DNA from: a virus
IMG/VR virus record: IMGVR_UViG_3300021963_000090
Coordinates: 14,282 to 78,281 of that record
Length of the DNA: 64,000 bases
Reading direction: 5' to 3' (one strand)
In this document: positions 1 to 64,000 of the stretch, in pieces
Layout: each line of letters opens with the position of its first letter
Position numbering within the stretch: the first letter of the stretch is position 1
The notes under the pieces: model-generated
What the model saw: the letters and a program-made list of their open reading frames with translations, nothing else
Databases searched by the model: none
Told to the model about the DNA's origin: nothing
Made by a program: the position numbers and the translations under genes

Positions 1-1145
1 GCAGAACCACGACCTGGTCCAACCATAATATTATTATCCTTTGCCCAGTTAACCATATCCGCTACAACCAAGAAATAAGAAGCAAATGCCTTATCCTTAA
101 TAACGGATAGCTCTTCTTCAAGTCTGTCCAAGTAGACCTTATCCTTGTCCAGATCTAGCCTCTTAAGGCCTTCTAAGGCCATCTGAGCCAGTTTCTGGTC
201 AGCATTGGTCTTAGGGACAGGGAGTAGGTCTAGACCCCTGTTAAAATCGTATTCTCCAATTTTAGAGGCTATATCCATAGTATTATCAAATATGTCTGTT
301 CGATTAATCCCTGATTTTTTGAAGTCTGCCTCTATCTCATCTCTAGTCTGAATGAATAGATTGTAATCTACGAATGATATCTTTCTATCTGGATAAAGAT
401 AGTTAAATCTATCTAACATATCTTTCATCTGACGAGACATTTCAAAGTCTGCTTCTTTATCTGACTTAGGAGATGTAGATAATATGAGCATTGCTTCTTC
501 TAGAATGCGGTCTTCTTCTTTAGCAAAGTGGGCATCTCCTGTTGCCACCGCTTTAATTTTAAGTTCATCTGCTAGGCTTAATAGCCCCTCGTTTATTTCT
601 TTCGGATTGTGAGATTGAACCTCAATATAAAAATCATCACCGAAAGTTTTCTTAAAATCTTTGAGAATAAGTTTAGCTTCAGAGAACTCATTCTTCTCGA
701 TGCACTTAGAGATAAGCCCATTGAGGCATCCAGAAAGGACAATAATACCTTCAGCATATTCTTTTAATACCTCTCTGTCGATTCTTGGCTTATGATAGAA
801 GCCTTCATTCCAAGCAAGTTCCTGTAGTGTGTTTATGTTCTCTAAGCCTTTTTTATTTTTAGCCAGAAGAATAATATGATTATAAGCCTGAATAGACTTA
901 TCTGTTTTAGAGGAGCGATCAAATCTATCTGTTGGTGAGATGTACGCTTCTACTCCCAGGATTGGCTTTATGCCTTGCTCCTGACATGCTATCTGCATTT
1001 CACGATGAGAGGACAATGTACCGTGATCTGTTATTGCTAATGCTGTTTGACCAGCATCTTTTGCTGCCTTTACAAGTTCGGCAGGAGAGTTAAGACCATC
1101 CATCAATGAATAATATGAATGCACATGTAAGTGTGTGAATGACAT
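1..1145 (-). CDS. dnaE: DNA polymerase III alpha subunit (PHP domain and start of polymerase domain), 3' truncated by window edge
   Basis: Not in ORF track. Manual translation from ATG at 1145 gives MSFTHLHVHSYYSLMDG...AITDHG (PHP motif) and ends ...IMVGPGRGSA, the canonical DnaE motif, at position 1. Confidence 0.95.
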   Translation of the reverse strand, partial: MSFTHLHVHSYYSLMDGLNSPAELVKAAKDAGQTALAITDHGTLSSHREMQIACQEQGIKPILGVEAYISPTDRFDRSSKTDKSIQAYNHIILLAKNKKGLENINTLQELAWNEGFYHKPRIDREVLKEYAEGIIVLSGCLNGLISKCIEKNEFSEAKLILKDFKKTFGDDFYIEVQSHNPKEINEGLLSLADELKIKAVATGDAHFAKEEDRILEEAMLILSTSPKSDKEADFEMSRQMKDMLDRFNYLYPDRKISFVDYNLFIQTRDEIEADFKKSGINRTDIFDNTMDIASKIGEYDFNRGLDLLPVPKTNADQKLAQMALEGLKRLDLDKDKVYLDRLEEELSVIKDKAFASYFLVVADMVNWAKDNNIMVGPGRGS

Positions 1146-1169
1146 TAACTCTCCGCCTTTAACTTTGTA

Positions 1170-1841
1170 TTACCAGTCTACGCTGCTTGATGTAGCAGAA
1201 GACTCTTCGTTACCACCATTTTCTCCCATATAGAAAGCTTCTTGCTCTGCATATGGAACGTGACGAACTGCTGTCTTTTCAAGATCAAACAATTCAAGGC
1301 TTGCAAAATCGAATGGTGTTTCATCCTTAGCAAGCGGAATGATTGTGTAACTGGTATCTGTTTTGGTTCCGTTACGCTTAATGCGCCACATTAGGTTAGT
1401 AATGCTTCCCATTTCGCCAGCGTATTCAATCAAGGTAGGTGTGATTGTCTTACCACTGGTTCCCTGAGATAGAATTGCAACATACGGCTCTTCTTTACCG
1501 TCGTCAACCAATACATTGATGTATAAGCGTGTTCTGGCCTTCCAGCCAGCCTTTGGATCCTTGCGATGCTGTTCATTTGCCCAATCACGGCCTTCAGACT
1601 CCATTGTATCTAGAGCCTTGCGACGGTAATCCTTTGGGTTTGTGTGCTCTAGTGCGATAAAACCGCAACCAAGCTTGTCGTTATAATTTGGTGAATCTGG
1701 ATCTAGTTCCTGGAGGAATCTAATCTTTACGCTTTCGCCGTCTTCAACCTTAAGCCAGCGGGCCTTGTTGTCATCGCCACCACTGTAGGTAGGCTTATCT
1801 AACGCTTTGTTTAGGTCTTTTAGACCCTTTACTATACTCAT
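1170..1841 (-). CDS. Single-stranded DNA-binding protein (gp32-like)
   Basis: KxRFL motif, WRIKRNGTKTDTSYTI segment, acidic C-terminal tail ending in an aromatic residue (..SSSVDW); lies between primase and polymerase. Confidence 0.75.
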   Translation of the reverse strand: MSIVKGLKDLNKALDKPTYSGGDDNKARWLKVEDGESVKIRFLQELDPDSPNYNDKLGCGFIALEHTNPKDYRRKALDTMESEGRDWANEQHRKDPKAGWKARTRLYINVLVDDGKEEPYVAILSQGTSGKTITPTLIEYAGEMGSITNLMWRIKRNGTKTDTSYTIIPLAKDETPFDFASLELFDLEKTAVRHVPYAEQEAFYMGENGGNEESSATSSSVDW

Positions 1842-1892
1842 TTATTCTCCTTTATAGTTGATGGTATATATCCATCTGTATTTGTCATTATA

Positions 1893-2885
1893 TCATGAAT
1901 CCCAGGATCTGTATTCTATATCGGATACAGCATTTTTAATACAAGCTTTTATTTCCTCATCAGTCATATCGCCTGCATCTTTTGCATCATGTGGATATAT
2001 CTTACCATATTCGTAAGAAGCCCACAAGAGGTCCTTGAACTTTAATTTATTGACTATGCTTCGACCTAATTCTCTGCCAGCCAAATCTGCGTCTGTCATT
2101 ACTGTTATCTTATTAAAATGTCTATTTAATAAGTTGTGCTGTTCTGTTGATAAAAATCCGCCTAGCGTAGCAACAACATTTGGAAAGCCTGCCTGATGCA
2201 CACGTATTGCATCAAAGTTAGACTCAACAACTATAACGTGGTCACCAATTTTTTTAGCACGGTGAATATTAAATAAAGTTTTACTCTTAGGAAGATTGGT
2301 ACTATTCTTAAAAGACTTACCCTCAATAGATCTGCCAACTAATCCAATTGGAGTTCCGTCTGGACTATGCACTGGGGTAATAACCATATTCATAGATGCT
2401 GAGTATCCAAGACAGAAATGATCGATAGACTCTTGATTGATTCCTCTTGAAGCAAGATAGTCTACGGCTTCCTTAGACATTCCTGAATGCAATCTATCCA
2501 GTGTCTCTTGAGAAAATTCTTCGAACACAGGCTTTTCTTCCATAGCCTCTGAAAGTAATTCGTCAAAGTTTTCTAGAGCTTCTGCCTCTTTAGAAGATAT
2601 AAAACGCATAGCCTCATACTCATTCTTATTCATTACACGCTTGACTAGTTCTTGTAGAGTGCCAGCCTCACCACATGAAGGATTAAAGCAAATGAATGCA
2701 CCTTTTTCACGGCTTACGCTAAATGAAGATGTGTGTCTATTAGAATGAAATGGACAGTAGCATAGGAAATCATTACCAGTTTCGCCAACAATATTCAGTC
2801 CTATAGATTTTAAGACTGACTTGATATGCGCTGGCGTGTATTGCGTGGTATCAACTTCCCTTGTGTTATACCCTCTAATTGCCAT
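1893..2885 (-). CDS. dnaG: DNA primase (CHC2 zinc finger + TOPRIM)
   Basis: CPFH...CFNPSC zinc finger, GRSI, VESNFDA and DAD TOPRIM motifs. Start placed at MAIRG (2885) rather than 2936. Confidence 0.92.
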   Translation of the reverse strand: MAIRGYNTREVDTTQYTPAHIKSVLKSIGLNIVGETGNDFLCYCPFHSNRHTSSFSVSREKGAFICFNPSCGEAGTLQELVKRVMNKNEYEAMRFISSKEAEALENFDELLSEAMEEKPVFEEFSQETLDRLHSGMSKEAVDYLASRGINQESIDHFCLGYSASMNMVITPVHSPDGTPIGLVGRSIEGKSFKNSTNLPKSKTLFNIHRAKKIGDHVIVVESNFDAIRVHQAGFPNVVATLGGFLSTEQHNLLNRHFNKITVMTDADLAGRELGRSIVNKLKFKDLLWASYEYGKIYPHDAKDAGDMTDEEIKACIKNAVSDIEYRSWDS

Positions 2886-3112
2886 GCTTTCTTCTTTCCC
2901 ACATATACACCATGGATGCTCATTAAGAACTTCCAAGTCTCGCCTGTGAATTCTACCGAAAATGCAGGGTCTATGTCAAGTACCCTTACATATCCTTTGC
3001 CACGCATATCCTGAGTAAGCAGGTTTTCATACTGTGGCCTCAAGCTTATTAGGCGTGAGTTGTCATCAAACTGTACTTCAATTTGAAATCTTTTAATTTT
3101 TCGATGAGTCAT
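2810..3112 (-). CDS. Hypothetical protein between helicase and primase
   Basis: 100-aa ORF overlapping both neighbours in an operon-like arrangement. Confidence 0.65.
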   Translation of the reverse strand: MTHRKIKRFQIEVQFDDNSRLISLRPQYENLLTQDMRGKGYVRVLDIDPAFSVEFTGETWKFLMSIHGVYVGKKKAWQLEGITQGKLIPRNTRQRISSQS

Positions 3113-4343
3113 TATTTAATTCTGGAAGGTTCTCATAAATCGGAGTAATGACACCACGATTTATATCCCAGTCTAGATAGAAGTCGAACTCATGTCCGTG
3201 ACGATTCTTTCTAGATACAACTTCAATCATATTAGTTCCTGGGTAACGATGAATAGCCATAGCCATATCAGCATCATACTCAATTGCCTTTGACCAAGCC
3301 ACCTGACTCATCATAGGAGGGTTATCTTGATCTGAAATATCATCTGCAGTTGCAGCAGTAATATCAATTACTGGAATATTATTTGATACCGCAAGCAGTT
3401 TAAATTCACGAGAAATATTTCTATTACGCTCTACTTCAGAGTTGCTTCGCTTATTATCATTAAACAGCTGATGATAATCTAGAATAACTAAGTCTGGCTT
3501 ATGCTGGTCGATCTTACCTTGAATTGTTGCTGGAGTTACGTCTCCTGCACCTTCGTTAGATACAAGGATGAATGAATTCTTTCCAGTAAACTTCTTCTGA
3601 CCCCATGACTTAAATGTATCAACATCGATATCTCCTTTAGAGAAATCACTTGCACGGAATAAACCAGAACCTAGCATTGTATAAATGCGGTCACGCATAT
3701 TCTCTGGAGACATTTCAAGAGATACAATCATTGGCTTAAATCCCTGTTCCCATGCCTTGCATGCAAGGTAGGATGTGAACCATGTCTTACCACGCCCTGG
3801 CCAGCCGATAGCAACTATGAGATGGCCTGGAGCCATACCAGTCGGATATGCCTTATCGATAGCTTCAAAACCTGTTAGGATTCCTGGACTACCGCCCATA
3901 GCCGCTGATCGTTCTTTGACCGAAAGGAAGTGATTCTCCGCTGCCTCTAAATCGGTAACATCGATATCACGTACATTATTTGTAAACTTGCTAAGACTTG
4001 CTAATCTACTCTGCATGTCTGCAAGAACTCTGGATGCTGCATCTTCTTTAAGAGCTGAGCCTGAATGAATTAAAATACTCTTAAGCTTACTTGAAAGATA
4101 TTCATTCTTAAGCTTATCTAAATAATATCCAGTTTCTCCTTTGGTTGCTACTGGTTCAAAATCTTTAAATCTTTCTACAAGGATTCCAACTTCTGGAACA
4201 GCCTTAAACTTATAATAATATGACTTTAGGCTATCCCATATATCTTTATGAGAAGTAAAGATCTCGTCAACATTATCTGCAAGTAGTGTGCTTATGTCTT
4301 TGTTCTTGCATACCGCAGAGATTAGTTCCGCCTCTGTATTCAT
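3093..4343 (-). CDS. dnaB: Replicative DnaB-like helicase
   Basis: Walker A GWPGRGKT, SLEMS, Walker B LVILDY, IEYDAD and RKNRHG motifs. Confidence 0.95.
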   Translation of the reverse strand: MNTEAELISAVCKNKDISTLLADNVDEIFTSHKDIWDSLKSYYYKFKAVPEVGILVERFKDFEPVATKGETGYYLDKLKNEYLSSKLKSILIHSGSALKEDAASRVLADMQSRLASLSKFTNNVRDIDVTDLEAAENHFLSVKERSAAMGGSPGILTGFEAIDKAYPTGMAPGHLIVAIGWPGRGKTWFTSYLACKAWEQGFKPMIVSLEMSPENMRDRIYTMLGSGLFRASDFSKGDIDVDTFKSWGQKKFTGKNSFILVSNEGAGDVTPATIQGKIDQHKPDLVILDYHQLFNDNKRSNSEVERNRNISREFKLLAVSNNIPVIDITAATADDISDQDNPPMMSQVAWSKAIEYDADMAMAIHRYPGTNMIEVVSRKNRHGHEFDFYLDWDINRGVITPIYENLPELNNDSSKN

Positions 4344-4657
4344 TCTATTCCTTCCACAAGCTTCCTTGTCTCTTCCCGTAGGTGGTCCCTATGGATTCTA
4401 TCGTTCTGTATATCTTTTTGCATTCTATCAATTCTATCGAAGTTATAGAAAAAAAATTGCAGTGGATGATTAAACTTATTTATTCTGAAATAATATTCAA
4501 TCAATTCTTTTGCACGTTCATATCCTACACTATCTATAACGTCTTGCATACCCCACTTTTCACGAAACTTATTAATTCGTGGGCTTCTATTATATTTCTG
4601 CTTATATAAAGACTCATATAAACTAATTAAAATATAAGGCCCTTTATCATTTGCCAC
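4340..4657 (-). CDS. Hypothetical protein (possible replication accessory/helicase loader)
   Basis: 105-aa ORF with ATGA overlap to the helicase; function inferred from position only. Confidence 0.6.
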   Translation of the reverse strand: MANDKGPYILISLYESLYKQKYNRSPRINKFREKWGMQDVIDSVGYERAKELIEYYFRINKFNHPLQFFFYNFDRIDRMQKDIQNDRIHRDHLREETRKLVEGIE

Positions 4658-4850
4658 GTTTTAATTCCTCTTCTACTTCACGAGTTTTTTCAATAAGCTT
4701 TTCTTCTACAAACTTATACACTCTTTCTGTAGCCACATTTACACTCTCGCCAGCACGAAGATCATCCTCTACTCCAACACCTATCTTGATGCTTTCATAG
4801 TTTCCTAGATTACGTGTAAAGGACAAATCAACCTTAACTCTTGTTGTCAT
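4647..4850 (-). CDS. Hypothetical protein
   Basis: 67-aa ORF with AAGGAG RBS, coupled to neighbours. Confidence 0.7.
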   Translation of the reverse strand: MTTRVKVDLSFTRNLGNYESIKIGVGVEDDLRAGESVNVATERVYKFVEEKLIEKTREVEEELKRGK

Positions 4851-4951
4851 TTGTGCTCCTTCATATGTCTAGATAAACTATCGTGAGCGAATATGCCCCA
4901 CCGTAGTTCCCACTCTTTACCGCAAATACTGCATTTAATAATTCTTGCCAT
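4847..4951 (-). CDS. 34-aa C2H2-type zinc-finger microprotein
   Basis: Below ORF-track cutoff. MARIIKCSICGKEWELRWGIFAHDSLSRHMKEHK fills the gap exactly, with TAATG and ATGA overlaps. Confidence 0.7.
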   Translation of the reverse strand: MARIIKCSICGKEWELRWGIFAHDSLSRHMKEHK

Positions 4952-5433
4952 TACTCCGCCTTCCAAACAGGTACAAACGAACCGTCAACGGTCTTAGTAT
5001 ACAATATTAAATTGTGTTTGAGAAGAGCCTGTAATTCTGAGCGTGATGGTAAATCTCTAATATGTCCAGCATCAATAATAAATTGATGAATGTCCAATAT
5101 GTCCGATTCGCTTAGCATATACCTAGACCATGTGCTATCTGGATTACTAATAGGATAAACTTTCTGAGGTTTTTTTATTTTGCCCTGCAAAATATACTCT
5201 TCTATTGTTACCCTGTGCCTACCTAATATTTTACCAACTTCAACAATGCTGTAAGCATTTTCCATACTCTTCTCAACCTGAGAATAAGAATACATTACAC
5301 GTTTTTTATCTGGGTATGACCAAGCAATAATTTCATCTTTCGCCCTAGACGCTTTAAGAACCTTATGGATCTTTCCGTTTAAGAAGAAATAGAAGAGCTT
5401 TTTGCGTAATCCCTGTCTGTTTTTTCTAACCAT
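4951..5433 (-). CDS. Putative HTH (MerR/excisionase-like) DNA-binding protein
   Basis: YSIVEVGKILGRHRVTIEEYILQGKI resembles a MerR/Xis-type HTH. Confidence 0.6.
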   Translation of the reverse strand: MVRKNRQGLRKKLFYFFLNGKIHKVLKASRAKDEIIAWSYPDKKRVMYSYSQVEKSMENAYSIVEVGKILGRHRVTIEEYILQGKIKKPQKVYPISNPDSTWSRYMLSESDILDIHQFIIDAGHIRDLPSRSELQALLKHNLILYTKTVDGSFVPVWKAE

Positions 5434-5567
5434 TTACCGAACGCATTCGTTTCCTTATTGATCATCCAACGCTTTCCGCATAGGATGCAAAACAATTCTG
5501 TGTGTAGTTTTTGAGAGAATACTCTATCAATAAAAACTCTACCATTACATCTTTGACATTTCATCAT
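5379..5567 (-). CDS. Zinc-ribbon protein
   Basis: CQRC...CILCG motif. Confidence 0.7.
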   Translation of the reverse strand: MMKCQRCNGRVFIDRVFSQKLHTELFCILCGKRWMINKETNAFGKWLEKTDRDYAKSSSISS

Positions 5568-6364
5568 ACGGAAAACAGCTTCCCATCAACAACGCATGTA
5601 TAGTCTGGAGATATATGAATCATCTGAATATGTGGATAGTCATTAACAATATGAGCAACGGCAAATCCCTTTTGCCAATCATGATGCTGAGTATACTTCA
5701 TTCCGTCACTTTTTTCATCGCACATATGTCCAATTTCATATCCACGTAGAGTTTCTCCCTCACCATTATTTCTCAGCTCATATGTTACCATATGTGAAGC
5801 AATTCGGTGTGAGTGTCCTCTAATTAAAGATATTTGCATATCTTCCATATCTTTTCTTGCAGATCCAGTAGCAGCAATTGATAGTCCATGATGCACATGG
5901 ATATCTCCAAATCTGCGCTTAGGCAGTTCGTTATAATAAATGTATTCATACCCTAATGAATCTAGTGACCATAATGATTCTGGCGTAACCTCAGTAATAT
6001 AGTCTGGAAGCTTTGCGTCTACATAATTAAAAATACGAACATCGTGATTTCCCAATGCTGAAAATAGTTGAGCATCTGGAAGCATGTCACGAGTCTTAGT
6101 ATAAAAATCTCTTGCACCCTTTGCCTCATGCCGCATCATAGGTACAATTAAATCTTTGCTATCTGTTTTATGAAGGTTCATAAACTCTGCTGAGCGACCT
6201 TCTGTATACTTGCTATAACAAGCCTGATCATCTGTATCACCAAGGTAATCTACAACATCTGGCTTAAACCATTTCATGACCTTAAACCATAGCTCAATGG
6301 CCTTATCATCCTGATACGGGAATTGCTGATCGGACGATAGCATCCATTTCAAATCGTTTGACAT
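5564..6364 (-). CDS. Calcineurin-like metallophosphoesterase
   Basis: D-x-Q (variant of DxH), GDxxD, GNHD, HG and GHSH motifs. Start placed at MSNDL (6364) after an AAGGA RBS. Confidence 0.85.
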   Translation of the reverse strand: MSNDLKWMLSSDQQFPYQDDKAIELWFKVMKWFKPDVVDYLGDTDDQACYSKYTEGRSAEFMNLHKTDSKDLIVPMMRHEAKGARDFYTKTRDMLPDAQLFSALGNHDVRIFNYVDAKLPDYITEVTPESLWSLDSLGYEYIYYNELPKRRFGDIHVHHGLSIAATGSARKDMEDMQISLIRGHSHRIASHMVTYELRNNGEGETLRGYEIGHMCDEKSDGMKYTQHHDWQKGFAVAHIVNDYPHIQMIHISPDYTCVVDGKLFSV

Positions 6365-6379
6365 TAATTTTCCTTGCGT

Positions 6380-6404
6380 AAAAAAAGTCACGGAGTCGTG
6401 ACTT
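6380..6404 (-). terminator. Intrinsic terminator
   Basis: AAGTCACG-ACTC-CGTGACTT hairpin followed by a U-run on the minus strand. Confidence 0.75.
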
Positions 6405-6417
6405 AGATGTTAAAGAA

Positions 6418-6445
6418 ATTGTAGCATATATTACTAGCCTGTCAA
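6418..6445 (-). promoter_or_regulatory. Sigma70/SigA-type promoter upstream of replication module
   Basis: TTGACA-N16-TACAAT with an extended -10 TG. Confidence 0.75.
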
Positions 6446-6876
6446 TAGGCTATTGCTATATAACTTAAATAAACTTTATGTTGCGTAGTGCTTGTAGGCA
6501 TATAGCATACAGCCGTAAATCCAGTAGAAGTTGTTGTTCCTGTTGCAACATTTACCGCTGGGTGCCAGACCTTTGAAGTCGAAGACATTCTTGTAGTTAA
6601 AATGACATGTGGAGTTTTAGGAAAACCACTTGGAAATTTTACGTCTATTTTATTTACCTGTCCTGGGACAAGCAACCACTCGCCAGCATTTGCAGCTTGA
6701 ATCATTGGCTGTACTGTTGCTTGTGTTTGAGTACCAGTACTATTTTGAGCACCAGTTATGCTAATGCTAGTAGTTGAAACACCAATTTGTGGAATCTTTG
6801 CAGCCAGGTTGTTCACCTTTAATTCAAGTTCACCTAGCTTTGATGCGTCTAGCGGCTCTCCATCAACAAATGCCAT
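6442..6876 (-). CDS. Putative minor tail protein with H-type-lectin-like C-terminus
   Basis: VKFPSGFPKTPHVILT...STGFT...YIAIAY pattern typical of small tail-fibre tip domains. Confidence 0.55.
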   Translation of the reverse strand: MAFVDGEPLDASKLGELELKVNNLAAKIPQIGVSTTSISITGAQNSTGTQTQATVQPMIQAANAGEWLLVPGQVNKIDVKFPSGFPKTPHVILTTRMSSTSKVWHPAVNVATGTTTSTGFTAVCYMPTSTTQHKVYLSYIAIAY

Positions 6877-7340
6877 TATAGTTTTTCTCCTAAATCATGT
6901 GCCGAGATTTCTTTTTCAGACACCTCTATCATTTTTGACCTATCTAGACCATATCGATTAAACGAATCTGGATCTACGATGTGTCTTAGTTTATTCTGTG
7001 ATACTAGATACATTTTACCATCTGCGACACTCTTAATCAAGGTGCCGTCTCGAAAGCCTAGTTTACCCAATAGCTTAATTCCTGATAATGCCGCCTCAGT
7101 TGCCAATACCGTAGTAAAGCACCAAGACTGGGCGGCTCTATCCGAAATCAATCTGTAACGCTTGCCATCTTTAATCCAATATGTATCTCTATCTGTTTTA
7201 ACAGCGATACCTGAAGGGAAATTAGTCGGCTGTGATATTGTTAAGGTGGGTTTCGAATTCTTTAACAGCCTCAACCTTTGCCTCTTTTTCTTCCATAAGT
7301 TTAGTAATTTCTGCCCGTAAAAATGCAATCTGAGTTTCAT
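6876..7340 (-). CDS. Hypothetical protein with two internal repeats (true start possibly TTG at 7274)
   Basis: YWIKDGKRYRLISD and YLVSQNKLRHIVDP repeats. Confidence 0.6.
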   Translation of the reverse strand: MKLRLHFYGQKLLNLWKKKRQRLRLLKNSKPTLTISQPTNFPSGIAVKTDRDTYWIKDGKRYRLISDRAAQSWCFTTVLATEAALSGIKLLGKLGFRDGTLIKSVADGKMYLVSQNKLRHIVDPDSFNRYGLDRSKMIEVSEKEISAHDLGEKL

Positions 7341-7407
7341 AATTAGATACGATCTCTCCTATGCGCTGTTGTAGGGCGGTAATAACTAATTCCGCTTTTT
7401 CTGCCAC
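7222..7407 (-). CDS. Small coiled-coil protein
   Basis: 61 aa with heptad pattern; GTG start. Confidence 0.6.
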   Translation of the reverse strand: MAEKAELVITALQQRIGEIVSNYETQIAFLRAEITKLMEEKEAKVEAVKEFETHLNNITAD

Positions 7408-7415
7408 TTATATCC

Positions 7416-7640
7416 CTATTCTACTATTGCTTCTACAGAAACACGTTCTGCAATTAGTGCTGCTAACTGTCTGTCAGCCTCATCTACTAAATCTTCTAAC
7501 CTTGAAACCTCTTCTTGATTTGGAACAGACTTAGAATTTTCCTGAAGGATATCTAGCTCTAGCCCATACTTTGAATACTCTATGCTTCTCTGGTGTGAAG
7601 TAATAAGTTGAATCTTATCTGTTTTTGTTAATATTGTCAT
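7416..7640 (-). CDS. Small coiled-coil protein
   Basis: 74 aa; AGGAGG RBS and TGATATAAT upstream. Confidence 0.7.
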   Translation of the reverse strand: MTILTKTDKIQLITSHQRSIEYSKYGLELDILQENSKSVPNQEEVSRLEDLVDEADRQLAALIAERVSVEAIVE

Positions 7641-7667
7641 TTTGCCCTCCTTTCATAATTATATCAT

Positions 7668-7874
7668 TTAACCCTGATTAGTCAAGACTTGCTTTTCTGT
7701 TTCTAGAGCCTGTTTTATAGACTCTAAATTTTGTAGGTACTGAGATAGATTAACCTCATTTTTATTATCTGGTGTAGCATATAGTCCTGGATTAGCCATA
7801 ACATGGTTAACATGATCTATATGAAATTGAATATTTGATATTCTTTCTGTTATAATATCTATTTTATTTATCAT
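7668..7874 (-). CDS. Small coiled-coil protein
   Basis: 68 aa; ATGA overlap with upstream fibre gene. Confidence 0.6.
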   Translation of the reverse strand: MINKIDIITERISNIQFHIDHVNHVMANPGLYATPDNKNEVNLSQYLQNLESIKQALETEKQVLTNQG

Positions 7875-10357
7875 TTGTATTGGCTTATTCCTGAGTATGA
7901 TCCAGTTAATCCCGCCGAGTTTGTTGCGGCAACTGATGCGGCATAATATAAAGAAGCATTTGGAGACGTATAAGTATAACTTGTTCCGCTTCCAAGCGAT
8001 AATGTGGTTAATAGGTACGATCCCGTACCAGCACTACTCGTAGCTTCATATATTCTCATTGTATATCCAGTAATTGTTGCTGCTCCTCCACCAGTTACTG
8101 TTCCAGCACTAGGAGCAGACCATGAAAACGGATATGATGTTCCGCTAGTCCAACCATTTGTTGGTGTTCCAGGAGTTCCTGGAGCAGTTGCTGGAGATCC
8201 AGCAGAAGCAGTAATTGTATTTGAAGATTGAACTGTTCCAGATGTTCCACCACTATTTGAAGCGGTTGCAAATGCTCTAAATATATTGACTGGAGATATC
8301 GCATCACTTGATGTAATTGTATAAGTTGTTGAGCTTCCACCTCCGCTAGAAGCAACTCGACTACTTGAGGAGGTTGGAATATTTGGGGATAAAGCTGTTG
8401 TGATGTAAACATCATATGAAGTTGGGCTATTTGACCACCCACTTGTTGATGCTGTAATTACGCTTCCTGGAGTATTGTTTCCAGACAAAAATACGGATCC
8501 GCCAGATGGTGGATTTACGACAGCAAGTCTTGTTCCAGAATTTGGTCCACCCCATTCAGATTTAGTCCCAGATGGATCTCCAGATCTATAAGCCTGAACA
8601 TAATAATCTCTAGTCACTCCAGAACCAATAGCTGTGTCTAAATAAGAAGTTCCAGTAATTAAAGTTGTATTTCTATTTCCTCCAAAGTCTGCTAATGAAT
8701 CGTAGCTTGGCGCTGGTCCATACCAAACTCCATAATATGCAGCCCCAGATACTGCTGTCCATGTAACGTTTACTCCATCAGTTCTAGTATCTGTAGCATT
8801 TACATTTGTTGGAGTTGCGAGTTTAGTCAATGCAGCAGTAACAACAATAGAATTTGAATTTGCTGTTTGAGACCCAACTCCATTATTCCAAGTTACCTCT
8901 GCTCTGATTGCATATCCTACTGAAGAATAAGCCACAATTGGCGAATCAATTGTATATGTAGTTCCACCAGTTTGTAATACACTTCCTCCAGTAAAAGAAT
9001 TTCCTCCAGTTCCACCATCTGCTCTTCTCCAAATAATACTGGTTATACTTGCTGATGGAGCAGCCGTTGTTGGACTATTTGCGGTTAATGTTAATGTGCT
9101 TCCAGTAGTACTAGATCCAGAAATTGAAGATGTTGCTCCAGATGGAGATTGGAATGTATAAAATGGTCTTGGGGTTATATCAGAATATGAACTATATGTT
9201 CCAGCAGTTGCTGTTCCAAAACTAAATGTAGTAGGTATATTTTCACTTGAGGATCTTACCCAAAAATAATAAGTATTATTATTTGCAAAAGCAAAAGCCT
9301 CGCTAATACTGCTGCTACTAGTATTAGAAGCAGCATCATAATTAGGAGTTACTGGAAGCGTTTGAACTCCAGTCCAATATAATTGATAATATGGTCCAGA
9401 TCCACCACTATGACTTAAGGTAACTAAAGTTTCTGTATCAGAATATCTTGATACAGATGCAACAGATACACTGGTAGGTGGAGTAAGACCAACAACTACT
9501 GTAGAAGTAGTTATAATTTTTGCTTGAACTCCAGTACTTAATCCAAGGTCGTAGTCAGATCCAGAGTTATATCTTGTTTCAACTACATATAAATAGTTAT
9601 TAAGGTCTGAGGATGTAGGAGTATATGTTGTTCCGCTACCAACATATGTTCCGCCAGATGTTGAATTAGATAAATTCCTATACCATTCTATAGTTGTTCT
9701 ATATGACTCTGCAGCATATCTATCTGTTTCATCCCATGTTGAAGAATAGGTTATTTGCGTACCAACTTGTGGACTATATGAGCTTAAAGATGTAGTTAGA
9801 TTTAATGGAGAACTTCGTACTATCTGAATTCCGCCATATTCAGTTCCTGATTCTGCATATCCATTATATGCGGTTCCACCAGAAGAATTTGCTTGAATGA
9901 AAAAACTTAAATATTTTCTATCATACGAAGCAGGAATACTTAAAGAGACTGCACCAGAATATGTAGCTAAAGATGTTTGTGAAAATAAATTTAAATCATT
10001 TATATCAGAACTTGAATATGCTCTCCATCTATATTGATATGAATTAATTGTCCAACCATTTGGATTCCATGTTCCATTTTTACCCCATACAGTAGTACCA
10101 ATTCTTCTAACTCCATCTACGCCATATAAAGGTGTTGTTGAGCCAGAGCTTGTAGTTATATAAGGAGATGTAATTGAAAATACGCCAGATAGTGGCCAAA
10201 CTCTTGTCCAACCAGAACTAAAATATACATAAACATTTTTTACTGCCGACCAAGCGGCTGAGGATGTTCCTGATGCAGTTTTTACAAATATGTTTAAAGC
10301 TTTTTTCCAGGTTGTAGAAGAAGTTCCTGTTGTATTCTTTACGTATATATCTGACAT
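7871..10357 (-). CDS. Tail fibre/adhesin with tandem Ig-like/FN3 domains
   Basis: Ser/Thr/Gly-rich; repeated YQYRW, TYTxTSSD and FN3-like W..P..Y..V.A.N motifs. Confidence 0.75.
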   Translation of the reverse strand: MSDIYVKNTTGTSSTTWKKALNIFVKTASGTSSAAWSAVKNVYVYFSSGWTRVWPLSGVFSITSPYITTSSGSTTPLYGVDGVRRIGTTVWGKNGTWNPNGWTINSYQYRWRAYSSSDINDLNLFSQTSLATYSGAVSLSIPASYDRKYLSFFIQANSSGGTAYNGYAESGTEYGGIQIVRSSPLNLTTSLSSYSPQVGTQITYSSTWDETDRYAAESYRTTIEWYRNLSNSTSGGTYVGSGTTYTPTSSDLNNYLYVVETRYNSGSDYDLGLSTGVQAKIITTSTVVVGLTPPTSVSVASVSRYSDTETLVTLSHSGGSGPYYQLYWTGVQTLPVTPNYDAASNTSSSSISEAFAFANNNTYYFWVRSSSENIPTTFSFGTATAGTYSSYSDITPRPFYTFQSPSGATSSISGSSTTGSTLTLTANSPTTAAPSASITSIIWRRADGGTGGNSFTGGSVLQTGGTTYTIDSPIVAYSSVGYAIRAEVTWNNGVGSQTANSNSIVVTAALTKLATPTNVNATDTRTDGVNVTWTAVSGAAYYGVWYGPAPSYDSLADFGGNRNTTLITGTSYLDTAIGSGVTRDYYVQAYRSGDPSGTKSEWGGPNSGTRLAVVNPPSGGSVFLSGNNTPGSVITASTSGWSNSPTSYDVYITTALSPNIPTSSSSRVASSGGGSSTTYTITSSDAISPVNIFRAFATASNSGGTSGTVQSSNTITASAGSPATAPGTPGTPTNGWTSGTSYPFSWSAPSAGTVTGGGAATITGYTMRIYEATSSAGTGSYLLTTLSLGSGTSYTYTSPNASLYYAASVAATNSAGLTGSYSGISQYK

Positions 10358-10366
10358 ATTGTCCTA

Positions 10367-12244
10367 CTAGTATTGTATCCAGATATCACCAATGTAGTAA
10401 CCAGAACCACTTGGAGTATTAACAGAAGCTATAGTATTCCTAAATTGTCTTAATGATAATGTACCGTTAGAATTTGAATTTACTGGACCATCAAAGTAGG
10501 CTTCTCCTGTATAGCTAAGCGTTAATGTTTTACTACTTAATCCTGTACTTCCAGTCCAGCCAAGTGATACGGTTGTTGGAGCTAAAGATAAATATGCTGA
10601 ATTTGTAGGATATCCGAAACTTTCTCTAGTGTTACCTTGTCTAAGAATTACTTCATTACCAGAGTTAAATCCATATAATTGTCCAGTAACTGTTCCATCT
10701 CCATTAACAACTTCAAGAGAGTAGCTTGAAGAATTTAATCTAACTGCTCCAAAAACTCCTGCACTACCTGTTGTTACTACAGCTCCAGTAATAATTCCTC
10801 CGCTAATTGTTGCACTAGATGTAATATTTCCATTAAATGTTCCGCTACTAAATATAGCATCTGTTGCAGTCATATTACCATCCATGTCTACACGGAATTT
10901 AAAATTGCTTGTTGTTCCTGCACGGATTCCGTCTATTGGATCTATTTTAATAACTTTAATACCAGACTCAGAAGAGTCAGAAGCGCTTTGTCTTATTTCA
11001 AATTTTGGACTTACTGGATCTAATTCTATTTTAGGATATGCTACTGCTGAACTCTTAAATGCGCTTTCATTAATTATCCATCCACCAATTGTTCCAGATA
11101 AAGCAGTTACTGAACCACTAATAACAGAAAACTGATTATTGCTTGTATATAAATCTCCAGTAAATGATCCTGATGTTGCTGTAACTTTACCAGTTATTTC
11201 AAGGCCGCCGCTCAATGGAGCTTTAAGAACAGGATCTCCAACAGAATTATAAATATGAAGACCAGCTAAAACAGAACCTACTACAGCACTAGATATTTCA
11301 ACTCTTGCAGAGCTAGCAGTTCCTGCACGAATAAACGATGTAGCATTAATATCTCCAGCTTTTAAATTTCCAACCGTAAGAACGTCTGAGGCAAGCTTGG
11401 ATATTACAACTGCACCGTCATTAATATCTGCATCTGTTGCTTTGCCTGGGCCTAGTAGTTGGCTTGTTACGTTAGCCTGTATTGTTCCTACAGCTCCGCT
11501 TTTATTTACCGCAGCAGCATGTATATATACTGGCTGACCATAAACAACATATGTTCCTAAAGGAACAACAATTGTATTCTTAACATTGTTTCCAGTTAAA
11601 ACACCAACCTGCTCGTACGTTCCAGGAGTTGCTGATGCAGAATTTCCAGCATATATATTAATAGCTTCAAATCCAGTAAATGTGGAATTTGCATATGTGC
11701 CAGCCCAACTAACTTCAATTCCAGCAAGAATTCTTTTAGAAGAAAACCCATTAGGGTTTGTTGGATCTTGAACAGTTTCTCCAGCATCTGATATTGTAAT
11801 TGTATGAGTTGTTCCTACAGTACTTGTTACTCCAGAAATTGATGTTGCTCTTAATTGAACAATATATGTTCCAGCTGGTGCAGCAATAGTTGCTTTACCT
11901 GCAGCAAGAAATGTGTATGCGACTTTACCTAATCCAAATATTCCGTTTGTTACAATTACATCTACTTTTCTAGCCCCTGCAGGAAATGTAGGAAGTTCTA
12001 CTGGAATACTTCCAGTAGCGGTAGATGGAACAATTGTTCCAGTAGGAACTCCTGGAGAAGTTTCGTTTGATGTTGTAACAAAATATCCTGGGGACCAGTC
12101 GCTTAACTGTCCATCAGAATACACCCACTGAAATTTAATTGCATATGTTTTATTAATCTTTAAGCCAGTAGCTTTAAAATTAAAGTAATTTTTATCAGTA
12201 TCAGGCTGAGGAGTAGCCTGTAAATCTTTTGGTGTATCTGCCAT
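10367..12244 (-). CDS. Minor tail protein / central fibre
   Basis: FN3-like N-terminus, SGTIGGWII and F.VDMDG beta-repeats, C-terminal GDIWIQY. Confidence 0.7.
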   Translation of the reverse strand: MADTPKDLQATPQPDTDKNYFNFKATGLKINKTYAIKFQWVYSDGQLSDWSPGYFVTTSNETSPGVPTGTIVPSTATGSIPVELPTFPAGARKVDVIVTNGIFGLGKVAYTFLAAGKATIAAPAGTYIVQLRATSISGVTSTVGTTHTITISDAGETVQDPTNPNGFSSKRILAGIEVSWAGTYANSTFTGFEAINIYAGNSASATPGTYEQVGVLTGNNVKNTIVVPLGTYVVYGQPVYIHAAAVNKSGAVGTIQANVTSQLLGPGKATDADINDGAVVISKLASDVLTVGNLKAGDINATSFIRAGTASSARVEISSAVVGSVLAGLHIYNSVGDPVLKAPLSGGLEITGKVTATSGSFTGDLYTSNNQFSVISGSVTALSGTIGGWIINESAFKSSAVAYPKIELDPVSPKFEIRQSASDSSESGIKVIKIDPIDGIRAGTTSNFKFRVDMDGNMTATDAIFSSGTFNGNITSSATISGGIITGAVVTTGSAGVFGAVRLNSSSYSLEVVNGDGTVTGQLYGFNSGNEVILRQGNTRESFGYPTNSAYLSLAPTTVSLGWTGSTGLSSKTLTLSYTGEAYFDGPVNSNSNGTLSLRQFRNTIASVNTPSGSGYYIGDIWIQY

Positions 12245-13158
12245 TAGAATCCTAACTGCAACTTATATTCTATGTCTACCTGTCTGCCAGAGGTCTTATA
12301 AATAATATCTCCTCCAGTCAAAACTGATCTGCTAATCATTCCATATGTTGGATCAAAAGTGTCTTCATCATTAATTCTTAGTCCATCAAAATATACTTTA
12401 GTAGTGCCACCAGCACCTGCTGTAACTTCAACACCAACACTTATAATGTTTGCAAAATCTGGTGGTGTTGTTGAAGTATTTGAAAGTAAAGATGAAAAAC
12501 TAACCGACTGAATCTTATCACCTGTGCCAGATGATGGGGTAAAGTCTGCATAGCAATATTGTGTTTCAGAGCTATAAAATTTTACTTGAATCTTTGAAAC
12601 ATTATTGTCATCTTTTTTGTATGCAATTGCTAAACTATCATTTATGCTATATCCAGATAGATCTAATTGATTTAATGATAGCTTATATTCTTTAGATGTT
12701 GAGGCTGGAGCCTGAATGTAAACCATATTCTCACCAATTTTTGAAGTGAAAATATCTGTATTAACTTGAATTCCTGGGTTTCCGCCAATAGAATCTGTCC
12801 ACAAAATATTATTTTCAAATAAGCTTATAGACCTATCGTCAAAGTTATTCTTTGAAGATCTTGATCCTGGGTATAAAGCAATCTCTGTAGCAACTCCAGC
12901 AACATCTTGTGGAATAGTTGCCTGATATACAGCCTTGTATGAAAAAATTGGATCTCCGTCTATATCTGTTCCAGTCTGCTCAATATCTATGCTACTAATT
13001 GTTGCTGGTAATCTATAGAACTCAAAATCTAGCCTGGTGTCATTTCCTTTAGCATTTGGAGTAGTGCTTCCTATTCCTAACGCTATTTCTTTTTTAGAAA
13101 AATCTGCATTGCCAGCCAAGTAATTTATTAAAAATCTTTTCCCAAACTTAGTTATCAT
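12244..13158 (-). CDS. Tail tip/baseplate structural protein
   Basis: MITKFGKRFL..IALGIG...LDFEFYR N-terminus like phage fibre/baseplate anchor proteins; located in tail module. Confidence 0.6.
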   Translation of the reverse strand: MITKFGKRFLINYLAGNADFSKKEIALGIGSTTPNAKGNDTRLDFEFYRLPATISSIDIEQTGTDIDGDPIFSYKAVYQATIPQDVAGVATEIALYPGSRSSKNNFDDRSISLFENNILWTDSIGGNPGIQVNTDIFTSKIGENMVYIQAPASTSKEYKLSLNQLDLSGYSINDSLAIAYKKDDNNVSKIQVKFYSSETQYCYADFTPSSGTGDKIQSVSFSSLLSNTSTTPPDFANIISVGVEVTAGAGGTTKVYFDGLRINDEDTFDPTYGMISRSVLTGGDIIYKTSGRQVDIEYKLQLGF

Positions 13159-13571
13159 ACTAACTCCACTCTCGCATTCATTCCTTTTAAAGTTTCCCCG
13201 CTAGAATTTTTAATTTTAAACACCAATGTAACGCTTGGATTTCCAGCTGCATCATACACTACAGTATTTGAAACAATTGATATATCTGACAAAGAAGGAA
13301 TCCCTCTAATTCTTGCACTACTTGACGAATCTTCTGAATCTTCAGAAGATTTAGTAAATTCAGATGATTCCACAACAAGGGCGTCGTCTGGAGAAATATC
13401 TTCTGTATCAGAATCTGCTGTGCTTAAATATAATGGAGATAAAGAGTTTCCTTGAATATAACTGACAAGGGACGGGTCCATGTCTGTAGCCTCTGGGGAA
13501 TTGGTGTATAACGCAATTCTACCGCTAGAGGTTACTCCAGTTTTAGATATTCTTATTTTATCTGTAGCCAT
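13155..13571 (-). CDS. Hypothetical tail-module protein (probable leaderless start)
   Basis: ATG at 13571 sits 6 nt after TGGTATAAT. Confidence 0.65.
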   Translation of the reverse strand: MATDKIRISKTGVTSSGRIALYTNSPEATDMDPSLVSYIQGNSLSPLYLSTADSDTEDISPDDALVVESSEFTKSSEDSEDSSSSARIRGIPSLSDISIVSNTVVYDAAGNPSVTLVFKIKNSSGETLKGMNARVELV

Positions 13572-13591
13572 ATTTAGATTATACCATTTGG

Positions 13592-15436
13592 TCAACTATA
13601 AATTGATCTAGCTGTAATGGATGTAGAGACCCCCTCTTCAAATTGAGTATTTACGTCTGTTACTAAAAACTTTTGTGTTCCGTCTAAATTATTCTTTGGA
13701 TAATTAATTGTAATTATATCTCCAACCTCTATGGCTGGGTTCCCAAATATATCCATATTAACAGATTGTTGTTGCTTTGACCATTGATTTTTTATCCATG
13801 TAAACAAAGACTTTGCGTCAGACTCTGACTGGATCCATGTTGATTGAAATGTTGCTGGCTCTAGAACCGTGTATTCGTTTGTCGTAGTTTCAGTATATTC
13901 GTGTTGACCATTTTCTGAAACATAAGTTCCTTCTACAAAGAAGTTGTGAGCCTCTGCCTGTAATGGGATAAACGTTCCAGCATTATTTAACACATATATC
14001 TCTGCGCCATGATTAGTAAATCGTGAACCTAGAACGCTTGCATACCTATTAACACCAGTACTTGCATATAATGGAAGTGCTGCTGGCAATGAAAAGTTGA
14101 CCTTTACCTTTCTAAGCTCTCTGGCAACCGTACCAAATTCTTCAAGCCATCCAACTTTAGATGAAGGAGAATTAAAATTAGAAGCAATTTTCTCTCCGTA
14201 TAAGAAATCTATTGTGGAAGAAGCATACTGTCCGCTATACAAGCTTCTTGAAATACCGTTATTTGTTTGATTAGACTCTAAAGGAATTGCATACACATAA
14301 TCAAACTTAGTTATATTTAAAGCAGAGAACATTGCAAAGTTTGACGTTGGAGATATTAATTGTTCTAGTGGATTTGTGGTTCCAGGAGTAGCAACATCAG
14401 CTGCACTAATTTTAAAATTATTAATATAAACATCAATAACGGTGGTAGATGCTGTAATCTCAACATTAACATCTAATTTATACTGTGTAGAATGTATGAC
14501 TCCGCCATAAAGCTTTCCGCTTTCTCCGTCCTGACTATCTGGCAATAGCTTCTTTTTACCATTGACTACTTTGTATATTTTTATAGACTTGTCTCTAGTG
14601 TCTTTATTACTTGAATCAGTTTGAATTTCAATAAAATACCCAGTAGTTCCTATTGAATTTGTAAAAAATCCTATGCCGCCTCCAGATAATGGGTTTATAG
14701 TTGAGCTTTCAAAAAATATTCCTGCGCCAAAAGCATACTTCTTGTACGCAGTAGATATGTTAGTATCTTTAGTAACCAGTGCGTATTTTTCCCTATCCTT
14801 GTACTTGTTAGACAATATAAATACGGATCTGTTTACTTCTCTATTACCAGAAACAGCATAAGAAGAACCTGTTGGTAAAACAGACATTGTGGAGTTTGCG
14901 TCTCCACTATCACCTAAAGCATTTGATAAATCGCCTTGTGCTGCTAAAAGAGCAGCGTATTCGTCTGCTAAAATTTTTGCAAGCTTGGCCTTATCTAAAG
15001 CATCTGTTTCTGCAGTTGTAGTTGAAGGAGTTGTTGTTGAACTGGTTGTAGAAGTAACTCCTCCAACATTTGCAGCTTTAGGCATAGTAAAAGATTCATA
15101 TGCATATTCTCCATAAGTGCCAGTTCCTCCTGTGCCACTGTGTGCCCTCATTCTTAAATAATATTTCATTCCAGGAAGCAGCCCAGTCAAAAAGATAATG
15201 CCGTCTGTATCTGTAAAAGGTCTATGATCAATAGCGCTGAATCCGCTAAAATTTGGTTCGGTAGATGCTGTTCCAGAATAGCTTCCTGGCGTAGTTATTG
15301 TAGGCCCTGCTACAATTGTTGCTTCTGTTGGGGATGTTATAATTACAGAAACAAAGGAAAGGTTATAGTTTGCGGGAACTTCAACTGTTGGCTCAGTGTA
15401 TCCCCCATTAATCGTATACCATTCATAATATCTCAT
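13592..15436 (-). CDS. Tail tip/hub protein
   Basis: C-terminal GNPAIEVGDII..F.V motif typical of siphophage hub/Tal proteins; start placed at the ATGA overlap (15436). Confidence 0.65.
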   Translation of the reverse strand: MRYYEWYTINGGYTEPTVEVPANYNLSFVSVIITSPTEATIVAGPTITTPGSYSGTASTEPNFSGFSAIDHRPFTDTDGIIFLTGLLPGMKYYLRMRAHSGTGGTGTYGEYAYESFTMPKAANVGGVTSTTSSTTTPSTTTAETDALDKAKLAKILADEYAALLAAQGDLSNALGDSGDANSTMSVLPTGSSYAVSGNREVNRSVFILSNKYKDREKYALVTKDTNISTAYKKYAFGAGIFFESSTINPLSGGGIGFFTNSIGTTGYFIEIQTDSSNKDTRDKSIKIYKVVNGKKKLLPDSQDGESGKLYGGVIHSTQYKLDVNVEITASTTVIDVYINNFKISAADVATPGTTNPLEQLISPTSNFAMFSALNITKFDYVYAIPLESNQTNNGISRSLYSGQYASSTIDFLYGEKIASNFNSPSSKVGWLEEFGTVARELRKVKVNFSLPAALPLYASTGVNRYASVLGSRFTNHGAEIYVLNNAGTFIPLQAEAHNFFVEGTYVSENGQHEYTETTTNEYTVLEPATFQSTWIQSESDAKSLFTWIKNQWSKQQQSVNMDIFGNPAIEVGDIITINYPKNNLDGTQKFLVTDVNTQFEEGVSTSITARSIYS

Positions 15437-17337
15437 ACCCAGGTCACGTCGTATCCGCTCCATGAATCAATTATGTTTTGAGCAGCAGCATAATGTGTTT
15501 CTACTCTAGTGTTTAGAGCTCCTCTAGTTTTAATTCTATATTTACCGCTTGGGGCAAGGGCTCCGCCTTGAATGGCTAAACCTAAATATTTATTATTGTC
15601 TGTTTTACTTTTTAAGTCAACAAATTGTTTTGTTCCATTAAGATCAACATACTCAAATTGCACTGCATCGTATTCAATAATTTCAGAACCGATAACTAAA
15701 TACCCTGAATAGTTATAAAGAGTTAGCCCTAACTCCTCTGGGTTTACAACTGAAGGAGATAGGTTAATATATCCTCCTGGTCCAGTTGTTGATAGTAGGT
15801 CGTTGTTGAGAGCCATAGCTCCTAGAAAGTATGGGTCAGACTTCCATATATCTTGTGCGCTTTGAACATAGTTTGATGTTGATACGCTATTCCAAAATAC
15901 TTTGACCTGGTTTGCTGAAGGCAAATCATTTTTATTAAAACTTAATATATTAGAAAGATTTGATTCAGAGCTCTCGCTTCTAAACGACCAGCTTGTTGTT
16001 CTTGTAGAATCAAATATCCAATTTCTACTATAGAATTGCAATACGTTATTATATGAAAACACTGCAGTCATTTGAGTATCACGGCATAACTCCTGCAAAC
16101 AATCCCATACGGTCTTTGTATTATCGCTCCACCAGTATCTTGGAGTAATAATAGAATCATCACTTGTCTTTATATTAATTTTATAATTTGTAAATCCTAT
16201 AGAATCTAGCAACCTTCTAATGATAGCAGTAATAGAATAGTTTTCGCAGAATAAAGGAGGAGCCATTGTTTCCTGCAATATCTTTGCACCATCTAATGCG
16301 GTTAATGATATTTCCCCATATTCTGAAAAGGACCATGTGTCTGCATAGAAAACTCCCTGCAGTATATTATCATAGCTACCCATAGAATCAGATAGAGCTC
16401 CGCCAGAATTATAAAGTTTTATAAATGGCTTTATTTCCATTTGTTTGTATAAATAAATCTTTGATGAATCTAAGGTAAATGTTTTATCATAACTTACAAG
16501 TTTTCTCGTGGACTCATAAGAAATCAAGCTGATGCCTAAAGAGTTTGCAGAAACTTTTCCAACTGGCATCAGTTCCTCAGAGCTTGTCGATGACTCTTTA
16601 GATATATCAAATGATACTAAATGCTCTGTCGCATCAACAACCCATTTAGGAGACAGTTCAATTAGCCCGACGTATTTGCCAGAAACTCCAGATGAAGTTA
16701 TTTTTAAACTTGTAAGGCTTACTGGAGAGGCTGGTGTAGATGGCTCTGTCGTGCTCCAAGATGTTCCATTGTAATATATTGTTACTGTTCCTGCATCATA
16801 ATTCTTATCTCCATTGGTTGTAAATGGAACAATTGCAGAACTTGATCCTGTAGCCAACTGAGATCCATTGCCAAATATAGTCCATGTGCTGGGGGTAGAA
16901 TGTGATAATTCAAATCTAGCAACTATCTTATTAGTTAAAATTGTTTTAGGATAGTTTATAGTAACATCTATTCCAGTATTTAATGCTGATATATAATACT
17001 TATAAGTAGTATCTACTCCAGGGTAATATATTCTAAAGTTTGGAATATAATCGATAGATCTAGGATTCTTCCATCCGCTATCAACATCTCCAGATATAGC
17101 ATATTTTAATCCCGCCCCTTGTGGTCTAAATGGCTTAATAATAGAATCTACTGGGAATAATTTTTTAAATGGAGTATATGTTTGTCCAGATGAATCTGTC
17201 TTTGTTATATCCGCCCCAGATACCGTAATATTATCAACCATTGAATTCATATTATACTCAAATCTAAGGGATGTACCCATAGAGACTGATGTATTTTGTT
17301 CTAAGGTATTCTTAGCGGCAGTAGTTAAAGGATACAT
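15433..17337 (-). CDS. Minor tail (hub/baseplate) protein
   Basis: Follows the distal tail protein; TVWDCLQELC...FSYNNVLQF pattern. Confidence 0.65.
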   Translation of the reverse strand: MYPLTTAAKNTLEQNTSVSMGTSLRFEYNMNSMVDNITVSGADITKTDSSGQTYTPFKKLFPVDSIIKPFRPQGAGLKYAISGDVDSGWKNPRSIDYIPNFRIYYPGVDTTYKYYISALNTGIDVTINYPKTILTNKIVARFELSHSTPSTWTIFGNGSQLATGSSSAIVPFTTNGDKNYDAGTVTIYYNGTSWSTTEPSTPASPVSLTSLKITSSGVSGKYVGLIELSPKWVVDATEHLVSFDISKESSTSSEELMPVGKVSANSLGISLISYESTRKLVSYDKTFTLDSSKIYLYKQMEIKPFIKLYNSGGALSDSMGSYDNILQGVFYADTWSFSEYGEISLTALDGAKILQETMAPPLFCENYSITAIIRRLLDSIGFTNYKINIKTSDDSIITPRYWWSDNTKTVWDCLQELCRDTQMTAVFSYNNVLQFYSRNWIFDSTRTTSWSFRSESSESNLSNILSFNKNDLPSANQVKVFWNSVSTSNYVQSAQDIWKSDPYFLGAMALNNDLLSTTGPGGYINLSPSVVNPEELGLTLYNYSGYLVIGSEIIEYDAVQFEYVDLNGTKQFVDLKSKTDNNKYLGLAIQGGALAPSGKYRIKTRGALNTRVETHYAAAQNIIDSWSGYDVTWV

Positions 17338-17807
17338 TAGACCTCATCCAGTGATAGGGACACGTTCCAATGTGGCTGCAAACCTCTTTTAACAACCGTA
17401 AAATTACATGATGAGATGATTACTGTATAGGCCTCAAAACCCGTTGTAGACTGATCTGAGCCTGTTTTAGCCAGGTTCACCCTTATGTTAAAGCTCTGCT
17501 TGCCTTCGTCCCCATAATAGAAAGATCTAAGGTCTTCTGCTCCCCATCCACCGTCCACAGTCAATGTTCTATAAGATGGCAACATGTCCCAAGAAAGCTG
17601 AAATTTTCTTTTATCAGCAATGTGGTTTTTTCTTAATGTACCGTTAGATGTTCTAACAATTTTTTCAATTCTTTCAGTGCCGAGCTCAAGGGCACTTCTA
17701 TTATGCTCAGTTACTTTATTCCAAGTTTTTGTTGTGCCAGCAGGGGAGGCTAAAAGATCTTTAGCTTCAATATAAAGGATAGAACCTCTAGGCAAAAACA
17801 TTGACAT
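17337..17807 (-). CDS. Distal tail protein (Dit-like)
   Basis: 156 aa directly after tape measure; KRKFQLSW...WNVSLSLDEV. Confidence 0.6.
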   Translation of the reverse strand: MSMFLPRGSILYIEAKDLLASPAGTTKTWNKVTEHNRSALELGTERIEKIVRTSNGTLRKNHIADKRKFQLSWDMLPSYRTLTVDGGWGAEDLRSFYYGDEGKQSFNIRVNLAKTGSDQSTTGFEAYTVIISSCNFTVVKRGLQPHWNVSLSLDEV

Positions 17808-20800
17808 TAGTAATTACCCCCAAGAGTTCTAGATCTTCCTTCTTTAGCATTGACTAAGGCCAACTCAGCCTTGAACCTTCTCATTATATCATCTGCGGTA
17901 ACGTTTGTCCCATTTAAATCAATATCAATATTATAAACAATATTGCTGCTTGAAGAGTTGCCCATACCAGATATATTTCCAATTCTTCCACTTGGAATAT
18001 TGTAGCTTGCCCCCAAAATATTATTTGGAATTATTTGACCTCCAGATGAAGGAACAAATAGCTCTGGACCACGCTCTCCTACAAGATACGGTTGGGAGCC
18101 TGTCATTCCAGAAACCCCAGATGCAGCACGTCTTACATATCCGCCCATTGCTTTTCTTACTGCTTTTGGTAATAATATTTTTGCATCAGCGCCAATTGTG
18201 GTTCTATATTCTTCTGAGCCGTATTTAAAAGTATCATTTTTTTTCATATTATAATAATTTAATAACACTTCTCTTGCGTCATCGGTCAGATATCCATCTT
18301 TATCTGTAGACTTCTTTGCAGCAGAAGAAATTATACCTAATCTATCAGACATAGAGTATTTAGCAGGATCTGCTTGAACAGCCTTAATTGCCTTTTGAAG
18401 ATCTTCTGGAGTAATAGTTCTAGATTTACTTTCCCCCTTTGCCATTATATTATATATATCAGTCAAGCTTCTATTATCTTTACCCATAAGATCAAGTGAA
18501 AATGACGACATGCTTCCAGATAAAGCTTTTAGGTTATCAAATGCTCCGCCCATTGTAACTTCGCCCCGCCTTGGAAACATGTATGTTTTGCTTTCAGCTG
18601 GGATATACTTACCTTTAGCATCTTTGTTCAAGTAATTGCTAAAAGCTTCTGCCACATATTTATCTAAATTTGCGGCTTTAGCAACATCTTGCATAACATT
18701 TGAAAACAACATTTTAATCTCTGCTTCTTGAGACTTATAGTCTTTAGACTTAGGATTAAGCATAGAAAGCCTTGTGCCTAGGCTTGTTATTTGATTTGTA
18801 AGATCAGAAATAGTTTTAGCAGACTTTGCAAGATTGGTTGCCGCATTCTGGTTGGTATTAACATTTTGACCAGCCTTGTCTTTTGCTGCTGCATCATCAT
18901 CTAATAGTTTTTGCTGAATAGCTTCTTCTTTTCTAGCTTTTTCATCATAGTTTGCTTCTGCTATTCTAATGCTTGCTTCTTTTTGAATCTGCTGAATTCT
19001 AATTTGTGCAGCTGCTGCAGCCTCATTATCTCCACGAGCAATTGCAGATTGTAGGTCTAGCTTGGCTTGTTGTAATTCTAATTCTGCATTTTCACGATCA
19101 AATGTTTCTCTAAGGGCTCTCTTTCTGGCTTCTGCTCTCTCCCTAATAGCTTTAATTTCATCTTGTATTGCTTTTATTTTTGCTTTATCTAATCCAGCGG
19201 TTCCCTTTGCTCCCTTTTCGGCTGCTGTTTGAGCTGCCTTTTGAAGATCAGTAACTTTCTTTAATGTTGGCGCCACATTTGCAACACCATTAAGATTATT
19301 TCCAACAAGGAGTGCTGTGTCTGCTGCTGCCTGTAATCCCGCCTCAAATGTCGCTAATGTTTCTGCTTGAGCTGAACTGATTGCTTTTAAATCAATCTTA
19401 ACGCCAGCCAGCATTAATCTCCACTTAGCATACATTCCGCCAATTGTATCTGATTTATTTAATATATTTGCAAACTCTGGCCTCTGGGCTTTTAATGTTT
19501 TAAGTGTTTCTTCACCCAACTTATTATTTTTTATTCCAGACTCAGTCATTTTTTCAAACTGTATGGCTATTGCTCCTGCTTCGTCTAGCACCTTGCCAGA
19601 TTCATCTTTAGTTCCAATTAAAGAACTGACAGCTGCATCTAATGAAGTTATAGCAGTATCGACATTTGAAGCAAATGCTGACGGATCTATCTCGGTAACA
19701 TCTTTAATGTTTTGAGCTAAATTCTTTAATACAAATGATGCGGCAGAGCCTTTATCTGTAATTCCAGCAAATGCTTTATTGCTTATTGCTGATACTCCCA
19801 TACCAGCTTTATCTGAAGCTTCAACAAGGGCGTAAATAAGGTTAGTTGCTTCTTCTACACTCTTTCCACTAGCTAGCATTTGAGCCTTTAGGTTTGCGGC
19901 TAAGTCATTTACTTTGCTTGCGTCTATGTTATTAAAGGTGTCTATCATTTCTGGCATATCTGTTTTTACACGTTCTTTTAATTCTTTAAGCTGCTGAATT
20001 GTTAAAGTTAATCCCTTAACGCCAGAGGAACTATAGGACTCAAAGTAAGAACGTGCTTTATCTGCTGCAAGTTTTTGCTCTTCACGTAATAATTTTATTT
20101 TATCAGTAAGACTTGTATATTTAATTCCAAGCTCTTTGGCACCTTTTTCTGTAATACCATTAAGGGCTATAGAATCTCTTTTTGCATCAGCAACATTTTT
20201 TCTCCACGCCTGGAATGCTTTAACTAAACCAATAATCGCTGCTATTGCTATTCCGCCAGGGAGTGCTCTAGTTAGTAAAACTAATCCAGATCTAACAACA
20301 GATATTATTTTTGTCATGCTGGTAAATCCAGATATGATTTTAGGAACAATTGCTAAGACTTTTGTAAGTCCTCCTGGAGCAATCATTGGAAGTATCGATG
20401 CCATTTGCATAACAGTTCCAGCTGTTCCACCCATCATTTGTCCGCCAAACTGCATAGCCATACCTGCGCCCATTCCAGCCATTGGACTCATTCCACCGCC
20501 TGCACGGGGCCTTGTTAAAGATTGACCAAAAAATCCCTTTGATCTTGCTTCTTGAAATACGTTTGGTCTTTTAGGTCCGTAAACTGGACCTCCATCTTCG
20601 TATCCTTGAACCATTCCGCCCATATTATATTTATTACCATTAGCAGAAGGAACCATCCCTCCACTGTTAAATCTTATTGCTCCTGGAATTCTTCTGCCTG
20701 GTGCAAATCTTCCAGCTGATGCCAGGCCTCTTCCGATAGCTCTTGGATTAGCAATTCCTCTTATAAAACCCATAGATCTAGACAACATAGATGTATTTTT

Positions 20801-23800
20801 TTGAAATTCCATATCGTCAAGATGTGCCCAAACTTGATTAGTGCCGAACTGTGCTCCTCTTGTTGCGCCAGCACCGTAGTTACTTGGTCGTTGACCTGGA
20901 ATATTAATTCCAGTGGGGCTTGATCCACCACGCTTATTAGCTTGAGCTTGTGTTTCTCCAGGCCTTGGGGTCCTTCTGGTATCTCTTCTTCCAGGAGTCA
21001 TTCTATCTTTTTGATAAGCAAGGCTTATCCCTGGGAATCTTGATTCCAATGCTTTTACTTTTGAGTCTATGGAATTAAATGCAATTTGTCCAAGTCCAGC
21101 GTCTCTATATTTTCCTGTTGGAACAATTTTTGAAGCCATATCCTTAGCTACTGCATTCATAATACCTTTTGTTTCTTGTGGAGAAACTCCATTGTGCAAC
21201 AAGAAATCTTCTAGATCAATTAATCTTCCTGGCTCTTGTAAAGCAGCAATAATGTCTGCACCATTTGCACCACTGCCTCCCAGTTTTCCCGCAAGGGCGT
21301 CGTTCAGTGACTGTGGAAGAATCATTCCCCATCTGCCAACTAAATTAGCTTCTTTGCTGCTTCTACTGTTATATCCAAAAGAACCAAGTATGCTATTTGA
21401 AACGCCTGATGGCATATAGCCATCATTTGAAGATCCCAGATATCCACCATCATTTATTGATTTAAGTAAACCTAGATTTGCCTGAGTTGCCTCTTTATTT
21501 ACAACGAACTCTCCAGGAGTAAGAATTGCTGGAACAATATCCCTATTTACATTTGGTCCAGGAACAATGTTTCCATCGTTCATAGTATAAACATAACCAC
21601 CAGAATTCATCTTGCGTGGAACTGTTGTTTCAATATTATAACCAGCGCCTGATGTTCTTACCCCAAGTGCGCCTGCTACTTTATTTATAAAATCTCTAGT
21701 TCTTCCTTTTTTGAAAAGCTCTCTCATATTAGACTTTCCAGTAGGATCAACAACTGGCTGATTTAATGTAGGAACCATAGTAGGATTAATAGTTCTGCCC
21801 ATTGCTGCTGCCTGTGTTGTAACAGCAGAAGAAATCATTCTTTCTGTTTCTAAGTTAAGAGCAATAATTTTTGCTTTAGCAGACTCTACTGTTAATTTAC
21901 CTGCACGAAGTTCTGCAACAATTAATGCAGACTCTCTGGCAGCATTATCTGTTAATTTAGATACAACTGGAAGTATGTCGTCAAACTGCATCATAAATTC
22001 TCTGCTTACTGTACCAGTAGCAACAATTTGTTTCTTTAATGCTTCAATTTCTGCCTTTGACTGCATAGCAAGTGTGGCCATCATGGAATGCCATCTTGCC
22101 GCCTCTCCTGAAACTATACCAGTTGAAACTCCGCCAACAGATGTAAGTCCTGGAACATTTGGCAAAGCATCGTTCATGTAAATCTGAGGATTTTGTCCAA
22201 TCTTCTGATTTACCATTCCAGATCCTGGAACCATTCCAAACATTGTCTGTGCAAGTCTTTCTTGCTCTGTCATTCCAGATCTTGGAACCATATGTGAACT
22301 TGCTCTTGTTCCCATTGGACCTACTAATGGATGTTGTGGATTTACAACTCTTCCGCCGCCTGCGGCCATAACTAAATTTCCAGCCATTGTTGATACTGCT
22401 GGATTTACACTAAGTGCTCCTGCTTTTGCTTTTGCTTCTAGTACTGAAAACTCATCAATTAAGTTTCCTAATGCTTGTTTTAATACTGCCGCTGCTTTTG
22501 CATCGCTATAGAATGATTGTTCAACTAATTTACCAGCTTTTTCTGCAGCCAAAATTTCTGGTGTAAGATATTTCCATCCTTCTCCGCCTTTAAAGAATGC
22601 CTTCATATGGAAGACGCCCTTCATCATGTATCCAAAGAAGTTAGCAAGAACACCAGTAATCATAATCAATGGACCAGCTATTGCTGTAACTCCACCAAGA
22701 AGTGCTAGTATTTGTTTTACTGGTCCAGGCAAATTATTTGCAAACTGTACAACCTTATCAATTACCTGAATAAGAGCTGTGTTAATAGTTAAGAATTGCT
22801 CACCAACATCTGCTAAAGATGCCTTTAAGCTTTCTAATGCTCTACGGTATTTACCTGAAGCAGATTCTGTAACTGCTGTTAATTCTCGACCTGCAACTGC
22901 AGCTAATTCGTCTGACGAAGCCTTCATAAGATCTAATACCTGAAGAGTCTGGCTTCCTTGTCTTCCCAGATTTTCAAATAAAGCATTCAATCTTGAGAAC
23001 TGGAATTTACCAAACAACTGCTCAATTGCCTGTTGCTTCTGTAGCGGATTGAGAGTATCTAATGCGCTCTGCAACGCCATAAGAGTTCCCGTTAAGTTGC
23101 CAGCGTTATTATTAACAATTCCTAAAAGATCTATACCTAAAGTTTTAAACTTTCCTACTGCAACATCGGTTGGGTTAATCAGAGATGCGAGAGCTGACTT
23201 TAAGGCGTTTGCTCCTTCTGATGCATTAACTCCACCTTCACGCATCGCTGTTAGATACAAGGCTAGATCTTCTATGCTTCCGCCCAATCCTTTAATGATA
23301 GGTCCAGCCTTTGGAATAGCCTCTACTAAGTCATTAAGAGTTGTCGATGTTTGGTTTTCAACTGCGTTTAAAAAGTTAATTGATTGAGAAAGCTCATCTG
23401 TATTCTGTTTAAATGCTGACTGTATTGCTAGCGTTGCCTTCATTGCATCTTGACGATCTACTTCACCAAGCACTGCAAGTCTTGTTGTTTCTTTAATAGA
23501 GCCTAAAAGCTCATCTCCAGTTTTACCTGTTGCTGCAATGTCCGCAGCTAGACCAATTGTTTCTTTAAAGCTAACACCCATAGCAGCAGAAATTTCTTTA
23601 GCCGTTTGAGTAACATCTTCTCTAACTTTACCAAGTTCCTGGGCTGAAGTTCCAGCCACATCACCGTACACCTTTGTAAGTCTTACAAGCTCTTGATCTG
23701 CTTGTCTAAATGCATCGGCTGCCGCTTTACCAAAAGCTGCCAATGGTACGGTTAAGCCTACTGTTAACTGACGACCAGCCCACTGAGTATTCTTACCCCA

Positions 23801-24322
23801 GTTAATAAGTTGTCCAGCACCATCCTGAATAACCTTATTCATAATCTGCAATTCTTGTCTTGCAATTGCAGTCTTATTCTTTACTTCATCGAGACCTCTT
23901 GGAACATGCACATTGAACTGCATTAATCCTTGAGCGTTTCTGCCTAGTGGTTGTAGTACTGCATTCTGTAGAGCTACTTGCTGCTTAGCAAGGTCTCTAA
24001 TTAATCCGCCAGTTCCTTGAGCATGCTGTCTAAATGTATTAAAGTATTGATTTAGCTTTAGCTTTCCGCCATCTAAATTTTTACCAAACTTTTCTACATC
24101 TGACTGTAAGCTTACGAAGTGTGTTGAGAACTGGCCTGTACTTCTTAGTGTGTCCGAAAAGGACCTGTTCATTACGGCAATTTGATTTGCCAACATCTTG
24201 TTAGAGTTAGCTAACTGCTCCTGCAATTTAGATAGGCTTGCAGTAACCTTATGCACATCGGCAATAAGGGCTGAGAAGTCGGCGTTAGCGACTATGCGGG
24301 TACTGATTGTTTCGTCAGCCAT
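17807..24322 (-). CDS. Tape measure protein
   Basis: 2171 aa, Ala/Leu-rich helical; TP901-type core, DIVPAILTPGEFVVNK and YLVGERGPELFVP motifs; follows tail chaperones. Confidence 0.95.
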   Translation of the reverse strand: MADETISTRIVANADFSALIADVHKVTASLSKLQEQLANSNKMLANQIAVMNRSFSDTLRSTGQFSTHFVSLQSDVEKFGKNLDGGKLKLNQYFNTFRQHAQGTGGLIRDLAKQQVALQNAVLQPLGRNAQGLMQFNVHVPRGLDEVKNKTAIARQELQIMNKVIQDGAGQLINWGKNTQWAGRQLTVGLTVPLAAFGKAAADAFRQADQELVRLTKVYGDVAGTSAQELGKVREDVTQTAKEISAAMGVSFKETIGLAADIAATGKTGDELLGSIKETTRLAVLGEVDRQDAMKATLAIQSAFKQNTDELSQSINFLNAVENQTSTTLNDLVEAIPKAGPIIKGLGGSIEDLALYLTAMREGGVNASEGANALKSALASLINPTDVAVGKFKTLGIDLLGIVNNNAGNLTGTLMALQSALDTLNPLQKQQAIEQLFGKFQFSRLNALFENLGRQGSQTLQVLDLMKASSDELAAVAGRELTAVTESASGKYRRALESLKASLADVGEQFLTINTALIQVIDKVVQFANNLPGPVKQILALLGGVTAIAGPLIMITGVLANFFGYMMKGVFHMKAFFKGGEGWKYLTPEILAAEKAGKLVEQSFYSDAKAAAVLKQALGNLIDEFSVLEAKAKAGALSVNPAVSTMAGNLVMAAGGGRVVNPQHPLVGPMGTRASSHMVPRSGMTEQERLAQTMFGMVPGSGMVNQKIGQNPQIYMNDALPNVPGLTSVGGVSTGIVSGEAARWHSMMATLAMQSKAEIEALKKQIVATGTVSREFMMQFDDILPVVSKLTDNAARESALIVAELRAGKLTVESAKAKIIALNLETERMISSAVTTQAAAMGRTINPTMVPTLNQPVVDPTGKSNMRELFKKGRTRDFINKVAGALGVRTSGAGYNIETTVPRKMNSGGYVYTMNDGNIVPGPNVNRDIVPAILTPGEFVVNKEATQANLGLLKSINDGGYLGSSNDGYMPSGVSNSILGSFGYNSRSSKEANLVGRWGMILPQSLNDALAGKLGGSGANGADIIAALQEPGRLIDLEDFLLHNGVSPQETKGIMNAVAKDMASKIVPTGKYRDAGLGQIAFNSIDSKVKALESRFPGISLAYQKDRMTPGRRDTRRTPRPGETQAQANKRGGSSPTGINIPGQRPSNYGAGATRGAQFGTNQVWAHLDDMEFQKNTSMLSRSMGFIRGIANPRAIGRGLASAGRFAPGRRIPGAIRFNSGGMVPSANGNKYNMGGMVQGYEDGGPVYGPKRPNVFQEARSKGFFGQSLTRPRAGGGMSPMAGMGAGMAMQFGGQMMGGTAGTVMQMASILPMIAPGGLTKVLAIVPKIISGFTSMTKIISVVRSGLVLLTRALPGGIAIAAIIGLVKAFQAWRKNVADAKRDSIALNGITEKGAKELGIKYTSLTDKIKLLREEQKLAADKARSYFESYSSSGVKGLTLTIQQLKELKERVKTDMPEMIDTFNNIDASKVNDLAANLKAQMLASGKSVEEATNLIYALVEASDKAGMGVSAISNKAFAGITDKGSAASFVLKNLAQNIKDVTEIDPSAFASNVDTAITSLDAAVSSLIGTKDESGKVLDEAGAIAIQFEKMTESGIKNNKLGEETLKTLKAQRPEFANILNKSDTIGGMYAKWRLMLAGVKIDLKAISSAQAETLATFEAGLQAAADTALLVGNNLNGVANVAPTLKKVTDLQKAAQTAAEKGAKGTAGLDKAKIKAIQDEIKAIRERAEARKRALRETFDRENAELELQQAKLDLQSAIARGDNEAAAAAQIRIQQIQKEASIRIAEANYDEKARKEEAIQQKLLDDDAAAKDKAGQNVNTNQNAATNLAKSAKTISDLTNQITSLGTRLSMLNPKSKDYKSQEAEIKMLFSNVMQDVAKAANLDKYVAEAFSNYLNKDAKGKYIPAESKTYMFPRRGEVTMGGAFDNLKALSGSMSSFSLDLMGKDNRSLTDIYNIMAKGESKSRTITPEDLQKAIKAVQADPAKYSMSDRLGIISSAAKKSTDKDGYLTDDAREVLLNYYNMKKNDTFKYGSEEYRTTIGADAKILLPKAVRKAMGGYVRRAASGVSGMTGSQPYLVGERGPELFVPSSGGQIIPNNILGASYNIPSGRIGNISGMGNSSSSNIVYNIDIDLNGTNVTADDIMRRFKAELALVNAKEGRSRTLGGNY

Positions 24323-24332
24323 TTATCTCCAG

Positions 24333-24707
24333 TTACTCCTTAGAGTATCCTAGTCCTTCTCCAATTCCGAATCCAGCCTGAGCTGCGAATCTTCCTTGTA
24401 GCGACACAACATCGTTGCTATTAGCATTTATTCCTGCTGCTCTCAACTGTATGTCTTCAAAACTAGAAGCCTCCTTTTTATCTTCTTGATACTCACCTAT
24501 ATCTACTCCCTTTAAAGATGCTTGGAACTTTTTTAGATCATGTTCCTTTTTCTTCAAAGCCTGGAAAGTATTTATAAGTTCTGGCATTGATAGATTTTCT
24601 TCAAGTTCATCGTAATTTTTCCAATGACCTAAAAGAAAAAGTTCTCCTTCTAAAGCGGCTAAGTCTAGTTCTGACCAGCCAGAACCGCTGCCGCTAGTAG
24701 GTTTGGG
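24333..24707 (-). CDS. Tail assembly chaperone, frameshift-extended part (gpGT-like)
   Basis: The -1 frame is open from the slippery site (PKPTSGSGSGWSELDLAALEGELFLLGHW...) into the 24333-24587 ORF. Confidence 0.85.
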   Translation of the reverse strand, partial: PKPTSGSGSGWSELDLAALEGELFLLGHWKNYDELEENLSMPELINTFQALKKKEHDLKKFQASLKGVDIGEYQEDKKEASSFEDIQLRAAGINANSNDVVSLQGRFAAQAGFGIGEGLGYSKE

Positions 24708-24997
24708 TCGTCAAGTTTAATTCCTCCGCAAACTTCAAGGATGCGGTTCATTGTTGGAACATCAAGAGCGTCTTCGAATGCATCTCTATTTGCTACTAGT
24801 TCTGGTAATTGTCTTTCTAATGCAATTGCACAGGCATCGATCAAGATGTTAAGTGTCTCATCTTCTGTTTGAGATTCGCCTGTCTTTTGTATTGCTATCA
24901 TGAACTTACGAAGTTCTTTAATCGATAGTGGCTTTAGCTTTGCTATGTCACCATTTTGTAGAGTTACTTCTTCTACGTCATATACTGTTGTTGCCAA
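24665..24997 (-). CDS. Tail assembly chaperone (gpG-like)
   Basis: Between major tail and TMP; TTG start at 24997 after AGGAGG. Confidence 0.85.
   Translation of the reverse strand: MATTVYDVEEVTLQNGDIAKLKPLSIKELRKFMIAIQKTGESQTEDETLNILIDACAIALERQLPELVANRDAFEDALDVPTMNRILEVCGGIKLDDPNLLAAAVLAGQN
24701..24707 (-). other. Programmed -1 ribosomal frameshift slippery site C CCA AAC
   Basis: X XXY YYZ heptamer in the correct frame, followed after 5 nt by a nested stem-loop (AGCGGC/GCCGCT enclosing GTTCTG/CAGAAC). Confidence 0.85.
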
Positions 24998-25057
24998 TTT
25001 AATCCTCCTAGGATCTACTCTCAATCATTATACTAAAAATAATATACTAATACAACC

Positions 25058-25082
25058 AGAAAGCCCCTGATTTCTCAGGGGC
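25058..25082 (-). terminator. Intrinsic terminator after major tail gene
   Basis: GCCCCTGA-GAAA-TCAGGGGC hairpin followed by TTTCT. Confidence 0.7.
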
Positions 25083-25103
25083 CCCATGGAATTAATTATT
25101 TAA

Positions 25104-25826
25104 TTATACTACCAATACACGGTCAATAATCTTACCGTACTCTTGTCCTTCGTAGCCGCTCATAGCGGTTGGAAGAAGACGGAATGTTACTGGGAATGTG
25201 GTTGGGGCTGAACGAGCCAAAGTAAACTGTGACTGTTGTACTGAAAGAACACGACGTGCATAATATACACGCTCTGTCTGAGCACCTGATGTAGTTGGTG
25301 CTTGACCAACTGCAACAAGCTGACGCTCTGTTGGTGCAATACCAAGAGCACCTGCGGCTAGACCTAGAGTATCCTTCTTAGTTGTGCCTGTACCTGTTGA
25401 AATAATTGTGTTATCTTGTGTGATTGCGGTGTTATTGGTTGGATCGTCTGGCTGTCCGAAAACTACTAGAACGTTCTCTAGTGTTCCTTCTGACATTTCA
25501 GTTGCGATCATAACCTCCATCGCTGACTTGAACAGCTTTGCTGTATCAAGAAGCTGGTCGACAGTTACTGAATCATATGTTGGATTGTATGTAATCTGCA
25601 AACCGTTGTTGGTAAAACCTACGTTTCTGTAATAGAAAGTACCAGACTCAACTGCGTTAAGTGTATCTGTATAGGATGTTCCTGTTACAAATGCACCAGC
25701 GTTAGTTGTTCCTGGCTCTGAGTTTTCGTATGTTGCGTATCCTGATGTTGTTGAATCAATGTTTGAAATAAACAACGGAGATGCACCTACGAGAATGTTT
25801 TTAGCATTACCTGCGTTTTGTGCCAT
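25104..25826 (-). CDS. Major tail tube protein
   Basis: VGFTNNGLQITYNP...VDQ...E.TLEN motif, strong AGGAGG RBS, position upstream of chaperones. Confidence 0.88.
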   Translation of the reverse strand: MAQNAGNAKNILVGASPLFISNIDSTTSGYATYENSEPGTTNAGAFVTGTSYTDTLNAVESGTFYYRNVGFTNNGLQITYNPTYDSVTVDQLLDTAKLFKSAMEVMIATEMSEGTLENVLVVFGQPDDPTNNTAITQDNTIISTGTGTTKKDTLGLAAGALGIAPTERQLVAVGQAPTTSGAQTERVYYARRVLSVQQSQFTLARSAPTTFPVTFRLLPTAMSGYEGQEYGKIIDRVLVV

Positions 25827-25946
25827 ATTGTGTTTCCACCTCCTGGAATTCTTTGGTTATTAAATTGTAAATCTAAAAATCTTGGCTGGCTAGGCCTCTT
25901 CCCTCTTGGTACAATTTTAGTCCATTAAGGGTAAAAAGGCAAACCC

Positions 25947-26459
25947 CTATAGGAATCTCCCTTGTCCGTCTGTAATTCTAGAATATTTAATTTCTAGAAT
26001 GACCTCAGCGGCAAAGAAACCTTGTAGCTCTTCTGATGGGGCAGTTGGAGAGATATCTGCTATCCAAATAGTATGGAATTTAAACTTATCTGATAGTTCT
26101 GCCCATTTGTTTATATCTCTAGCTGACTCATCCATACGCCTAAATTCATCAGTTAGATAGTTTCTGATCTCATTTATATCAGACACAGAGGTTGAATATA
26201 GGGTAAGCATTATTTGCTCACAGCATATGAGCCAGTTATCCTCATATGACATTCCGACCTTATCATATACAATATGCTTCTTTCCGCTCAAGAACTGATT
26301 CATTTCTGCTGCCTGCTGAACAGGAATAATTGGAACTATATTTTCATTTAAATTATCGCTCCAGTAGTCATCTTGGTCAAATATATTTCTAGAAGATAGT
26401 TGATCCCACAAATACTTTCTAAGTTCTAGCATTGCGTCTAACTTATAATTAGCTGTCAT
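25947..26459 (-). CDS. Putative tail terminator/completion protein
   Basis: Position and size in the neck module. Confidence 0.55.
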   Translation of the reverse strand: MTANYKLDAMLELRKYLWDQLSSRNIFDQDDYWSDNLNENIVPIIPVQQAAEMNQFLSGKKHIVYDKVGMSYEDNWLICCEQIMLTLYSTSVSDINEIRNYLTDEFRRMDESARDINKWAELSDKFKFHTIWIADISPTAPSEELQGFFAAEVILEIKYSRITDGQGRFL

Positions 26460-27241
26460 AGGGCACCTCCGAATGCTATAGCAAGTGCTGAGTCTGCCTG
26501 AGATCTAACAATATTAGGAGAAAACTTATATTGAACTTTTTTAATATTAGATGGAAGCTTCATAGCTTTAGTCAGTCTTGAATTAAATAAAGATTGAAAC
26601 CCAGAATTTTTAATAGATGTATTTACTAACTGTCCGCTAAAAAATCTAGAATACGCAAGAGCAAACTGATTTCTTGCTGCTGACCCTCCAGGTCTTTTTA
26701 CTGTAACTGGTGCACCTTTAGGCATAAATACTGTTTCTCCATTATATTCAAATACCAGTCTTTCCGCATTCTTTGGTCTAATAACTAATGGCAATCCTTC
26801 TTCCATTACTGCGGCTTTGTTAATAAACATATGTCGTCTTTTACCTTTACCAGTTGGAACCATAGATCTTGAAGGCTTAAATTCATAATTAATTCTAAAA
26901 GAAAGGCCTTGCTCAGAAATTTTATTTATTTTAAATAGCCTTGCAGTTGGATTTCCAACCTTTTTCCACTCATACACATGGTGCAAAGACTTTGGTCTTG
27001 TTCTTGCAAGTGCGTCTACATAGTTACCAAAATCATCATTTATTTGATCAAATATTGTTTTTGTAAAAGCATTTTGAAACTGCTTGCTAGATGTTAGTTT
27101 TGCTATTACATTAGCTTGATAATATATATACGCAGATACTTGAGCTACCGTACTATCTTTCAAAGTTCCGCCTGGACCAGATCCACCCATTAGTCTTTCT
27201 AGACCGCTAGATGCTTGAACCAGAAGATTGCTATTGTCCAA
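26456..27241 (-). CDS. Putative neck/tail completion protein
   Basis: Basic 261-aa protein in the head-tail joining cluster. Confidence 0.5.
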   Translation of the reverse strand: MDNSNLLVQASSGLERLMGGSGPGGTLKDSTVAQVSAYIYYQANVIAKLTSSKQFQNAFTKTIFDQINDDFGNYVDALARTRPKSLHHVYEWKKVGNPTARLFKINKISEQGLSFRINYEFKPSRSMVPTGKGKRRHMFINKAAVMEEGLPLVIRPKNAERLVFEYNGETVFMPKGAPVTVKRPGGSAARNQFALAYSRFFSGQLVNTSIKNSGFQSLFNSRLTKAMKLPSNIKKVQYKFSPNIVRSQADSALAIAFGGAL

Positions 27242-27659
27242 TTTGCTGATTCTCCGATCTCTTCATAGATGAGTTATATGCTATCACACGGCCAAATGGG
27301 TCTGTGACTGGGGTTGTTCCCATTACTTCAAATACAGTTGGAGTCTCGCTAGGGAAATTGATTTCGTGCCAAATAACATTGCCATCGTTATCTCTAATGT
27401 TAGTAACTTTTTCTCTTGGAGTTAGTCTCTCAGATGTTCTAACCTGAATAATTTGATCGTTGATATACTTGTTTGAAAATACTTGTTTATCACTAGACCT
27501 AGTTGTTGCAGAGTTGCTAATAACTCCCTTTGCATGGCATGCTACAGTTTTATAGTATGACCATTCACGAATAATAGCCCCAGTATCTGTATCTTGAACT
27601 TCAGTCTGCTTATAAACATCTAGATGCATAGACAAGACTGAGTCTATTAGGTCGTTCAT
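27231..27659 (-). CDS. Putative head closure (stopper) protein
   Basis: Beta-rich 142 aa after the adaptor; DTGAIIREW pattern. Confidence 0.55.
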   Translation of the reverse strand: MNDLIDSVLSMHLDVYKQTEVQDTDTGAIIREWSYYKTVACHAKGVISNSATTRSSDKQVFSNKYINDQIIQVRTSERLTPREKVTNIRDNDGNVIWHEINFPSETPTVFEVMGTTPVTDPFGRVIAYNSSMKRSENQQIGQ

Positions 27660-28642
27660 TATATAATTTCTACCTTTGTAGTAAGGACATAGTCTGCCAG
27701 CAATTTATCTGCATATGCATTTCCTGTACCAGTATGTGCTTCTCCAGTATATTCAAAGTCCCAGTCAAATGTTGATATCTTCTTAATATACTTGTTTCTC
27801 CATACACTGTCTTTAGTAAAGTAGTCTTTCATTAATTCAATTGCCGCTAACTCTACGTCGTCTGGGACCTTTTCCCAACCAAATCTGCCCTGTACCTTGT
27901 AAGGTACCCCAGACTGAAAAACTCCAGAAGCATAATCATGTATGCTTGGCGGGACCATTCCATTTGCTGTATACACAGTATTGTCTAACATTCCTGCACG
28001 ATTAATTTTAATTCCATATCCTGTTTCAGAAACTTCTACTGGATAATTCCAATTGTCTATTTCATTAATTGTGTCTAATAGCAAAATGTCTCTGGCATAC
28101 AATTCATGTAGGGTATTGATTTTTGCTGGCAAAGGAAGAATGTCTGAATCATATCCATATACGACATAAAGATCATCGTACAAATAGAAACTCTGTCCTG
28201 TGTGCTGCTCTATCTGTTTACGAGCATATCTTTCTGCTCTCACCAGTTCTTTATATGATTTATAATTTGGGTCTGAAGAATCTATGCTAAATCCTAGATC
28301 TTGAACGTGATTAAAGTCAACATATGGGGTTACTACATAAACCTCATCCATACGTATTACATTTGTAGAGCCAATCATATACTCCCATTGAAGCCTCAAT
28401 GTTTTATTTCTATCAGTATATTGATATGGAATATTTACGGCATATGCGCCAGGATTATTCTCGTCTGGAACAGATGTAAGAATTGTAAGTAAGTGTGTAG
28501 GATTGATTGCTGGACTAATAGCAGGATCATTAGTTACATCATATAGCTTTACTATAGGAGTAGTGTCTGGTACTGTTACATCACCGTTCCAAAAAATCTG
28601 ATGCGTAATTGGGGACTGTGTCCTAATTAATATCTCTGCCAT
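27659..28642 (-). CDS. Head-tail adaptor/connector with N-terminal Ig-like domain
   Basis: ARKQIEQHTGQSF, GRFGWEKVPDDVELAA and TGNAYADKLL motifs typical of gp6/gp15-like adaptors. Confidence 0.75.
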   Translation of the reverse strand: MAEILIRTQSPITHQIFWNGDVTVPDTTPIVKLYDVTNDPAISPAINPTHLLTILTSVPDENNPGAYAVNIPYQYTDRNKTLRLQWEYMIGSTNVIRMDEVYVVTPYVDFNHVQDLGFSIDSSDPNYKSYKELVRAERYARKQIEQHTGQSFYLYDDLYVVYGYDSDILPLPAKINTLHELYARDILLLDTINEIDNWNYPVEVSETGYGIKINRAGMLDNTVYTANGMVPPSIHDYASGVFQSGVPYKVQGRFGWEKVPDDVELAAIELMKDYFTKDSVWRNKYIKKISTFDWDFEYTGEAHTGTGNAYADKLLADYVLTTKVEII

Positions 28643-28656
28643 CTTATAGGCCTAGA

Positions 28657-29058
28657 TTAGTTGTAGTACTCCTGGACTTCCTTTGGAGTTGCTAATCTAA
28701 AGCCCTCCTCCTTATCAAAAATTTCTTGAGCCTTATCTTTATTCATTGCTACAAATGGGTGTTCTTTTGTGAACGTGTAACCCATAATATCATATCTAAA
28801 ATTAGCTCTGGTCATTCTTACTAATACTGTGTCTGCTGGCTGTTCCGCCTTTGGATCAAACTTAGGTAATACCTCTACTGACATATCTTCTTCGTCTTCT
28901 TCCATCTTATCAATGGTCTTGTTATATACAGACCAAGTTACGCCTTCTTCTGCGAGGGCGGCAATGATATCGGCTTTATTTTTTAGGCCTTCGGTTTCGA
29001 CTGCAAAGTCTTCTGCAATCTTTTTTAATTCAGATACCTTTAATGTCTCAAATGACAT
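28657..29058 (-). CDS. Protein with N-terminal Rho_N/HeH-like domain
   Basis: LKVSELKKIAEDF...KADIIAAL helix-extension-helix pattern; own TGCTATAAT promoter. Confidence 0.6.
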   Translation of the reverse strand: MSFETLKVSELKKIAEDFAVETEGLKNKADIIAALAEEGVTWSVYNKTIDKMEEDEEDMSVEVLPKFDPKAEQPADTVLVRMTRANFRYDIMGYTFTKEHPFVAMNKDKAQEIFDKEEGFRLATPKEVQEYYN

Positions 29059-29111
29059 ATATATATCTCCTCATTCTACTCAAATCAATTATAGCATTAC
29101 TAAATTAAAAT

Positions 29112-29138
29112 GAAAAGCCCCCAAAATTAATTGGGGGC
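29112..29138 (-). terminator. Intrinsic terminator after major capsid gene
   Basis: GCCCCCAA/TTGGGGGC stem followed by TTTTC. Confidence 0.75.
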
Positions 29139-29161
29139 CTTTCTTACGGGTTAATTCCTAA

Positions 29162-30211
29162 TTAGGAAGCTACCTTAACGTTCTTAACAACGACCCAAGC
29201 GTCTGCTTGTTCGATCTGGACACCAACACGAGTATACATTGTGTACTCAATTGAGTCCTTACGTGGCCAGAAGAAACGGTAAACGGTTACATCACGCTTG
29301 ATACCAATAACAACGTTATTTGGGAATGTCAAGTGGATATCTCCATGGTTACCTGTCTCACCTGTGTAGTCGCCATCTTGTGCTTCAGGAAGTAGTGGAA
29401 CTTCAACAATCGGAATACCGAATGCGAATGGAGCCACATAACCTGCTGGACCACCTAGAGGCTGTACACCTTGTCCACGGATTACGCTTGAAGCGATATC
29501 CTGTGGGATAGTGTTGTTTGTTCCAATGCTGTTAGCATATAGGAAATCTTGGATAAGGTTTGAACCTGCCAAGAAGCGAAGGTCTGCACGGCGTTGCTTG
29601 TACTTACGTGGAAGAGCCTTAAGAGCGCTGTTAAATACAGCACGGCTTACTGCAGCTCCTGCAGCATCGACAACGTGACCGTTTGCCTTTGCCTTCTTAA
29701 CTACACCATCAAATGCGCTGTAAAGCGGATCTGATCCTGCAGCATTACCATTAAGAACAACATCTTCAATGTCGTTACCTGCTTGTGTTGCCATCATTCT
29801 GGCAATATGATCTTCAAGATCAGCACCCTCAATATTGTCTTCTAGAGACTCAGTTGAAAGTTCCCAATCTAGACGAAGCTTCTTTGTTGAAAGAGAGATC
29901 TTTGAGAAAGTAACAGCTGCATTTGTTGCAGTGTTATCTCCTTCAGTTGCGAGCTTCATAAGCTTCTCGCCGACTGACATACGATCAATCTCAGTTGTAT
30001 CTGCTCTCATTCGGACAGTACGTGCGACCTTTCCAATTACGGTTGCGTCGAACATGTAGTCTAGGAAGCGGGCAGATTGTTCTGGGTTTAGAAGACCACC
30101 TGTTTCAGATGCACCAACATGAACTCCAGTTCCTGTAAGGGAACCACCGTTCATGCCTGCTGTTGCAGTTGTGCCTGCAGCAATAGTCTTTTCTAATGTT
30201 TCATTACTCAT
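29162..30211 (-). CDS. Major capsid protein (HK97 fold)
   Basis: GGLLNPEQ..F, ELSTESLEDNIEG, FGIPIVEVP motifs; follows protease/scaffold and precedes a terminator. Confidence 0.92.
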   Translation of the reverse strand: MSNETLEKTIAAGTTATAGMNGGSLTGTGVHVGASETGGLLNPEQSARFLDYMFDATVIGKVARTVRMRADTTEIDRMSVGEKLMKLATEGDNTATNAAVTFSKISLSTKKLRLDWELSTESLEDNIEGADLEDHIARMMATQAGNDIEDVVLNGNAAGSDPLYSAFDGVVKKAKANGHVVDAAGAAVSRAVFNSALKALPRKYKQRRADLRFLAGSNLIQDFLYANSIGTNNTIPQDIASSVIRGQGVQPLGGPAGYVAPFAFGIPIVEVPLLPEAQDGDYTGETGNHGDIHLTFPNNVVIGIKRDVTVYRFFWPRKDSIEYTMYTRVGVQIEQADAWVVVKNVKVAS

Positions 30212-30232
30212 TTATATTTTCACCTACCTTTT

Positions 30233-30775
30233 TTAGTTAAAAATTTCATTCACGGAACCGAGGAAAGAACCGTTCCACTTTGATTTTTTGATTGTTACTT
30301 CCTGAGACCCGCCAAGGTCCGAGGACTTCTTAATTGCAGTCTCTGATTCTACTGCATCGACACGCTTTTCTACGCCATCAATCGTGTTCTTGATATTTTC
30401 TACAGCCTTTGAAAGTGCTGCATGCTGTTCTGCCAATTCTGAAATTCGGCTATCTACGCTCTTGCTGAATGTCTCAACTGTATCTTTAATAGTTGAAACT
30501 TGAGCAGCATTTGCTTCTGAAGCCTTACTTAGTGTATCCGAGAAAAAGCCTTTAAGATCGCCTAGCATCTTTGCAAAATCAGGTTCATCAACCATAACTT
30601 CTGATACGTCGGCTGCTTTTTCTAGAACTTCGGCAGAAGCGTCTGCTACTGCATCTGCAGGAGCTTCTTCAACAGCTGGTGCTTCCTCTGCGGGAGCAAC
30701 TGCTGCTGTGTCTTCTACGGCTGCTTCTGGTGCTACTGCATCTTCTGCAACTACGTTTTCTGTATTATCTGACAC
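30233..30775 (-). CDS. Putative nested in-frame scaffold protein
   Basis: AAGGAGGT SD followed 6 nt later by an in-frame GTG at the start of the acidic domain. Confidence 0.6.
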   Translation of the reverse strand: MSDNTENVVAEDAVAPEAAVEDTAAVAPAEEAPAVEEAPADAVADASAEVLEKAADVSEVMVDEPDFAKMLGDLKGFFSDTLSKASEANAAQVSTIKDTVETFSKSVDSRISELAEQHAALSKAVENIKNTIDGVEKRVDAVESETAIKKSSDLGGSQEVTIKKSKWNGSFLGSVNEIFN

Positions 30776-31561
30776 TTCTTTACCTCCTTCTATGTCTGCC
30801 TGTTTTGCAATTTGTGTTTCAGGCATGGACAATCTTGACTTTTTGTGTAAATCAAGAATCTTATCTATTTCTTTTGCTTTGTTAACATCGTTTGATTCTA
30901 CCCAACCGATCAATGTTGCAGGCTTACCTGTAACTGGGGAATCGTATGATGATTCTGTTGATACAAATACTGAATCACTGTCTGCACAGTAAAAAATATT
31001 TTCTGCTACAACTTCTGTTGCCATTCCTTTAAATACTAGCTGCCCGTTCATTTTCTGAACAGACAAGATGTTGCATAGCTCATTTGCTGGTGAGTCAACT
31101 ACTGACAACTCCATCAATGCGTAATCTTTAATAAATCGAACTGTCTTACCAGTTGACTTGTTAACTTCGTTTTCTGAATCTACAATCTTTCCGCCGATTG
31201 AGAATCCTGCTAGAGTTCCATCAAGAATCTTTTCCCAAGTATCTTGTGCACCCTTTGAAATGTATGCGTCTACATAAACTCCATTGTAAAATTCTTTTGT
31301 TGCTGGATCGTAAAATGTTTCTGGTCTGAATGAAACCATCTTACCAACTGCGTTTGATCCGTGCATTTCACGAATGTTTCCACGGAAATTTTCGAATGCT
31401 TTTAGGCTTGCTTCTGCTGAAACAACGTCGCCTGTTTGATCTAGATTATCGAGTGTCGCAAAACCAGAAACTGTGCGCTTTTCACGATTGACTTTTGTGA
31501 ATGGCACAGATAAACTGATGTTATCGCCATGTGAAGACCATAAAGATTTTTCAATATTCAT
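30233..31561 (-). CDS. Prohead protease (HK97-type) fused to scaffold
   Basis: RTVSGFAT, IREMH, GFSIGG, ELSVVDSPAN motifs; acidic coiled-coil C-terminal half. Confidence 0.9.
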   Translation of the reverse strand: MNIEKSLWSSHGDNISLSVPFTKVNREKRTVSGFATLDNLDQTGDVVSAEASLKAFENFRGNIREMHGSNAVGKMVSFRPETFYDPATKEFYNGVYVDAYISKGAQDTWEKILDGTLAGFSIGGKIVDSENEVNKSTGKTVRFIKDYALMELSVVDSPANELCNILSVQKMNGQLVFKGMATEVVAENIFYCADSDSVFVSTESSYDSPVTGKPATLIGWVESNDVNKAKEIDKILDLHKKSRLSMPETQIAKQADIEGGKEVSDNTENVVAEDAVAPEAAVEDTAAVAPAEEAPAVEEAPADAVADASAEVLEKAADVSEVMVDEPDFAKMLGDLKGFFSDTLSKASEANAAQVSTIKDTVETFSKSVDSRISELAEQHAALSKAVENIKNTIDGVEKRVDAVESETAIKKSSDLGGSQEVTIKKSKWNGSFLGSVNEIFN

Positions 31562-31614
31562 ATGCTTAATTTTATAGCGTTATTCACTATAACGCAAATA
31601 ATGGTTGAGTAGGG

Positions 31615-33198
31615 CTAGTCGACTTGTCGTCCGTCACCCTGAGCATTTCTGCCTTCCCCAGAAATATCTGGTGAATTTGCAGACCTTTCGGAATCTCTAG
31701 TTCTAGTTTTACCAGCCTGTGCCCGAACCTCTGCCTGGGCCTGCGGCTTTAATTCTACAACTTTATCTCCGCCATCAAGTGGGACCATACCCATTCTAAT
31801 TCTAACTTCATTAGGGGTAATTACCTGCATTCTTAAATATCGCTCATCGATCTTAGACTGAGTATCTTCGTCGGTCAAGGTCAACTCATTGAATTTAAGA
31901 AGTAGGGCATCTGTCATTTCCTGAATAATTTTATTTAATTTCTTTTCTAAATTCATTTGAGCTGGACGACATACTTGCTCTCTAAACGTCTTATCAGCAT
32001 CTCTTGCCACCGCCAAGTTAACTCCCTCTGGAGTTCCAATCTTATTAATTGGGACACGATGAGATAATAGAATTTCATCTCTATTAGATTTACGATACAC
32101 GTTAAATGAAGACTCTTGAGTTCCTGCCTCAATTGGCTCCATCTTAAATTCAACCTTTGAGTCTGGTGAATCTGGTGGAAGTGGAATATATAGAGATCTG
32201 TGATTCTTTCCTCTTAGCCCAACCTGGAAAAATTCTAGAAGTTTACGCTCTGATTCTGTAGACAACTTAGCACCCTTTACAGTGATAATATATCTTGGAA
32301 CCGCCTTGTTTTCAAAGTAGTCAAGGTTGTACTTGCCAGCAAACTCGTTTCCTGCCATCGCATTCTGTGATGCAATAATATCTGGAATACCGTAATAGTT
32401 ATTTGTTGGTGTGTACTTCTTTAGATGAATAATTTCATTAGGACGCTCTAGGCCACCGTCAATTGGATTAGGAGTTTCTTGATCTCCGAAGTTACGGAAA
32501 TAAACAGCCTTGCCATAAAGCAATTGAATAAAGCCATCACGCAAACGGCGAACTCGCATAGTCTTTGCTGGGATATGTCCAACATATCCAATCTTGCCTG
32601 CTGAGGTTCTACCAATTTCAAGGTATCCATTACCTGTTGCCTCAACATCTGTATAAGCCTTAATTAAAGTTTCTGTAAATGTTTCTTCTTCATTGCATTC
32701 CTCTAGCCAATCATAAAGATCTTGACGAAGACGATTTAATTTACGACGTGCACGTTCTAGCGCTTTGTCGTCTGTAATGTTATCAAATGCTTCTTGTGTT
32801 TTTCTTGTCTCAACAAAGTCGTGGCCTAGGCCAACAATATTGGAAACCTTAGCATTAATTGCTGCATAATTGTATGGTGAAATTTCATAAATCTGTGAAA
32901 GGTAATCTAAGTTGTATGGTGGCTCAATAAGGTCAAACATCGCATAGCCAGTAATAGCTTGTGCAAGAAGATTCTGTTGTGTTTCTGTTCCATCAATTCC
33001 CTGGAAACGCTTTTGCAAATCTCTATTCATCTTACGACGGAATGAAGCACCTAATCCAGATACTTTTGTTAAATCTTCTCCCTGAATTTTAAATGGGTCA
33101 TTACTCTTTGATTCTACTGGAGCATTAAATCTCATCCAGTCTGCAACATTAGAAATTGATACTTCTTCTCCGCCTTCATCATCAATAAACTCTATCAT
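31615..33198 (-). CDS. Portal protein
   Basis: TGNGYLE, EIIHLK..YYGIPD, YFENKAVP, HRVP, ITPNEVR motifs. Confidence 0.93.
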   Translation of the reverse strand: MIEFIDDEGGEEVSISNVADWMRFNAPVESKSNDPFKIQGEDLTKVSGLGASFRRKMNRDLQKRFQGIDGTETQQNLLAQAITGYAMFDLIEPPYNLDYLSQIYEISPYNYAAINAKVSNIVGLGHDFVETRKTQEAFDNITDDKALERARRKLNRLRQDLYDWLEECNEEETFTETLIKAYTDVEATGNGYLEIGRTSAGKIGYVGHIPAKTMRVRRLRDGFIQLLYGKAVYFRNFGDQETPNPIDGGLERPNEIIHLKKYTPTNNYYGIPDIIASQNAMAGNEFAGKYNLDYFENKAVPRYIITVKGAKLSTESERKLLEFFQVGLRGKNHRSLYIPLPPDSPDSKVEFKMEPIEAGTQESSFNVYRKSNRDEILLSHRVPINKIGTPEGVNLAVARDADKTFREQVCRPAQMNLEKKLNKIIQEMTDALLLKFNELTLTDEDTQSKIDERYLRMQVITPNEVRIRMGMVPLDGGDKVVELKPQAQAEVRAQAGKTRTRDSERSANSPDISGEGRNAQGDGRQVD

Positions 33199-33542
33199 CT
33201 TGTTCCCCCATTTTTAAGAGCCTTCATCTGGTCTTTATATTCACCGATATCTAAAGGATCTGGTGTAAGTCCCCACTTTAATCTTGTTTGCTGTTCTTCG
33301 AATTCTTCGTCGTTGATTTTTCGTTTACCCATAAGAAATTTAGGCCCGCCCTCATATATACCGTATGTGCGAACTTCTCTAGCCAAAGCATCGATTCTGG
33401 ATCTATTGCCTTTTTTTGACGTGACCGAAAGAAAGTTCCCATCATCGTCTCCAATCCAGCGACCATCTGGCATTTCCCAGACATAGATTCCGAGAGTTGT
33501 TTCGTCCTCGTTAAACTTTGCGCCTAATCTTTTGATATCCAT
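33195..33542 (-). CDS. Hypothetical protein upstream of portal
   Basis: 115 aa, coupled to portal; no terminase motifs. Confidence 0.7.
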   Translation of the reverse strand: MDIKRLGAKFNEDETTLGIYVWEMPDGRWIGDDDGNFLSVTSKKGNRSRIDALAREVRTYGIYEGGPKFLMGKRKINDEEFEEQQTRLKWGLTPDPLDIGEYKDQMKALKNGGTR

Positions 33543-33605
33543 ATAGTTTTATTTTACCATTCTTTACAATCTAAGTCCAGCTTTTTGTCAAGGTATGTGA
33601 CAAAT

Positions 33606-35351
33606 TTATACGCTTTGAAGCACGATCCAGTCATTATTGTATGCAATAATATCAGATTCTGTCAGGGTAACTGACGGTTCTGATATTGTAGATACCGCTC
33701 TACCTGTATATAGCTCATAATGGGTTTCTACTAGCCCTGAAGTTAATTCTTTTTCATAGGTAGCAATATTCTTATATAGGTTGCTTGGTCCGCCTGCCGT
33801 CTCATAATTTAATTGAATAGCACCTGTAATTGGGGTAGTAAATACAACAACTATATAATGGGGTTCTTCTTCAACTAAATATGAACTAATGTTTGTCTGA
33901 TTAGTTACATCTACATTGTTTACATAGATCTTGGCTATATTGGCCTTAGAGACCACTCCAGAGCCGTTCCAGGCCAGTCTGGTAGCAGAAGGGTCGGAAC
34001 CGTAGATAAGGGTGTTAGAAGCCAACGTAAGCGGTGTGAAGAACATCTCTACAGACTTGATATCAGACAATGTGTTGATATTAAATCCTGCTCCATTTTT
34101 AGCCCTAATTCCGTTTGTATAGTTTCTGGAAAGAATAGGATAATTTAAAGATCCTAAATAATATTCTGTATTTGATGTTATCTTGTCCCCGAAATTATCT
34201 GCGTATATATCTTTATTTGTATAGAAGGCAATACAGAAGAATGATAGTTTTGGTAGATATTTGTTAGCATCTGATGTTGTCATTGTTATTCTAATATATA
34301 ATTTACCAGATGCGTCAAATGAATCTTTGGTATATTGAGGAACTGGCTGACCATTTACACATGATACATATGTGGTTCCGTCAACACTTGTTTCTACTGT
34401 AACTCCTAAATCATTCCGCCATTCTACCTTTGATGTTATAAGGTTCATTTCTGATGGAACTAATATAAAGTCATTGATTACAAAGGTTTTTGATTCCGCC
34501 GTTTCTGTTTCAAGGAAACCAAGGTGTTTATTTAAAACATCATAATATGTATTATCGTCTAGCCAATTAGTCCATGGCTTATCTACTGGATAAGAGTAAT
34601 CAAACACAGCTTTCATATTAGCGTCTGATCCGCTATAGAAAACTCCCTCATCTGGATATGCTACTTGAATTGCTGGGGATGTTACATTGCCATTGATATA
34701 ATGGCTTAGAATAGTTTTTGATGGCAAAGAATATCTGTATGCTGCTGGAGCATCTACAATAAATGTATCGCCAGATGTTGTTGTAGGACCAACACTTAAT
34801 GATAGCGCTGTATTTGTGAATTTAAAACTAGTTAGAGATTTAGACTCTACCTCTACTCCATCAATATAAAGAGATATAGATTCACCAGTGTAATTACCTA
34901 CTAGATGAGTTGTCTTTCTTGAATATGATAATGGGGCTATTACGAACTCTGTTTCAGAGACCTTGAAAAGAATATGTCCTTTGTCCCAAAACAATCCTAT
35001 ATCATTTGTAGAATCTGCAAATAGCGTTGTCTCTGCTGTTGATTCAATTGATGGGCTAATCCAGCATTCTAGTGTAAAGTCATTATCAGATGTATCTGAT
35101 GTTCCAAACGAGGATGAGACTGTTGCTCCATAGTAATCTTTTGTTACTGGTAATGTTATATATGCTGTATTGGTTATCTTTGTCCCAGATCCGCCGCCTG
35201 ATACTAAAGGAAGAATATTAGATGCGGGAGACCCTACGTAAGTTCCATTATTGCCGCACCCTGATGAGTCAGAAGCGGTGGTACCAGAAGACTCGTCCAA
35301 CGGCCAGAAGCCAATTGGATAGTCTTTAATTACCTTTAATTGATAACTCAT
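33606..35351 (-). CDS. Structural protein with LamG/concanavalin-A-like domain
   Basis: PIGFWPLDESSGT..D.SG.GN.GTY, FTLECWI, HLVG, LYIDG motifs. Confidence 0.75.
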   Translation of the reverse strand: MSYQLKVIKDYPIGFWPLDESSGTTASDSSGCGNNGTYVGSPASNILPLVSGGGSGTKITNTAYITLPVTKDYYGATVSSSFGTSDTSDNDFTLECWISPSIESTAETTLFADSTNDIGLFWDKGHILFKVSETEFVIAPLSYSRKTTHLVGNYTGESISLYIDGVEVESKSLTSFKFTNTALSLSVGPTTTSGDTFIVDAPAAYRYSLPSKTILSHYINGNVTSPAIQVAYPDEGVFYSGSDANMKAVFDYSYPVDKPWTNWLDDNTYYDVLNKHLGFLETETAESKTFVINDFILVPSEMNLITSKVEWRNDLGVTVETSVDGTTYVSCVNGQPVPQYTKDSFDASGKLYIRITMTTSDANKYLPKLSFFCIAFYTNKDIYADNFGDKITSNTEYYLGSLNYPILSRNYTNGIRAKNGAGFNINTLSDIKSVEMFFTPLTLASNTLIYGSDPSATRLAWNGSGVVSKANIAKIYVNNVDVTNQTNISSYLVEEEPHYIVVVFTTPITGAIQLNYETAGGPSNLYKNIATYEKELTSGLVETHYELYTGRAVSTISEPSVTLTESDIIAYNNDWIVLQSV

Positions 35352-35386
35352 ATTGTTATTATACCAACGAATGGGTATTGGGTATA

Positions 35387-35656
35387 TTACTCTGCTGGGG
35401 CTGTGTTTTTAGCATTAAGTAGGTTTACTACTGTTTCTGCCGTCTGCCTAATATCTAGAGCACGAGAAATTTCTTGGCATCCCATACGGATATCTGAAAT
35501 GTTTGCTACTCTATCAAGCTTTAGCTTTTGCCCAATATCTGTTACTACTTTAAATTGACCGTCTTTATCTTTGATTACAAAGAATACGGTTTCTACTTCC
35601 GCCGCTTCTGGGGCGGCAACTTCTGTTGATTCAACTGAATCTATATTTTCTGACAT
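35387..35656 (-). CDS. Hypothetical protein
   Basis: 89 aa; TGATATACT upstream. Confidence 0.6.
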   Translation of the reverse strand: MSENIDSVESTEVAAPEAAEVETVFFVIKDKDGQFKVVTDIGQKLKLDRVANISDIRMGCQEISRALDIRQTAETVVNLLNAKNTAPAE

Positions 35657-35710
35657 AATTATCCTATCTCTTAAAAGTCAGTATATCAAATTATTTTATG
35701 AATGTCTATG

Positions 35711-36640
35711 TTAAAGTGGATAACGAATTATAACAATTCCAGATCCACCAGCGCCTGTTGTTCCAGAGTCTCTAATTCCTCCGCCGCCAGAACCAGTATT
35801 TGCTATACCATTTCTATTTTGACTATTTGTACTAGAGTTAGATGATCCCATTCCGCCGATTCCATTTTTCATAGAGCCTACCCAAGAACCACCAGATGCA
35901 CATCCTCCTCCACCTGCTGCATAAAATTGAGAGCTTCCGCTTATAGAATACTGTAAACCGTTTCCACCTTCTCCGCCTATGCCATTAGTTACAGTGTTAT
36001 TAGCATTTGTTCCTGCGCTACCTGCCCCACCGCCACCGCCGCCAGACCAATTGTCTCCTCCAGATCCAGGCCTTCCTTCTCCTCCATTGTTACCTTGCCC
36101 AGATGTTCCTGAACCACCAGGTCTGCCAGTACTTGTATCGTCTCCTCCGCCTCCACCACCTGAACCGCCAGGTCTGCCAAATCCGCCGCCAAGTCCGTCG
36201 TTACCAGTTGCTGGTGGATAATTATTGCTTGAAGGATGAGCCCCACCGCCACCGCCTCTTATAGCTGTTACACCAAATGCAGATGAATTATTTCCATAAT
36301 TTCCTACTTGTCCTGGATTGCTTGAAACACCGCCTGCGCCTACAACTATTGAATAATTTGAAGTATTTACTTGATATTGTGAAGAATATATAAGCCCTCC
36401 AGCGCCACCACCGCCACCAACTTGGCCTCCTCCGCCTCCGCCACCTGCGACAATTAAATACTCTATTGCTCCAGAAATTTCTGTGTTAAAAGTAAAGCTT
36501 CCAGGTGTTGTAAAAGTATGTATTTTATAGCCTCCAGCGTTTGTAATTGTTCCACCAGTTCCGCCAAGACCTTTGTTGGTTGCATTTTTTATTTTGCCTT
36601 GGGAGCCGAATGATCCTCTTACGCTATTAATAAATGGCAT
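35711..36640 (-). CDS. Glycine-rich adhesin-like protein (copy A)
   Basis: Poly-Gly tracts, YKIHTFT, EYLIVAGGGGGG and C-terminal GGSGIVIIRY; paralogue of 42762-43685. Confidence 0.75.
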   Translation of the reverse strand: MPFINSVRGSFGSQGKIKNATNKGLGGTGGTITNAGGYKIHTFTTPGSFTFNTEISGAIEYLIVAGGGGGGGQVGGGGGAGGLIYSSQYQVNTSNYSIVVGAGGVSSNPGQVGNYGNNSSAFGVTAIRGGGGGAHPSSNNYPPATGNDGLGGGFGRPGGSGGGGGGDDTSTGRPGGSGTSGQGNNGGEGRPGSGGDNWSGGGGGGAGSAGTNANNTVTNGIGGEGGNGLQYSISGSSQFYAAGGGGCASGGSWVGSMKNGIGGMGSSNSSTNSQNRNGIANTGSGGGGIRDSGTTGAGGSGIVIIRYPL

Positions 36641-36649
36641 TTTTATCCT

Positions 36650-38869
36650 TTAGTAGTTTAGATTTGAGTTTGCAAAAACAATCCAACTGCTTCCTGATCT
36701 AATGAAAGTAAATGAGAATACATCTATTTTATTTGCAGAAGATGTTGGTAGCGGAGCCTGACCATTTGGCCAACGAATTGTTTGATTTGTTCCACTAATC
36801 TGAATAGTTGTTGGAAGATATCCAGTTGAGCCTTGAGTTACAAGTACGTTTACTGTCATAACCTTATCATTATCTGTTGGCATGTTAGTAAAGTTAAATG
36901 TCATGTTTCCTGTTGGAGCCGTTGAAATATAATAAATGTTTCCAAGTGCCCAATCGCATGTAGCTGTATTTGTAGATAATGTAACAGGAACTAGATTTTC
37001 TCTTAATTCTTGAATATCTACAGTACCGCTAAGAGATACTGTTCCAGTAGCTGTAAGCCCTCCAGTAATTCCTACTGTTCCTGTAGCTGTAATTGATCCC
37101 GAAGTAATAGCGCCAGTTCTAATATCTGCGTATGTTAATGAACCCTGGGAGAAGTCAAGTGTATTAGTTGGCTTTGTTGTTGCACCCTTGAAGAATTTAA
37201 ATACTCCATCTGATGCATCACGCAATACTCCAGCGTATTTTGTTCCGCTTGACACGTATTCACCAACAAGTCCTAAATCGATTGCATCTCCTGTATTGCC
37301 ATCAGCAACGAATACGATTGGAAAAGCCACTTCGAGAGTTTGTACACCAGTTTGTGAACCAGATCCACCGAAGGAAAGATTGCCTGCGATATTTACATCA
37401 CCCTGGATACCGACTCCTCCAACAATTGTTACTGCACCAGTAGATGGTGAAGTTGATGGTGTTGCAATTTCAATATGCATATTGCCAGGACGTACACCAG
37501 TTTTTGGTGGTGTAATTACAACCTGAACATTTTCTTCATCATCAAATCCTCCAGCTGCGAGAACAATTGAGTTATCTGATCCATTTGCTCCAGTAGCAAT
37601 TACTAGATTTCCGTCTCCAGTAGTTATTGCTGGTGCTTCATAAAATATATAACCATCATGTGGTCCTGTTATTCCAAATGTTGTCTGTGAAAATGTTGAG
37701 CCAGTAACACCCATATCGATCCAGCCAGCGGTATCATTTCCAGTATCGGCATAAGCAATAAAGTCTGTTGATGAATTTGCTGATTGGTTATGGATTGCAA
37801 CCTGTGCAAACGGCTCACCATTTAATTCAAATACCGCACCTGGATTTGTTAAGTCTGCAGAAGTTTCAAATGTTCTAGCATTTTGACCTACATATACTGT
37901 TCCAGTAAGAGCTGTATCTCCTACGATATTTACGTTTTGTGAGAAGTCTACTTCTGTTGTTGAAATAACAATTTGCTCGGCACCACTTTGTAGTCCACCC
38001 GCCGCAATAATAATATTATTAGATAAACCAGTAGAATCTGTTGCAAGCACTAGGTTGCCATCTCCTGTAAACTTGTTAACCTGTGAGTTAATAACTGATG
38101 TTAAAGCAATGTTTCCTGCTGTGTATCCTGCGGGAACTGCAACTACAACCTGTGTTGAAGTTGGTGCTGAAACAACTGTATATCGACCTTCTAAGGTCGG
38201 AGCCACTGGAAGAATTAAGTCAAAGATCACTCCAGCAATCATTTGATGTGGAGTTCCAGTAATAAGATTTAGGCTTGAGCCCGCAACGCTATACTGACTT
38301 ACTGTAACAACTCCCGCAATAGCACCTGACATAAATACATATCCATCGCCAGGTCCTGTCAACGAAAATGCAGGGTCATTAAAAGATTGATTAGTAATAC
38401 CCATATCGATCCAGCCTGACTCATTTGTACCATTTGAGGCATACGCAATGAAGTCGGCGGAAGATGATAAACCAGCTCCTGTATTCACAAGGGCTGTTTG
38501 AACAAAACTATTTGAAGATCCTTCAATACCTAAAGCTACATCTGTTAAATCTGCAGCAGTAATAAAGTCTGTAATATCTTCGCCAATTAAAAATGTATCG
38601 AAAGAATCAGACCAGAATGTGAGGGTTCCGTCTGTCTTTAATACTTTGCCTGCTTGACCTTCGGTTGGTGGGATTTCAGAACCTTCCACCATACGTGTCC
38701 AGTAATCTGTATCTGTAATGACTTCGCCAGTTGATGGGACTTCATTTGTATAAATCCAAACAATATTATTATATCGAACAACGTCGTTTAACTTATACTC
38801 TACTTCAGTATCCCAATCCCCTTTCCAAATAAAGCGGATTGATCCAAGATTAATAATTTGCGTTGCCAT
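36650..38869 (-). CDS. Fibre-like structural protein (copy A)
   Basis: N-terminal WKGDW..Y..NDVVRY module, internally duplicated DFIAY..GWIDMG domain, C-terminal IDVFSFT domain; paralogue of 43697-45871. Confidence 0.75.
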   Translation of the reverse strand: MATQIINLGSIRFIWKGDWDTEVEYKLNDVVRYNNIVWIYTNEVPSTGEVITDTDYWTRMVEGSEIPPTEGQAGKVLKTDGTLTFWSDSFDTFLIGEDITDFITAADLTDVALGIEGSSNSFVQTALVNTGAGLSSSADFIAYASNGTNESGWIDMGITNQSFNDPAFSLTGPGDGYVFMSGAIAGVVTVSQYSVAGSSLNLITGTPHQMIAGVIFDLILPVAPTLEGRYTVVSAPTSTQVVVAVPAGYTAGNIALTSVINSQVNKFTGDGNLVLATDSTGLSNNIIIAAGGLQSGAEQIVISTTEVDFSQNVNIVGDTALTGTVYVGQNARTFETSADLTNPGAVFELNGEPFAQVAIHNQSANSSTDFIAYADTGNDTAGWIDMGVTGSTFSQTTFGITGPHDGYIFYEAPAITTGDGNLVIATGANGSDNSIVLAAGGFDDEENVQVVITPPKTGVRPGNMHIEIATPSTSPSTGAVTIVGGVGIQGDVNIAGNLSFGGSGSQTGVQTLEVAFPIVFVADGNTGDAIDLGLVGEYVSSGTKYAGVLRDASDGVFKFFKGATTKPTNTLDFSQGSLTYADIRTGAITSGSITATGTVGITGGLTATGTVSLSGTVDIQELRENLVPVTLSTNTATCDWALGNIYYISTAPTGNMTFNFTNMPTDNDKVMTVNVLVTQGSTGYLPTTIQISGTNQTIRWPNGQAPLPTSSANKIDVFSFTFIRSGSSWIVFANSNLNY

Positions 38870-39180
38870 TAGTTTACCCTCACTATAAGATTAGACTTGT
38901 CTGCTTCAGACCATTCGAATTCTAATTCTCGTGTTGTAAATGTCCATTCACGATAATCAGTACTTCTACGATTTTGATCTGGCAGTACTACTTCTGTTGT
39001 TCCATCTTCTATAATTTCTAAAGACAATTGTCCAGAAACTGGAAGATATTTAAATCCATAAAATGATCCAAGATTTGATCCTGGAATCTGTTGCCAATAA
39101 TCGCCTGTCCATTCCCATGCAATTTCGCCAAGAGTGTAGGTGTCACCTACAGATGGCGTTGCTGGAAAAGTAACTGGCAT
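38869..39180 (-). CDS. Small adaptor-like structural protein (copy A)
   Basis: N-terminal FPxxPxxG..WxWxGxxW module; paralogue of 45875-46237. Confidence 0.65.
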   Translation of the reverse strand: MPVTFPATPSVGDTYTLGEIAWEWTGDYWQQIPGSNLGSFYGFKYLPVSGQLSLEIIEDGTTEVVLPDQNRRSTDYREWTFTTRELEFEWSEADKSNLIVRVN

Positions 39181-39192
39181 TTTGGTCTCCCG

Positions 39193-39678
39193 TTATACTT
39201 CAACCCATAAGTCGTCGTAGTATATAAATAACTTTGCTATAGAAGAATTGTACCAGATATTGCCTTCTATTGGACTTGTAGGGGCTGTTTCAGATACTGT
39301 TACTGTAGATCCCGCCTCTTCCGCTGTCAAAAGTATCTTATTGTTGTCATCGTCGTAGGACGCTGTTATATTTGTATGGCTGGCATGTTCAAAGAGCGGT
39401 GCTATGGCATCTTGAATTTGCTCAGTACTAATAGTGGCAGTTCCAGTAAGCAAAATTTTATTATTATCGTCATCATATGATGCTGTTAAATTAGTATGAC
39501 TTGAGTGATTTAGTAGAGGAGCTACAAAGTCCTGGATCTCTTCCTGTGTTAAAACTGGGTCTTCTTCAGAGCTTGAATAAATACGCCATGCCGTTCCGTC
39601 CCAAGCAAAGGTGCGGGTACCAATAGTAACCTGCTGTCCATTAGTAGGATTTGACGGGAAATTCAAGGCTGAGGTCAT
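39193..39678 (-). CDS. Small structural protein with two IQD..YDDDNNKI repeats
   Basis: FP..P..W N-terminal module, tandem repeat, C-terminal APxxPxxGxxWY module. Confidence 0.65.
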   Translation of the reverse strand: MTSALNFPSNPTNGQQVTIGTRTFAWDGTAWRIYSSSEEDPVLTQEEIQDFVAPLLNHSSHTNLTASYDDDNNKILLTGTATISTEQIQDAIAPLFEHASHTNITASYDDDNNKILLTAEEAGSTVTVSETAPTSPIEGNIWYNSSIAKLFIYYDDLWVEV

Positions 39679-39785
39679 AGATTAATTATACCTCAACTCT
39701 CATTAAATCTATTGAATCTAGGGTATAGAAATGGTATACTAAAGGCCTAGCAAACAAATTTAAATATTTTGCTTCTTATACAGTT

Positions 39786-41396
39786 ATGGATATTATGAAA
39801 ACCGATAAAATAGTAATAGTTGGAGGCGGATCTGCTGGCTGGATGACTGCTGCTACATTAATTAAAGCTTTTCCGAATAAAGACATTTCAGTCATTGAGT
39901 CTAAAGATGTTCCTACTGTTGGTGTAGGAGAGTCAACTATTGGTGGAATAAGAACATGGACCAGATATATAGGGCTTGATGAATCTACCTTCTTCAAACA
40001 AACCGATGCCTCTTTAAAACTAAGTATTAAATTTACAGATTTTTATAAAAAGGATGGCGGGTCATTTCATTATCCATTTGGACAGGCTGATGTTATTAAC
40101 AATAGAAATCCATTTTTTGACTGGCAATTAAAAAAATATTTTTATCCAGAAACTCCAATTGAGGATTTTGTAAGATGCCTTTTCCCAGCTTCGGCTTTAT
40201 TTGAAAACAATAAATTTTCTTTAAATAATTCAGGGGATTTTGATCACTTTGATGCCGCTAACGATGTTGCGTATCATTTTGATGCAACTAAATTTGGAGT
40301 GTGGCTTAGAGAAAACTATTGTATTCCTAATGGAGTAAAACATATTATAGCAACTGTTTTAGAAACACCAAACGACCAAAACGGAATTAAGCACCTTGTC
40401 CTAGATAATGAAGATATTGTTGAAGCTGATTTATTTATTGATTGTACTGGCTTTAAAAGTCTTTTGCTAGATAAGGCTTTAAATGAACCATTTGACTCGC
40501 TATCCAAAATGCTACCAAACAATAGGGCTTGGGCTACTAGAATTGAATATGAAAATAAAGATATTGAATTAGAAGGTTTTACTAACTGTACAGCTATTGA
40601 AAACGGATGGTGCTGGAATATTCCTTTATGGTCTAGAATAGGAACTGGCTATGTATACTCTGATAAATTTGTAACTCCAGAAGAAGCAAAAGAAGAATTT
40701 AAAAGATATCTAATGTCGGACAAGATGGTTATTCCACGAACTAAGGAGCAGGTAGATGCTCTTGAGTTTAAAGAAATAACTATGCGTGTTGGAATACATA
40801 AAAGAACTTTTGTTAAAAATGTTGTAGCTATTGGCTTATCGGCTGGCTTTATTGAGCCACTTGAGAGCAACGGACTGTTTAGTGTTCATGAATTTTTATT
40901 TAATCTTATAGACATACTACAGCGTGGAGAAATATCTCAATTTGATAGGGATATGTATAATGTAAGTACTCGTGACCTATTTGATCAATTTTCTAAATTT
41001 GTTGCCCTTCACTATGCCCTATCGCATAGAGATGACACAGAATACTGGAAAGACATTAATACTAAAGAATTTAAAGATGAAATTTCAAATGATCCGTATA
41101 CCCCAAATAGGACGAAGGCTGGGGCCTTCTATGATATTATTGGGCGTTATATGGAAGAATGGTTTCATCCATACGGAATGGCTGGTATTACATATATAGC
41201 AACAGGAATGAATCTTCAAATGATAAACGACAATAGGATTGCAAATATGACTTATAGATATAAGCGTGACTACTTATCAGAAGCGGATGCCATTTCTGAA
41301 ATATGGGAAAACAAAAAAGCTAAATGGAATAAGGCTGCAGAATCGTCTCCTAGCCTTAAAAAATTTTTAGAGGACACATTTTATGGCAAAGAATAG
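39786..41396 (+). CDS. Flavin-dependent halogenase (tryptophan halogenase/PrnA family)
   Basis: GGGSAGW FAD motif, GVGEST, SLKLSIKF (catalytic Lys position), FIDCTG, WCWNIP (WxWxIP), FIEPLES. Confidence 0.92.
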   Translation: MDIMKTDKIVIVGGGSAGWMTAATLIKAFPNKDISVIESKDVPTVGVGESTIGGIRTWTRYIGLDESTFFKQTDASLKLSIKFTDFYKKDGGSFHYPFGQADVINNRNPFFDWQLKKYFYPETPIEDFVRCLFPASALFENNKFSLNNSGDFDHFDAANDVAYHFDATKFGVWLRENYCIPNGVKHIIATVLETPNDQNGIKHLVLDNEDIVEADLFIDCTGFKSLLLDKALNEPFDSLSKMLPNNRAWATRIEYENKDIELEGFTNCTAIENGWCWNIPLWSRIGTGYVYSDKFVTPEEAKEEFKRYLMSDKMVIPRTKEQVDALEFKEITMRVGIHKRTFVKNVVAIGLSAGFIEPLESNGLFSVHEFLFNLIDILQRGEISQFDRDMYNVSTRDLFDQFSKFVALHYALSHRDDTEYWKDINTKEFKDEISNDPYTPNRTKAGAFYDIIGRYMEEWFHPYGMAGITYIATGMNLQMINDNRIANMTYRYKRDYLSEADAISEIWENKKAKWNKAAESSPSLKKFLEDTFYGKE

Positions 41397-41670
41397 GTAT
41401 GAGTGGGTATATGCTTTATCTAGAATGAAAGATAGATCATATTGGAATAGGCCAAATACTGTAGAATTTTTTGCTTTTATGACCAAGCTTTCTATTATAT
41501 TTCCAGGGCTTTTATTTGGTAAGCAATGGTGGTGGCTATATATATTTGCTTTAGTTTCTAGTTTAGCTTTAATTTGGTCTTCTACAGTAAAGACCCTGCC
41601 TACAATAATCTTGTTTAATATAGGATGGTCTATATTAGCATCAGCTGCAATAATTAAGGCTTTAACATGA
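41383..41670 (+). CDS. Small membrane protein (~3 TM)
   Basis: Three hydrophobic segments; overlaps the halogenase stop. Confidence 0.65.
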   Translation: MAKNRYEWVYALSRMKDRSYWNRPNTVEFFAFMTKLSIIFPGLLFGKQWWWLYIFALVSSLALIWSSTVKTLPTIILFNIGWSILASAAIIKALT

Positions 41671-42392
41671 GCAAAAAAGAACCAGTGATTGTATATTGGT
41701 CTCCATACTCTAACCCACACAGGGTTTCTTATGTTAACCTATTATGTGAGCCCCCTAAAAAAGTATTAACCACAATAGGATCACCCGTTTCTAATAAAAA
41801 AGCATCTTATCATAACTGCAGATCTCTTCAAAATTTAATGAAAAATACTTACATCATACCAGCACCACTGTCATCTAAATTAAAAATATCTGGATCTTTT
41901 GAAGAGCCATTTCTAACTACAGATAACAATCTATGGAATGCTAGAAGTGCTTCTTTAGATAAAAGATACTCTGTTGACTATGATTTTAGCTGGATCTTTT
42001 TTTCAGAAGAGCAGGTTACTCTTAGAGAGACACATCCATATATGCATAATACGGCTTTTTCAAAATCTGGATATCTAGCATCTGGATCATTTGAAATTAA
42101 TAAATGGTTTAGGCCAATAAATATAACATTTAACTTATGGGAAGACCATAATTCTATTGAGGTTATTGAAAAAGAGCCATTATGTTATGTAGAGTTTGAA
42201 ACATTAGACAACAGGCCAGTTATTCTTAAACAATTTGAATTGACAGAAGATATGTATAATTACTGCACTCAGGCTTTAATTACTTCAAAAAACATTCTGT
42301 CTTTTGAATCACTAGAGTCTTTATATTCTAGATTTATAGGTTCAAATAGACATAAAAAAATAGCTAAACTAATAAAGCAAAACCTACTATAA
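41667..42392 (+). CDS. Hypothetical protein (probably distantly related to 51756-52469)
   Basis: C..L...NTY, G.FEI.KWFRP, EPL.Y pattern; dUTPase-like beta fold suspected. Confidence 0.6.
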   Translation: MSKKEPVIVYWSPYSNPHRVSYVNLLCEPPKKVLTTIGSPVSNKKASYHNCRSLQNLMKNTYIIPAPLSSKLKISGSFEEPFLTTDNNLWNARSASLDKRYSVDYDFSWIFFSEEQVTLRETHPYMHNTAFSKSGYLASGSFEINKWFRPINITFNLWEDHNSIEVIEKEPLCYVEFETLDNRPVILKQFELTEDMYNYCTQALITSKNILSFESLESLYSRFIGSNRHKKIAKLIKQNLL

Positions 42393-42393
42393 A

Positions 42394-42765
42394 TTAACTT
42401 TCTTGCTCTGAGTATAACCACATATCTTCTGGCTCCACCCATATTTTATTTATCGAGATTGGCAGATTTAATTCTTTTATTGTTTTTATCAATTCTTTTT
42501 GTGAATTTGGACCGTATAATGTATTAATTTGTCCATTGATATTAAGGAGATAAAACTCTGCATATGGAGACCATGATGCATATAATCCTTGTCCTCCGCT
42601 TGCCTCCCATATAACTTCCCAAATGTCTACTTCTTCAATTGTAAGTTCACGAGAATAGTCCCAGTCTTTTTTAGGTGGTAGTTGCAATGTATTACTATCC
42701 ATCCAGCTGGGTTCAAAGACTTCTCCGAAGTCAGTAAATATGTTATAGGTAGATTTAAATCTCAA
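42394..42765 (-). CDS. Hypothetical Trp-rich protein
   Basis: 123 aa; TTG start overlapping the stop of the glycine-rich gene. Confidence 0.6.
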   Translation of the reverse strand: MRFKSTYNIFTDFGEVFEPSWMDSNTLQLPPKKDWDYSRELTIEEVDIWEVIWEASGGQGLYASWSPYAEFYLLNINGQINTLYGPNSQKELIKTIKELNLPISINKIWVEPEDMWLYSEQES

Positions 42766-43685
42766 ATCTGGTATCTAACTATTACTACTCCAGATCCACC
42801 AGGTGATGTTATATCTCCAGAGCCGTGGCCTTGGCCACCAGCTCCTCCACCTAAATTGCTACTTGGAGGATTTAATGTTCTATTGGATTCGGAATGACCT
42901 GTTCCACCGCCACCGTTTCCACCTGCTCCTGGAGTATTTGCTCCACCGTTATGTCCTCCACCGCCACCTCCGCCGCCGTAAAAGGTATTAGAGCCAGAAA
43001 TAGAATTTGCTATACCAGATCCTCCTGCTCCATTGGTGCCACCAGAACCTGGATAAGCTTGTCCAACTGCGCCTGCTCCGCCTCCACCGCCTGAAGCGTG
43101 TTGTGATGCTGACGGGTGGTTTGATCCTCTACCGCCAGAATTTCCGTAACCAGTAAATCCAGCAGGAGATGTTTGAATCGCAGAACCTCCGCTCTGACCA
43201 CTTCCTGAGCAAGGTGACCAGCATGCTCCGCCTCCACCGCCTGATCCACCATTAGCTCCTGGTAAATTTGAGTTAGTTCCAGAACCTCCACCGCCACCAA
43301 TTGCTGTTAAACTTCCAAAAGAACTATTGTTACCATTAGGAGCCTGACCACCATAACTATTTATAGTAGAAGTTGCACCTCCAACAACAACTGAATACGG
43401 ATTTGCAGCTAATGAATAGTTGCTTGAATATATAATTCCTCCGCCGCCTCCGCCACCTCCATGTGCTCCGCCTCCGCCGCCTCCGCCAGCAACAACAAAT
43501 ATTTCAGCGTTAATTGGAAGGCCGTATGAATCTAAAGCAAAATTTTCTGTGCCAGATGTAAAAGTGTGTGTTCTATAACCGCCAGCGGTAGAAATTGTAC
43601 CACCAGAAATCATAAACTTACTTCCAACACGTTTAGATCTTGATTGTGGCCCAAAAGAGCCTCTTATGCTGCTTACAAATGGCAT
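42762..43685 (-). CDS. Glycine-rich adhesin-like protein (copy B)
   Basis: Same framework as 35711-36640 with different inter-Gly loops. Confidence 0.75.
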   Translation of the reverse strand: MPFVSSIRGSFGPQSRSKRVGSKFMISGGTISTAGGYRTHTFTSGTENFALDSYGLPINAEIFVVAGGGGGGGAHGGGGGGGGIIYSSNYSLAANPYSVVVGGATSTINSYGGQAPNGNNSSFGSLTAIGGGGGSGTNSNLPGANGGSGGGGGACWSPCSGSGQSGGSAIQTSPAGFTGYGNSGGRGSNHPSASQHASGGGGGAGAVGQAYPGSGGTNGAGGSGIANSISGSNTFYGGGGGGGGHNGGANTPGAGGNGGGGTGHSESNRTLNPPSSNLGGGAGGQGHGSGDITSPGGSGVVIVRYQI

Positions 43686-43696
43686 TTATTTCTCCT

Positions 43697-45871
43697 TTAG
43701 AAGTTTAAGTTGTATGAACCCAAAACTATCCAGGCTCCACCTGAAGTTCTAAGTAATGTAAATGTAAATATGTCTAGTTTACCAGCAGATGATGTTGCAG
43801 TTGGAGCCGCACCTGCTGACCATCTAATTGTCTGAGAAGTTCCAGCAATCTGGAATGTTGTTGGAATATAACCAGTTGATCCCTGTGTAACAACAATGTT
43901 AATTGTCATTACCTTTGCTGAATCTGATGGAACATTTGTTGCATTAAATGTCATATTACCAGTTGGTGCTGTACCAATATAGTAAATGTTTCCTAGCGAC
44001 CAATCAAGTGTTCCTACGTTTGATGCCAATGTAACATCTACAATTTGTTCACGCATCTCTTGAATATCTACTGTTCCGCTTAATGATACTGCTCCAGAGG
44101 CTGTTAATCCGCCAGGGGCTGTAATTAAACCAGAAGTATTAAGTGTTGTTGCTGTAATCCCAGCAGTTCGCAGATCTGCATACGCAAGTCCTGCACCTGA
44201 GAAGTTAACTACTCCAGCAGAAGGAGCTACGGTTGAATCTTTAAATATCTTTACTACACCGTCTGAGGCATCACGTACTAATCCTGCGTATTTAACTACA
44301 CCGCCAGATGTGTACTCTCCAACAAGCCCTAGATCTATAGCATCTGATGTGTTTCCTGATCCTACACGAACGATTGGATCTGTTACTGTAAGGGTTGTCG
44401 TTGTGAGAGTTGTTCCAGCGCCTCCAAACGTAATGTCGCCTGCAATATTTACGTCGCCTTGAATACCAACGCCACCTACTACTGTTAATGCACCTGTTGA
44501 TGGCGATGTAGAAGGAGTTGGAATTTCAATGTGTACACGCTCATCTGGAATAATGACCATTTGCTCATTACCAGAATCATATCCGCCTGCTGCAAATACA
44601 ATCTTGTTTTCCGATCCATTGGCACCTGTTGCTAAGACAAGATTTCCTGCACCTGTTGTGCCAGATGGTGCTTCATAAAAAATATATCCATCATTTGGAC
44701 CCGTAATGCCGAATGTAGCTTGGCTGAATGAAGATCCTGTAACACCCATATCAATCCAGCCTGATAAGTCATCTCCATTATTTGCATATGCAATATAATC
44801 TGTAGAAGAGTTAGCTGAATTATTATGAATAGCTATTTGAGCATAAGGAGATCCATTTAATTCAAATACTGCGGCAGCATTAGTTAGCTCTGCATTTATA
44901 TTAAATGCTTTTGCGCCAGTTCCAAAAAAGATTTCGTCATAAATTTCAATTCCATCATCTGGAGTAAAAATCATTTGTTCGTTACCGCTTGTCAAACCAC
45001 CAGAAGCAATAACAATGTTGTTTGAAAGACCTGTTGAATCAGTTGCAAAAACTAGCTTGCCATCGCCTGTAAATTTATTTATTTGAGAGTTAATAACGTT
45101 TGTTAAGGCCACGTTTCCAGAAGTATATCCTGCAGGTGTTGCAACAACAATCTGCGTTGTGCTTGGTGCTGAAACAACTGTATAGCGACCCTCTAATGTT
45201 GGAGCTACTGGAAGAATTAAATCAAAGATGACTCCAGCAATCATTGCATGTGGACCATCAGTAATAAGGTTTAGGTTTGAACCCGCAACGCTATACTGAT
45301 CTACAGAGACTATACCAGCGATTGCTCCAGACATAAATACATATCCGTCGCCAGGTCCTGTAAGTGAAAATGTTGGATCATTAAATGATCCGTTAGTAAT
45401 ACCCATGTCTATCCAACCAGACTCATTTGTACCATTTGATGTATACGCAATAAAGTCTGCAGAAGATGATGCACCAGATCCTGTGTTAACCAATGCTGTT
45501 TGAACGAAAGATGTAGAGGATCCTTCAATACCAAGAGCTACGTCGGTTAAGTCTGCGGCTGTAATAAAGTCTGTAATGTCTGCACCAATTAAGAATGTAT
45601 CAAATGAGTCAGACCAAAATGTTAGTGTGCCATCGGTCTTAAGAACCTTACCTGCTTGATTCTCTGTTGGAGGAATTTCTGATCCCTCAACCATGCGTGA
45701 CCAATAAACTGTACTTGTAATAAGATTATTTGCTGATGGGATTTGATTAATGTATACCCATACAATATTGTTATAACGAACTACGTCATTTAGTTCGTAT
45801 GTGTTTGCCTGTACCCAGTCGCCCTTCCAAATGAAGCGAATGTTTCCTAAATCGATTAATTGTGTTGCCAT
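43697..45871 (-). CDS. Fibre-like structural protein (copy B)
   Basis: Clearly paralogous to 36650-38869 at protein and DNA level. Confidence 0.75.
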   Translation of the reverse strand: MATQLIDLGNIRFIWKGDWVQANTYELNDVVRYNNIVWVYINQIPSANNLITSTVYWSRMVEGSEIPPTENQAGKVLKTDGTLTFWSDSFDTFLIGADITDFITAADLTDVALGIEGSSTSFVQTALVNTGSGASSSADFIAYTSNGTNESGWIDMGITNGSFNDPTFSLTGPGDGYVFMSGAIAGIVSVDQYSVAGSNLNLITDGPHAMIAGVIFDLILPVAPTLEGRYTVVSAPSTTQIVVATPAGYTSGNVALTNVINSQINKFTGDGKLVFATDSTGLSNNIVIASGGLTSGNEQMIFTPDDGIEIYDEIFFGTGAKAFNINAELTNAAAVFELNGSPYAQIAIHNNSANSSTDYIAYANNGDDLSGWIDMGVTGSSFSQATFGITGPNDGYIFYEAPSGTTGAGNLVLATGANGSENKIVFAAGGYDSGNEQMVIIPDERVHIEIPTPSTSPSTGALTVVGGVGIQGDVNIAGDITFGGAGTTLTTTTLTVTDPIVRVGSGNTSDAIDLGLVGEYTSGGVVKYAGLVRDASDGVVKIFKDSTVAPSAGVVNFSGAGLAYADLRTAGITATTLNTSGLITAPGGLTASGAVSLSGTVDIQEMREQIVDVTLASNVGTLDWSLGNIYYIGTAPTGNMTFNATNVPSDSAKVMTINIVVTQGSTGYIPTTFQIAGTSQTIRWSAGAAPTATSSAGKLDIFTFTLLRTSGGAWIVLGSYNLNF

Positions 45872-45874
45872 TTG

Positions 45875-46237
45875 CTATGCTCCTACCTCTACTAGTAAGT
45901 GTGTCGGATTCTCTGTATCCCATTCAAATTGTAATGGAATTGTCGTGAATATCCACTCTTTGTATTCGTCATTTTTACGAACTCGAATACCGTTCGAATA
46001 TATACTACTCTGTGGAAGAACTACTTTAGATCCATCATCTGTTACCTGAAGATATAACCTTCCAAGATCATTGCTTGTTTTAAAACCGTAAAAAACTCCA
46101 ATATCTGTTGCATTGCCTCCGCCGCTACTTTCTCCTGCAACAGAGTCCCACGTTGTGCCGTTCCAAGTCCAGGTTCTGTCGTCGGTAGCAAAAAGCTGTC
46201 CTACGACGGGATTGGCTGGAAAATCTAATGCTGGCAT
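45875..46237 (-). CDS. Small adaptor-like structural protein (copy B)
   Basis: Paralogue of 38869-39180 (FYGFK, EWxFTT..L.FEW). Confidence 0.65.
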   Translation of the reverse strand: MPALDFPANPVVGQLFATDDRTWTWNGTTWDSVAGESSGGGNATDIGVFYGFKTSNDLGRLYLQVTDDGSKVVLPQSSIYSNGIRVRKNDEYKEWIFTTIPLQFEWDTENPTHLLVEVGA

Positions 46238-46334
46238 AGTCTAAAGTATAGCACGGTATATATTAAAATAACTAGGCCTCAGCCTGGCAATTATACTATT
46301 TATATACACGGCTACCCCCTCCTTTTTTAACTGA

Positions 46335-46586
46335 TTATCGTAATGCTGCTATTTCTTCAGGCGTTAATCCAAGAGCAGCCAGTTTAGCTTCTGCAGACGC
46401 TTTAGCTTCTGCTTTAGCAGATTCTTCTGCTTCACGTTCTGCCCTTTCTAAATCAGCAGCTGCAATATCTGCTTCCATCTGTGATATTTCAGCATCTGTT
46501 AATTCAACTTCGATTTGTACAAAGCAATTGCCACATTTTGGATCGCAACCACCACAGCACATAACTGATTTTGTTAGCTTATTCAT
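46335..46586 (-). CDS. Small coiled-coil protein with N-terminal Cys cluster
   Basis: CCGGCDPKCGNC followed by ELTDAEI...AKLAALGLTPEEIAAL. Confidence 0.7.
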   Translation of the reverse strand: MNKLTKSVMCCGGCDPKCGNCFVQIEVELTDAEISQMEADIAAADLERAEREAEESAKAEAKASAEAKLAALGLTPEEIAALR

Positions 46587-46597
46587 TTTATTTCTCC

Positions 46598-47128
46598 TTA
46601 TGCTTTCTTTATTCCGTATACACGAATTGTTGTTTTTGCTGCAATATTTGCATTTCTATATGAGCTAAATACAAGTGAGGTAATTGCACTTGTTTCTGGA
46701 TATAGGCTTGCGCCAAAATATCCACGGTATTCGTCAGCCCCATTTTGAACCGTTCCACCAGAAATTTTTATCAACTTTGTATTAGATGTAGATGTGTACT
46801 GTGGGATATAAAATCTTCCATTACTAAATGTATTTGCCGATGAATCTGCAGTAGTCATTGGAACATAGGGAGGATTGCTATCTATAAACCCATTTATATC
46901 GTTATTGACACCAGTACCATAAAGTACTTTCATTGTATAGTTAGTGGTTGAATAATTATTTGGTCTACAGTACAAAAAGTCAACACCGTTGCCTGTTCCA
47001 GTATGAGTAGAACGAGCAGAAACTCTAACCTGCAAGTCTGTATATGTTTGCGGAATATTGCTTAAAGTAATAGCACTTACTGTTCCTGTTGCTGTGTATG
47101 AAGAGATTAACTCATAAGTAATTGCCAT
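46598..47128 (-). CDS. Fibre-tip protein, paralogue 3 of 3
   Basis: IPQTYTDL...AITSL...YGI shared pattern. Confidence 0.65.
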   Translation of the reverse strand: MAITYELISSYTATGTVSAITLSNIPQTYTDLQVRVSARSTHTGTGNGVDFLYCRPNNYSTTNYTMKVLYGTGVNNDINGFIDSNPPYVPMTTADSSANTFSNGRFYIPQYTSTSNTKLIKISGGTVQNGADEYRGYFGASLYPETSAITSLVFSSYRNANIAAKTTIRVYGIKKA

Positions 47129-47129
47129 A

Positions 47130-47624
47130 TTAAGCCGCCTTTATCCCATATAATTCAGCCGTTGTTCCAACAACCCAAGTACCAGATGTTGCAAATAATT
47201 GAATACTTGAGATTGCAGAAGTTGATTGCCAGATTCCCTGAATCAGGTCGTTGCCGTTTTGAGATCCAGATTCACTGCACCATGACTTATGCTTATTACT
47301 TCCATAATTCAAGATATAGACCTCGTGGCAGCCAAAGGAGCTTGGGCTATCATATCCCCAGTTTGTCAAATAACCGCTTGTCAAGCCAACAAGAAAAGTA
47401 CTGCCCTTACCGCCAGCAGTAGTAACATATAATGAACCCGTAGCATATGCAGCAGATGAATTATTGTTAAACCTAATGCGAACATCTGCATCGCCACTAG
47501 TTCTTTTTGCTTTAACAACTAAATATAAATCAGTGTAAGTATTACTAATATTTGTAAACTCTAAAGAGTTACTATCACTTCCAGTAATAGTTTGTGTTCC
47601 TAAAGAATCAAATGTTCTAGCCAT
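47130..47624 (-). CDS. Fibre-tip protein, paralogue 2 of 3
   Basis: ISNTYTDL...RFN...AISSI...LYGI. Confidence 0.65.
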   Translation of the reverse strand: MARTFDSLGTQTITGSDSNSLEFTNISNTYTDLYLVVKAKRTSGDADVRIRFNNNSSAAYATGSLYVTTAGGKGSTFLVGLTSGYLTNWGYDSPSSFGCHEVYILNYGSNKHKSWCSESGSQNGNDLIQGIWQSTSAISSIQLFATSGTWVVGTTAELYGIKAA

Positions 47625-47628
47625 TTAA

Positions 47629-48210
47629 TTACCCTCCGATTCCATACAACGCAAAGTGTGACCCACTAATTATATTTCCACCAGTTGAAGTTAAAACCAT
47701 AGAGCTAATAGCATCTGATGAATTATTCCATAGCCCCATTCTAGCAAATATTCCTTGCCCAATTCCGCTGGTGTCAATAGAGCCTCCAGTTAAAGTATGG
47801 TGTGTTTTAACTTTGTCGCTTGCAGCATAATCAAAAATATATGTTATTGTTGAAACAAAACCTGAAGTGCTATTTCCATACCATACTGGGCCAGCAATAG
47901 AAGTTAAGCCACGACTTGAAGATGTTCCTTGTAAAGAAGAGCTTGGTGTTCCACTAGAATAGACCTGAGACTTTGTGTAGTTAGTTCCAGAGTCTCCATT
48001 AAATCTAATATTTAGATCTGTATCATTATTTGTCAAAGCAAAATATGAGTGTAATTGAAGATATTTATATGTACTAGGAATACTATTAAAAGTAATAGTA
48101 GTTCCAGAACCTGATGCAGTTTGTGTAGCAATTGATTCAAATCCCAAACTTTGTGCTACATAAATTCCAAGTCCATAAGATCTAGCAGACTGTGTTGTCA
48201 GTAATGGCAT
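47629..48210 (-). CDS. Fibre-tip protein, paralogue 1 of 3, with N-terminal MP..RSYG leader
   Basis: IPSTYKYL...RFNGD...AISSM...LYGI. Confidence 0.65.
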   Translation of the reverse strand: MPLLTTQSARSYGLGIYVAQSLGFESIATQTASGSGTTITFNSIPSTYKYLQLHSYFALTNNDTDLNIRFNGDSGTNYTKSQVYSSGTPSSSLQGTSSSRGLTSIAGPVWYGNSTSGFVSTITYIFDYAASDKVKTHHTLTGGSIDTSGIGQGIFARMGLWNNSSDAISSMVLTSTGGNIISGSHFALYGIGG

Positions 48211-48220
48211 TTAGTCTCCT

Positions 48221-49015
48221 TTATGCAAACTTTGTCTGTGATCCGAATACAGTAAAGGTTGCTGATCCTGTCTTAATAATTGTAAATGCATATGAATCTA
48301 TAGAAGAAGCATTACCTGCAGATGGTGCTGTTCCGCCTTGCCATTTTGGAGTAACTGCTGCTCCATCAATTTGAAATGCTGATTGATAATATGCTGTAGA
48401 TCCTTGAGTTGCTAAGAATACTACAGTGATTGAATCTCCTGTTGTCAGGATTGAATCTAAAGATGCGCTTGAACTTCCACGAACATTTAGTGTCCAGTTT
48501 GCTGAAGCATTTGTTGTGTAATATAAAACACCTTGAGTTGAAGCATCAAAATTGATTGTACCAGTTGCTGCGGTTGCTGAAACTGTAGTTCTTTCTTGTG
48601 GTGCTTTTAAAATATTGTTATGTAATGTTGCTGTATTTACTACTGGACTTGTTAAAGTTTTATTAGTTAAAGTTTGTGTTCCTGTTAATGTTACAGCACC
48701 AGTAATTGTATTACTTGCTGTATCAATTGTTTTATTTGTTAGGGTTTGTGAACCAGTTAATGTAGCAACTGTTGAATCAATTGCAAGGGTTACCGATCCA
48801 GAATTTCCACCACCGCTTAATCCTGTGCCAGCTGTAACTCCAGAAATATCTCCATCTGTTGCTGTATATGGAAGAGAGGTCCAGGCAGTAGTTCCATCTC
48901 CAACCTTTGTTTTTTTGGTATCTGTTTCAAATACCATTTCTCCCGCTGCCAATACGGGGTTTGCAGAGGTAAGAGCTGCGGCTGTTCCTCTTTTAAGCTG
49001 AATAATGGCTGACAT
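48221..49015 (-). CDS. Short fibre protein (Mtd/hyaluronidase-like N-terminal anchor)
   Basis: IQLKRGT..NPVLAAGE..ETDT.K.KVGDGTTAW, QTLTNKT repeats, C-terminal IDSYAFT domain. Confidence 0.75.
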   Translation of the reverse strand: MSAIIQLKRGTAAALTSANPVLAAGEMVFETDTKKTKVGDGTTAWTSLPYTATDGDISGVTAGTGLSGGGNSGSVTLAIDSTVATLTGSQTLTNKTIDTASNTITGAVTLTGTQTLTNKTLTSPVVNTATLHNNILKAPQERTTVSATAATGTINFDASTQGVLYYTTNASANWTLNVRGSSSASLDSILTTGDSITVVFLATQGSTAYYQSAFQIDGAAVTPKWQGGTAPSAGNASSIDSYAFTIIKTGSATFTVFGSQTKFA

Positions 49016-49227
49016 TAAATTGTTCCTCCGTCAAACGTATTTGTTGTTGTACTAGCAATTATACTATATACTACACTATCAAGGATACCATCGATCTCTC
49101 CACCGTCATGAGATGTATTAGAGGCAGGCTCGGCGAGACCACTTGTAATGGTTCCATCTTCTGAATATTGTCCAGCATTTACCACTGACAATGTTGATAA
49201 CTTAAGGGTCATTATACTACTCTCCAT
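49015..49227 (-). CDS. Small protein ending in DGG motif
   Basis: ~65-70 aa; coupled to neighbours. Confidence 0.5.
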   Translation of the reverse strand: MESSIMTLKLSTLSVVNAGQYSEDGTITSGLAEPASNTSHDGGEIDGILDSVVYSIIASTTTNTFDGGTI

Positions 49228-51710
49228 CCGTAACTAGATCCAGAATATAGCAATGAGACTCCGCCAAATGCCACGTCTATATCGAGATTCTGTACTGTTC
49301 CATTTATTTTATTTGAATTAGAGCTTAAAGTTATATTATTAATTGCTGCTGATCCTGTTGAATCATATACATATATTCCATCTCCCAATGCAGGGGATGC
49401 TGGTAAAGTTAATGTTCTAGCAGAACTTGTATCTACAAAGTATCTATGCGCTGACTCTAGCGTGATATTAGATGAAACTTCTAATGAAACTATAGAAGAG
49501 CCATCGGCACCATCAGCACCAGCTGGACCCTGTGGTCCTGCGGGACCAGTTGCGCCTTGCTGTCCAGTAAATCCTGGTGAGAACTCAACCCAGAAACTAT
49601 CATGATAAATATATGCACGACCAGTTGCTGTGTTATACCAGACTTGTCCTGCCAATGGGTTTGTTGGTGGAGTTAAGCCAGGCTGAAAATCTCCTGGAAT
49701 ACCTTGTGGGATTGAAAAATTAAATATAGCATCAGATGTTGTTCCAACATTTTCTATTGTAGCATCTGATGAATATGATCCAGTTTCTACAGTTCCTACA
49801 GCAAGGGTCGATGCTCGACCAGTCTGTAGCTCAAAATCAAATATCGCATCGCTGGTAGTTCCTACATTTGTAACAGTTGATGGATTACCAAAATCTACAT
49901 CTACTACATCTCCGATTTCAATTGTTGATCTCGGTCCCGCTGGAATTTGGAAATCAAATACTGCATCGCTTGTGTCCCCTGAATTTGTTACAGTTGCTGG
50001 ATTGCCATCTAATACAGTTGTTACTTCACCAACTTCTATTGTTGCCGCTCTACCTGCGGGAATCTCAAAATCAAATACTGCGTCAGATGTGTCTCCAGAG
50101 TTAGTTACTGTTGGAGGCTGTCCATATAAAACATCTTCTACCGTTCCAACCTCAATGGTTGCTGCACGACCTGCAGGAATTTCAAAATCGAATACAGCAT
50201 CGCTGGTATCTCCGCTATTTACTACTGTTGGCGGATTTCCAAATAATACTGTGTCTACTGTACCTACTTCAATAGTTGAAGCACGGCCTGCTGGTATTTC
50301 AAAATCTAATATTGCGTCTGTTGTTGTGCCAACATTTGTAATTGTTGGAGGCTCACCAAATAGTACAGTAGTTACTGTGCCAACTTCCATTTCTCCAGTA
50401 TCGCCCTTATCTCCCTTTTCAATTACTAGTTGCCAATTAGGAGTAGATGGAGCTGTGCCTGCTGGACTATTTACTTCATTTAATCTCCAGAGAGATCCTT
50501 GATATGTTACGCCATCGTTTTCAAGATAAGAAACACCTGAGTTCCAGGCCCCTTGATATTCTAGGAATGCTGGACCTTGAGGACCTGTTGCACCTGTTGC
50601 AACTGCTTCAACCCAGTATGAATCATAATACACATATAATTTTGCATTTACTGTATCAAACCATGCGTCGCCTTCTGTGGGTAATGCAGGAGCAGTTGCA
50701 GATACTGTAACTCCTCCACCTGTTCCTCCGCCGCCTCCGCCGCCAGAGCCAGAAATTTCTACCCAGAATGCTCCATCATAAATATAAAGTATTGCTGTAT
50801 CTGAATCTAGCCATAGATCTCCAACATTTGGATCAGCTGGAGCGGTAGAAGAAATATCAGCAGATGTTCCACCTGTTGATGTTAAACTTAATTCTTTATT
50901 TACTGAGTCATACTCTACAGTTATATTTGTATGTGTTCCATTTGTGATAATTGCTGCTGCAGTATCTTGAATACGCTCATCAATATCTAATTCTGTTTGT
51001 GGGACAAATCCATTTTCGTCTAGAGAAGCAACTCCATCAGGATTTCCAACATCTGATTGTGGTACATATGTATCTGGCAAAGAATTTCCGAGACTTGCGA
51101 CGGCTTCATCGGTATACTCATTTGCTGTTGTAATAGCATTTGTTATAGCAGTAGAAACTGTTGTTGCAAAATTTGAATCGTCATTAATTGCTGCAGCAAT
51201 CTCATTAAGAGTATCTAAAAGCCCTGGGGCAGCATCTACTAGATTCGATATAGCCGTGGTTACATAAGATTGTGTGGCTATTGAAGATGTGTCAACAGAT
51301 AAGGTAATTGTATTTGCTTCATCATCGTACGATTTTACTATACCTGTGCCAGCCGTTAATGCTGTAGCAATTGCATCCATAGCCATTTCGTTGCTATAGG
51401 TTGCAGATAGGTTTATTTTGTTATTGTCATCGTCATATGTGACGGTAATTCCAGAATGAGTTCCAGCGGTTAAAACTCCACCGACTATATCTTGTATTGC
51501 TTCTGTATCTACAGATCCGCCTTCAAGGGCGGCAACTCTGTAGTCAAGGCTTGTGGCTACGGCAGAACCGTCGACGCCTACCTTAGCCTGCAAGGCCTCA
51601 ATTGCATCGTTGGCATTAGCGTGTTGCGCTGAATGCGAAACCGCTTGTACCGAATCCGTAGATTGCGGGTTAACTAGAGAATCTAAATCCTCTGGGAAAT
51701 TTGTTGCCAT
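49212..51710 (-). CDS. Long fibre-like protein with collagen triplets and six 39-aa repeats
   Basis: H..AND.I.ALQAKVG anchor, LDTLNEIAAA, GVASLD, APxxPxxGDxW modules, GxxGxxG stretches. Confidence 0.75.
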   Translation of the reverse strand: MATNFPEDLDSLVNPQSTDSVQAVSHSAQHANANDAIEALQAKVGVDGSAVATSLDYRVAALEGGSVDTEAIQDIVGGVLTAGTHSGITVTYDDDNNKINLSATYSNEMAMDAIATALTAGTGIVKSYDDEANTITLSVDTSSIATQSYVTTAISNLVDAAPGLLDTLNEIAAAINDDSNFATTVSTAITNAITTANEYTDEAVASLGNSLPDTYVPQSDVGNPDGVASLDENGFVPQTELDIDERIQDTAAAIITNGTHTNITVEYDSVNKELSLTSTGGTSADISSTAPADPNVGDLWLDSDTAILYIYDGAFWVEISGSGGGGGGGTGGGVTVSATAPALPTEGDAWFDTVNAKLYVYYDSYWVEAVATGATGPQGPAFLEYQGAWNSGVSYLENDGVTYQGSLWRLNEVNSPAGTAPSTPNWQLVIEKGDKGDTGEMEVGTVTTVLFGEPPTITNVGTTTDAILDFEIPAGRASTIEVGTVDTVLFGNPPTVVNSGDTSDAVFDFEIPAGRAATIEVGTVEDVLYGQPPTVTNSGDTSDAVFDFEIPAGRAATIEVGEVTTVLDGNPATVTNSGDTSDAVFDFQIPAGPRSTIEIGDVVDVDFGNPSTVTNVGTTSDAIFDFELQTGRASTLAVGTVETGSYSSDATIENVGTTSDAIFNFSIPQGIPGDFQPGLTPPTNPLAGQVWYNTATGRAYIYHDSFWVEFSPGFTGQQGATGPAGPQGPAGADGADGSSIVSLEVSSNITLESAHRYFVDTSSARTLTLPASPALGDGIYVYDSTGSAAINNITLSSNSNKINGTVQNLDIDVAFGGVSLLYSGSSYGWRVV
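49701..50392 (-). repeat. Six tandem 117-bp (39-aa) coding repeats
   Basis: TIEVGTV.....P.TV.N.G.TSDA.FDFEIPAG x6; DNA period 117 nt. Confidence 0.9.
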
Positions 51711-51755
51711 TTACGTATACCTCTTCCCTAATTATACCTTAAATTATTTATTATC

Positions 51756-52469
51756 TTAACTTGAAGTCATGCCAATACGGTAGCCTTTTTTATAGTGAGC
51801 CATAGGCACTGACTCTTTTTCTTTTATCAACTCGATCTTCTGTTCAAAAAACTCTCTATCTGTATTAATCTCTGCCTCCCAGTCTTCTCTTTTTATTGGA
51901 ATAATTGACATTATTGGAGTGCCAGCTTCAATAACACCTTCAAAATTATCCTTAATGTGGAAGCTCACGTTTCCAGGCAATGGGTACACATCGTAGTCTG
52001 CTAGACCAGAAACGGTACTAAATGGTAAATCGTATCTATTTATTGGATGGGTGATCATAGCAGACCAACCTTCTGGCATTTGAAAGCCCCAATACATTTG
52101 CCATCCGAAATGTGCCTGATAGTGTCCGCTTGGAACTGGCATCTCATGAAGGACTCGATTTGCGACTGGCTCCATGTCATGATTCCAAGATAGTCTTGGA
52201 AGACCATCTATAATTTTAACATTAATATCTGTATGCAACAAGTAGTGGTATCCTGCCGTCATTGCATCATAATACGGCATACAATGTTTCATACTTAGAA
52301 ATACATTATTTCTATTAGCCTCCCCGTTTTTAAACTTTTCAAGGTCTCCGTCGCCATGAAATCTTGGCATATCTTTCCAGTAGGGTGCTATATTTTTTCT
52401 AGCTGCTGCTGGAGGCATGAGCTCTTCAGCTTTTCTATCCCAAGGGTAAAAGGTAATTGTATTAGGCAT
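51756..52469 (-). CDS. Hypothetical protein (DUF6065-like; dUTPase-like fold suspected)
   Basis: KHCMPYYDAMTAGY, P.GWS...THP.NR..LPF, GTPI..IIP.KRE.W motifs. Confidence 0.6.
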   Translation of the reverse strand: MPNTITFYPWDRKAEELMPPAAARKNIAPYWKDMPRFHGDGDLEKFKNGEANRNNVFLSMKHCMPYYDAMTAGYHYLLHTDINVKIIDGLPRLSWNHDMEPVANRVLHEMPVPSGHYQAHFGWQMYWGFQMPEGWSAMITHPINRYDLPFSTVSGLADYDVYPLPGNVSFHIKDNFEGVIEAGTPIMSIIPIKREDWEAEINTDREFFEQKIELIKEKESVPMAHYKKGYRIGMTSS

Positions 52470-53529
52470 TTAAACTCTTCTCTAAATCATACAGGGCTTT
52501 TGCGGCTGGGAACTTATCGCCAGTCTGTTCAACAATATTATTTAAATCTTTATAAAACTTTTTGTAATCTATTCCAGAAACTTTCTCATATTCATTCAAC
52601 AACTCTATCGTTGGAGAGCCATACTCTCCTAGTATTTGTCCAGTTAATATTTGCTTATTTCTAAGAGTTCCAGCAACAACCTTATCTCTAAAAGAGATAC
52701 CCTTTTCATTCTTTTCTAAATATTTTTGCTTCCATGAATTTGGAACATCCCTGCCCATTGTATACATCTCTCTAGTCCATAAAACATGATCTTTTATATT
52801 AAATATTCTATAGCCTCTTGTCCAGGCAAGCATAGCTATGACATTTTCTTCGTGGTAGGCAAGTTGTGGATCATACTTAACATCATTTACAAAACTACCT
52901 AACGTAAACAAGAAATGTCCAGATATTAAATAGTGCTTTTCATAATCAGCGTTTTCAAACTTTGCCCTTGCTGCTGCTGGTGAATTTAATGCTTCTATAC
53001 CATATACAAACATTTTATATTTTTCTTGATCTTCCATGCCAATAGCCTCTGGGCTATCTTTAGAGACAAGTGACCAGTTTGGATATTCGCCTTCCCAATC
53101 TTCATTTTGTGCCATTGTTAGTTTTTGTCCACTTACTCTGTCTCTATAGTAGTATGGAACATATGTTGATATTATTGGTTTATCAGCTATCTTTCTTATG
53201 TTATTAAGATTATTTATTAATTTAATATCCCAGTCTTTTTTAAATACAGTATGGGCATCTATCTGTAAATAGTACTCTTCTCCGTCGTACAGGGTTGATG
53301 CTAATCCTCGTGCTACTCCAAGACCTAGCCCAACCATTTCATTATTTTTTATATATTTTACATTCTTAAATATTGATAGATCTGGAAAATTATTATCTGT
53401 ATATTGCATAACAACACCAGCATAAACATTATCTGGATTATTAGCCTTAGAAAAAGCGGTGCTTAAAGTATCTAAAAGATCCTCTTCGTTATATGCTGCT
53501 ACATTTATAAAAATATAACCATTTTTCAT
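52462..53529 (-). CDS. GT-A glycosyltransferase, GT60/Skp1-GlcNAc-transferase-like
   Basis: IFINVAAY, AR, EEYYLQIDAH..F..DWD, SGHFLF, YDP, EE....LAWTRGY: pattern of the GlcNAc (GT60) family. Confidence 0.75.
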   Translation of the reverse strand: MKNGYIFINVAAYNEEDLLDTLSTAFSKANNPDNVYAGVVMQYTDNNFPDLSIFKNVKYIKNNEMVGLGLGVARGLASTLYDGEEYYLQIDAHTVFKKDWDIKLINNLNNIRKIADKPIISTYVPYYYRDRVSGQKLTMAQNEDWEGEYPNWSLVSKDSPEAIGMEDQEKYKMFVYGIEALNSPAAARAKFENADYEKHYLISGHFLFTLGSFVNDVKYDPQLAYHEENVIAMLAWTRGYRIFNIKDHVLWTREMYTMGRDVPNSWKQKYLEKNEKGISFRDKVVAGTLRNKQILTGQILGEYGSPTIELLNEYEKVSGIDYKKFYKDLNNIVEQTGDKFPAAKALYDLEKSLNA

Positions 53530-53530
53530 T

Positions 53531-53818
53531 TTACCACTTACCTAAAGGACAACTTGCGTTTTCTAGTTTTGTTTTTAAAGTCATGATGCATCCACATTTT
53601 TTACATTGCTTAGTTAAATTAATTAACTCTGGGCAAGAATTGCATATGCCCATTCTTTCTTCAATCAAAGACTCGTCTTCTAAATATTTATCTGGGTTTA
53701 GGGCATGCCAGGGTCTTGATTCGCCAAGATTTTTTTTATACTGTTGCCAAGCCGATAGCTTTTCTTCTGACAAAACTACTCCTCTGGAGATAAAAACTGG
53801 GTTCCATTCCATATCCAC
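53531..53818 (-). CDS. Small Cys-rich protein (DUF6171-like)
   Basis: R..IC..CP....KQCKKCGC.M..K..L..ASCPLGKW. Confidence 0.7.
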   Translation of the reverse strand: MDMEWNPVFISRGVVLSEEKLSAWQQYKKNLGESRPWHALNPDKYLEDESLIEERMGICNSCPELINLTKQCKKCGCIMTLKTKLENASCPLGKW

Positions 53819-54222
53819 CCAGGCTGTACATTTAAAGAAGAATCAAATTCTATAATATCTGGATTAGACTCTAAACCAGCACATACCATTGATATAAAAT
53901 CTTCTGACATTATGGTTTTATCTAATGTATAGAATCCTATTACTTCATTTCCTACTATACCAGCATACTTTATAACATCTGGATTGTCAATAGGACTTTT
54001 TGGTAATGGCGTCCTCATTTCTAAATCTTCTGGGTCATAAAAATTTTCTCCATCAAATAAGCATCCGCTCCTTAATTGTGAATATTCAATAGTTTTTTTA
54101 AAAATAAGCCCAGATCTTAATCCAGCAGACCATTTTATTCCAGTTGGGTTATCTTCTGGAAGACCTAAAGTATCAAAAACATCTCCGTCTGCAACTAAAG
54201 CAAACATATTATAAATTGTCAT
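53776..54222 (-). CDS. Hypothetical protein with two tandem repeats resembling fibre-assembly modules
   Basis: FALVADGDV...G..FDGENF and YAGIVGNEV...GWIWNGTQF. Confidence 0.6.
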   Translation of the reverse strand: MTIYNMFALVADGDVFDTLGLPEDNPTGIKWSAGLRSGLIFKKTIEYSQLRSGCLFDGENFYDPEDLEMRTPLPKSPIDNPDVIKYAGIVGNEVIGFYTLDKTIMSEDFISMVCAGLESNPDIIEFDSSLNVQPGWIWNGTQFLSPEE

Positions 54223-54231
54223 TTTTTCTCC

Positions 54232-54867
54232 TTAACATAAGTATGATCCTAGATTTGTACATGCACATGACGAGTTATATCTTCCAAGTCTTATACATGG
54301 ATCTGGACAACAATTACATAAACTGCAAGATGCGGTTACTTCACAGGTTCCACCAACAGTACATCCTGGAGATGCATAATAAACTGGTGCAGCGTAGTAC
54401 TGAGGTGCTGCATAGTACTGGGGTGCAGCGTAGTACTGAGGTGCAGCGTAGTACTGAGGTGCTGCATAGTACTGAGGTGCAGCGTAGTACTGAGGTGCTG
54501 CATAGTACTGAGGTGCAGCGTAGTACTGGGGTGCAGCGTAGTACTGAGGTGCTGCGTAGTACTGAGGTGCTGCATAATATTGTGGAGCTGCGTAATATTG
54601 TGGCGGTGCATAATAAACGGGTGCAACATAATTATAATAAACAAAAGAAATGCTAGTTCCAATTAAAACTGTATCTTCACTAGATGTATCTTGAGATTGA
54701 ATATAATTTGTTAATCCTGAATCTGATGTATTTGTTGTTGATTCTGAATAATTAAGTCCAGCTGCTTGAATTGCTGTTATTGCTTGAGATCTTGTTAGTC
54801 CTGACAAATTAGGGACATTAACTTTTCTTACGCCACTCCTTTTATATTTGCCAGTTCTTCTACGCAT
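54232..54867 (-). CDS. PASTA-domain protein with (PQYYAA)n repeat and 10-Cys C-terminal domain
   Basis: VPNLSGLTRSQA..AI..AGL....IQSQ....V..GTSI is a PASTA signature; 12 exact hexapeptide repeats; 10 Cys in the last 43 aa. Confidence 0.8.
   Translation of the reverse strand: MRRRTGKYKRSGVRKVNVPNLSGLTRSQAITAIQAAGLNYSESTTNTSDSGLTNYIQSQDTSSEDTVLIGTSISFVYYNYVAPVYYAPPQYYAAPQYYAAPQYYAAPQYYAAPQYYAAPQYYAAPQYYAAPQYYAAPQYYAAPQYYAAPQYYAAPQYYAAPVYYASPGCTVGGTCEVTASCSLCNCCPDPCIRLGRYNSSCACTNLGSYLC
54370..54621 (-). repeat. 18-bp tandem coding repeat, 12 exact PQYYAA units plus 2 degenerate flanks
   Basis: Unit tgc(a/t)gc(g/a)tagtactg(a/g)gg on the plus strand; variation among the 12 core units is synonymous. 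Confidence 0.95.
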
Positions 54868-54868
54868 T

Positions 54869-57145
54869 CTATGCGCTCAGATCGCCCAATACAACCCAAG
54901 AATTAAGTGCTCGTTTAATAAGTGTAGCGCTGCTCCACTGAGTACGTAATTTTAATCCAGGGGTGGCATTAGGAGTAAATGAAGTTCCAGCTATAGTAAC
55001 TTGTGAAGCACCTGTCTGTAAAATATCGCATGTAAATCCTACAGGGAAAGAAGCGGAATCTGTTATTGTTAATGTTCCGCCTGCAGACATTTCAATAAGT
55101 CTATTAGAGTCTATCGGCAAAATAGTGTAGCCTGCAGATTTAGAATTTATTGTTATTGTATTATCAGACTGCACAGAAATTGATCCACTCATGGATGAAT
55201 GGAACTGGCAAGCATAATAAAGATTATCTGGGGCATCTTGAGGAAGCTCTACTAGGATATGACCTGCTTGTGCTCCGCCATTTGTTATTCCAGTTGAATA
55301 TACGTTGCCTGAGCTATAAGCACCTGACACTGTTTGAATCCAGAATGGGTGTCCTGTAGCATTAACATGTATTCTATATTTCTTACCTTTTTCAAAAGTG
55401 ATTAATCCGTTAGATACACCGTTTACTAGATAAGCTCCAGATCCAGAGTTTGTAATATAATAATCAACCGAAGGATCTGATAGGTTTAACTTTAAATCTA
55501 ATGCTGTCTGTGTTGCAGTTGATACTGGCTTATTTGCATCTGTAGTGTTATCAACATTTCCTAGATCCACCATTGATTTTGTAATACCTGAAACTGTTCC
55601 AGTAAAAGTTGGTGAAGCAATTGGTGCTTTTGCACCCAATGCCGTTGTGACTGTAGATGCAAAAGATGCGTCATCATTTATAGCCGCTGCGAGTTCATTT
55701 AAAGTATTTAATGTTGTTGGAGCAGTGTCTATTAAATTAGATATCGCTGTAGAAACATAAGACTCTGTTGCAAAGTCTCCGTCTGTTAAAGCTGCATTAA
55801 ATTCTACCAATGTTCCGCTAATAGCATTTCCGCCTACAGTTATATTAAATCTTGTTCCGCCAGCATTTGTTGCTAAACCAGAAACATATCCAATTCCAGA
55901 AGTTGCTACTGATATAACGCCAAGGGAGCTAATGTTTATTCTTCCGCCTCTGTCTAGCCCTGCTTGATAAATTGGTATATTATTCTGACCAGCTAGACCC
56001 TCAATATTATCTACAGCCGAGATAGAAGTAATTCCAGTGCCTAGACCAATTACTTTATTTGTTAAAGTTTGAGCCGCAGTATTTCTTGTAACTTCTGATG
56101 CAAGTTCTGAGTCTGGAATCTTTCCATTTGAATCTAATGAAGCTACACCGTCTACTGCGCCAACATCTGATATTGGCACATAGTTCTCTGGAAGAGAGTT
56201 ACCTAATCCTGCAACTGCCTGGTCTGTATACTCATTTGCATCCGCAATATCTCCCATAGTTGCAATATGGTTGTTTGCAATGGTTGAATCATTTAAGTAT
56301 GCTCCACCTACACCATGTTGTAATACTAAGTTTTGATCTGCAACAATAGCAAACACATCGTCTCCTGGCTCTCCACTAATTCCAGAAACAATTAGCGTTC
56401 CACCTCCTGGACCATGTAAAACTCCATCTGACCCAAATTGCCAGTAATTATCCCAAGACTCTTCATGACTAAATACATGAGCTGCTCCTCCAACAAATGA
56501 TGCTGGTTCTCCATTTAAATTTGCTGTAATAGTTTGTAGACCAGAACTTGGTGAGTCTGTTGTAACAGAATCAACAGTGACTATATCTCCGCCTGGATAA
56601 AACATCGTATCGCCTACATAAATATTTGCTGTATTGCTAACTACAAAAGAAGTGTTGCTTGTTTCGTTTAAATTTGTATAAGTGTTAATAATTGTTTCTG
56701 GTCTTGTACTAATATATACAGATCTTGCTCCGTCAGATACACGAACATTATTTCTTTCTCCACCAATAAATAGATCTGCACCTGAAGCATCTTGAGTTCC
56801 ACCACCACGAATATGAATGTGGTTTGGAGCTGTAGGATCAATAATTAAATACTGATCTGTATTAATGTCTGCATCTGGAACTAACTCTATTGTTCCATTG
56901 CCATATCCGTCACCAGATGCTGTTCCAGCACCAATAATCTGTACGCCATCAAATGTGATATCTCCAGTATTAGTACCATTAGAAGAAGGGTCTATAGAAG
57001 GAAGACTAGCCCATAGAGTTGTTCCGTCTCCTATTTTAGTTATTTTATTTGTTAAGTCATAGCCAAACTCACCAGACAATAATGGTGTTGTACGGGCCGC
57101 CCATTGTGTAGCAGTTCCTCTTTTTACTCTTATTGTAACTGACAT
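54869..57145 (-). CDS. Fibre protein (Mtd-like anchor) with cupredoxin-like domain
   Basis: IRVKRGT..GE.G...KIGDG anchor; GHPF...LYYACQFHSSMSG; C-terminal LRTQWSSATLIKRALNSWVVLGDL. Confidence 0.75.
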   Translation of the reverse strand: MSVTIRVKRGTATQWAARTTPLLSGEFGYDLTNKITKIGDGTTLWASLPSIDPSSNGTNTGDITFDGVQIIGAGTASGDGYGNGTIELVPDADINTDQYLIIDPTAPNHIHIRGGGTQDASGADLFIGGERNNVRVSDGARSVYISTRPETIINTYTNLNETSNTSFVVSNTANIYVGDTMFYPGGDIVTVDSVTTDSPSSGLQTITANLNGEPASFVGGAAHVFSHEESWDNYWQFGSDGVLHGPGGGTLIVSGISGEPGDDVFAIVADQNLVLQHGVGGAYLNDSTIANNHIATMGDIADANEYTDQAVAGLGNSLPENYVPISDVGAVDGVASLDSNGKIPDSELASEVTRNTAAQTLTNKVIGLGTGITSISAVDNIEGLAGQNNIPIYQAGLDRGGRINISSLGVISVATSGIGYVSGLATNAGGTRFNITVGGNAISGTLVEFNAALTDGDFATESYVSTAISNLIDTAPTTLNTLNELAAAINDDASFASTVTTALGAKAPIASPTFTGTVSGITKSMVDLGNVDNTTDANKPVSTATQTALDLKLNLSDPSVDYYITNSGSGAYLVNGVSNGLITFEKGKKYRIHVNATGHPFWIQTVSGAYSSGNVYSTGITNGGAQAGHILVELPQDAPDNLYYACQFHSSMSGSISVQSDNTITINSKSAGYTILPIDSNRLIEMSAGGTLTITDSASFPVGFTCDILQTGASQVTIAGTSFTPNATPGLKLRTQWSSATLIKRALNSWVVLGDLSA

Positions 57146-57399
57146 TATGGTGTACCGCCGTCAACAACACCAGAGGCTGGAATTTCTACTGAGTCTACAG
57201 AGAACAGAGATCCATCATATGTATGAACGTGATCTAATAGTCCTGTAACTGCTCCTGAATTAACTGGATTCCATTGTGTTCCATCATAGAATCTTAGCTC
57301 TTCCGATATTGTATTGTAATAAATATCTCCAATACGTGCTGATACTGGATCATCTTCTAAAGCTACTGCATGTAAAGGGACTAATCTTTTTACAGACAC
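57145..57399 (-). CDS. Small adaptor-like protein ending in DGG motif
   Basis: GDIYYNT...FYDGTQW module, H.H.YDG, C-terminal VDGGTP. Confidence 0.6.
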   Translation of the reverse strand: MSVKRLVPLHAVALEDDPVSARIGDIYYNTISEELRFYDGTQWNPVNSGAVTGLLDHVHTYDGSLFSVDSVEIPASGVVDGGTP

Positions 57400-57411
57400 T
57401 TATTGCCCCCT

Positions 57412-58617
57412 TTATCCTACGATAACTACTTTATATGCTCCAGAAGCAGGTGCTGCTGTAAATCCTATTGTCACCTGACTTGTAGAATTTCTTACTACAT
57501 CAGTTTCTACCGTATCGTATGTTGCTGCATCATAAACTTGAACCTGAACTTCACGAGTTCCGAGGTTGTGTGTAATTGCGTATGTTAAAGCTGCTCCGTC
57601 ACCGATTGTAGCTACATATTTACGAGCTATATCGTGATAAGATCCTCCAACAAGTCCTACCTGCCACTTATCTGCTGTTTCGCTCCATAGAAGTTCAGCA
57701 TCTGCTTCAGTTCCACGATGTACAACAATTCCAGCATCAAGAGAGGGTGAGTTCTCTTCTGGCATACTAGAGTTAAGATTAATCTTATTATCTGAGATAT
57801 TAACTTGTGTTGAGTTTACTGTATTAATTACACCAGTAACGTTTAGGTCTCCGCCAACGTTAAGGTTATTGGTAATTGTTACATCATCTGGCAAACCAAT
57901 TGTGATTGCCGCATTTTCTGAACCTGAGCCAGAAACAGTAATTTCATTTGTAGTTCCAGCAATTGTTGCTACATAGTTACCAGTTGTCTGTGTTCCAAGG
58001 TTTACATTCTTGATAGATACAGCACCAGTTGTTACTGTAAAATCTGCGTCTGCAAATGATGCGACACCCTTATTAGTTGTGCTTGCATCTTCACCAGCAA
58101 TTGTAATTGTGTTATTTGTTACTGCAACATCAATTCCTTCTCCGCCAGATACTGTTAATGTGTCTGTAAGAAGATTTACTGTGTCAGTTCCTGTATCACC
58201 TGCGATTGAAAGTGTTGTTGCTACGCTTACAGTTCCTGCTGCTGTCAAACGACCTTGAGCGTCTACTGTAAATGTAGGAATTTCTGTTGTTGATCCATAT
58301 GAACCAGGTGTTACGGCTGTATTATCTAAATCTATTGTTGTGATTCCTGTAGAATCAACATATGTCTTAGTTAAACCAACTCCGCCTTCTACATATGTCC
58401 CAATTGCGTCTGTAATTACTTCTAGAGAAGCATTCATTGCTACCCATGGACCATTTGGTGCTGCTAGTCCATTGTAGTAGTACATCGTGTTATTCGATGT
58501 GTCATAGTAAATTTGTCCAGTAACTGCAGCTGATGGTGCAGAGCTTAACCCCTGGATGCGGGCATTCTGAAGTTCATTCTTGTTAAGATTGATATCAGTT
58601 ACAAATAATCTTGCCAT
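57412..58617 (-). CDS. Fibre-like structural protein
   Basis: NELQNA, GQIYY, GSYGS...PTFTVDAQGRLT, ITHNLGT motifs. Confidence 0.7.
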   Translation of the reverse strand: MARLFVTDINLNKNELQNARIQGLSSAPSAAVTGQIYYDTSNNTMYYYNGLAAPNGPWVAMNASLEVITDAIGTYVEGGVGLTKTYVDSTGITTIDLDNTAVTPGSYGSTTEIPTFTVDAQGRLTAAGTVSVATTLSIAGDTGTDTVNLLTDTLTVSGGEGIDVAVTNNTITIAGEDASTTNKGVASFADADFTVTTGAVSIKNVNLGTQTTGNYVATIAGTTNEITVSGSGSENAAITIGLPDDVTITNNLNVGGDLNVTGVINTVNSTQVNISDNKINLNSSMPEENSPSLDAGIVVHRGTEADAELLWSETADKWQVGLVGGSYHDIARKYVATIGDGAALTYAITHNLGTREVQVQVYDAATYDTVETDVVRNSTSQVTIGFTAAPASGAYKVVIVG

Positions 58618-58631
58618 TTTCTACTTCTCCC

Positions 58632-59090
58632 TTAAGACAGGTATGCTGTCCCACCGAATGGTTGAGCCATAGTCAGTGTAATTTTGTTAATACTATTATA
58701 GTCTATTCCAGTTTCTAATATGTCCCCAGCGCTGTTTTTGACAGTTACATTTGGGTTATACCCCATATTATGGGTAATCTCAAGAGCCCAGTAAGTTCCT
58801 TGATCAGTGACCTGATTAATTGAGAACGGATATGTAAGAGTGCTTGTACTTAGTGGATATGCGGTAGCTCCAGCCCAAGTAAGGTCGTTTGGCTTTGGCC
58901 CATAAAAATATGTAGTATTTTTGTCATAATAGAAATCTCCTTCAAGCCCTAGGTTTTCTGCTGGGACTCCATTGCCATTTAATATTGTTTTACCTCTTGG
59001 ACCTTGTGGACCAGAAGTAGAAATTACAATATCGTTAACGGTTTCTGTAATTACAACTTTAGGAATACTATCATTATTTACAATTGGCAT
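58632..59090 (-). CDS. Small structural protein (GPQGPRG; G..GDFY; I.HN.GY.P)
   Basis: Motifs shared with phage fibre anchor proteins. Confidence 0.6.
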   Translation of the reverse strand: MPIVNNDSIPKVVITETVNDIVISTSGPQGPRGKTILNGNGVPAENLGLEGDFYYDKNTTYFYGPKPNDLTWAGATAYPLSTSTLTYPFSINQVTDQGTYWALEITHNMGYNPNVTVKNSAGDILETGIDYNSINKITLTMAQPFGGTAYLS

Positions 59091-59437
59091 TAGATTGTAA
59101 CCGATCTACTTAATGTAATAAATCCTTCAAGCAACTTTATTTTATTGCTATTGGAATCTATAAGCATTATGTCATATGAAGATTTTGGATAGAACAATTT
59201 ATTAGTTTGAGTTGGAGTCATCTTAATGGTTAATTTGCCAAGGGCTGGGTCAATTGTGATTCCGCCAGTTGGTGAAGTTAATGTAAATGCTAACTTACTT
59301 CCACCCTTTGTATCACGAACCTGCATCTTTGCAGATGCACCAACAAGAGATATCGGATCGTCATTAGGATCCTTATACTCTAAAATAAATGAAAAGGTAG
59401 TATTTTGATCTACTTCCCAGTTTTTCTGTCCTGCCAT
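59090..59437 (-). CDS. Ig-like/BppU-like structural protein, first gene of the fibre array
   Basis: L.G.SA.MQVR...YD..L....KLLEG pattern. Confidence 0.6.
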   Translation of the reverse strand: MAGQKNWEVDQNTTFSFILEYKDPNDDPISLVGASAKMQVRDTKGGSKLAFTLTSPTGGITIDPALGKLTIKMTPTQTNKLFYPKSSYDIMLIDSNSNKIKLLEGFITLSRSVTI

Positions 59438-59458
59438 TTGCCAAATCTCCTAAATAGG

Positions 59459-59488
59459 AAAACTCCTATGCTCATTTTAGCATAGGAG
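59459..59488 (-). terminator. Terminator hairpin with an embedded extended -10 element
   Basis: CTCCTATGCT-AAAATG-AGCATAGGAG + TTTT; TGCTAAAAT spans stem and loop. Confidence 0.65.
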
Positions 59489-59510
59489 CCGTCCTAATTG
59501 ATTTTAGTTT

Positions 59511-59735
59511 TTACTTCTTTGTGAAGCCAAAAGATGGCTCATTTGTATTAAGAGCCTTTAAGATAACGGGCAGCACTGCTGCGATTCCGCCCTTAATTAG
59601 GTCTCCTGGGTCAGTGTTTCCAGTCATGTAAAGAGCAATGGTTGCACCCAAAAAGTGACGACCATAGCTTGACAATGCTGCGAGAATTTTCTCCTGCATA
59701 GTTACCTTTCCATCATTGTTAAGATCTTGTTTCAT
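59511..59735 (-). CDS. Putative holin (actinophage type)
   Basis: SYGRHFL.A..A....G..A.LPV.L..LN....FG with two hydrophobic helices and a basic C-terminus. Confidence 0.65.
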   Translation of the reverse strand: MKQDLNNDGKVTMQEKILAALSSYGRHFLGATIALYMTGNTDPGDLIKGGIAAVLPVILKALNTNEPSFGFTKK

Positions 59736-59805
59736 TAGATCCTCCTATTTCTGGGCGTTGTGCCCAGGAATTTTGGGTATTACCCCAATATCTATTATAT
59801 ACCTA

Positions 59806-61740
59806 TTAAGCGGAAATGTCTACAATCTCACAATTTCCGTCTGATGTACACGCAAGTGTGGCATTTGTAGATGTGCCATCTTCTGTCTCATAGAATGATA
59901 AATCTTCCCAACGAATATCGTTAGGCATTTTTGCAAGCAAAGATTCATACTCTTCTTTAGAAACTTCCTGATAAGGAGCTTGCTTATATGTATGATCTGA
60001 ATGAGGCAGAAATGAAATACCTGAAACTTCATCAAAATGCTTGTATACCCAAGCACCGACTTCCATCCACTCATCTTCTTTTACAGAAACTGTAATTGAA
60101 GGCTTGTGTTCACACCATGCACGTTGATAAACTAACCAAGTGTTTAAGTGATCTAATGCAGTAAGATCAGATCTTGTAATTGCGCCTTCTGGTGCCTTTA
60201 CTGGAAATGAAAATACGTAAGTATCATTTGGCTTCATTACATCATCTTCTACTGGAATTCCAACTTCCTTTAAAAATGTGGAGATTGGATCTCCCTTTGA
60301 GCCACGTACTGTACGAATGTAATACTGTGAATGCCATGGATGCATTCCTGAAGATACCCCGACCAATTGAGACACTGTTCCAGAAGGCTTTACACATGTA
60401 ATAGCTGCAGACTCAGGAATCCCAATTTTCCCTGCCTCTTCTTTGTTAATTGCTCTTGCCTCTTCACGCAAATCTCCAAGGACCTTTTCTAGTTTATCAA
60501 GACCTTGCTTTCCTGAGAAAAACTTATGTCCGAATTGTCCTGTTAAAGAAACTCCAAGTAGGCGTTCCTCTTCTGTATTGTCTTTCCAGATTTTACGAAG
60601 ATACTTAAAGTCTGTTAGCGTTGCTTGCCAAGTCCCAAGTATTGTAGCAAGGCGTACTTTGTCTGTAACATCTTCAACTGTGTCCTTTTCACGTAATACG
60701 ACTTCTGAAAGATTACAAAACTGATAAGGACGGAGAATAATTTCTGAACATGGGTTTGTTCCATAATGGATTTCAGGGTCTCTACGACCATATTTAGCTG
60801 CCTGCGCCTGCGCTGCTGCGACATTATAAATTCCACGTTCGCCAGACTTTGAGTCATAAAGGTTTTTCCATTCTGCAATAAACTGCTCCATCTCTGGCTT
60901 GCGTGAATATGCAACAGAGTTATTTGATAATGCACGTTGTGTATTGTTTTCCCACCAGTTACCAGACTTTGCTGCTGCCATTTCAATATCATTAATATTA
61001 GAAAGAGAGATCATTGCTGAACGACGAACTCCACCTACAACAACAACTTCTCCAATCTTGCACATAATATCGTGTGCTTCGATTGGCTTTAACTGACGGC
61101 CTACTGCATTTTTAAACTTTGCAATTGTAAAATCAAAAAGATTTACCAGTGGCTGTGGACCAGATGATCTTCCACCCATTGTCTTAAGACGTGCACCTGC
61201 TGGACGAACTTTACTAACATCAATTGCTGGGATGTGTCCTGTCCAAAGCAATGCAAGTAGTTCACGATATGCCTTTGCCCAACCTTGCTTTGAATCTTCT
61301 ACAACAATTACTGTATCTGACTTTTCAAATGAGTCTGGAACGGCAGGAAGTTTATTAACATACTTGTATTCAACAGAAAACCCTACACCTGTTCCGCACA
61401 TTAAAATATACATTGTTTCATCAAATGATCTTGGATTATCTACTGGGACAAATGAGCAGTTATAGCCTGCCACATTATCTCTTTCTAATGCTGCACCAGA
61501 AGTCATTACTGATCTCATTGATGGCATTACGTTTCTATTAAATACTGCTTCTTTTAATTCCGCAACTAATTTATCTGTTGGCTTATAGTTGTGATTCTTT
61601 TCTAGATGACCTAGCATAAAATCAAAATATCGATCTACTGTCTCGCCCCAAGTTTCACGACGACCTTCCTCTGGAATCCATCTCGCATAACGAGATAACG
61701 CAATGAAATTTTCATATGGGTTTGCAATAGTCTTTGACAT
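59806..61740 (-). CDS. nrdJ: Adenosylcobalamin-dependent (class II) ribonucleotide reductase
   Basis: YNCS, GTGVGFS, GGVRRSA, TNPCSEI, CNLSE, KPSGTVS, C-terminal Cys pair; no ATP cone and no adjacent small subunit. Start at 61740 or 61752. Confidence 0.93.
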   Translation of the reverse strand: MSKTIANPYENFIALSRYARWIPEEGRRETWGETVDRYFDFMLGHLEKNHNYKPTDKLVAELKEAVFNRNVMPSMRSVMTSGAALERDNVAGYNCSFVPVDNPRSFDETMYILMCGTGVGFSVEYKYVNKLPAVPDSFEKSDTVIVVEDSKQGWAKAYRELLALLWTGHIPAIDVSKVRPAGARLKTMGGRSSGPQPLVNLFDFTIAKFKNAVGRQLKPIEAHDIMCKIGEVVVVGGVRRSAMISLSNINDIEMAAAKSGNWWENNTQRALSNNSVAYSRKPEMEQFIAEWKNLYDSKSGERGIYNVAAAQAQAAKYGRRDPEIHYGTNPCSEIILRPYQFCNLSEVVLREKDTVEDVTDKVRLATILGTWQATLTDFKYLRKIWKDNTEEERLLGVSLTGQFGHKFFSGKQGLDKLEKVLGDLREEARAINKEEAGKIGIPESAAITCVKPSGTVSQLVGVSSGMHPWHSQYYIRTVRGSKGDPISTFLKEVGIPVEDDVMKPNDTYVFSFPVKAPEGAITRSDLTALDHLNTWLVYQRAWCEHKPSITVSVKEDEWMEVGAWVYKHFDEVSGISFLPHSDHTYKQAPYQEVSKEEYESLLAKMPNDIRWEDLSFYETEDGTSTNATLACTSDGNCEIVDISA

Positions 61741-61830
61741 TTTTAGTGACACCTTTTCTCCGCCTTGCGGTTTATATAAATTTTGAGTTGAAATCCAATT
61801 CTACCAAACTTTAATCTAAAGGGGAAGGGG

Positions 61831-62826
61831 TTATGAAAACTTTTCCTCTAAATGCTCAAAGGCATTCTTAGTCAACTTAATCCAATTAAACTTTTCATGC
61901 ATTCCAGTTGACTGAGCAAAGTAATATCCTGAATATGCTTTAAAATTTTCAGTAGCATCTAACATTTTATTTGCTAGATCAATTTCATCTGGTTTAAACA
62001 TTTTTCCTACATGTGCATCGCCAACTGCTTTAGGCAAAGTCTCATTGGTTAGTGTAGACTTTAATTTAAGTGGTCCTATAAATTCTTTATATTCTGCCCA
62101 CGGATAAGTTGTAATTACTGGCATGCCGCTTGCAAGCGCTTGTGCTGGAATAAAGCCAAATCCTTCTCCCCATGTGGGATAAACCAAACAATGATGGCGG
62201 TGATAAAGATTTACTAAATTCTCTATCTCATACTCTTCTGTAATTATAGTTATATTACTATATACATCAGTTGGTGAAACTAATCTAGCATATCTATCAT
62301 ATACTCTTAATGTATGACTATTATGAGCTTTAATTGTTAAATGATACTTTGGATTATTTCCAAATAGCTTAATGAATGTATCCACTACTAGTTGCCCGCT
62401 TTTTCTTGGGGCAGGTTCTCCTACATGTAAAAATCTAAATGTATTTCCAAGAACTCTCTTGTGCGGGGTCCAGACTTCTTCTATGCCATGTGGATAAACT
62501 GTTATATCTTTATTAACGCCGTTATTTTTATATACTTCTGAATTCCAAGTTGAAGTTGCCCAAACTTCGTCACAATCATTTAATGTATCTACCCAATCTG
62601 GTCGCATGCCAGTTGATTCCCATGGTGTATATCCAATTTGATATTGATTTTTATGTCTTTTGTATAAATGTGGCTGAGTAAAATTTAATTGTATTTGTGC
62701 ATTTGGATTTGACCAGCTTACAGTATGCCCTAAAGTTTGTAATGATTTAACCATATGCTGTGCCGCATAACCAAAACCCACTGCTGGATTTAAGCCTGAT
62801 CTTGGTATATACAATGAAATATTCAT
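61831..62826 (-). CDS. GT-B (GT4-like) glycosyltransferase
   Basis: YTPWES, RK, GEGFGFIPAQALASGMPVI motifs. Confidence 0.85.
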   Translation of the reverse strand: MNISLYIPRSGLNPAVGFGYAAQHMVKSLQTLGHTVSWSNPNAQIQLNFTQPHLYKRHKNQYQIGYTPWESTGMRPDWVDTLNDCDEVWATSTWNSEVYKNNGVNKDITVYPHGIEEVWTPHKRVLGNTFRFLHVGEPAPRKSGQLVVDTFIKLFGNNPKYHLTIKAHNSHTLRVYDRYARLVSPTDVYSNITIITEEYEIENLVNLYHRHHCLVYPTWGEGFGFIPAQALASGMPVITTYPWAEYKEFIGPLKLKSTLTNETLPKAVGDAHVGKMFKPDEIDLANKMLDATENFKAYSGYYFAQSTGMHEKFNWIKLTKNAFEHLEEKFS

Positions 62827-62847
62827 ATTAGTTTCTGGTCAACTGGC

Positions 62848-62877
62848 TTGACACCTACCGTCAAGTAATGTTATGAT
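62848..62877 (+). promoter_or_regulatory. Sigma70/SigA-type promoter for the plus-strand operon
   Basis: TTGACA-N18-TATGAT with TG extension; overlapping TTGAC-N7-GTCAA inverted repeat; AGGAGG RBS downstream. Confidence 0.7.
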
Positions 62878-62904
62878 TATAGTTCGTTATCTCTAAAGGA
62901 GGAA

Positions 62905-63465
62905 ATGCCAATGGAGAATATCAAACAACGTTTGAGCGAAGTTGCTCATAACTGGACGTATATAGGAATGATAACATTATTTCTGTTCACTGTCCAGCCT
63001 GGGCCAACAGCAACTCAAGCATTGCAGGTAGAAGTACCTGTGAAATCAACAGTACAACTTAAGAAAGAAACCTTAGAGAAGTACAGCACTACTGTGTACA
63101 AGCCTTCTGAGATGCTAACAGACGGAGAACTAAAAGAACTCCTATCAGCTGTTGGCTTTGAAGGAAAAGCCCTTAAACAGGCTTGGGCTATTGTTAAGGC
63201 AGAGTCTAACTCAAGACCTATGGCTTACAATGGTAACAGGAAAACTGGAGACAGTTCCTACGGAATTTTTCAGATTAATATGTTGGGTGAACTCGGCATT
63301 GATCGTAAAGAAAAATTTGATCTAAAGTCAAACATCTTATTGTTTGACCCAGTAATAAACGCAGAGATAACGTATTATATGACTAAGGGCGGCTTAGATT
63401 GGTCATCCTGGTCTTCATTAGGTGGAGACCGTTATAAGGAATTTTTAAATAAATTCCCGAATTAG
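62905..63465 (+). CDS. Lytic transglycosylase/lysozyme-like protein with N-terminal hydrophobic anchor
   Basis: AWAIVKAES (catalytic Glu), SYGIFQIN, LFDP..NA, W..W motifs. Confidence 0.8.
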   Translation: MPMENIKQRLSEVAHNWTYIGMITLFLFTVQPGPTATQALQVEVPVKSTVQLKKETLEKYSTTVYKPSEMLTDGELKELLSAVGFEGKALKQAWAIVKAESNSRPMAYNGNRKTGDSSYGIFQINMLGELGIDRKEKFDLKSNILLFDPVINAEITYYMTKGGLDWSSWSSLGGDRYKEFLNKFPN

Positions 63466-63477
63466 AAAGGAAGGTAC

Positions 63478-63690
63478 ATGAAGATACAGTACGTGTCTAA
63501 GTACCTTTTGCTCGCAGAGAAGGGCCTTGTTCCTAGACTTGAATGTCCCATGGATCAGGGCCCTTTAATGTGCAACGAAACAAATGAGGGTATAATTTAT
63601 CTATACTGTTTATCTTGTCAGTATAAAAACAATATGGGATTGGAATTTTATGGACAACTTAAAGAATCCGTGGACAGAAATTCAAACTAA
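63478..63690 (+). CDS. Zinc-ribbon-like protein
   Basis: CPMD...CLSC. Confidence 0.65.
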   Translation: MKIQYVSKYLLLAEKGLVPRLECPMDQGPLMCNETNEGIIYLYCLSCQYKNNMGLEFYGQLKESVDRNSN

Positions 63691-63772
63691 CGGCGGAACA
63701 ATAAAGGAAACTGACGCCATGGGGCGTGAAAAGTTTTGGGAAGATTTAGGAAGACCCGATGACGGAAAATAA
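63650..63772 (+). CDS. Possible 40-aa protein
   Basis: MDNLKNPWTEIQ...DAMGREKFWEDLGRPDDGK bridges the gap between flanking ORFs. Confidence 0.4.
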   Translation: MDNLKNPWTEIQTNGGTIKETDAMGREKFWEDLGRPDDGK

Positions 63773-63980
63773 CGAACAGCCACAAAATTTAGAAGATAAC
63801 CTACCAATGGTTAATTATATTATGCTTCATCGCATTTATGACCTGCTTACTATTATTGCAAATAAACTGGTGGGTCCAGAAGACGTATCTAAAATGGTTG
63901 AATATCATAACCAAGGATATCTGCTTGGGCCAACGCCGTCATTTACTCCATCAGAAACCGATGAAGAGACTATACGTTGA
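63759..63980 (+). CDS. Hypothetical protein
   Basis: 73-aa ORF in the plus-strand operon. Confidence 0.65.
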   Translation: MTENNEQPQNLEDNLPMVNYIMLHRIYDLLTIIANKLVGPEDVSKMVEYHNQGYLLGPTPSFTPSETDEETIR

Positions 63981-64000
63981 TCAAATAGCTCGTGCTATGA

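Follow-up and report, generated by a model that had tools for sequence, protein, structure and literature searches.

Recurrent pairs of terminal motifs suggest plug-and-socket joints between separately encoded fibre parts of aquatic phages

Organization of the fibre gene cluster

The stretch of DNA analysed here (the window, 64,000 nt) comes most likely from an uncultured long-tailed aquatic phage and contains a fibre gene cluster with all listed parts on the minus strand. Short N-terminal segments that follow a putative C-terminal socket domain of the preceding gene product are called leaders.

57412-58617, minus strand: 401-residue fibre protein preceding the first DGG adaptor, with the C-terminus ..APASGAYKVVIVG
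57145-57399, minus strand: 84-residue adaptor with a P..P..G.IYY repeat at its start and the C-terminus VVDGGTP
54869-57145, minus strand: 758-residue fibre starting MSVTIRVKRGT, with N-terminal Mtd_N (Pfam PF18454, E 6.4e-8, residues 5-43)
49212-51710, minus strand: 832-residue fibre with internal P..P..G repeat copies, ending ..YGWRVV
49015-49227, minus strand: 65-70-residue adaptor tagged twice with DGG (HDGGEI at -30, C-terminal FDGGTI)
48221-49015, minus strand: 264-residue fibre starting MSAIIQLKRGT, with N-terminal Mtd_N (PF18454, E 5.6e-16) and a putative C-terminal type-A socket domain (48224-48643)
47629-48210, minus strand: 193-residue tip, a type-A leader of ~23 residues (48142-48210) fused to a YGI-ending domain
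46598-47624, minus strand: two leaderless YGI-domain paralogs of 164 and 176 residues, 27-33% identical to the 193-residue tip
45875-46237, minus strand: 120-residue adaptor with an N-terminal FP..P repeat and a C-terminal hairpin ..FEW....LLVEVGA, ending ..FEWDTENPTHLLVEVGA
43697-45871, minus strand: 724-residue fibre starting MATQLIDLGNIRFIWKGDW, with an N-terminal MATQ..LG.IRF.W domain and a putative C-terminal type-B socket (43700-44119, HMM score 188)
42762-43685, minus strand: 307-residue tip, a type-B leader (43638-43685, HMM 41.0 bits) and Gly_rich_2 (PF21722, E 5.2e-12)
42394-42765, minus strand: 123-residue protein (..FKSTYNIF..EDMWLY) of a kind that recurs after Gly-rich tips, candidate tip chaperone
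39193-39678, minus strand: 161-residue protein of P..P..G repeats, upstream side of pair (d); its copies are 34-47% identical to the 832-residue protein
38869-39180, minus strand: 103-residue adaptor ending ..FEWSEADKSNLIVRVN, a paralog of the 120-residue adaptor (35% identity, E 3e-23)
36650-38869, minus strand: 739-residue fibre starting MATQIINLGSIRFIWKGDW, with an N-terminal MATQ domain and a putative C-terminal type-B socket (36653-37072)
35711-36640, minus strand: 309-residue tip, a type-B leader (36593-36640, HMM 49.4 bits) and Gly_rich_2 (PF21722, E 4.4e-16)

The Mtd_N profile scored 58.6 bits in the 264-residue fibre and 32.8 bits in the 758-residue fibre (Pfam gathering cut-off 26.3), and the Gly_rich_2 profile 60 and 46.7 bits in the two tips (cut-off 24.3). 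The 193-residue tip was the sole ORF of the window to score with the type-A leader HMM (21.2 bits), and its alignment with the leaderless paralogs begins at residue 21-24; paralogs devoid of a leader also come after a leader protein at two other loci. The C-terminal signature of the 401-residue protein, AP..Y[KR]V.[IV][IV]G, also precedes DGG-ending proteins at three other loci. Homologues of the 123-residue protein were found behind Gly-rich leader proteins at six further loci, twice at one of them, and its candidate role as a chaperone is proposed by analogy with Pam3 gp25 (PMC9608196).

Recurrence of motif pairs within the window

A preliminary description of this DNA had proposed that four matched pairs of terminal motifs link consecutive structural genes, namely (a) a DGGxx tail before I(Q/R)xKRGT, (b) a FEW-containing hairpin before a MATQ domain, (c) a C-terminal domain before a short leader and (d) two proline-rich motifs. 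All four were located where they had been placed, on the minus strand. Their recurrence within the window, offered as evidence, is present but results mostly from paralogy: a three-gene cassette is duplicated (35, 70 and 43% identity between copies), the 724- and 739-residue fibres being 70% identical paralogs. Since this cassette holds both copies of (b) and two of the three (c) cases, recurrence is weaker evidence than it appears. The difference in cargo noted for (c) was borne out, with a Gly_rich_2 domain in the 307- and 309-residue tips and a YGI-ending domain in the 193-residue tip.

Pair (d) was found once in the window, and both of its sides are copies of one ~32-residue repeat, P..P..G..[WY]....W.[WY].G..W, present in at least seven proteins in N-terminal, internal and C-terminal positions. 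As a matched docking pair it was rejected, the same repeat being seen on either side of one junction. The paralogy of (b) and of two (c) cases, and the single repeat seen twice in (d), would also be expected if the motif pairs were chance resemblances or a mere outcome of cassette duplication in this genome. That reading stands for (d); for (a), (b) and (c) it is refuted by two-way adjacency statistics from hundreds of other contigs, and as a general account it is scarcely credible.

Adjacency statistics across phages, a check named in the preliminary description, placed junctions (a), (b) and (c) far above chance. Adjacency is near-obligate in both directions, and the parts outside each junction are exchanged freely, upstream and downstream. 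Since the loci are partly related to one another, the counts given below overstate the number of independent events, and the shuffle and Fisher tests take no account of phylogeny.

DGG tails precede Mtd_N-headed fibres

In the window, the endings VVDGGTP and FDGGTI directly precede the fibres starting MSVTIRVKRGT and MSAIIQLKRGT, respectively, and both gene pairs overlap as TAATG. Elsewhere, a hydrophobic-DGGxx ending preceded Mtd_N-headed fibres at 25 of 43 distinct junctions, compared with 8/838 background ORFs; when tightly coupled junctions only were considered, the values were 25/28 and 22/316, in line with the initial claim for this pair. Additional internal DGG tags occur 20-30 residues before the protein end. 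The tail, often with one or two such tags, would have as its partner the Mtd_N cap that heads the fibre encoded next, and the repeated tags might allow one adaptor chain to contact each of the three subunits of a trimeric cap.

At 24 of 32 distinct DGG junctions a GGAG or GAGG core falls within the glycine codons, 8-13 nt before the next ATG, a Shine-Dalgarno distance, so that conservation of DGG may be partly RNA-level. The stronger proposition, that the ending is nothing but an in-frame reading of the Shine-Dalgarno sequence of a translationally coupled Mtd_N gene, seems very improbable. A core is present in the last 21 nt of 130 of the 316 other tightly coupled junctions, but only 22 encode GG, and the aspartate and the preceding hydrophobic residue are conserved too. 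The GG is kept without a core at 8 of the 32 junctions, among them that of the 84-residue adaptor, whose codons are GGC GGT, and three loci have a separate Shine-Dalgarno sequence after the stop codon. Bbp9 of phage BPP-1 ends DLGGIA, a terminal GG motif, 15 nt upstream of mtd, and the internal tags are 20-30 residues away from the protein end.

A C-terminal hairpin precedes the MAT domain, with a natural swap

The hairpin-bearing 103- and 120-residue adaptors are followed by the 739- and 724-residue fibres, respectively. The claimed adjacency of pair (b) was upheld in other genomes, where a C-terminal hairpin preceded a MAT.NLG.IKF.W domain at about 45 of 49 distinct junctions, with at least five distinct upstream contexts, as against 1/1,014 background ORFs. 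The hairpin, F.[FW]S....L[IV].., would thus be the partner of the MAT.NLG.I[KR]F.W domain. Where the MAT domain instead comes after an Mtd_N cap, the preceding protein lacks the hairpin and ends [DN]GGAP (4/4 cases). This is a natural swap, in which the upstream tail motif changes together with the downstream N-terminal domain.

A C-terminal domain precedes short leaders with exchangeable cargo

The 739-, 724- and 264-residue proteins share one homologous C-terminal domain, and the proteins encoded next start MPFINSVRGSFG.., MPFVSSIRGSFG.. and MPLLTTQSARSYG.., respectively. This domain of ~110 residues accounts for 6,072 of the protein library's clusters; it ended 0-8 residues from the stop codon in 112/112 places and was C-terminal in 149 of the best 150 of those clusters. 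The next gene encoded an M(S)P-hydrophobic leader in 101/105 cases, compared with 7/1,410 other ORFs, all seven being nearby leader proteins (six tandem copies further downstream and one start-codon artefact). Reverse searches starting from the leader DNA patterns alone recovered the domain directly ahead of the leader gene in 100 of 103 type-A loci and in 33 of 40 type-B loci, most of the remaining type-B cases following another leader protein.

Each of the two leader HMMs, type A and type B, scored only behind its own domain type. Leader identity correlated with that of the C-domain encoded just before (rho 0.39, Mantel p 0.001; 0.33 using different-cargo pairs only), while no correlation was found between leader and its own cargo (0.05) or between C-domain and cargo (0.02). 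Gly_rich_2 cargo, for instance, is found with either leader, type A where the upstream domain is type A and type B where it is type B. The cargo falls into 37 single-linkage families and includes at least eight domain families (Gly_rich_2, DUF7483, fn3, beta-propeller, the ALK/LTK glycine-rich domain, Laminin_G_3, SPRY and the YGI domain), and the N-termini of the upstream proteins are of a dozen or more mutually unrelated kinds.

Domain and leader lie within ~400 nt of each other, a distance at which linkage alone could yield some covariation, yet the equally adjacent cargo has none.

Flanks shuffled on either side of each junction could instead reflect conserved, co-inherited module boundaries at which fibre genes recombine, with no mutual binding, and since domain and leader form one contiguous DNA block, linkage would be expected. 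We consider this unlikely. It is the protein sequence that is conserved, at identities as low as 28-30% over a confidently folded domain; the exchange boundary falls inside a gene, at the leader/cargo border, rather than at the gene border; at one locus the DGG tail is kept despite another gene inserted ahead of the Mtd_N gene; and the strict C-terminal position (149/150 library proteins) is unexplained by recombination alone.

The domain of the 264-residue fibre (C-domain HMM score 157) was modelled by AlphaFold2 with a pLDDT of 93.6, and its residues 140-263 match positions 70-195 of the 197 of phrog_5906, a family of unknown function (E 8.4e-27). Foldseek returned CBA120 TSP4 (probability 0.54) and T4 gp10 (0.51) with TM ~0.3-0.36, and VIA the TNF-like knob of the Pa223 capsid spike (best, Z 7.3) and the XD of CBA120 TSP4 (Z 5.8), all below a safe shared-fold level; judging from the model, the fold is not clearly that of any known docking domain. 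In the AlphaFold2 model of the 309-residue tip (mean pLDDT 83.0), residues 1-27 have a pLDDT of ~50 and lack secondary structure, whereas most of the rest exceeds 80, so that the leader is predicted to be an unstructured tail of low confidence in a model that is otherwise confident.

Taken as a joint, the compact all-beta domain at the extreme C-terminus of the fibre would be the socket. The plug would be the flexible N-terminal leader of the protein encoded next (15-25 residues, M(S)P and hydrophobics, ...G..[FY]G), bearing interchangeable receptor-binding heads, and the phage of the window would carry both cognate subtypes, A and B. The rule of junction (c) holds in eight cultured phages, cultured carriers include S-BM3, P-SSM7, S-H38 and CRP-3, and the hosts of carriers are aquatic bacteria, namely cyanobacteria, roseobacters, SAR11 and actinobacteria. 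Tail-fibre chaperones, such as Pam3 gp25 (PMC9608196), bind the distal ends of fibres and commonly have their genes right behind the fibre genes, and leader-bearing proteins could by that token be assembly chaperones or transient partners rather than mounted virion parts. This appears improbable, because the cargo is large (to >1,300 residues) with lectin-like or adhesin-like domains, Gly-rich cargo resembles the receptor-binding part of Pam3 gp24 and not the Pam3 chaperone, and many Gly-rich tips have a separate small chaperone-like gene behind them. The record of S-SCSM1, the virion proteome of which was determined by mass spectrometry, annotates both partners of junction (c), leader protein included, as virion proteins.

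Proposed fibre assembly

Fibres of this kind are probably built from separately encoded pieces, three conserved kinds of junction marking where the C-terminal end of one would hold the N-terminal end of the next-encoded piece, and pairs (a), (b) and (c) are most likely the plugging points. The plug-and-socket grammar of the preliminary description is thus supported by comparative genomics for three of its four pairs and abandoned for (d); physical docking, its stoichiometry and the choice between chain and branch are what we infer from sequence patterns. The term 'branched' was too specific, the data fitting end-to-end chaining and branching alike.

More tentatively, the mounting of fibre parts on one another across thousands of aquatic phages, cultured cyanophages, roseophages and pelagiphages among them, might be specified by gene order and a few mutually exclusive end-motif pairs, at least three of them supported and two more hinted at, although we regard so broad a rule as somewhat doubtful. 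If true, the architecture of a fibre and its true receptor-binding tips could be deduced from sequence alone.

Comparison with known docking systems

In the anchor-branch systems of podophages infecting Klebsiella (KP32, K11 and KP34), and also of G7C, CBA120 and K1-5, a T4gp10-like branching domain receives a conserved N-terminal docking peptide (PMC6872550, PMC13352976). As there, the first protein has the putative docking domain and the next-encoded one has a short conserved peptide at its start, ahead of a receptor-binding part that varies (101/105 leaders; 37 cargo families), the peptide differs by phage group and matches its own docking domain, and parts are exchangeable. The docking domain of those systems, however, lies between anchor and enzymatic domain, not at the extreme C-terminus (112/112; 149 of the best 150 library clusters), the peptide motifs differ, the hosts here are aquatic bacteria, and binding was experimentally shown there and is proposed here. 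No sequence relation to these systems was found, and the fold relation to T4 gp10 or TSP4 XD is weak (Z 5.8).

In T2/T6/S16-type phages the gp38 adhesin sits on the tip of gp37 (PMC3157838). Shared features are a separately encoded adhesin whose gene comes just after the distal fibre gene and whose N-terminus attaches (here presumably) to the fibre C-terminus, a few N-terminal variants matching a similar set of C-terminal subtypes (here leaders A/B, Mantel rho 0.39) and a glycine-rich receptor-binding part. Here, in contrast, the plug would be a leader of 15-25 residues with no folded attachment domain, the cargo extends beyond one family, and the Gly-rich cargo is nearest Pam3 gp24 and the ALK glycine-rich domain, gp38 being absent from the hit list. 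A Pfam scan for gp38/gp37 membership gave Gly_rich_2 only in the 307/309-residue tips and nothing in the 724/739-residue fibres. The parallel with gp37/gp38 extends to the matched subtypes, not to sequence membership in these families.

Mtd_N (PF18454) is the N-terminal domain of Mtd of Bordetella phage BPP-1 and also heads streptococcal prophage hyaluronidases; it occupies the same position in the 264- and 758-residue proteins, and the BPP-1 upstream gene bbp9 similarly ends ..GGIA. No description of a recurring DGG tail on the upstream partner was found in the searchable literature, and Pfam defines no Mtd_N partner.

The best Foldseek match of the 309-residue tip was the Pam3 fibre gp24 (PDB 7ypx, E 1.5e-5, probability 1.0). 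The Gly-rich tips resemble its TNF-like and glycine-rich receptor-binding part (PMC9608196) and have a small gene behind them, as gp25 behind gp24. Pam3 gp24, however, docks straight on the baseplate via its own helical N-terminal domain (PMC9608196), which is here replaced by the short leader, so that the tip would sit on another fibre. No description of joints of kinds (a), (b) and (c) was found in the searchable literature. The docking principle is already known from the Klebsiella anchor-branch systems (PMC6872550, PMC13352976) and from gp37/gp38 (PMC3157838).

Organization of the fibre gene cluster

About 30 minus-strand genes at 35.7-59.4 kb of the window make up the fibre gene cluster, which belongs to an uncultured phage with a long tail. 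The cluster lies upstream of a portal/protease/capsid/adaptor block, of minor tail genes and of a 2,171-residue ORF that probably encodes the tape-measure protein. A megablast search with this region returned no match among cultured phages, none of them being close at the nucleotide level, and its closest relatives are IMG/VR metagenome contigs. All-against-all protein comparison identified a three-gene cassette in two copies (103/739/309 and 120/724/307 residues; proteins are named here by length), with full-length identities of 35%, 70% and 43% gene by gene. Both cassettes also occur on two related contigs, which makes the duplication an old one with neither copy lost since. Plus-strand ORFs (39786-42392) sit between the two cassettes.

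The preliminary description had proposed that fibres are assembled through four motif pairs, each joining the C-terminus of one protein to the N-terminus of the next-encoded one: (a) a hydrophobic-DGGxx tail and an I(Q/R).KRGT start; (b) a hairpin and a MAT.NLG.I[KR]F.W (MAT or MATQ) domain; (c) a terminal domain, hereafter the socket, and a short leader followed by variable cargo; and (d) two proline- and tryptophan-containing motifs. All four pairs were found where they had been placed, and the motifs do recur within the window, but for pair (b), and for two cases of pair (c) out of three, this is due to the duplicated cassette, and these paralogous cases provide no independent counts. Pair (d) was ruled out as a plug and socket, since both of its sides are copies of one repeat of about 32 residues, P..P..G..[WY]....W.[WY].G..W, which occurs in at least seven proteins, whether N-terminally, internally or C-terminally, and meets itself at a single junction, leaving no matched pair. 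The adjacency of the motifs across phages, which had been put forward as a check of the proposal, was far over background for pairs (a), (b) and (c).

The socket domain is followed by a leader on the next gene

In five cultured phages with the socket domain (S-BM3, DSL-LC01, CRP-3, CRP-738 and S-H38), the next annotated gene begins with M-P-hydrophobic or a close variant, a start that heads quite dissimilar proteins, and the same socket-then-leader order was found in P-SSM7, S-SCSM1 and S-H9-2. At 112 socket places on IMG/VR contigs the domain ended 0-8 residues before the stop codon and the next gene followed after 4-15 nt. A regular expression for the leader was too loose (53/569 background hits) and HMMs were used instead; these scored at least 12 bits on 75/79 followers of type-A sockets and on 26/26 followers of type-B sockets. 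In a background of 1,410 other ORFs there were no hits with the type-A HMM and seven with the type-B HMM, namely six tandem downstream leader proteins and one start-codon artefact. The window itself holds exactly three socket proteins and exactly three leader-scoring ORFs, each directly behind a socket protein. Reverse searches of IMG/VR with leader DNA patterns alone gave a socket immediately upstream in 100/103 assessable type-A loci and for 33/40 genuine type-B leader genes, most of the remaining type-B genes lying behind another Gly-rich leader protein in tandem. Each HMM missed the leaders of the other subtype, which we read as subtype specificity; the common outline M-P-hydrophobic ... 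G..[FY]G is thus a by-eye description.

The third leader of the window is borne by the 193-residue protein (47629-48210), which corresponds to its two downstream paralogs with an N-terminal extension of about 23 residues. The three tandem paralogs (46598-48210) all end in YGI and only the first has a leader, a layout also seen in L037 and L042 (L numbers denote compared loci from other phages or contigs). The YGI-ending family had no Pfam or PHROG match, and the three paralogs might form a mixed trimer held by a single leader. Some loci (L097, L098, L095, L106, L130) have two or three tandem leader genes after one socket gene, and P-SSM7 (L439) has two consecutive socket-ending proteins and then one leader protein, arrangements that bear on the number of tips per fibre end.

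The leader varies with the upstream socket and not with its own cargo

Behind the leader, 103 proteins fell into 37 single-linkage cargo families, with Pfam names that include Gly_rich_2, DUF7483, fn3, beta-propeller repeats, the ALK/LTK glycine-rich domain and Laminin_G_3; SPRY cargo is known from a record annotation. The socket is likewise preceded in its own chain by a dozen or more unrelated N-termini, including the MATQ domain, Mtd_N, a collagen-annotated protein and TNL.L.KP-type starts. Leader identity correlated with upstream-domain identity (Spearman 0.39, Mantel p 0.001; 0.33 for different-cargo pairs only), the corresponding values being 0.05 for leader against own-chain cargo and 0.02 for domain against cargo. 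Gly_rich_2 cargo has a type-A leader behind a type-A domain and a type-B leader behind a type-B domain. Because the leader tracks the upstream domain and not the cargo, the co-inherited unit is the socket plus leader, spanning the gene border, and the exchange point lies within the downstream gene.

The 307- and 309-residue tips match Gly_rich_2 in Pfam. In the model of the latter (mean pLDDT 83.0), residues 1-27 have pLDDT of about 50 and are without secondary structure, and most of the rest exceeds 80; the structure nearest to its body is the part of the Pam3 fibre gp24 that binds the receptor, ahead of the Bxb1 tail tip and the ALK glycine-rich domain. The virion proteome of S-SCSM1 has been measured by mass spectrometry, and in its GenBank record the fibre that bears the socket and the leader protein are each labelled 'virion protein'; the leader protein, ORF226, is listed in the supplement of the S-SCSM1 paper, and its virion label comes from the GenBank note only.

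One further family of 123-150 residues accompanies Gly-rich tips:
42394-42765, minus strand: possible tip-specific chaperone, with the motif ..F[KR](S/T)T.NI....EDMWLY, after Gly-rich leader tips

Members follow Gly-rich tips in L093, L094, L099, L129, L130 and L133 and are absent after the first cassette of the window; by analogy with Pam3 gp25, the family may be a tip-specific chaperone. In DSL-LC01, a phage unrelated to that of the window, an annotated tryptophan halogenase gene (L002 4812-6360) lies directly after a leader-bearing tip gene, an arrangement that may point to a connection of halogenases with fibre tips.

Family and predicted fold of the socket domain

The socket domain belongs to no Pfam family, its sole match being phrog_5906, of unknown function in PHROGs. 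Its profile matched 6,072 clusters at 50% identity in a library of 1.84 billion proteins, and in 149 of the best 150 of these clusters the match reached the last or penultimate residue, in proteins of 174-980 residues. The lone exception among the best 150, library protein P0001, seemingly has two tandem copies, and there the domain is not terminal. Between the 264-residue protein (48221-49015, minus strand) and the 739- and 724-residue fibres, the common part is restricted to the last ~130 residues (28-30% identity, E about 1e-17). No sequence relative was found in the Protein Data Bank, whether the query was the socket profile or the complete 739-residue protein.

The domain was modelled confidently as all-beta (pLDDT 93.6). 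Fold searches gave middling matches, the best of them (Z 7.3) to the C-terminal, TNF-like knob of the capsid spike of Pa223, followed by a baseplate protein of KP1 (Z 5.9) and the XD region of CBA120 TSP4 (Z 5.8), and weak ones to T4 gp10 and gp9; the modelled fold may suggest a docking platform. With matches of this level, assignment of the domain as T4 gp10-like was set aside. Complex prediction for three type-A socket domains and the 193-residue tip, with separate alignments, gave a median score of 0.15, the tool's mark for a call being 0.32.

A DGG tail precedes Mtd_N

The I(Q/R).KRGT start of pair (a) corresponds to Pfam Mtd_N (PF18454). In 80 loci with such a start, the upstream protein ended in hydrophobic-[DNSK]GGxx at 25/43 distinct junctions (background, 8/838 ORFs) and had GG within its last four residues at 32/43. 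These upstream partners range from 61 to more than 480 residues and belong to many families.

A confounding factor is that at 24/32 junctions the glycine codons contain a GGAG/GAGG core, spaced from the following start codon as a Shine-Dalgarno sequence would be, and the tail could be no more than an in-frame ribosome-binding signal for the following gene. We consider this very unlikely, because the core is an insufficient explanation of the motif: of 316 other tightly coupled junctions, 130 have the core and only 22 encode GG, against 25/28 Mtd_N junctions; the Asp preceding the glycines is conserved; eight junctions, including that of the 84-residue adaptor of the window, lack the core, and several have a separate Shine-Dalgarno sequence beyond the stop codon. 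Furthermore, Bbp9 of BPP-1 ends in DLGGIA 15 nt ahead of mtd, and most upstream proteins have one or two extra DGG tags 20-30 residues from the end. In L198 a further gene separates the DGG protein from the Mtd_N gene, and the DGG tail is nonetheless retained.

Two other arrangements were observed around these junctions. In L205, L214, L218, L221 and L232 the joint is serial, with an ..NGGQP protein followed by an Mtd_N-like protein ending in ..NGGGVS and by another Mtd_N-like protein. A possible fourth junction is formed by fibres ending in ..AP(S/T)...Y[KRI]V.[IV][IV]G directly before DGG-ending proteins (57412-58617 with 57145-57399 in the window; also L175, L188 and L219).

A C-terminal hairpin precedes the MAT domain

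In 80 loci with a MAT domain, about 45/49 distinct junctions had the upstream hairpin F.[FW]S....L[IV]..[IV], counted by inspection since the pattern missed obvious cases; its background was 1/1,014 ORFs. In relatives of the window phage an adaptor of 103-121 residues is the upstream partner; in pelagiphage-type podoviruses it is a large putative tail fibre (693 residues in HTVC024P, gp44 before gp43), whose reading frame in related contigs extends over about 490 residues or more before it meets the locus edge. Three more kinds of partner were found. Where the MAT domain lies ~105 residues into a protein with an Mtd_N start, the upstream protein ended in [DN]GGAP in 4/4 cases and in the hairpin in none, and the upstream tail thus tracks the identity of the downstream N-terminal domain.

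A possible fifth adjacency involves small proteins ending in ..LGL(T/S).(D/E)E(I/V).A(L/I).. before adaptors starting with MP..DFP..P:
46335-46586 with 45875-46237: small protein and following adaptor in the window
L169 and L181: the same adjacency in other loci
L006, 3824-4102: a further site

A similar small protein lies behind the MAT-domain protein of HTVC024P.

Proposed fibre assembly and comparison with known systems

The claimed recurrence was partly confirmed and its interpretation partly supported: pair (d) was rejected, and comparative genomics supports a docking reading of the other three. Binding is inferred, and so are the fibre stoichiometry and whether the fibres form chains or branches. 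From sequence comparison, the most economical explanation is that (a), (b) and (c) would be docking interfaces through which fibre parts made from separate genes are joined in the order of those genes. One fibre of the window would run from the 832-residue fibre through a 70-residue adaptor and the 264-residue fibre to the 193-residue tip and its two leaderless paralogs; another would join the 401-residue fibre, the 84-residue adaptor and a 758-residue fibre; and, twice, a 103/120-residue adaptor would be followed by a 739/724-residue fibre and a Gly-rich tip.

For most marine and freshwater phages it is not known which proteins bind the receptor, and annotation lists the fibre genes as hypothetical. 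If the gene after a socket strictly encodes a leader plus a binding head, host-recognition proteins would be identifiable in roseophages, pelagiphages and cyanophages, among the latter P-SSM7, Syn30, S-CAM22 and S-SCSM1; such a rule would also account for head exchange among unrelated phages and define borders for laboratory head swaps in phage-host pairs.

No description of these joints was found in the papers searched. The docking principle is already established in Klebsiella podophages, in which the first receptor-binding protein has a branching domain that partners specifically with a conserved peptide at the N-terminus of the next (PMC6872550, PMC13352976), and in T-even phages, the N-terminal variants of gp38 in T2-type phages being matched to gp37 C-terminus subtypes that form a similar set (PMC3157838). 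Compared with these systems, the joints described here differ in that the socket sits at the very C-terminus, and also in motifs, in hosts and in family breadth, and their novelty is this breadth and the new joint types rather than a new mechanism.

Follow-up and report, generated by a model that had tools for sequence, protein, structure and literature searches.

Does a glycosyltransferase (GT) encoded behind a phage tail-fibre gene modify the repetitive protein encoded beside it? The locus that raises this question comes from an uncultured aquatic phage and consists of six tightly packed minus-strand genes at positions 51756-57145 of the 64,000-nucleotide stretch of DNA that we analysed (hereafter the window). 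The viral record is 78 kb long and about 72% complete, so that some 28% of the genome is missing. The portal protein shares 57-60% identity with its counterparts in Streptomyces phages, and an actinobacterial host with an exposed wall would fit the PASTA domain found in one of the six products.

Layout and gene products of the block

The initial annotation described six tightly coupled, co-oriented genes, and all six ORFs are real as described. The fibre gene (54869-57145) is followed after a 1-nt gap by the gene of the PASTA protein (54232-54867), and after a further 9 nt by a 148-aa ORF (53776-54222). The DUF6171 gene (53531-53812, with an ATG start taken from the Atlas record) shares 37 nt with this ORF, the GT gene (52462-53529) begins 1 nt past its end, and the last gene, encoding a 237-aa protein (51756-52469), overlaps the GT gene by 8 nt. 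A minus-strand search within the six-gene block returned no strong terminator-like site. Near letter-for-letter copies of the stretch occur in sequencing runs of four studies, and it is therefore not an assembly artefact. The family names given earlier, PASTA and GT60, were right, and both families, like DUF6171, score above their Pfam cut-offs.

The tail-fibre protein (758 aa) has an Mtd_N-type N-terminus (Pfam Mtd_N, E 6e-8) and matches more than 20 tail-fibre PHROGs. It closes with a conserved domain of ~95 aa that ends in ...GDLSA (54872-55150; phrog_8780 and phrog_21978) and that a custom HMM recovered in 61 ORFs. Just before it, at about residues 560-659 (55169-55468), lies a domain with a His/Cys/His/Met set. 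The AlphaFold2 (AF2) model of the last 205 residues has a pLDDT of 83.5, rising to about 90 across this domain, and drew 187 Foldseek hits at E<=1e-3, the best being copper nitrite reductase, two-domain laccases, the cupredoxin AcoP and CueO. Judged by its model, the domain has a cupredoxin fold; at the sequence level, the fibre matched no copper family in Pfam at E<=0.1, and phmmer found nothing for the domain in the PDB. The copper motif proposed for the fibre, H...C-x2-H-x2-M, is indeed present. It occurs in 13 distinct fibres, and H46, C93, H96 and M99 (alignment A4) are invariant across 11 aligned sequences. It is not specific to the enzyme set: fibres with this motif also accompany Cys-rich, PP-rich and NPGF carriers, and since they are seen with every repeat type they are not tied to the GT.

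The PASTA protein, which we call the carrier, has 211 aa and the architecture first attributed to it. A basic N-terminus leads into the PASTA domain (residues 16-76; 54640-54822; PF03793 aligned over positions 1-61 of its 64, with E 5.3e-7 and 29.9 bits, the cut-off being 23.2). The repeat array follows (54370-54621; Tandem Repeats Finder period 18), with 12 perfect PQYYAA units and one PVYYA(P/S) variant on each side, making 14 Tyr-Tyr pairs, and then a 51-residue tail with 10 Cys (C-terminal tail feature at 54235-54369). The 12 perfect units contain neither Ser nor Thr. Their DNA differs only at third codon positions and always synonymously, which suggests selection on the peptide. The carrier N-terminus has 43 homologues in viral loci, and in relatives the C-terminus is either a Cys-rich tail of another kind or a Hint domain.

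Penicillin-binding proteins and Ser/Thr kinases that bind wall precursors are known to contain PASTA domains. By analogy, the carrier might be a cell-wall accessory outside the virion, released at lysis or active during infection (for instance by binding peptidoglycan precursors), with unrelated morons as neighbours. We consider this very improbable. The carrier gene is surrounded by the other genes of a structural operon, and in the 33 PASTA loci with upstream sequence it comes after the same fibre C-terminal domain, directly so in nearly all. Moreover, related carriers have FN3 or Ig N-termini that resemble virion decoration domains.

The 148-aa protein matched no Pfam family. Of its earlier description as a two-repeat, chaperone-like protein, the first half persists as a weak internal duplication (an alignment of the halves, over 34 residues, has E 0.006), and the second is a lead, an Atlas match to Caudo_TAP that scores only 0.77 and would make it a possible fibre-assembly helper. 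Homologues occur in only some loci (16 ORFs by custom HMM, counting the duplicates of one contig). The DUF6171 protein (PF19668, 32.2 bits against a cut-off of 27; phrog_13558, E 9e-17) is small, usually heads the enzyme block and is encoded in most PASTA loci. Its six cysteines, in the pattern C-x2-C-x9-C-x2-C-x-C-x12-C, are kept in 97-100% of 40 distinct sequences.

The GT (355 aa) belongs to the GT60-type family PF11397 (E 2.6e-31, 109.8 bits against a cut-off of 21). D91 and H93 of its D91-A-H93 sequence, the metal-binding D-x-H of GT-A enzymes, are invariant in 25 homologues with identities down to 31%. The 237-aa protein encoded after it, its partner, matches phrog_7084 (E 5e-30) and falls below the cut-off of DUF6065 (PF19541; 14.7 bits against 26.6, E 0.022), so that the cautious wording 'DUF6065-like' was apt. 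Its AF2 model (pLDDT 94.9) points to a different description. The top 23 matches in VIA-align all belong to the dUTPase/dCTP-deaminase superfamily or to viral dUTPase-fold proteins (Z 9.6-5.0, the next match having Z 3.0), Foldseek relates the model to the dUTPase fold at E 1e-4, and on this structural prediction the partner shares the dUTPase/dCTP-deaminase beta-barrel fold. A profile of the partner family (A3) searched against PDB sequences found no dUTPase. The family has two near-invariant segments, G155-x2-D158-x-D160 and G183-T-P-x2-Q188, which we take to recall dUTPase motifs III and IV. The two proteins also occur as a natural fusion (P0075), in which the GT part is 44% identical to that of the window (E 4e-91) and the partner part 35% (E 6e-36). 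The dUTPase-fold family also has members that no GT accompanies, among them those of haloarchaeal tailed viruses.

Repeat type and neighbouring enzymes across viral GT60 loci

The initial annotation suggested a test of whether the repeat sequence co-varies with the type of adjacent enzyme. We compared 47 viral GT60 clusters (at 90% identity), scoring as arrays tandem Y[YH]..P pairs on the same strand within 6 kb of the GT. All 11 clusters that are 40.9-100% identical to the window GT have such an array, with 2-20 pairs, against 0/36 of the others. Genes for prolyl 4-hydroxylases (P4H) are distributed the other way, accompanying 17 of these 36 clusters and none of the 11 within 8-10 kb. Repeat and enzyme type do co-vary in this set: Tyr arrays go with the GT60 subclade of the window, and PPxF, NPGF and Pro-aliphatic arrays with P4H-like genes. 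One locus (L028) combines Tyr/Asn/Pro repeats and P4H genes but lacks a GT60 within 10 kb. In a reverse scan, the viral contigs with at least two exact DNA-pattern matches to YYA[AP]P-x-YYA[AP]P were all GT60 contigs.

In the GT tree, the enzymes linked to YY arrays form a single clade (support 96/90) that also takes in a small (VG)n group nested within it. The remaining rows on that side of the tree are P4H-associated GTs, and the sister clade is associated with prolyl-hydroxylase arrays and PPxF-type repeats. A large GT60 clade (13 rows) stands alone, with neither repeats nor hydroxylases. The YY clade extends over some 2 substitutions per site, which indicates that the linkage is long-standing; because it is one clade with one evolutionary origin, this represents retention rather than repeated independent gain.

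The carriers themselves are diverse. Y[YH]..P arrays are found behind a PASTA N-terminus (the window, L044, L046, L048, L054 and L056), behind an FN3-like N-terminus (L043 and L047), on a 650-aa multi-Ig carrier (L042 and L049) and on an FN3 plus Hint carrier (L045). Across these loci the GT keeps company with the repeat and not with any particular carrier, and PASTA is dispensable for the association since FN3-type carriers likewise combine this repeat type with the GT. All repeat units in the clade retain a Pro, and at least five arrays (the window, L047, L042, L049 and L048) lack Ser and Thr altogether. In the nested group (L050-L053 and L055), GT60 and partner lie beside a (VG)n-Hint carrier with a single YY only, and a long Tyr array is therefore not obligatory. 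The proposal that the repeat is a dedicated substrate thus gains partial support from the comparison: the repeat behaves like a cassette matched to the enzymes beside it, and the PASTA domain is no required element of it. Cross-linking of the repeat by these enzymes, also put forward at first, is unsupported.

The same comparison bears on two other explanations. The repeat may remain unmodified and act structurally at the fibre tip, as a Pro/aromatic spacer that is rigid or adhesive, while the GT and its partners glycosylate something else, either the host envelope (to exclude superinfecting phages or mask receptors) or a different protein of the virion, for instance the flanking fibres. The (VG)n subgroup, which has the GT without a Tyr array, and the large clade devoid of repeats and hydroxylases are consistent with such a role, and phage GTs inside fibre islands have been interpreted as modifiers of host O-chains and the host surface (PMC7029224). 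This explanation nevertheless leaves unaccounted for both the presence of one GT clade near YY arrays on unrelated carriers and the way its sister clade tracks P4H and PPxF arrays, and we regard it as somewhat unlikely.

Alternatively, the GT could act on hydroxyproline, with a hydroxylase that is supplied by the host, encoded in the missing part of the genome or, which would be unprecedented, represented by the dUTPase-fold protein. PF11397 is the family of Gnt1, the GlcNAc transferase that acts on hydroxyproline in Skp1; the conserved Pro of the repeat units, the P4H arrays adjoining the sister GTs and the incomplete record would all agree with this route. Yet the YY-linked clusters are free of P4H-like genes over the distances given above, a PF13640 profile search of the 78-kb record (about 72% complete) found no prolyl 4-hydroxylase, custom P4H HMMs matched nothing in the window and nothing in the YY-linked loci, and no oxygenase is known to us that adopts a dUTPase fold. 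We therefore see this route as quite doubtful.

A candidate substrate and its putative tailoring enzymes

The explanation that we favour, with moderate confidence and from comparative sequence data, is that the locus represents a 'tip cassette' of a phage tail fibre, in a tyrosine-type variant that lacks a hydroxylase, and that its GT glycosylates the repeat. The repeat is probably sugar-coated, because a protein-type GT is found beside Tyr repeats across related phages. In the genes we see a fibre with a conserved C-terminal domain, then a small carrier composed of PASTA, (PQYYAA)12 and a 10-Cys tail, and next three co-transcribed genes for the six-Cys DUF6171 protein, a retaining-type GT of the GT60 family and the dUTPase-fold partner. 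The carrier would be made in step with the fibre and located at or near its distal end. In the cytoplasm of the infected cell, the DUF6171 protein, GT and partner would form a tailoring unit that moves a sugar, probably HexNAc by family analogy, from a UDP-sugar to the repeat. Tyrosine hydroxyls are the most likely acceptor, since the array contains no Ser or Thr and the locus offers no source of hydroxyproline. GT60 enzymes are known to act on hydroxyproline, Ser or Thr, and a Tyr acceptor would be new for the family. The dUTPase-fold protein may handle the uridine nucleotide or present the peptide to the GT. The product would be a rigid, glycan-bearing Pro/aromatic stalk that carries, at the tip of the fibre, a knob stabilised by disulfides or metal, and the sugars would aid solubility, protease resistance or contact with the host envelope.

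More tentatively, this GT60 subfamily may have switched from hydroxyproline to tyrosine and would turn the 14-pair array into a glycan-bristled, polyproline-like fibre-tip stalk, with the help of a six-Cys metal protein and of a dUTPase-fold accessory that handles the nucleotide or presents the peptide. If this were true, the dUTPase-fold protein would be a previously unknown accessory of protein-tailoring enzymes, and repeat plus enzyme would constitute a 'substrate plus tailoring' cassette, open to exchange, through which phages diversify the surfaces that contact the host. Our literature search found no description of a Tyr-type, hydroxylase-free phage cassette.

Comparison with known systems

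Systems with RiPP-like precursors have a leader, a recognition element and a protease, none of which we recognised with the carrier of the window; some of its relatives end in a Hint autoprocessing domain, which this carrier lacks. The arrangement resembles gp37/gp38 of T-even phages, where the fibre gene precedes a gene for a small tip adhesin or assembly factor, with a small gene directly behind the fibre gene that varies strongly between relatives, and with short repeats separated by conserved segments. Unlike in that pair, binding of the carrier to the fibre C-terminal domain is a prediction, and no relation in sequence or fold was detected.

In the Skp1 pathway of Dictyostelium and Toxoplasma, the prolyl 4-hydroxylase PhyA acts before the GT60 GlcNAc transferase Gnt1. 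The window GT falls into the same Pfam family, keeps the D-x-H metal motif and, like Gnt1, is predicted to be a cytoplasmic, soluble, protein-acting enzyme, and the genes of its sister phage clade occur together with those of P4H-type oxygenases. In contrast to the Skp1 pathway, the window has no hydroxylase, a multi-copy, Tyr-rich array takes the place of the single hydroxyproline as candidate acceptor, and the window adds a dUTPase-fold protein and DUF6171 within a virion fibre module. In chlorovirus PBCV-1, a prolyl 4-hydroxylase acts on virus-encoded, Pro-rich (PAPK)n repeats. Both viruses thus encode a tailoring enzyme together with repetitive Pro-containing sequences, which are the substrate in PBCV-1 and a candidate substrate here; PBCV-1 is however a eukaryotic virus that uses a 2OG oxygenase without linkage to a fibre, whereas the window has a GT and a different repeat chemistry.

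Glycogenin (GT8) is a retaining GT-A enzyme. It provides a precedent for sugar on a tyrosine hydroxyl, as do the S-layers of Paenibacillus and Thermoanaerobacter, for which Tyr O-glycosylation has been listed (PMC2943079). These systems are non-viral, rely on unrelated GT families and modify single or few sites, in contrast to the 14-pair array of the window.

Finally, mycobacteriophages are an established case of phage GTs that O-glycosylate virions (Freeman et al., 2023, PMC10527164, as cited in PMC12619734). As far as that account goes, GT genes there also lie beside structural genes, and the phages' own structural proteins are O-glycosylated in the actinobacterial cytoplasm. Unlike them, the window would pair a GT60 enzyme with two putative accessory proteins. 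In mycobacteriophages, capsid and tail-tube subunits are reported to be modified at their C-termini, whereas the candidate target in the window is a dedicated tandem-repeat carrier encoded behind a fibre.

Layout of the block and its source genome

The block sits within a long series of structural genes on the minus strand, and its six ORFs, all on that strand, are as tightly packed and co-oriented as the initial annotation described. The carrier gene (54232-54867), which encodes a PASTA domain, a tyrosine-rich repeat and a Cys tail, begins 1 nt past the fibre gene (54869-57145). It is followed by an ORF for a protein of 148 aa (53776-54222), the DUF6171 gene (53531-53812), the glycosyltransferase (GT) gene (52462-53529), which begins 1 nt past the DUF6171 gene, and a 237-aa ORF (51756-52469) that overlaps the GT gene by 8 nt. 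Just upstream of the structural run that bears the block, a strong terminator-like hairpin (12 pairs and a T tract; 59461-59490, minus strand) suggests the boundary of a transcription unit.

The virus record spans 78 kb, is an estimated ~72% complete, and encodes an HK97-type capsid, a portal and a class II ribonucleotide reductase. Because its portal shares 57-60% identity with the portals of Streptomyces phages with genomes of 120-135 kb, our best guess is that the host would be actinobacterial; neither WhiB (PF02467) nor tRNAs were detected as host markers in the record or the window. No cultured phage matched the region by megablast. Near-identical DNA was found in contigs from runs of four studies with marine, estuary and freshwater labels; contigs of four runs span the block, yet none bridges the repeat array (54415-54523). 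No RNA dataset is listed as containing the stretch.

Carrier proteins and the enzymes beside them

The PASTA domain of the carrier scores above the Pfam cut-off. It is followed by 12 perfect PQYYAA units, with one variant unit on each side, and by a tail with 10 Cys; the DNA of the 12 units varies at synonymous positions only. A tblastn search found no cultured phage with a homologue of the PASTA N-terminus. An alignment of the carrier N-terminus defined a set of 33 viral loci. In every one of them, a fibre gene with a shared C-terminal domain lies 5' of the carrier gene, nearly always as its immediate neighbour, and a DUF6171 gene is close by in most. The carriers are alike up to a conserved ...FVYYNYVAP junction and fully divergent beyond it, ending in either a Cys-rich tail or a Hint domain.

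The initial annotation had proposed comparing phage PASTA-repeat homologues for covariation with the adjacent enzymes, and across these 33 viral loci the adjacent enzyme type does vary with repeat type. Arrays of YYAP, YHAP or PQYYAA (the window and loci L010, L019 and L031) have as neighbours a GT60 gene and one or two dUTPase-fold genes, with no prolyl 4-hydroxylase-like (P4H) gene. PPIIAVT, PPVV, PPxF and NPGF arrays, often with FN3 inserts, have no GT60 beside them and are accompanied in most loci by prolyl-hydroxylase-like 2OG oxygenases; beside the PVT arrays of two loci (L036, L037) no prolyl-hydroxylase-like gene was found. Cys-rich, non-repetitive modules have DUF6171 as their only such neighbour. 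One further locus (L028) combines Tyr/Asn/Pro repeats with P4H, without GT60 within 10 kb. In another (L034, the same contig as L006; 3977-11775), two Hint-ended carriers flank six P4H-like and two dUTPase-fold genes, a hydroxylase-rich counterpart of the window's block.

Tyrosine arrays and the GT60 clade

The identification of the glycosyltransferase as GT60-type is borne out by clear membership of PF11397 (Gnt1/GT60), and the enzyme's D-x-H motif is invariant. PDB sequence searches with it gave noise only. A locus search with the single GT sequence likewise returned nothing, whereas a search with an alignment of 25 homologues succeeded, yielding at least 77 viral loci (80 of ~250 viral GT60 loci were taken) in 47 clusters at 90% identity. 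Among the loci listed, every one of the 11 clusters 40.9-100% identical to the window's GT has 2-20 tandem Y[YH]..P pairs encoded within 6 kb on the same strand, and none of the 11 has a P4H gene. The other GT60 clusters, again among the loci listed, have a Tyr array in 0/36 cases and P4H genes in 17/36.

In a maximum-likelihood tree, the YY-linked GTs form one clade (support 96/90) together with a small nested (VG)n-linked group. The rest of that side of the tree consists of P4H-linked GTs and is loosely supported (80/81), and a third, distant clade is without repeats or hydroxylases. In the nested group (L050-L053 and L055), GT60 and dUTPase-fold genes lie as a pair 3' of large PASTA proteins that have a long (Val-Gly)n tract, a Hint domain and only one YY; this is a different repeat chemistry inside the same GT clade.

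The Tyr arrays are borne by PASTA N-termini, by FN3-like N-termini without PASTA (L043, L047), by multi-Ig proteins of 650 aa from another genomic neighbourhood (L042, L049) and by FN3 and Hint proteins (L045). It is thus the repeat itself, and not the carrier or the phage backbone, that stays with this GT clade. Judged from tree and loci, the linkage between array and GT arose once and was kept for long through rearrangements; it was not gained repeatedly. A DNA scan for YYA[AP]P-x-YYA[AP]P found arrays with at least two matches only in GT60 contigs, an array in locus L122 apart, which is unplaced. That array, (YYAP/YYAPPP)n with two Cys-rich modules, belongs to an open-ended ORF of more than 620 aa (L122:1-1864, minus strand), ~400 residues of which are almost pure Ser/Thr/Gly/Met repeats. 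Two other candidates (L120, L124) were rejected as Tyr-array loci: they encode small Gly/Tyr-rich proteins with one pattern match each and no GT60.

Several arrays in the GT clade (the window, L047, L042, L049 and L048) are without Ser or Thr, and no hydroxylase was found in the 11 YY-linked loci or in the 78-kb record (~72% complete), which leaves Tyr as the sole common hydroxyl. The array is most simply read as the GT acceptor; on the comparative sequence evidence, we hold the chances evenly balanced that the repeat would be a substrate of this GT. The acceptors of known GT60 members are Hyp, Ser or Thr; glycosylation of Tyr would be new to the family. Glycogenin is a precedent for a sugar on tyrosine. 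Tyr O-glycosylation also has a precedent in S-layers (PMC2943079). A change of acceptor between the P4H-linked and Tyr-linked GT clades would fit the split in the GT tree.

Fibre, partner proteins and relation to known systems

The N-terminus of the flagged fibre is of the Mtd_N type, and many tail-fibre PHROGs match the protein. Its last 205 residues are predicted to form two beta domains (AF2, pLDDT 83.5), the second of which (~95 residues) ends every fibre encoded ahead of a carrier gene. The first resembles copper nitrite reductase, two-domain laccases, AcoP and CueO (Foldseek, 187 hits at E<=1e-3). The His, Cys-x2-His-x2-Met set of this domain does not vary among 11 aligned fibres, and 13 distinct fibres contain it. 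A PDB sequence search with the fibre C-terminus gave noise only, and a complex prediction of this C-terminus with the PASTA N-terminus scored 0.00, which counts neither for nor against. The initial annotation had listed the copper-motif fibre as part of the candidate modification operon. The cupredoxin fibre accompanies all carrier types, Cys-only and Pro-only included, and is therefore outside any Tyr-specific chemistry. Type-1 copper sites, moreover, are electron-transfer sites and not oxidases. For both reasons we set aside Tyr cross-linking by the fibre's copper site. The initial proposal of a dedicated repeat modified by neighbouring enzymes is partly supported, by the comparative linkage of array and GT. 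A predicted, conserved blue-copper-type site in a tail fibre is in itself unusual and easily tested.

The next fibre on the minus strand (832 aa; 49212-51710) combines a collagen-like G-x-y stretch with a CBM5/12-like segment that scores below the cut-off, and a repeat of ~35 residues (...VGTV..V..G.P.T.TN.G....A.FDFEIPAGR...) occurs in it six times. The same strand also encodes a protein with a Gly_rich_2 domain (PF21722, E 5e-12; 42762-43685) and a second fibre-like protein headed by Mtd_N (E 6e-16; 48221-49015). Counted with the flagged fibre, these two bring the fibre-like proteins within 15 kb to at least three.

Among the partners, the 148-aa protein belongs to no family, and a role in tail-fibre assembly is a weak lead. 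Six Cys of DUF6171 are conserved in 97-100% of 40 sequences; the protein might be a metal-binding helper leading the enzyme block. Homologues occur in cultured cyanophages and in phages of Stenotrophomonas, Rhizobium and Leptospira. In Synechococcus phage Sf-FS3 (PV340856.1 183750-183926) the match coincides in part with a gene region annotated as prolyl 4-hydroxylase; around the match in cultured phage S-CBWM1 the genes are uninformative. The role of the helper could be studied in the laboratory with phages such as Sf-FS3.

The 237-aa protein had been called DUF6065-like; its DUF6065 score falls below Pfam's cut-off, and the fold is that of dUTPase/dCTP-deaminase (AF2 model, pLDDT 94.9; top 23 VIA hits all of this fold, with Z from 9.6 to 5.0, the next at 3.0; Foldseek E 1e-4). 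PDB sequence searches, with single sequences and profiles, gave noise only. A natural 552-aa metagenomic fusion (P0075), whose GT60 and phrog_7084 dUTPase-fold domains are 44% and 35% identical to the window's, supports a putative direct functional tie between the two genes. The partner may handle uridine nucleotides or present the peptide. The family is also found without a GT, and cultured haloarchaeal tailed viruses have homologues at 27-35% identity (HF2 and 48 other records); in Halorubrum phage HF2 (L119, AF222060.2 48119-49003) the gene carries a promoter repeat of its own and adjoins the tail/baseplate module, with no GT nearby. Elsewhere in the window, a gene of the tryptophan halogenase family (PF04820, E 8e-103) lies antisense in the structural genes, with two small ORFs after it (39786-42392, plus strand). 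The 241-aa ORF beside it (41667-42392) was rejected as DUF6065-like: some motif positions do line up with phrog_7084, with no significant likeness (hhalign E 0.21, probability 0.3%).

Fibre genes of thousands of aquatic phages have prolyl-hydroxylase-like oxygenases, GT60-type transferases and dUTPase-like proteins encoded nearby. DUF6171, DUF6065 and PASTA proteins of phage fibres are absent from the literature that we searched. For aquatic myophages, the published reading of GTs encoded in the 'host recognition cluster' is that they modify the host O-chain (PMC7029224). The window is the cleanest test case for self-tailored fibre tips versus such host-surface modification, with one small carrier, Tyr as the single possible kind of hydroxyl in its array, one GT, two small partners and no hydroxylase. 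If self-tailoring holds, virion chemistry would gain tyrosine glycosylation, GT60 a new acceptor and the large orphan dUTPase-fold family (1328 clusters at 50% identity) a role, and diversification of host recognition through cassettes of repeat and enzyme would be explained.

We rate the system as falling under known kinds, namely virion glycosylation and viral pairs of a repeat with tailoring enzymes. By enzyme family the closest is the Skp1 Hyp-GlcNAc pathway, whose defining hydroxylase is absent here. The nearest established phenomenon is virion glycosylation, which is reported in mycobacteriophages (PMC10527164, as cited in PMC12619734).
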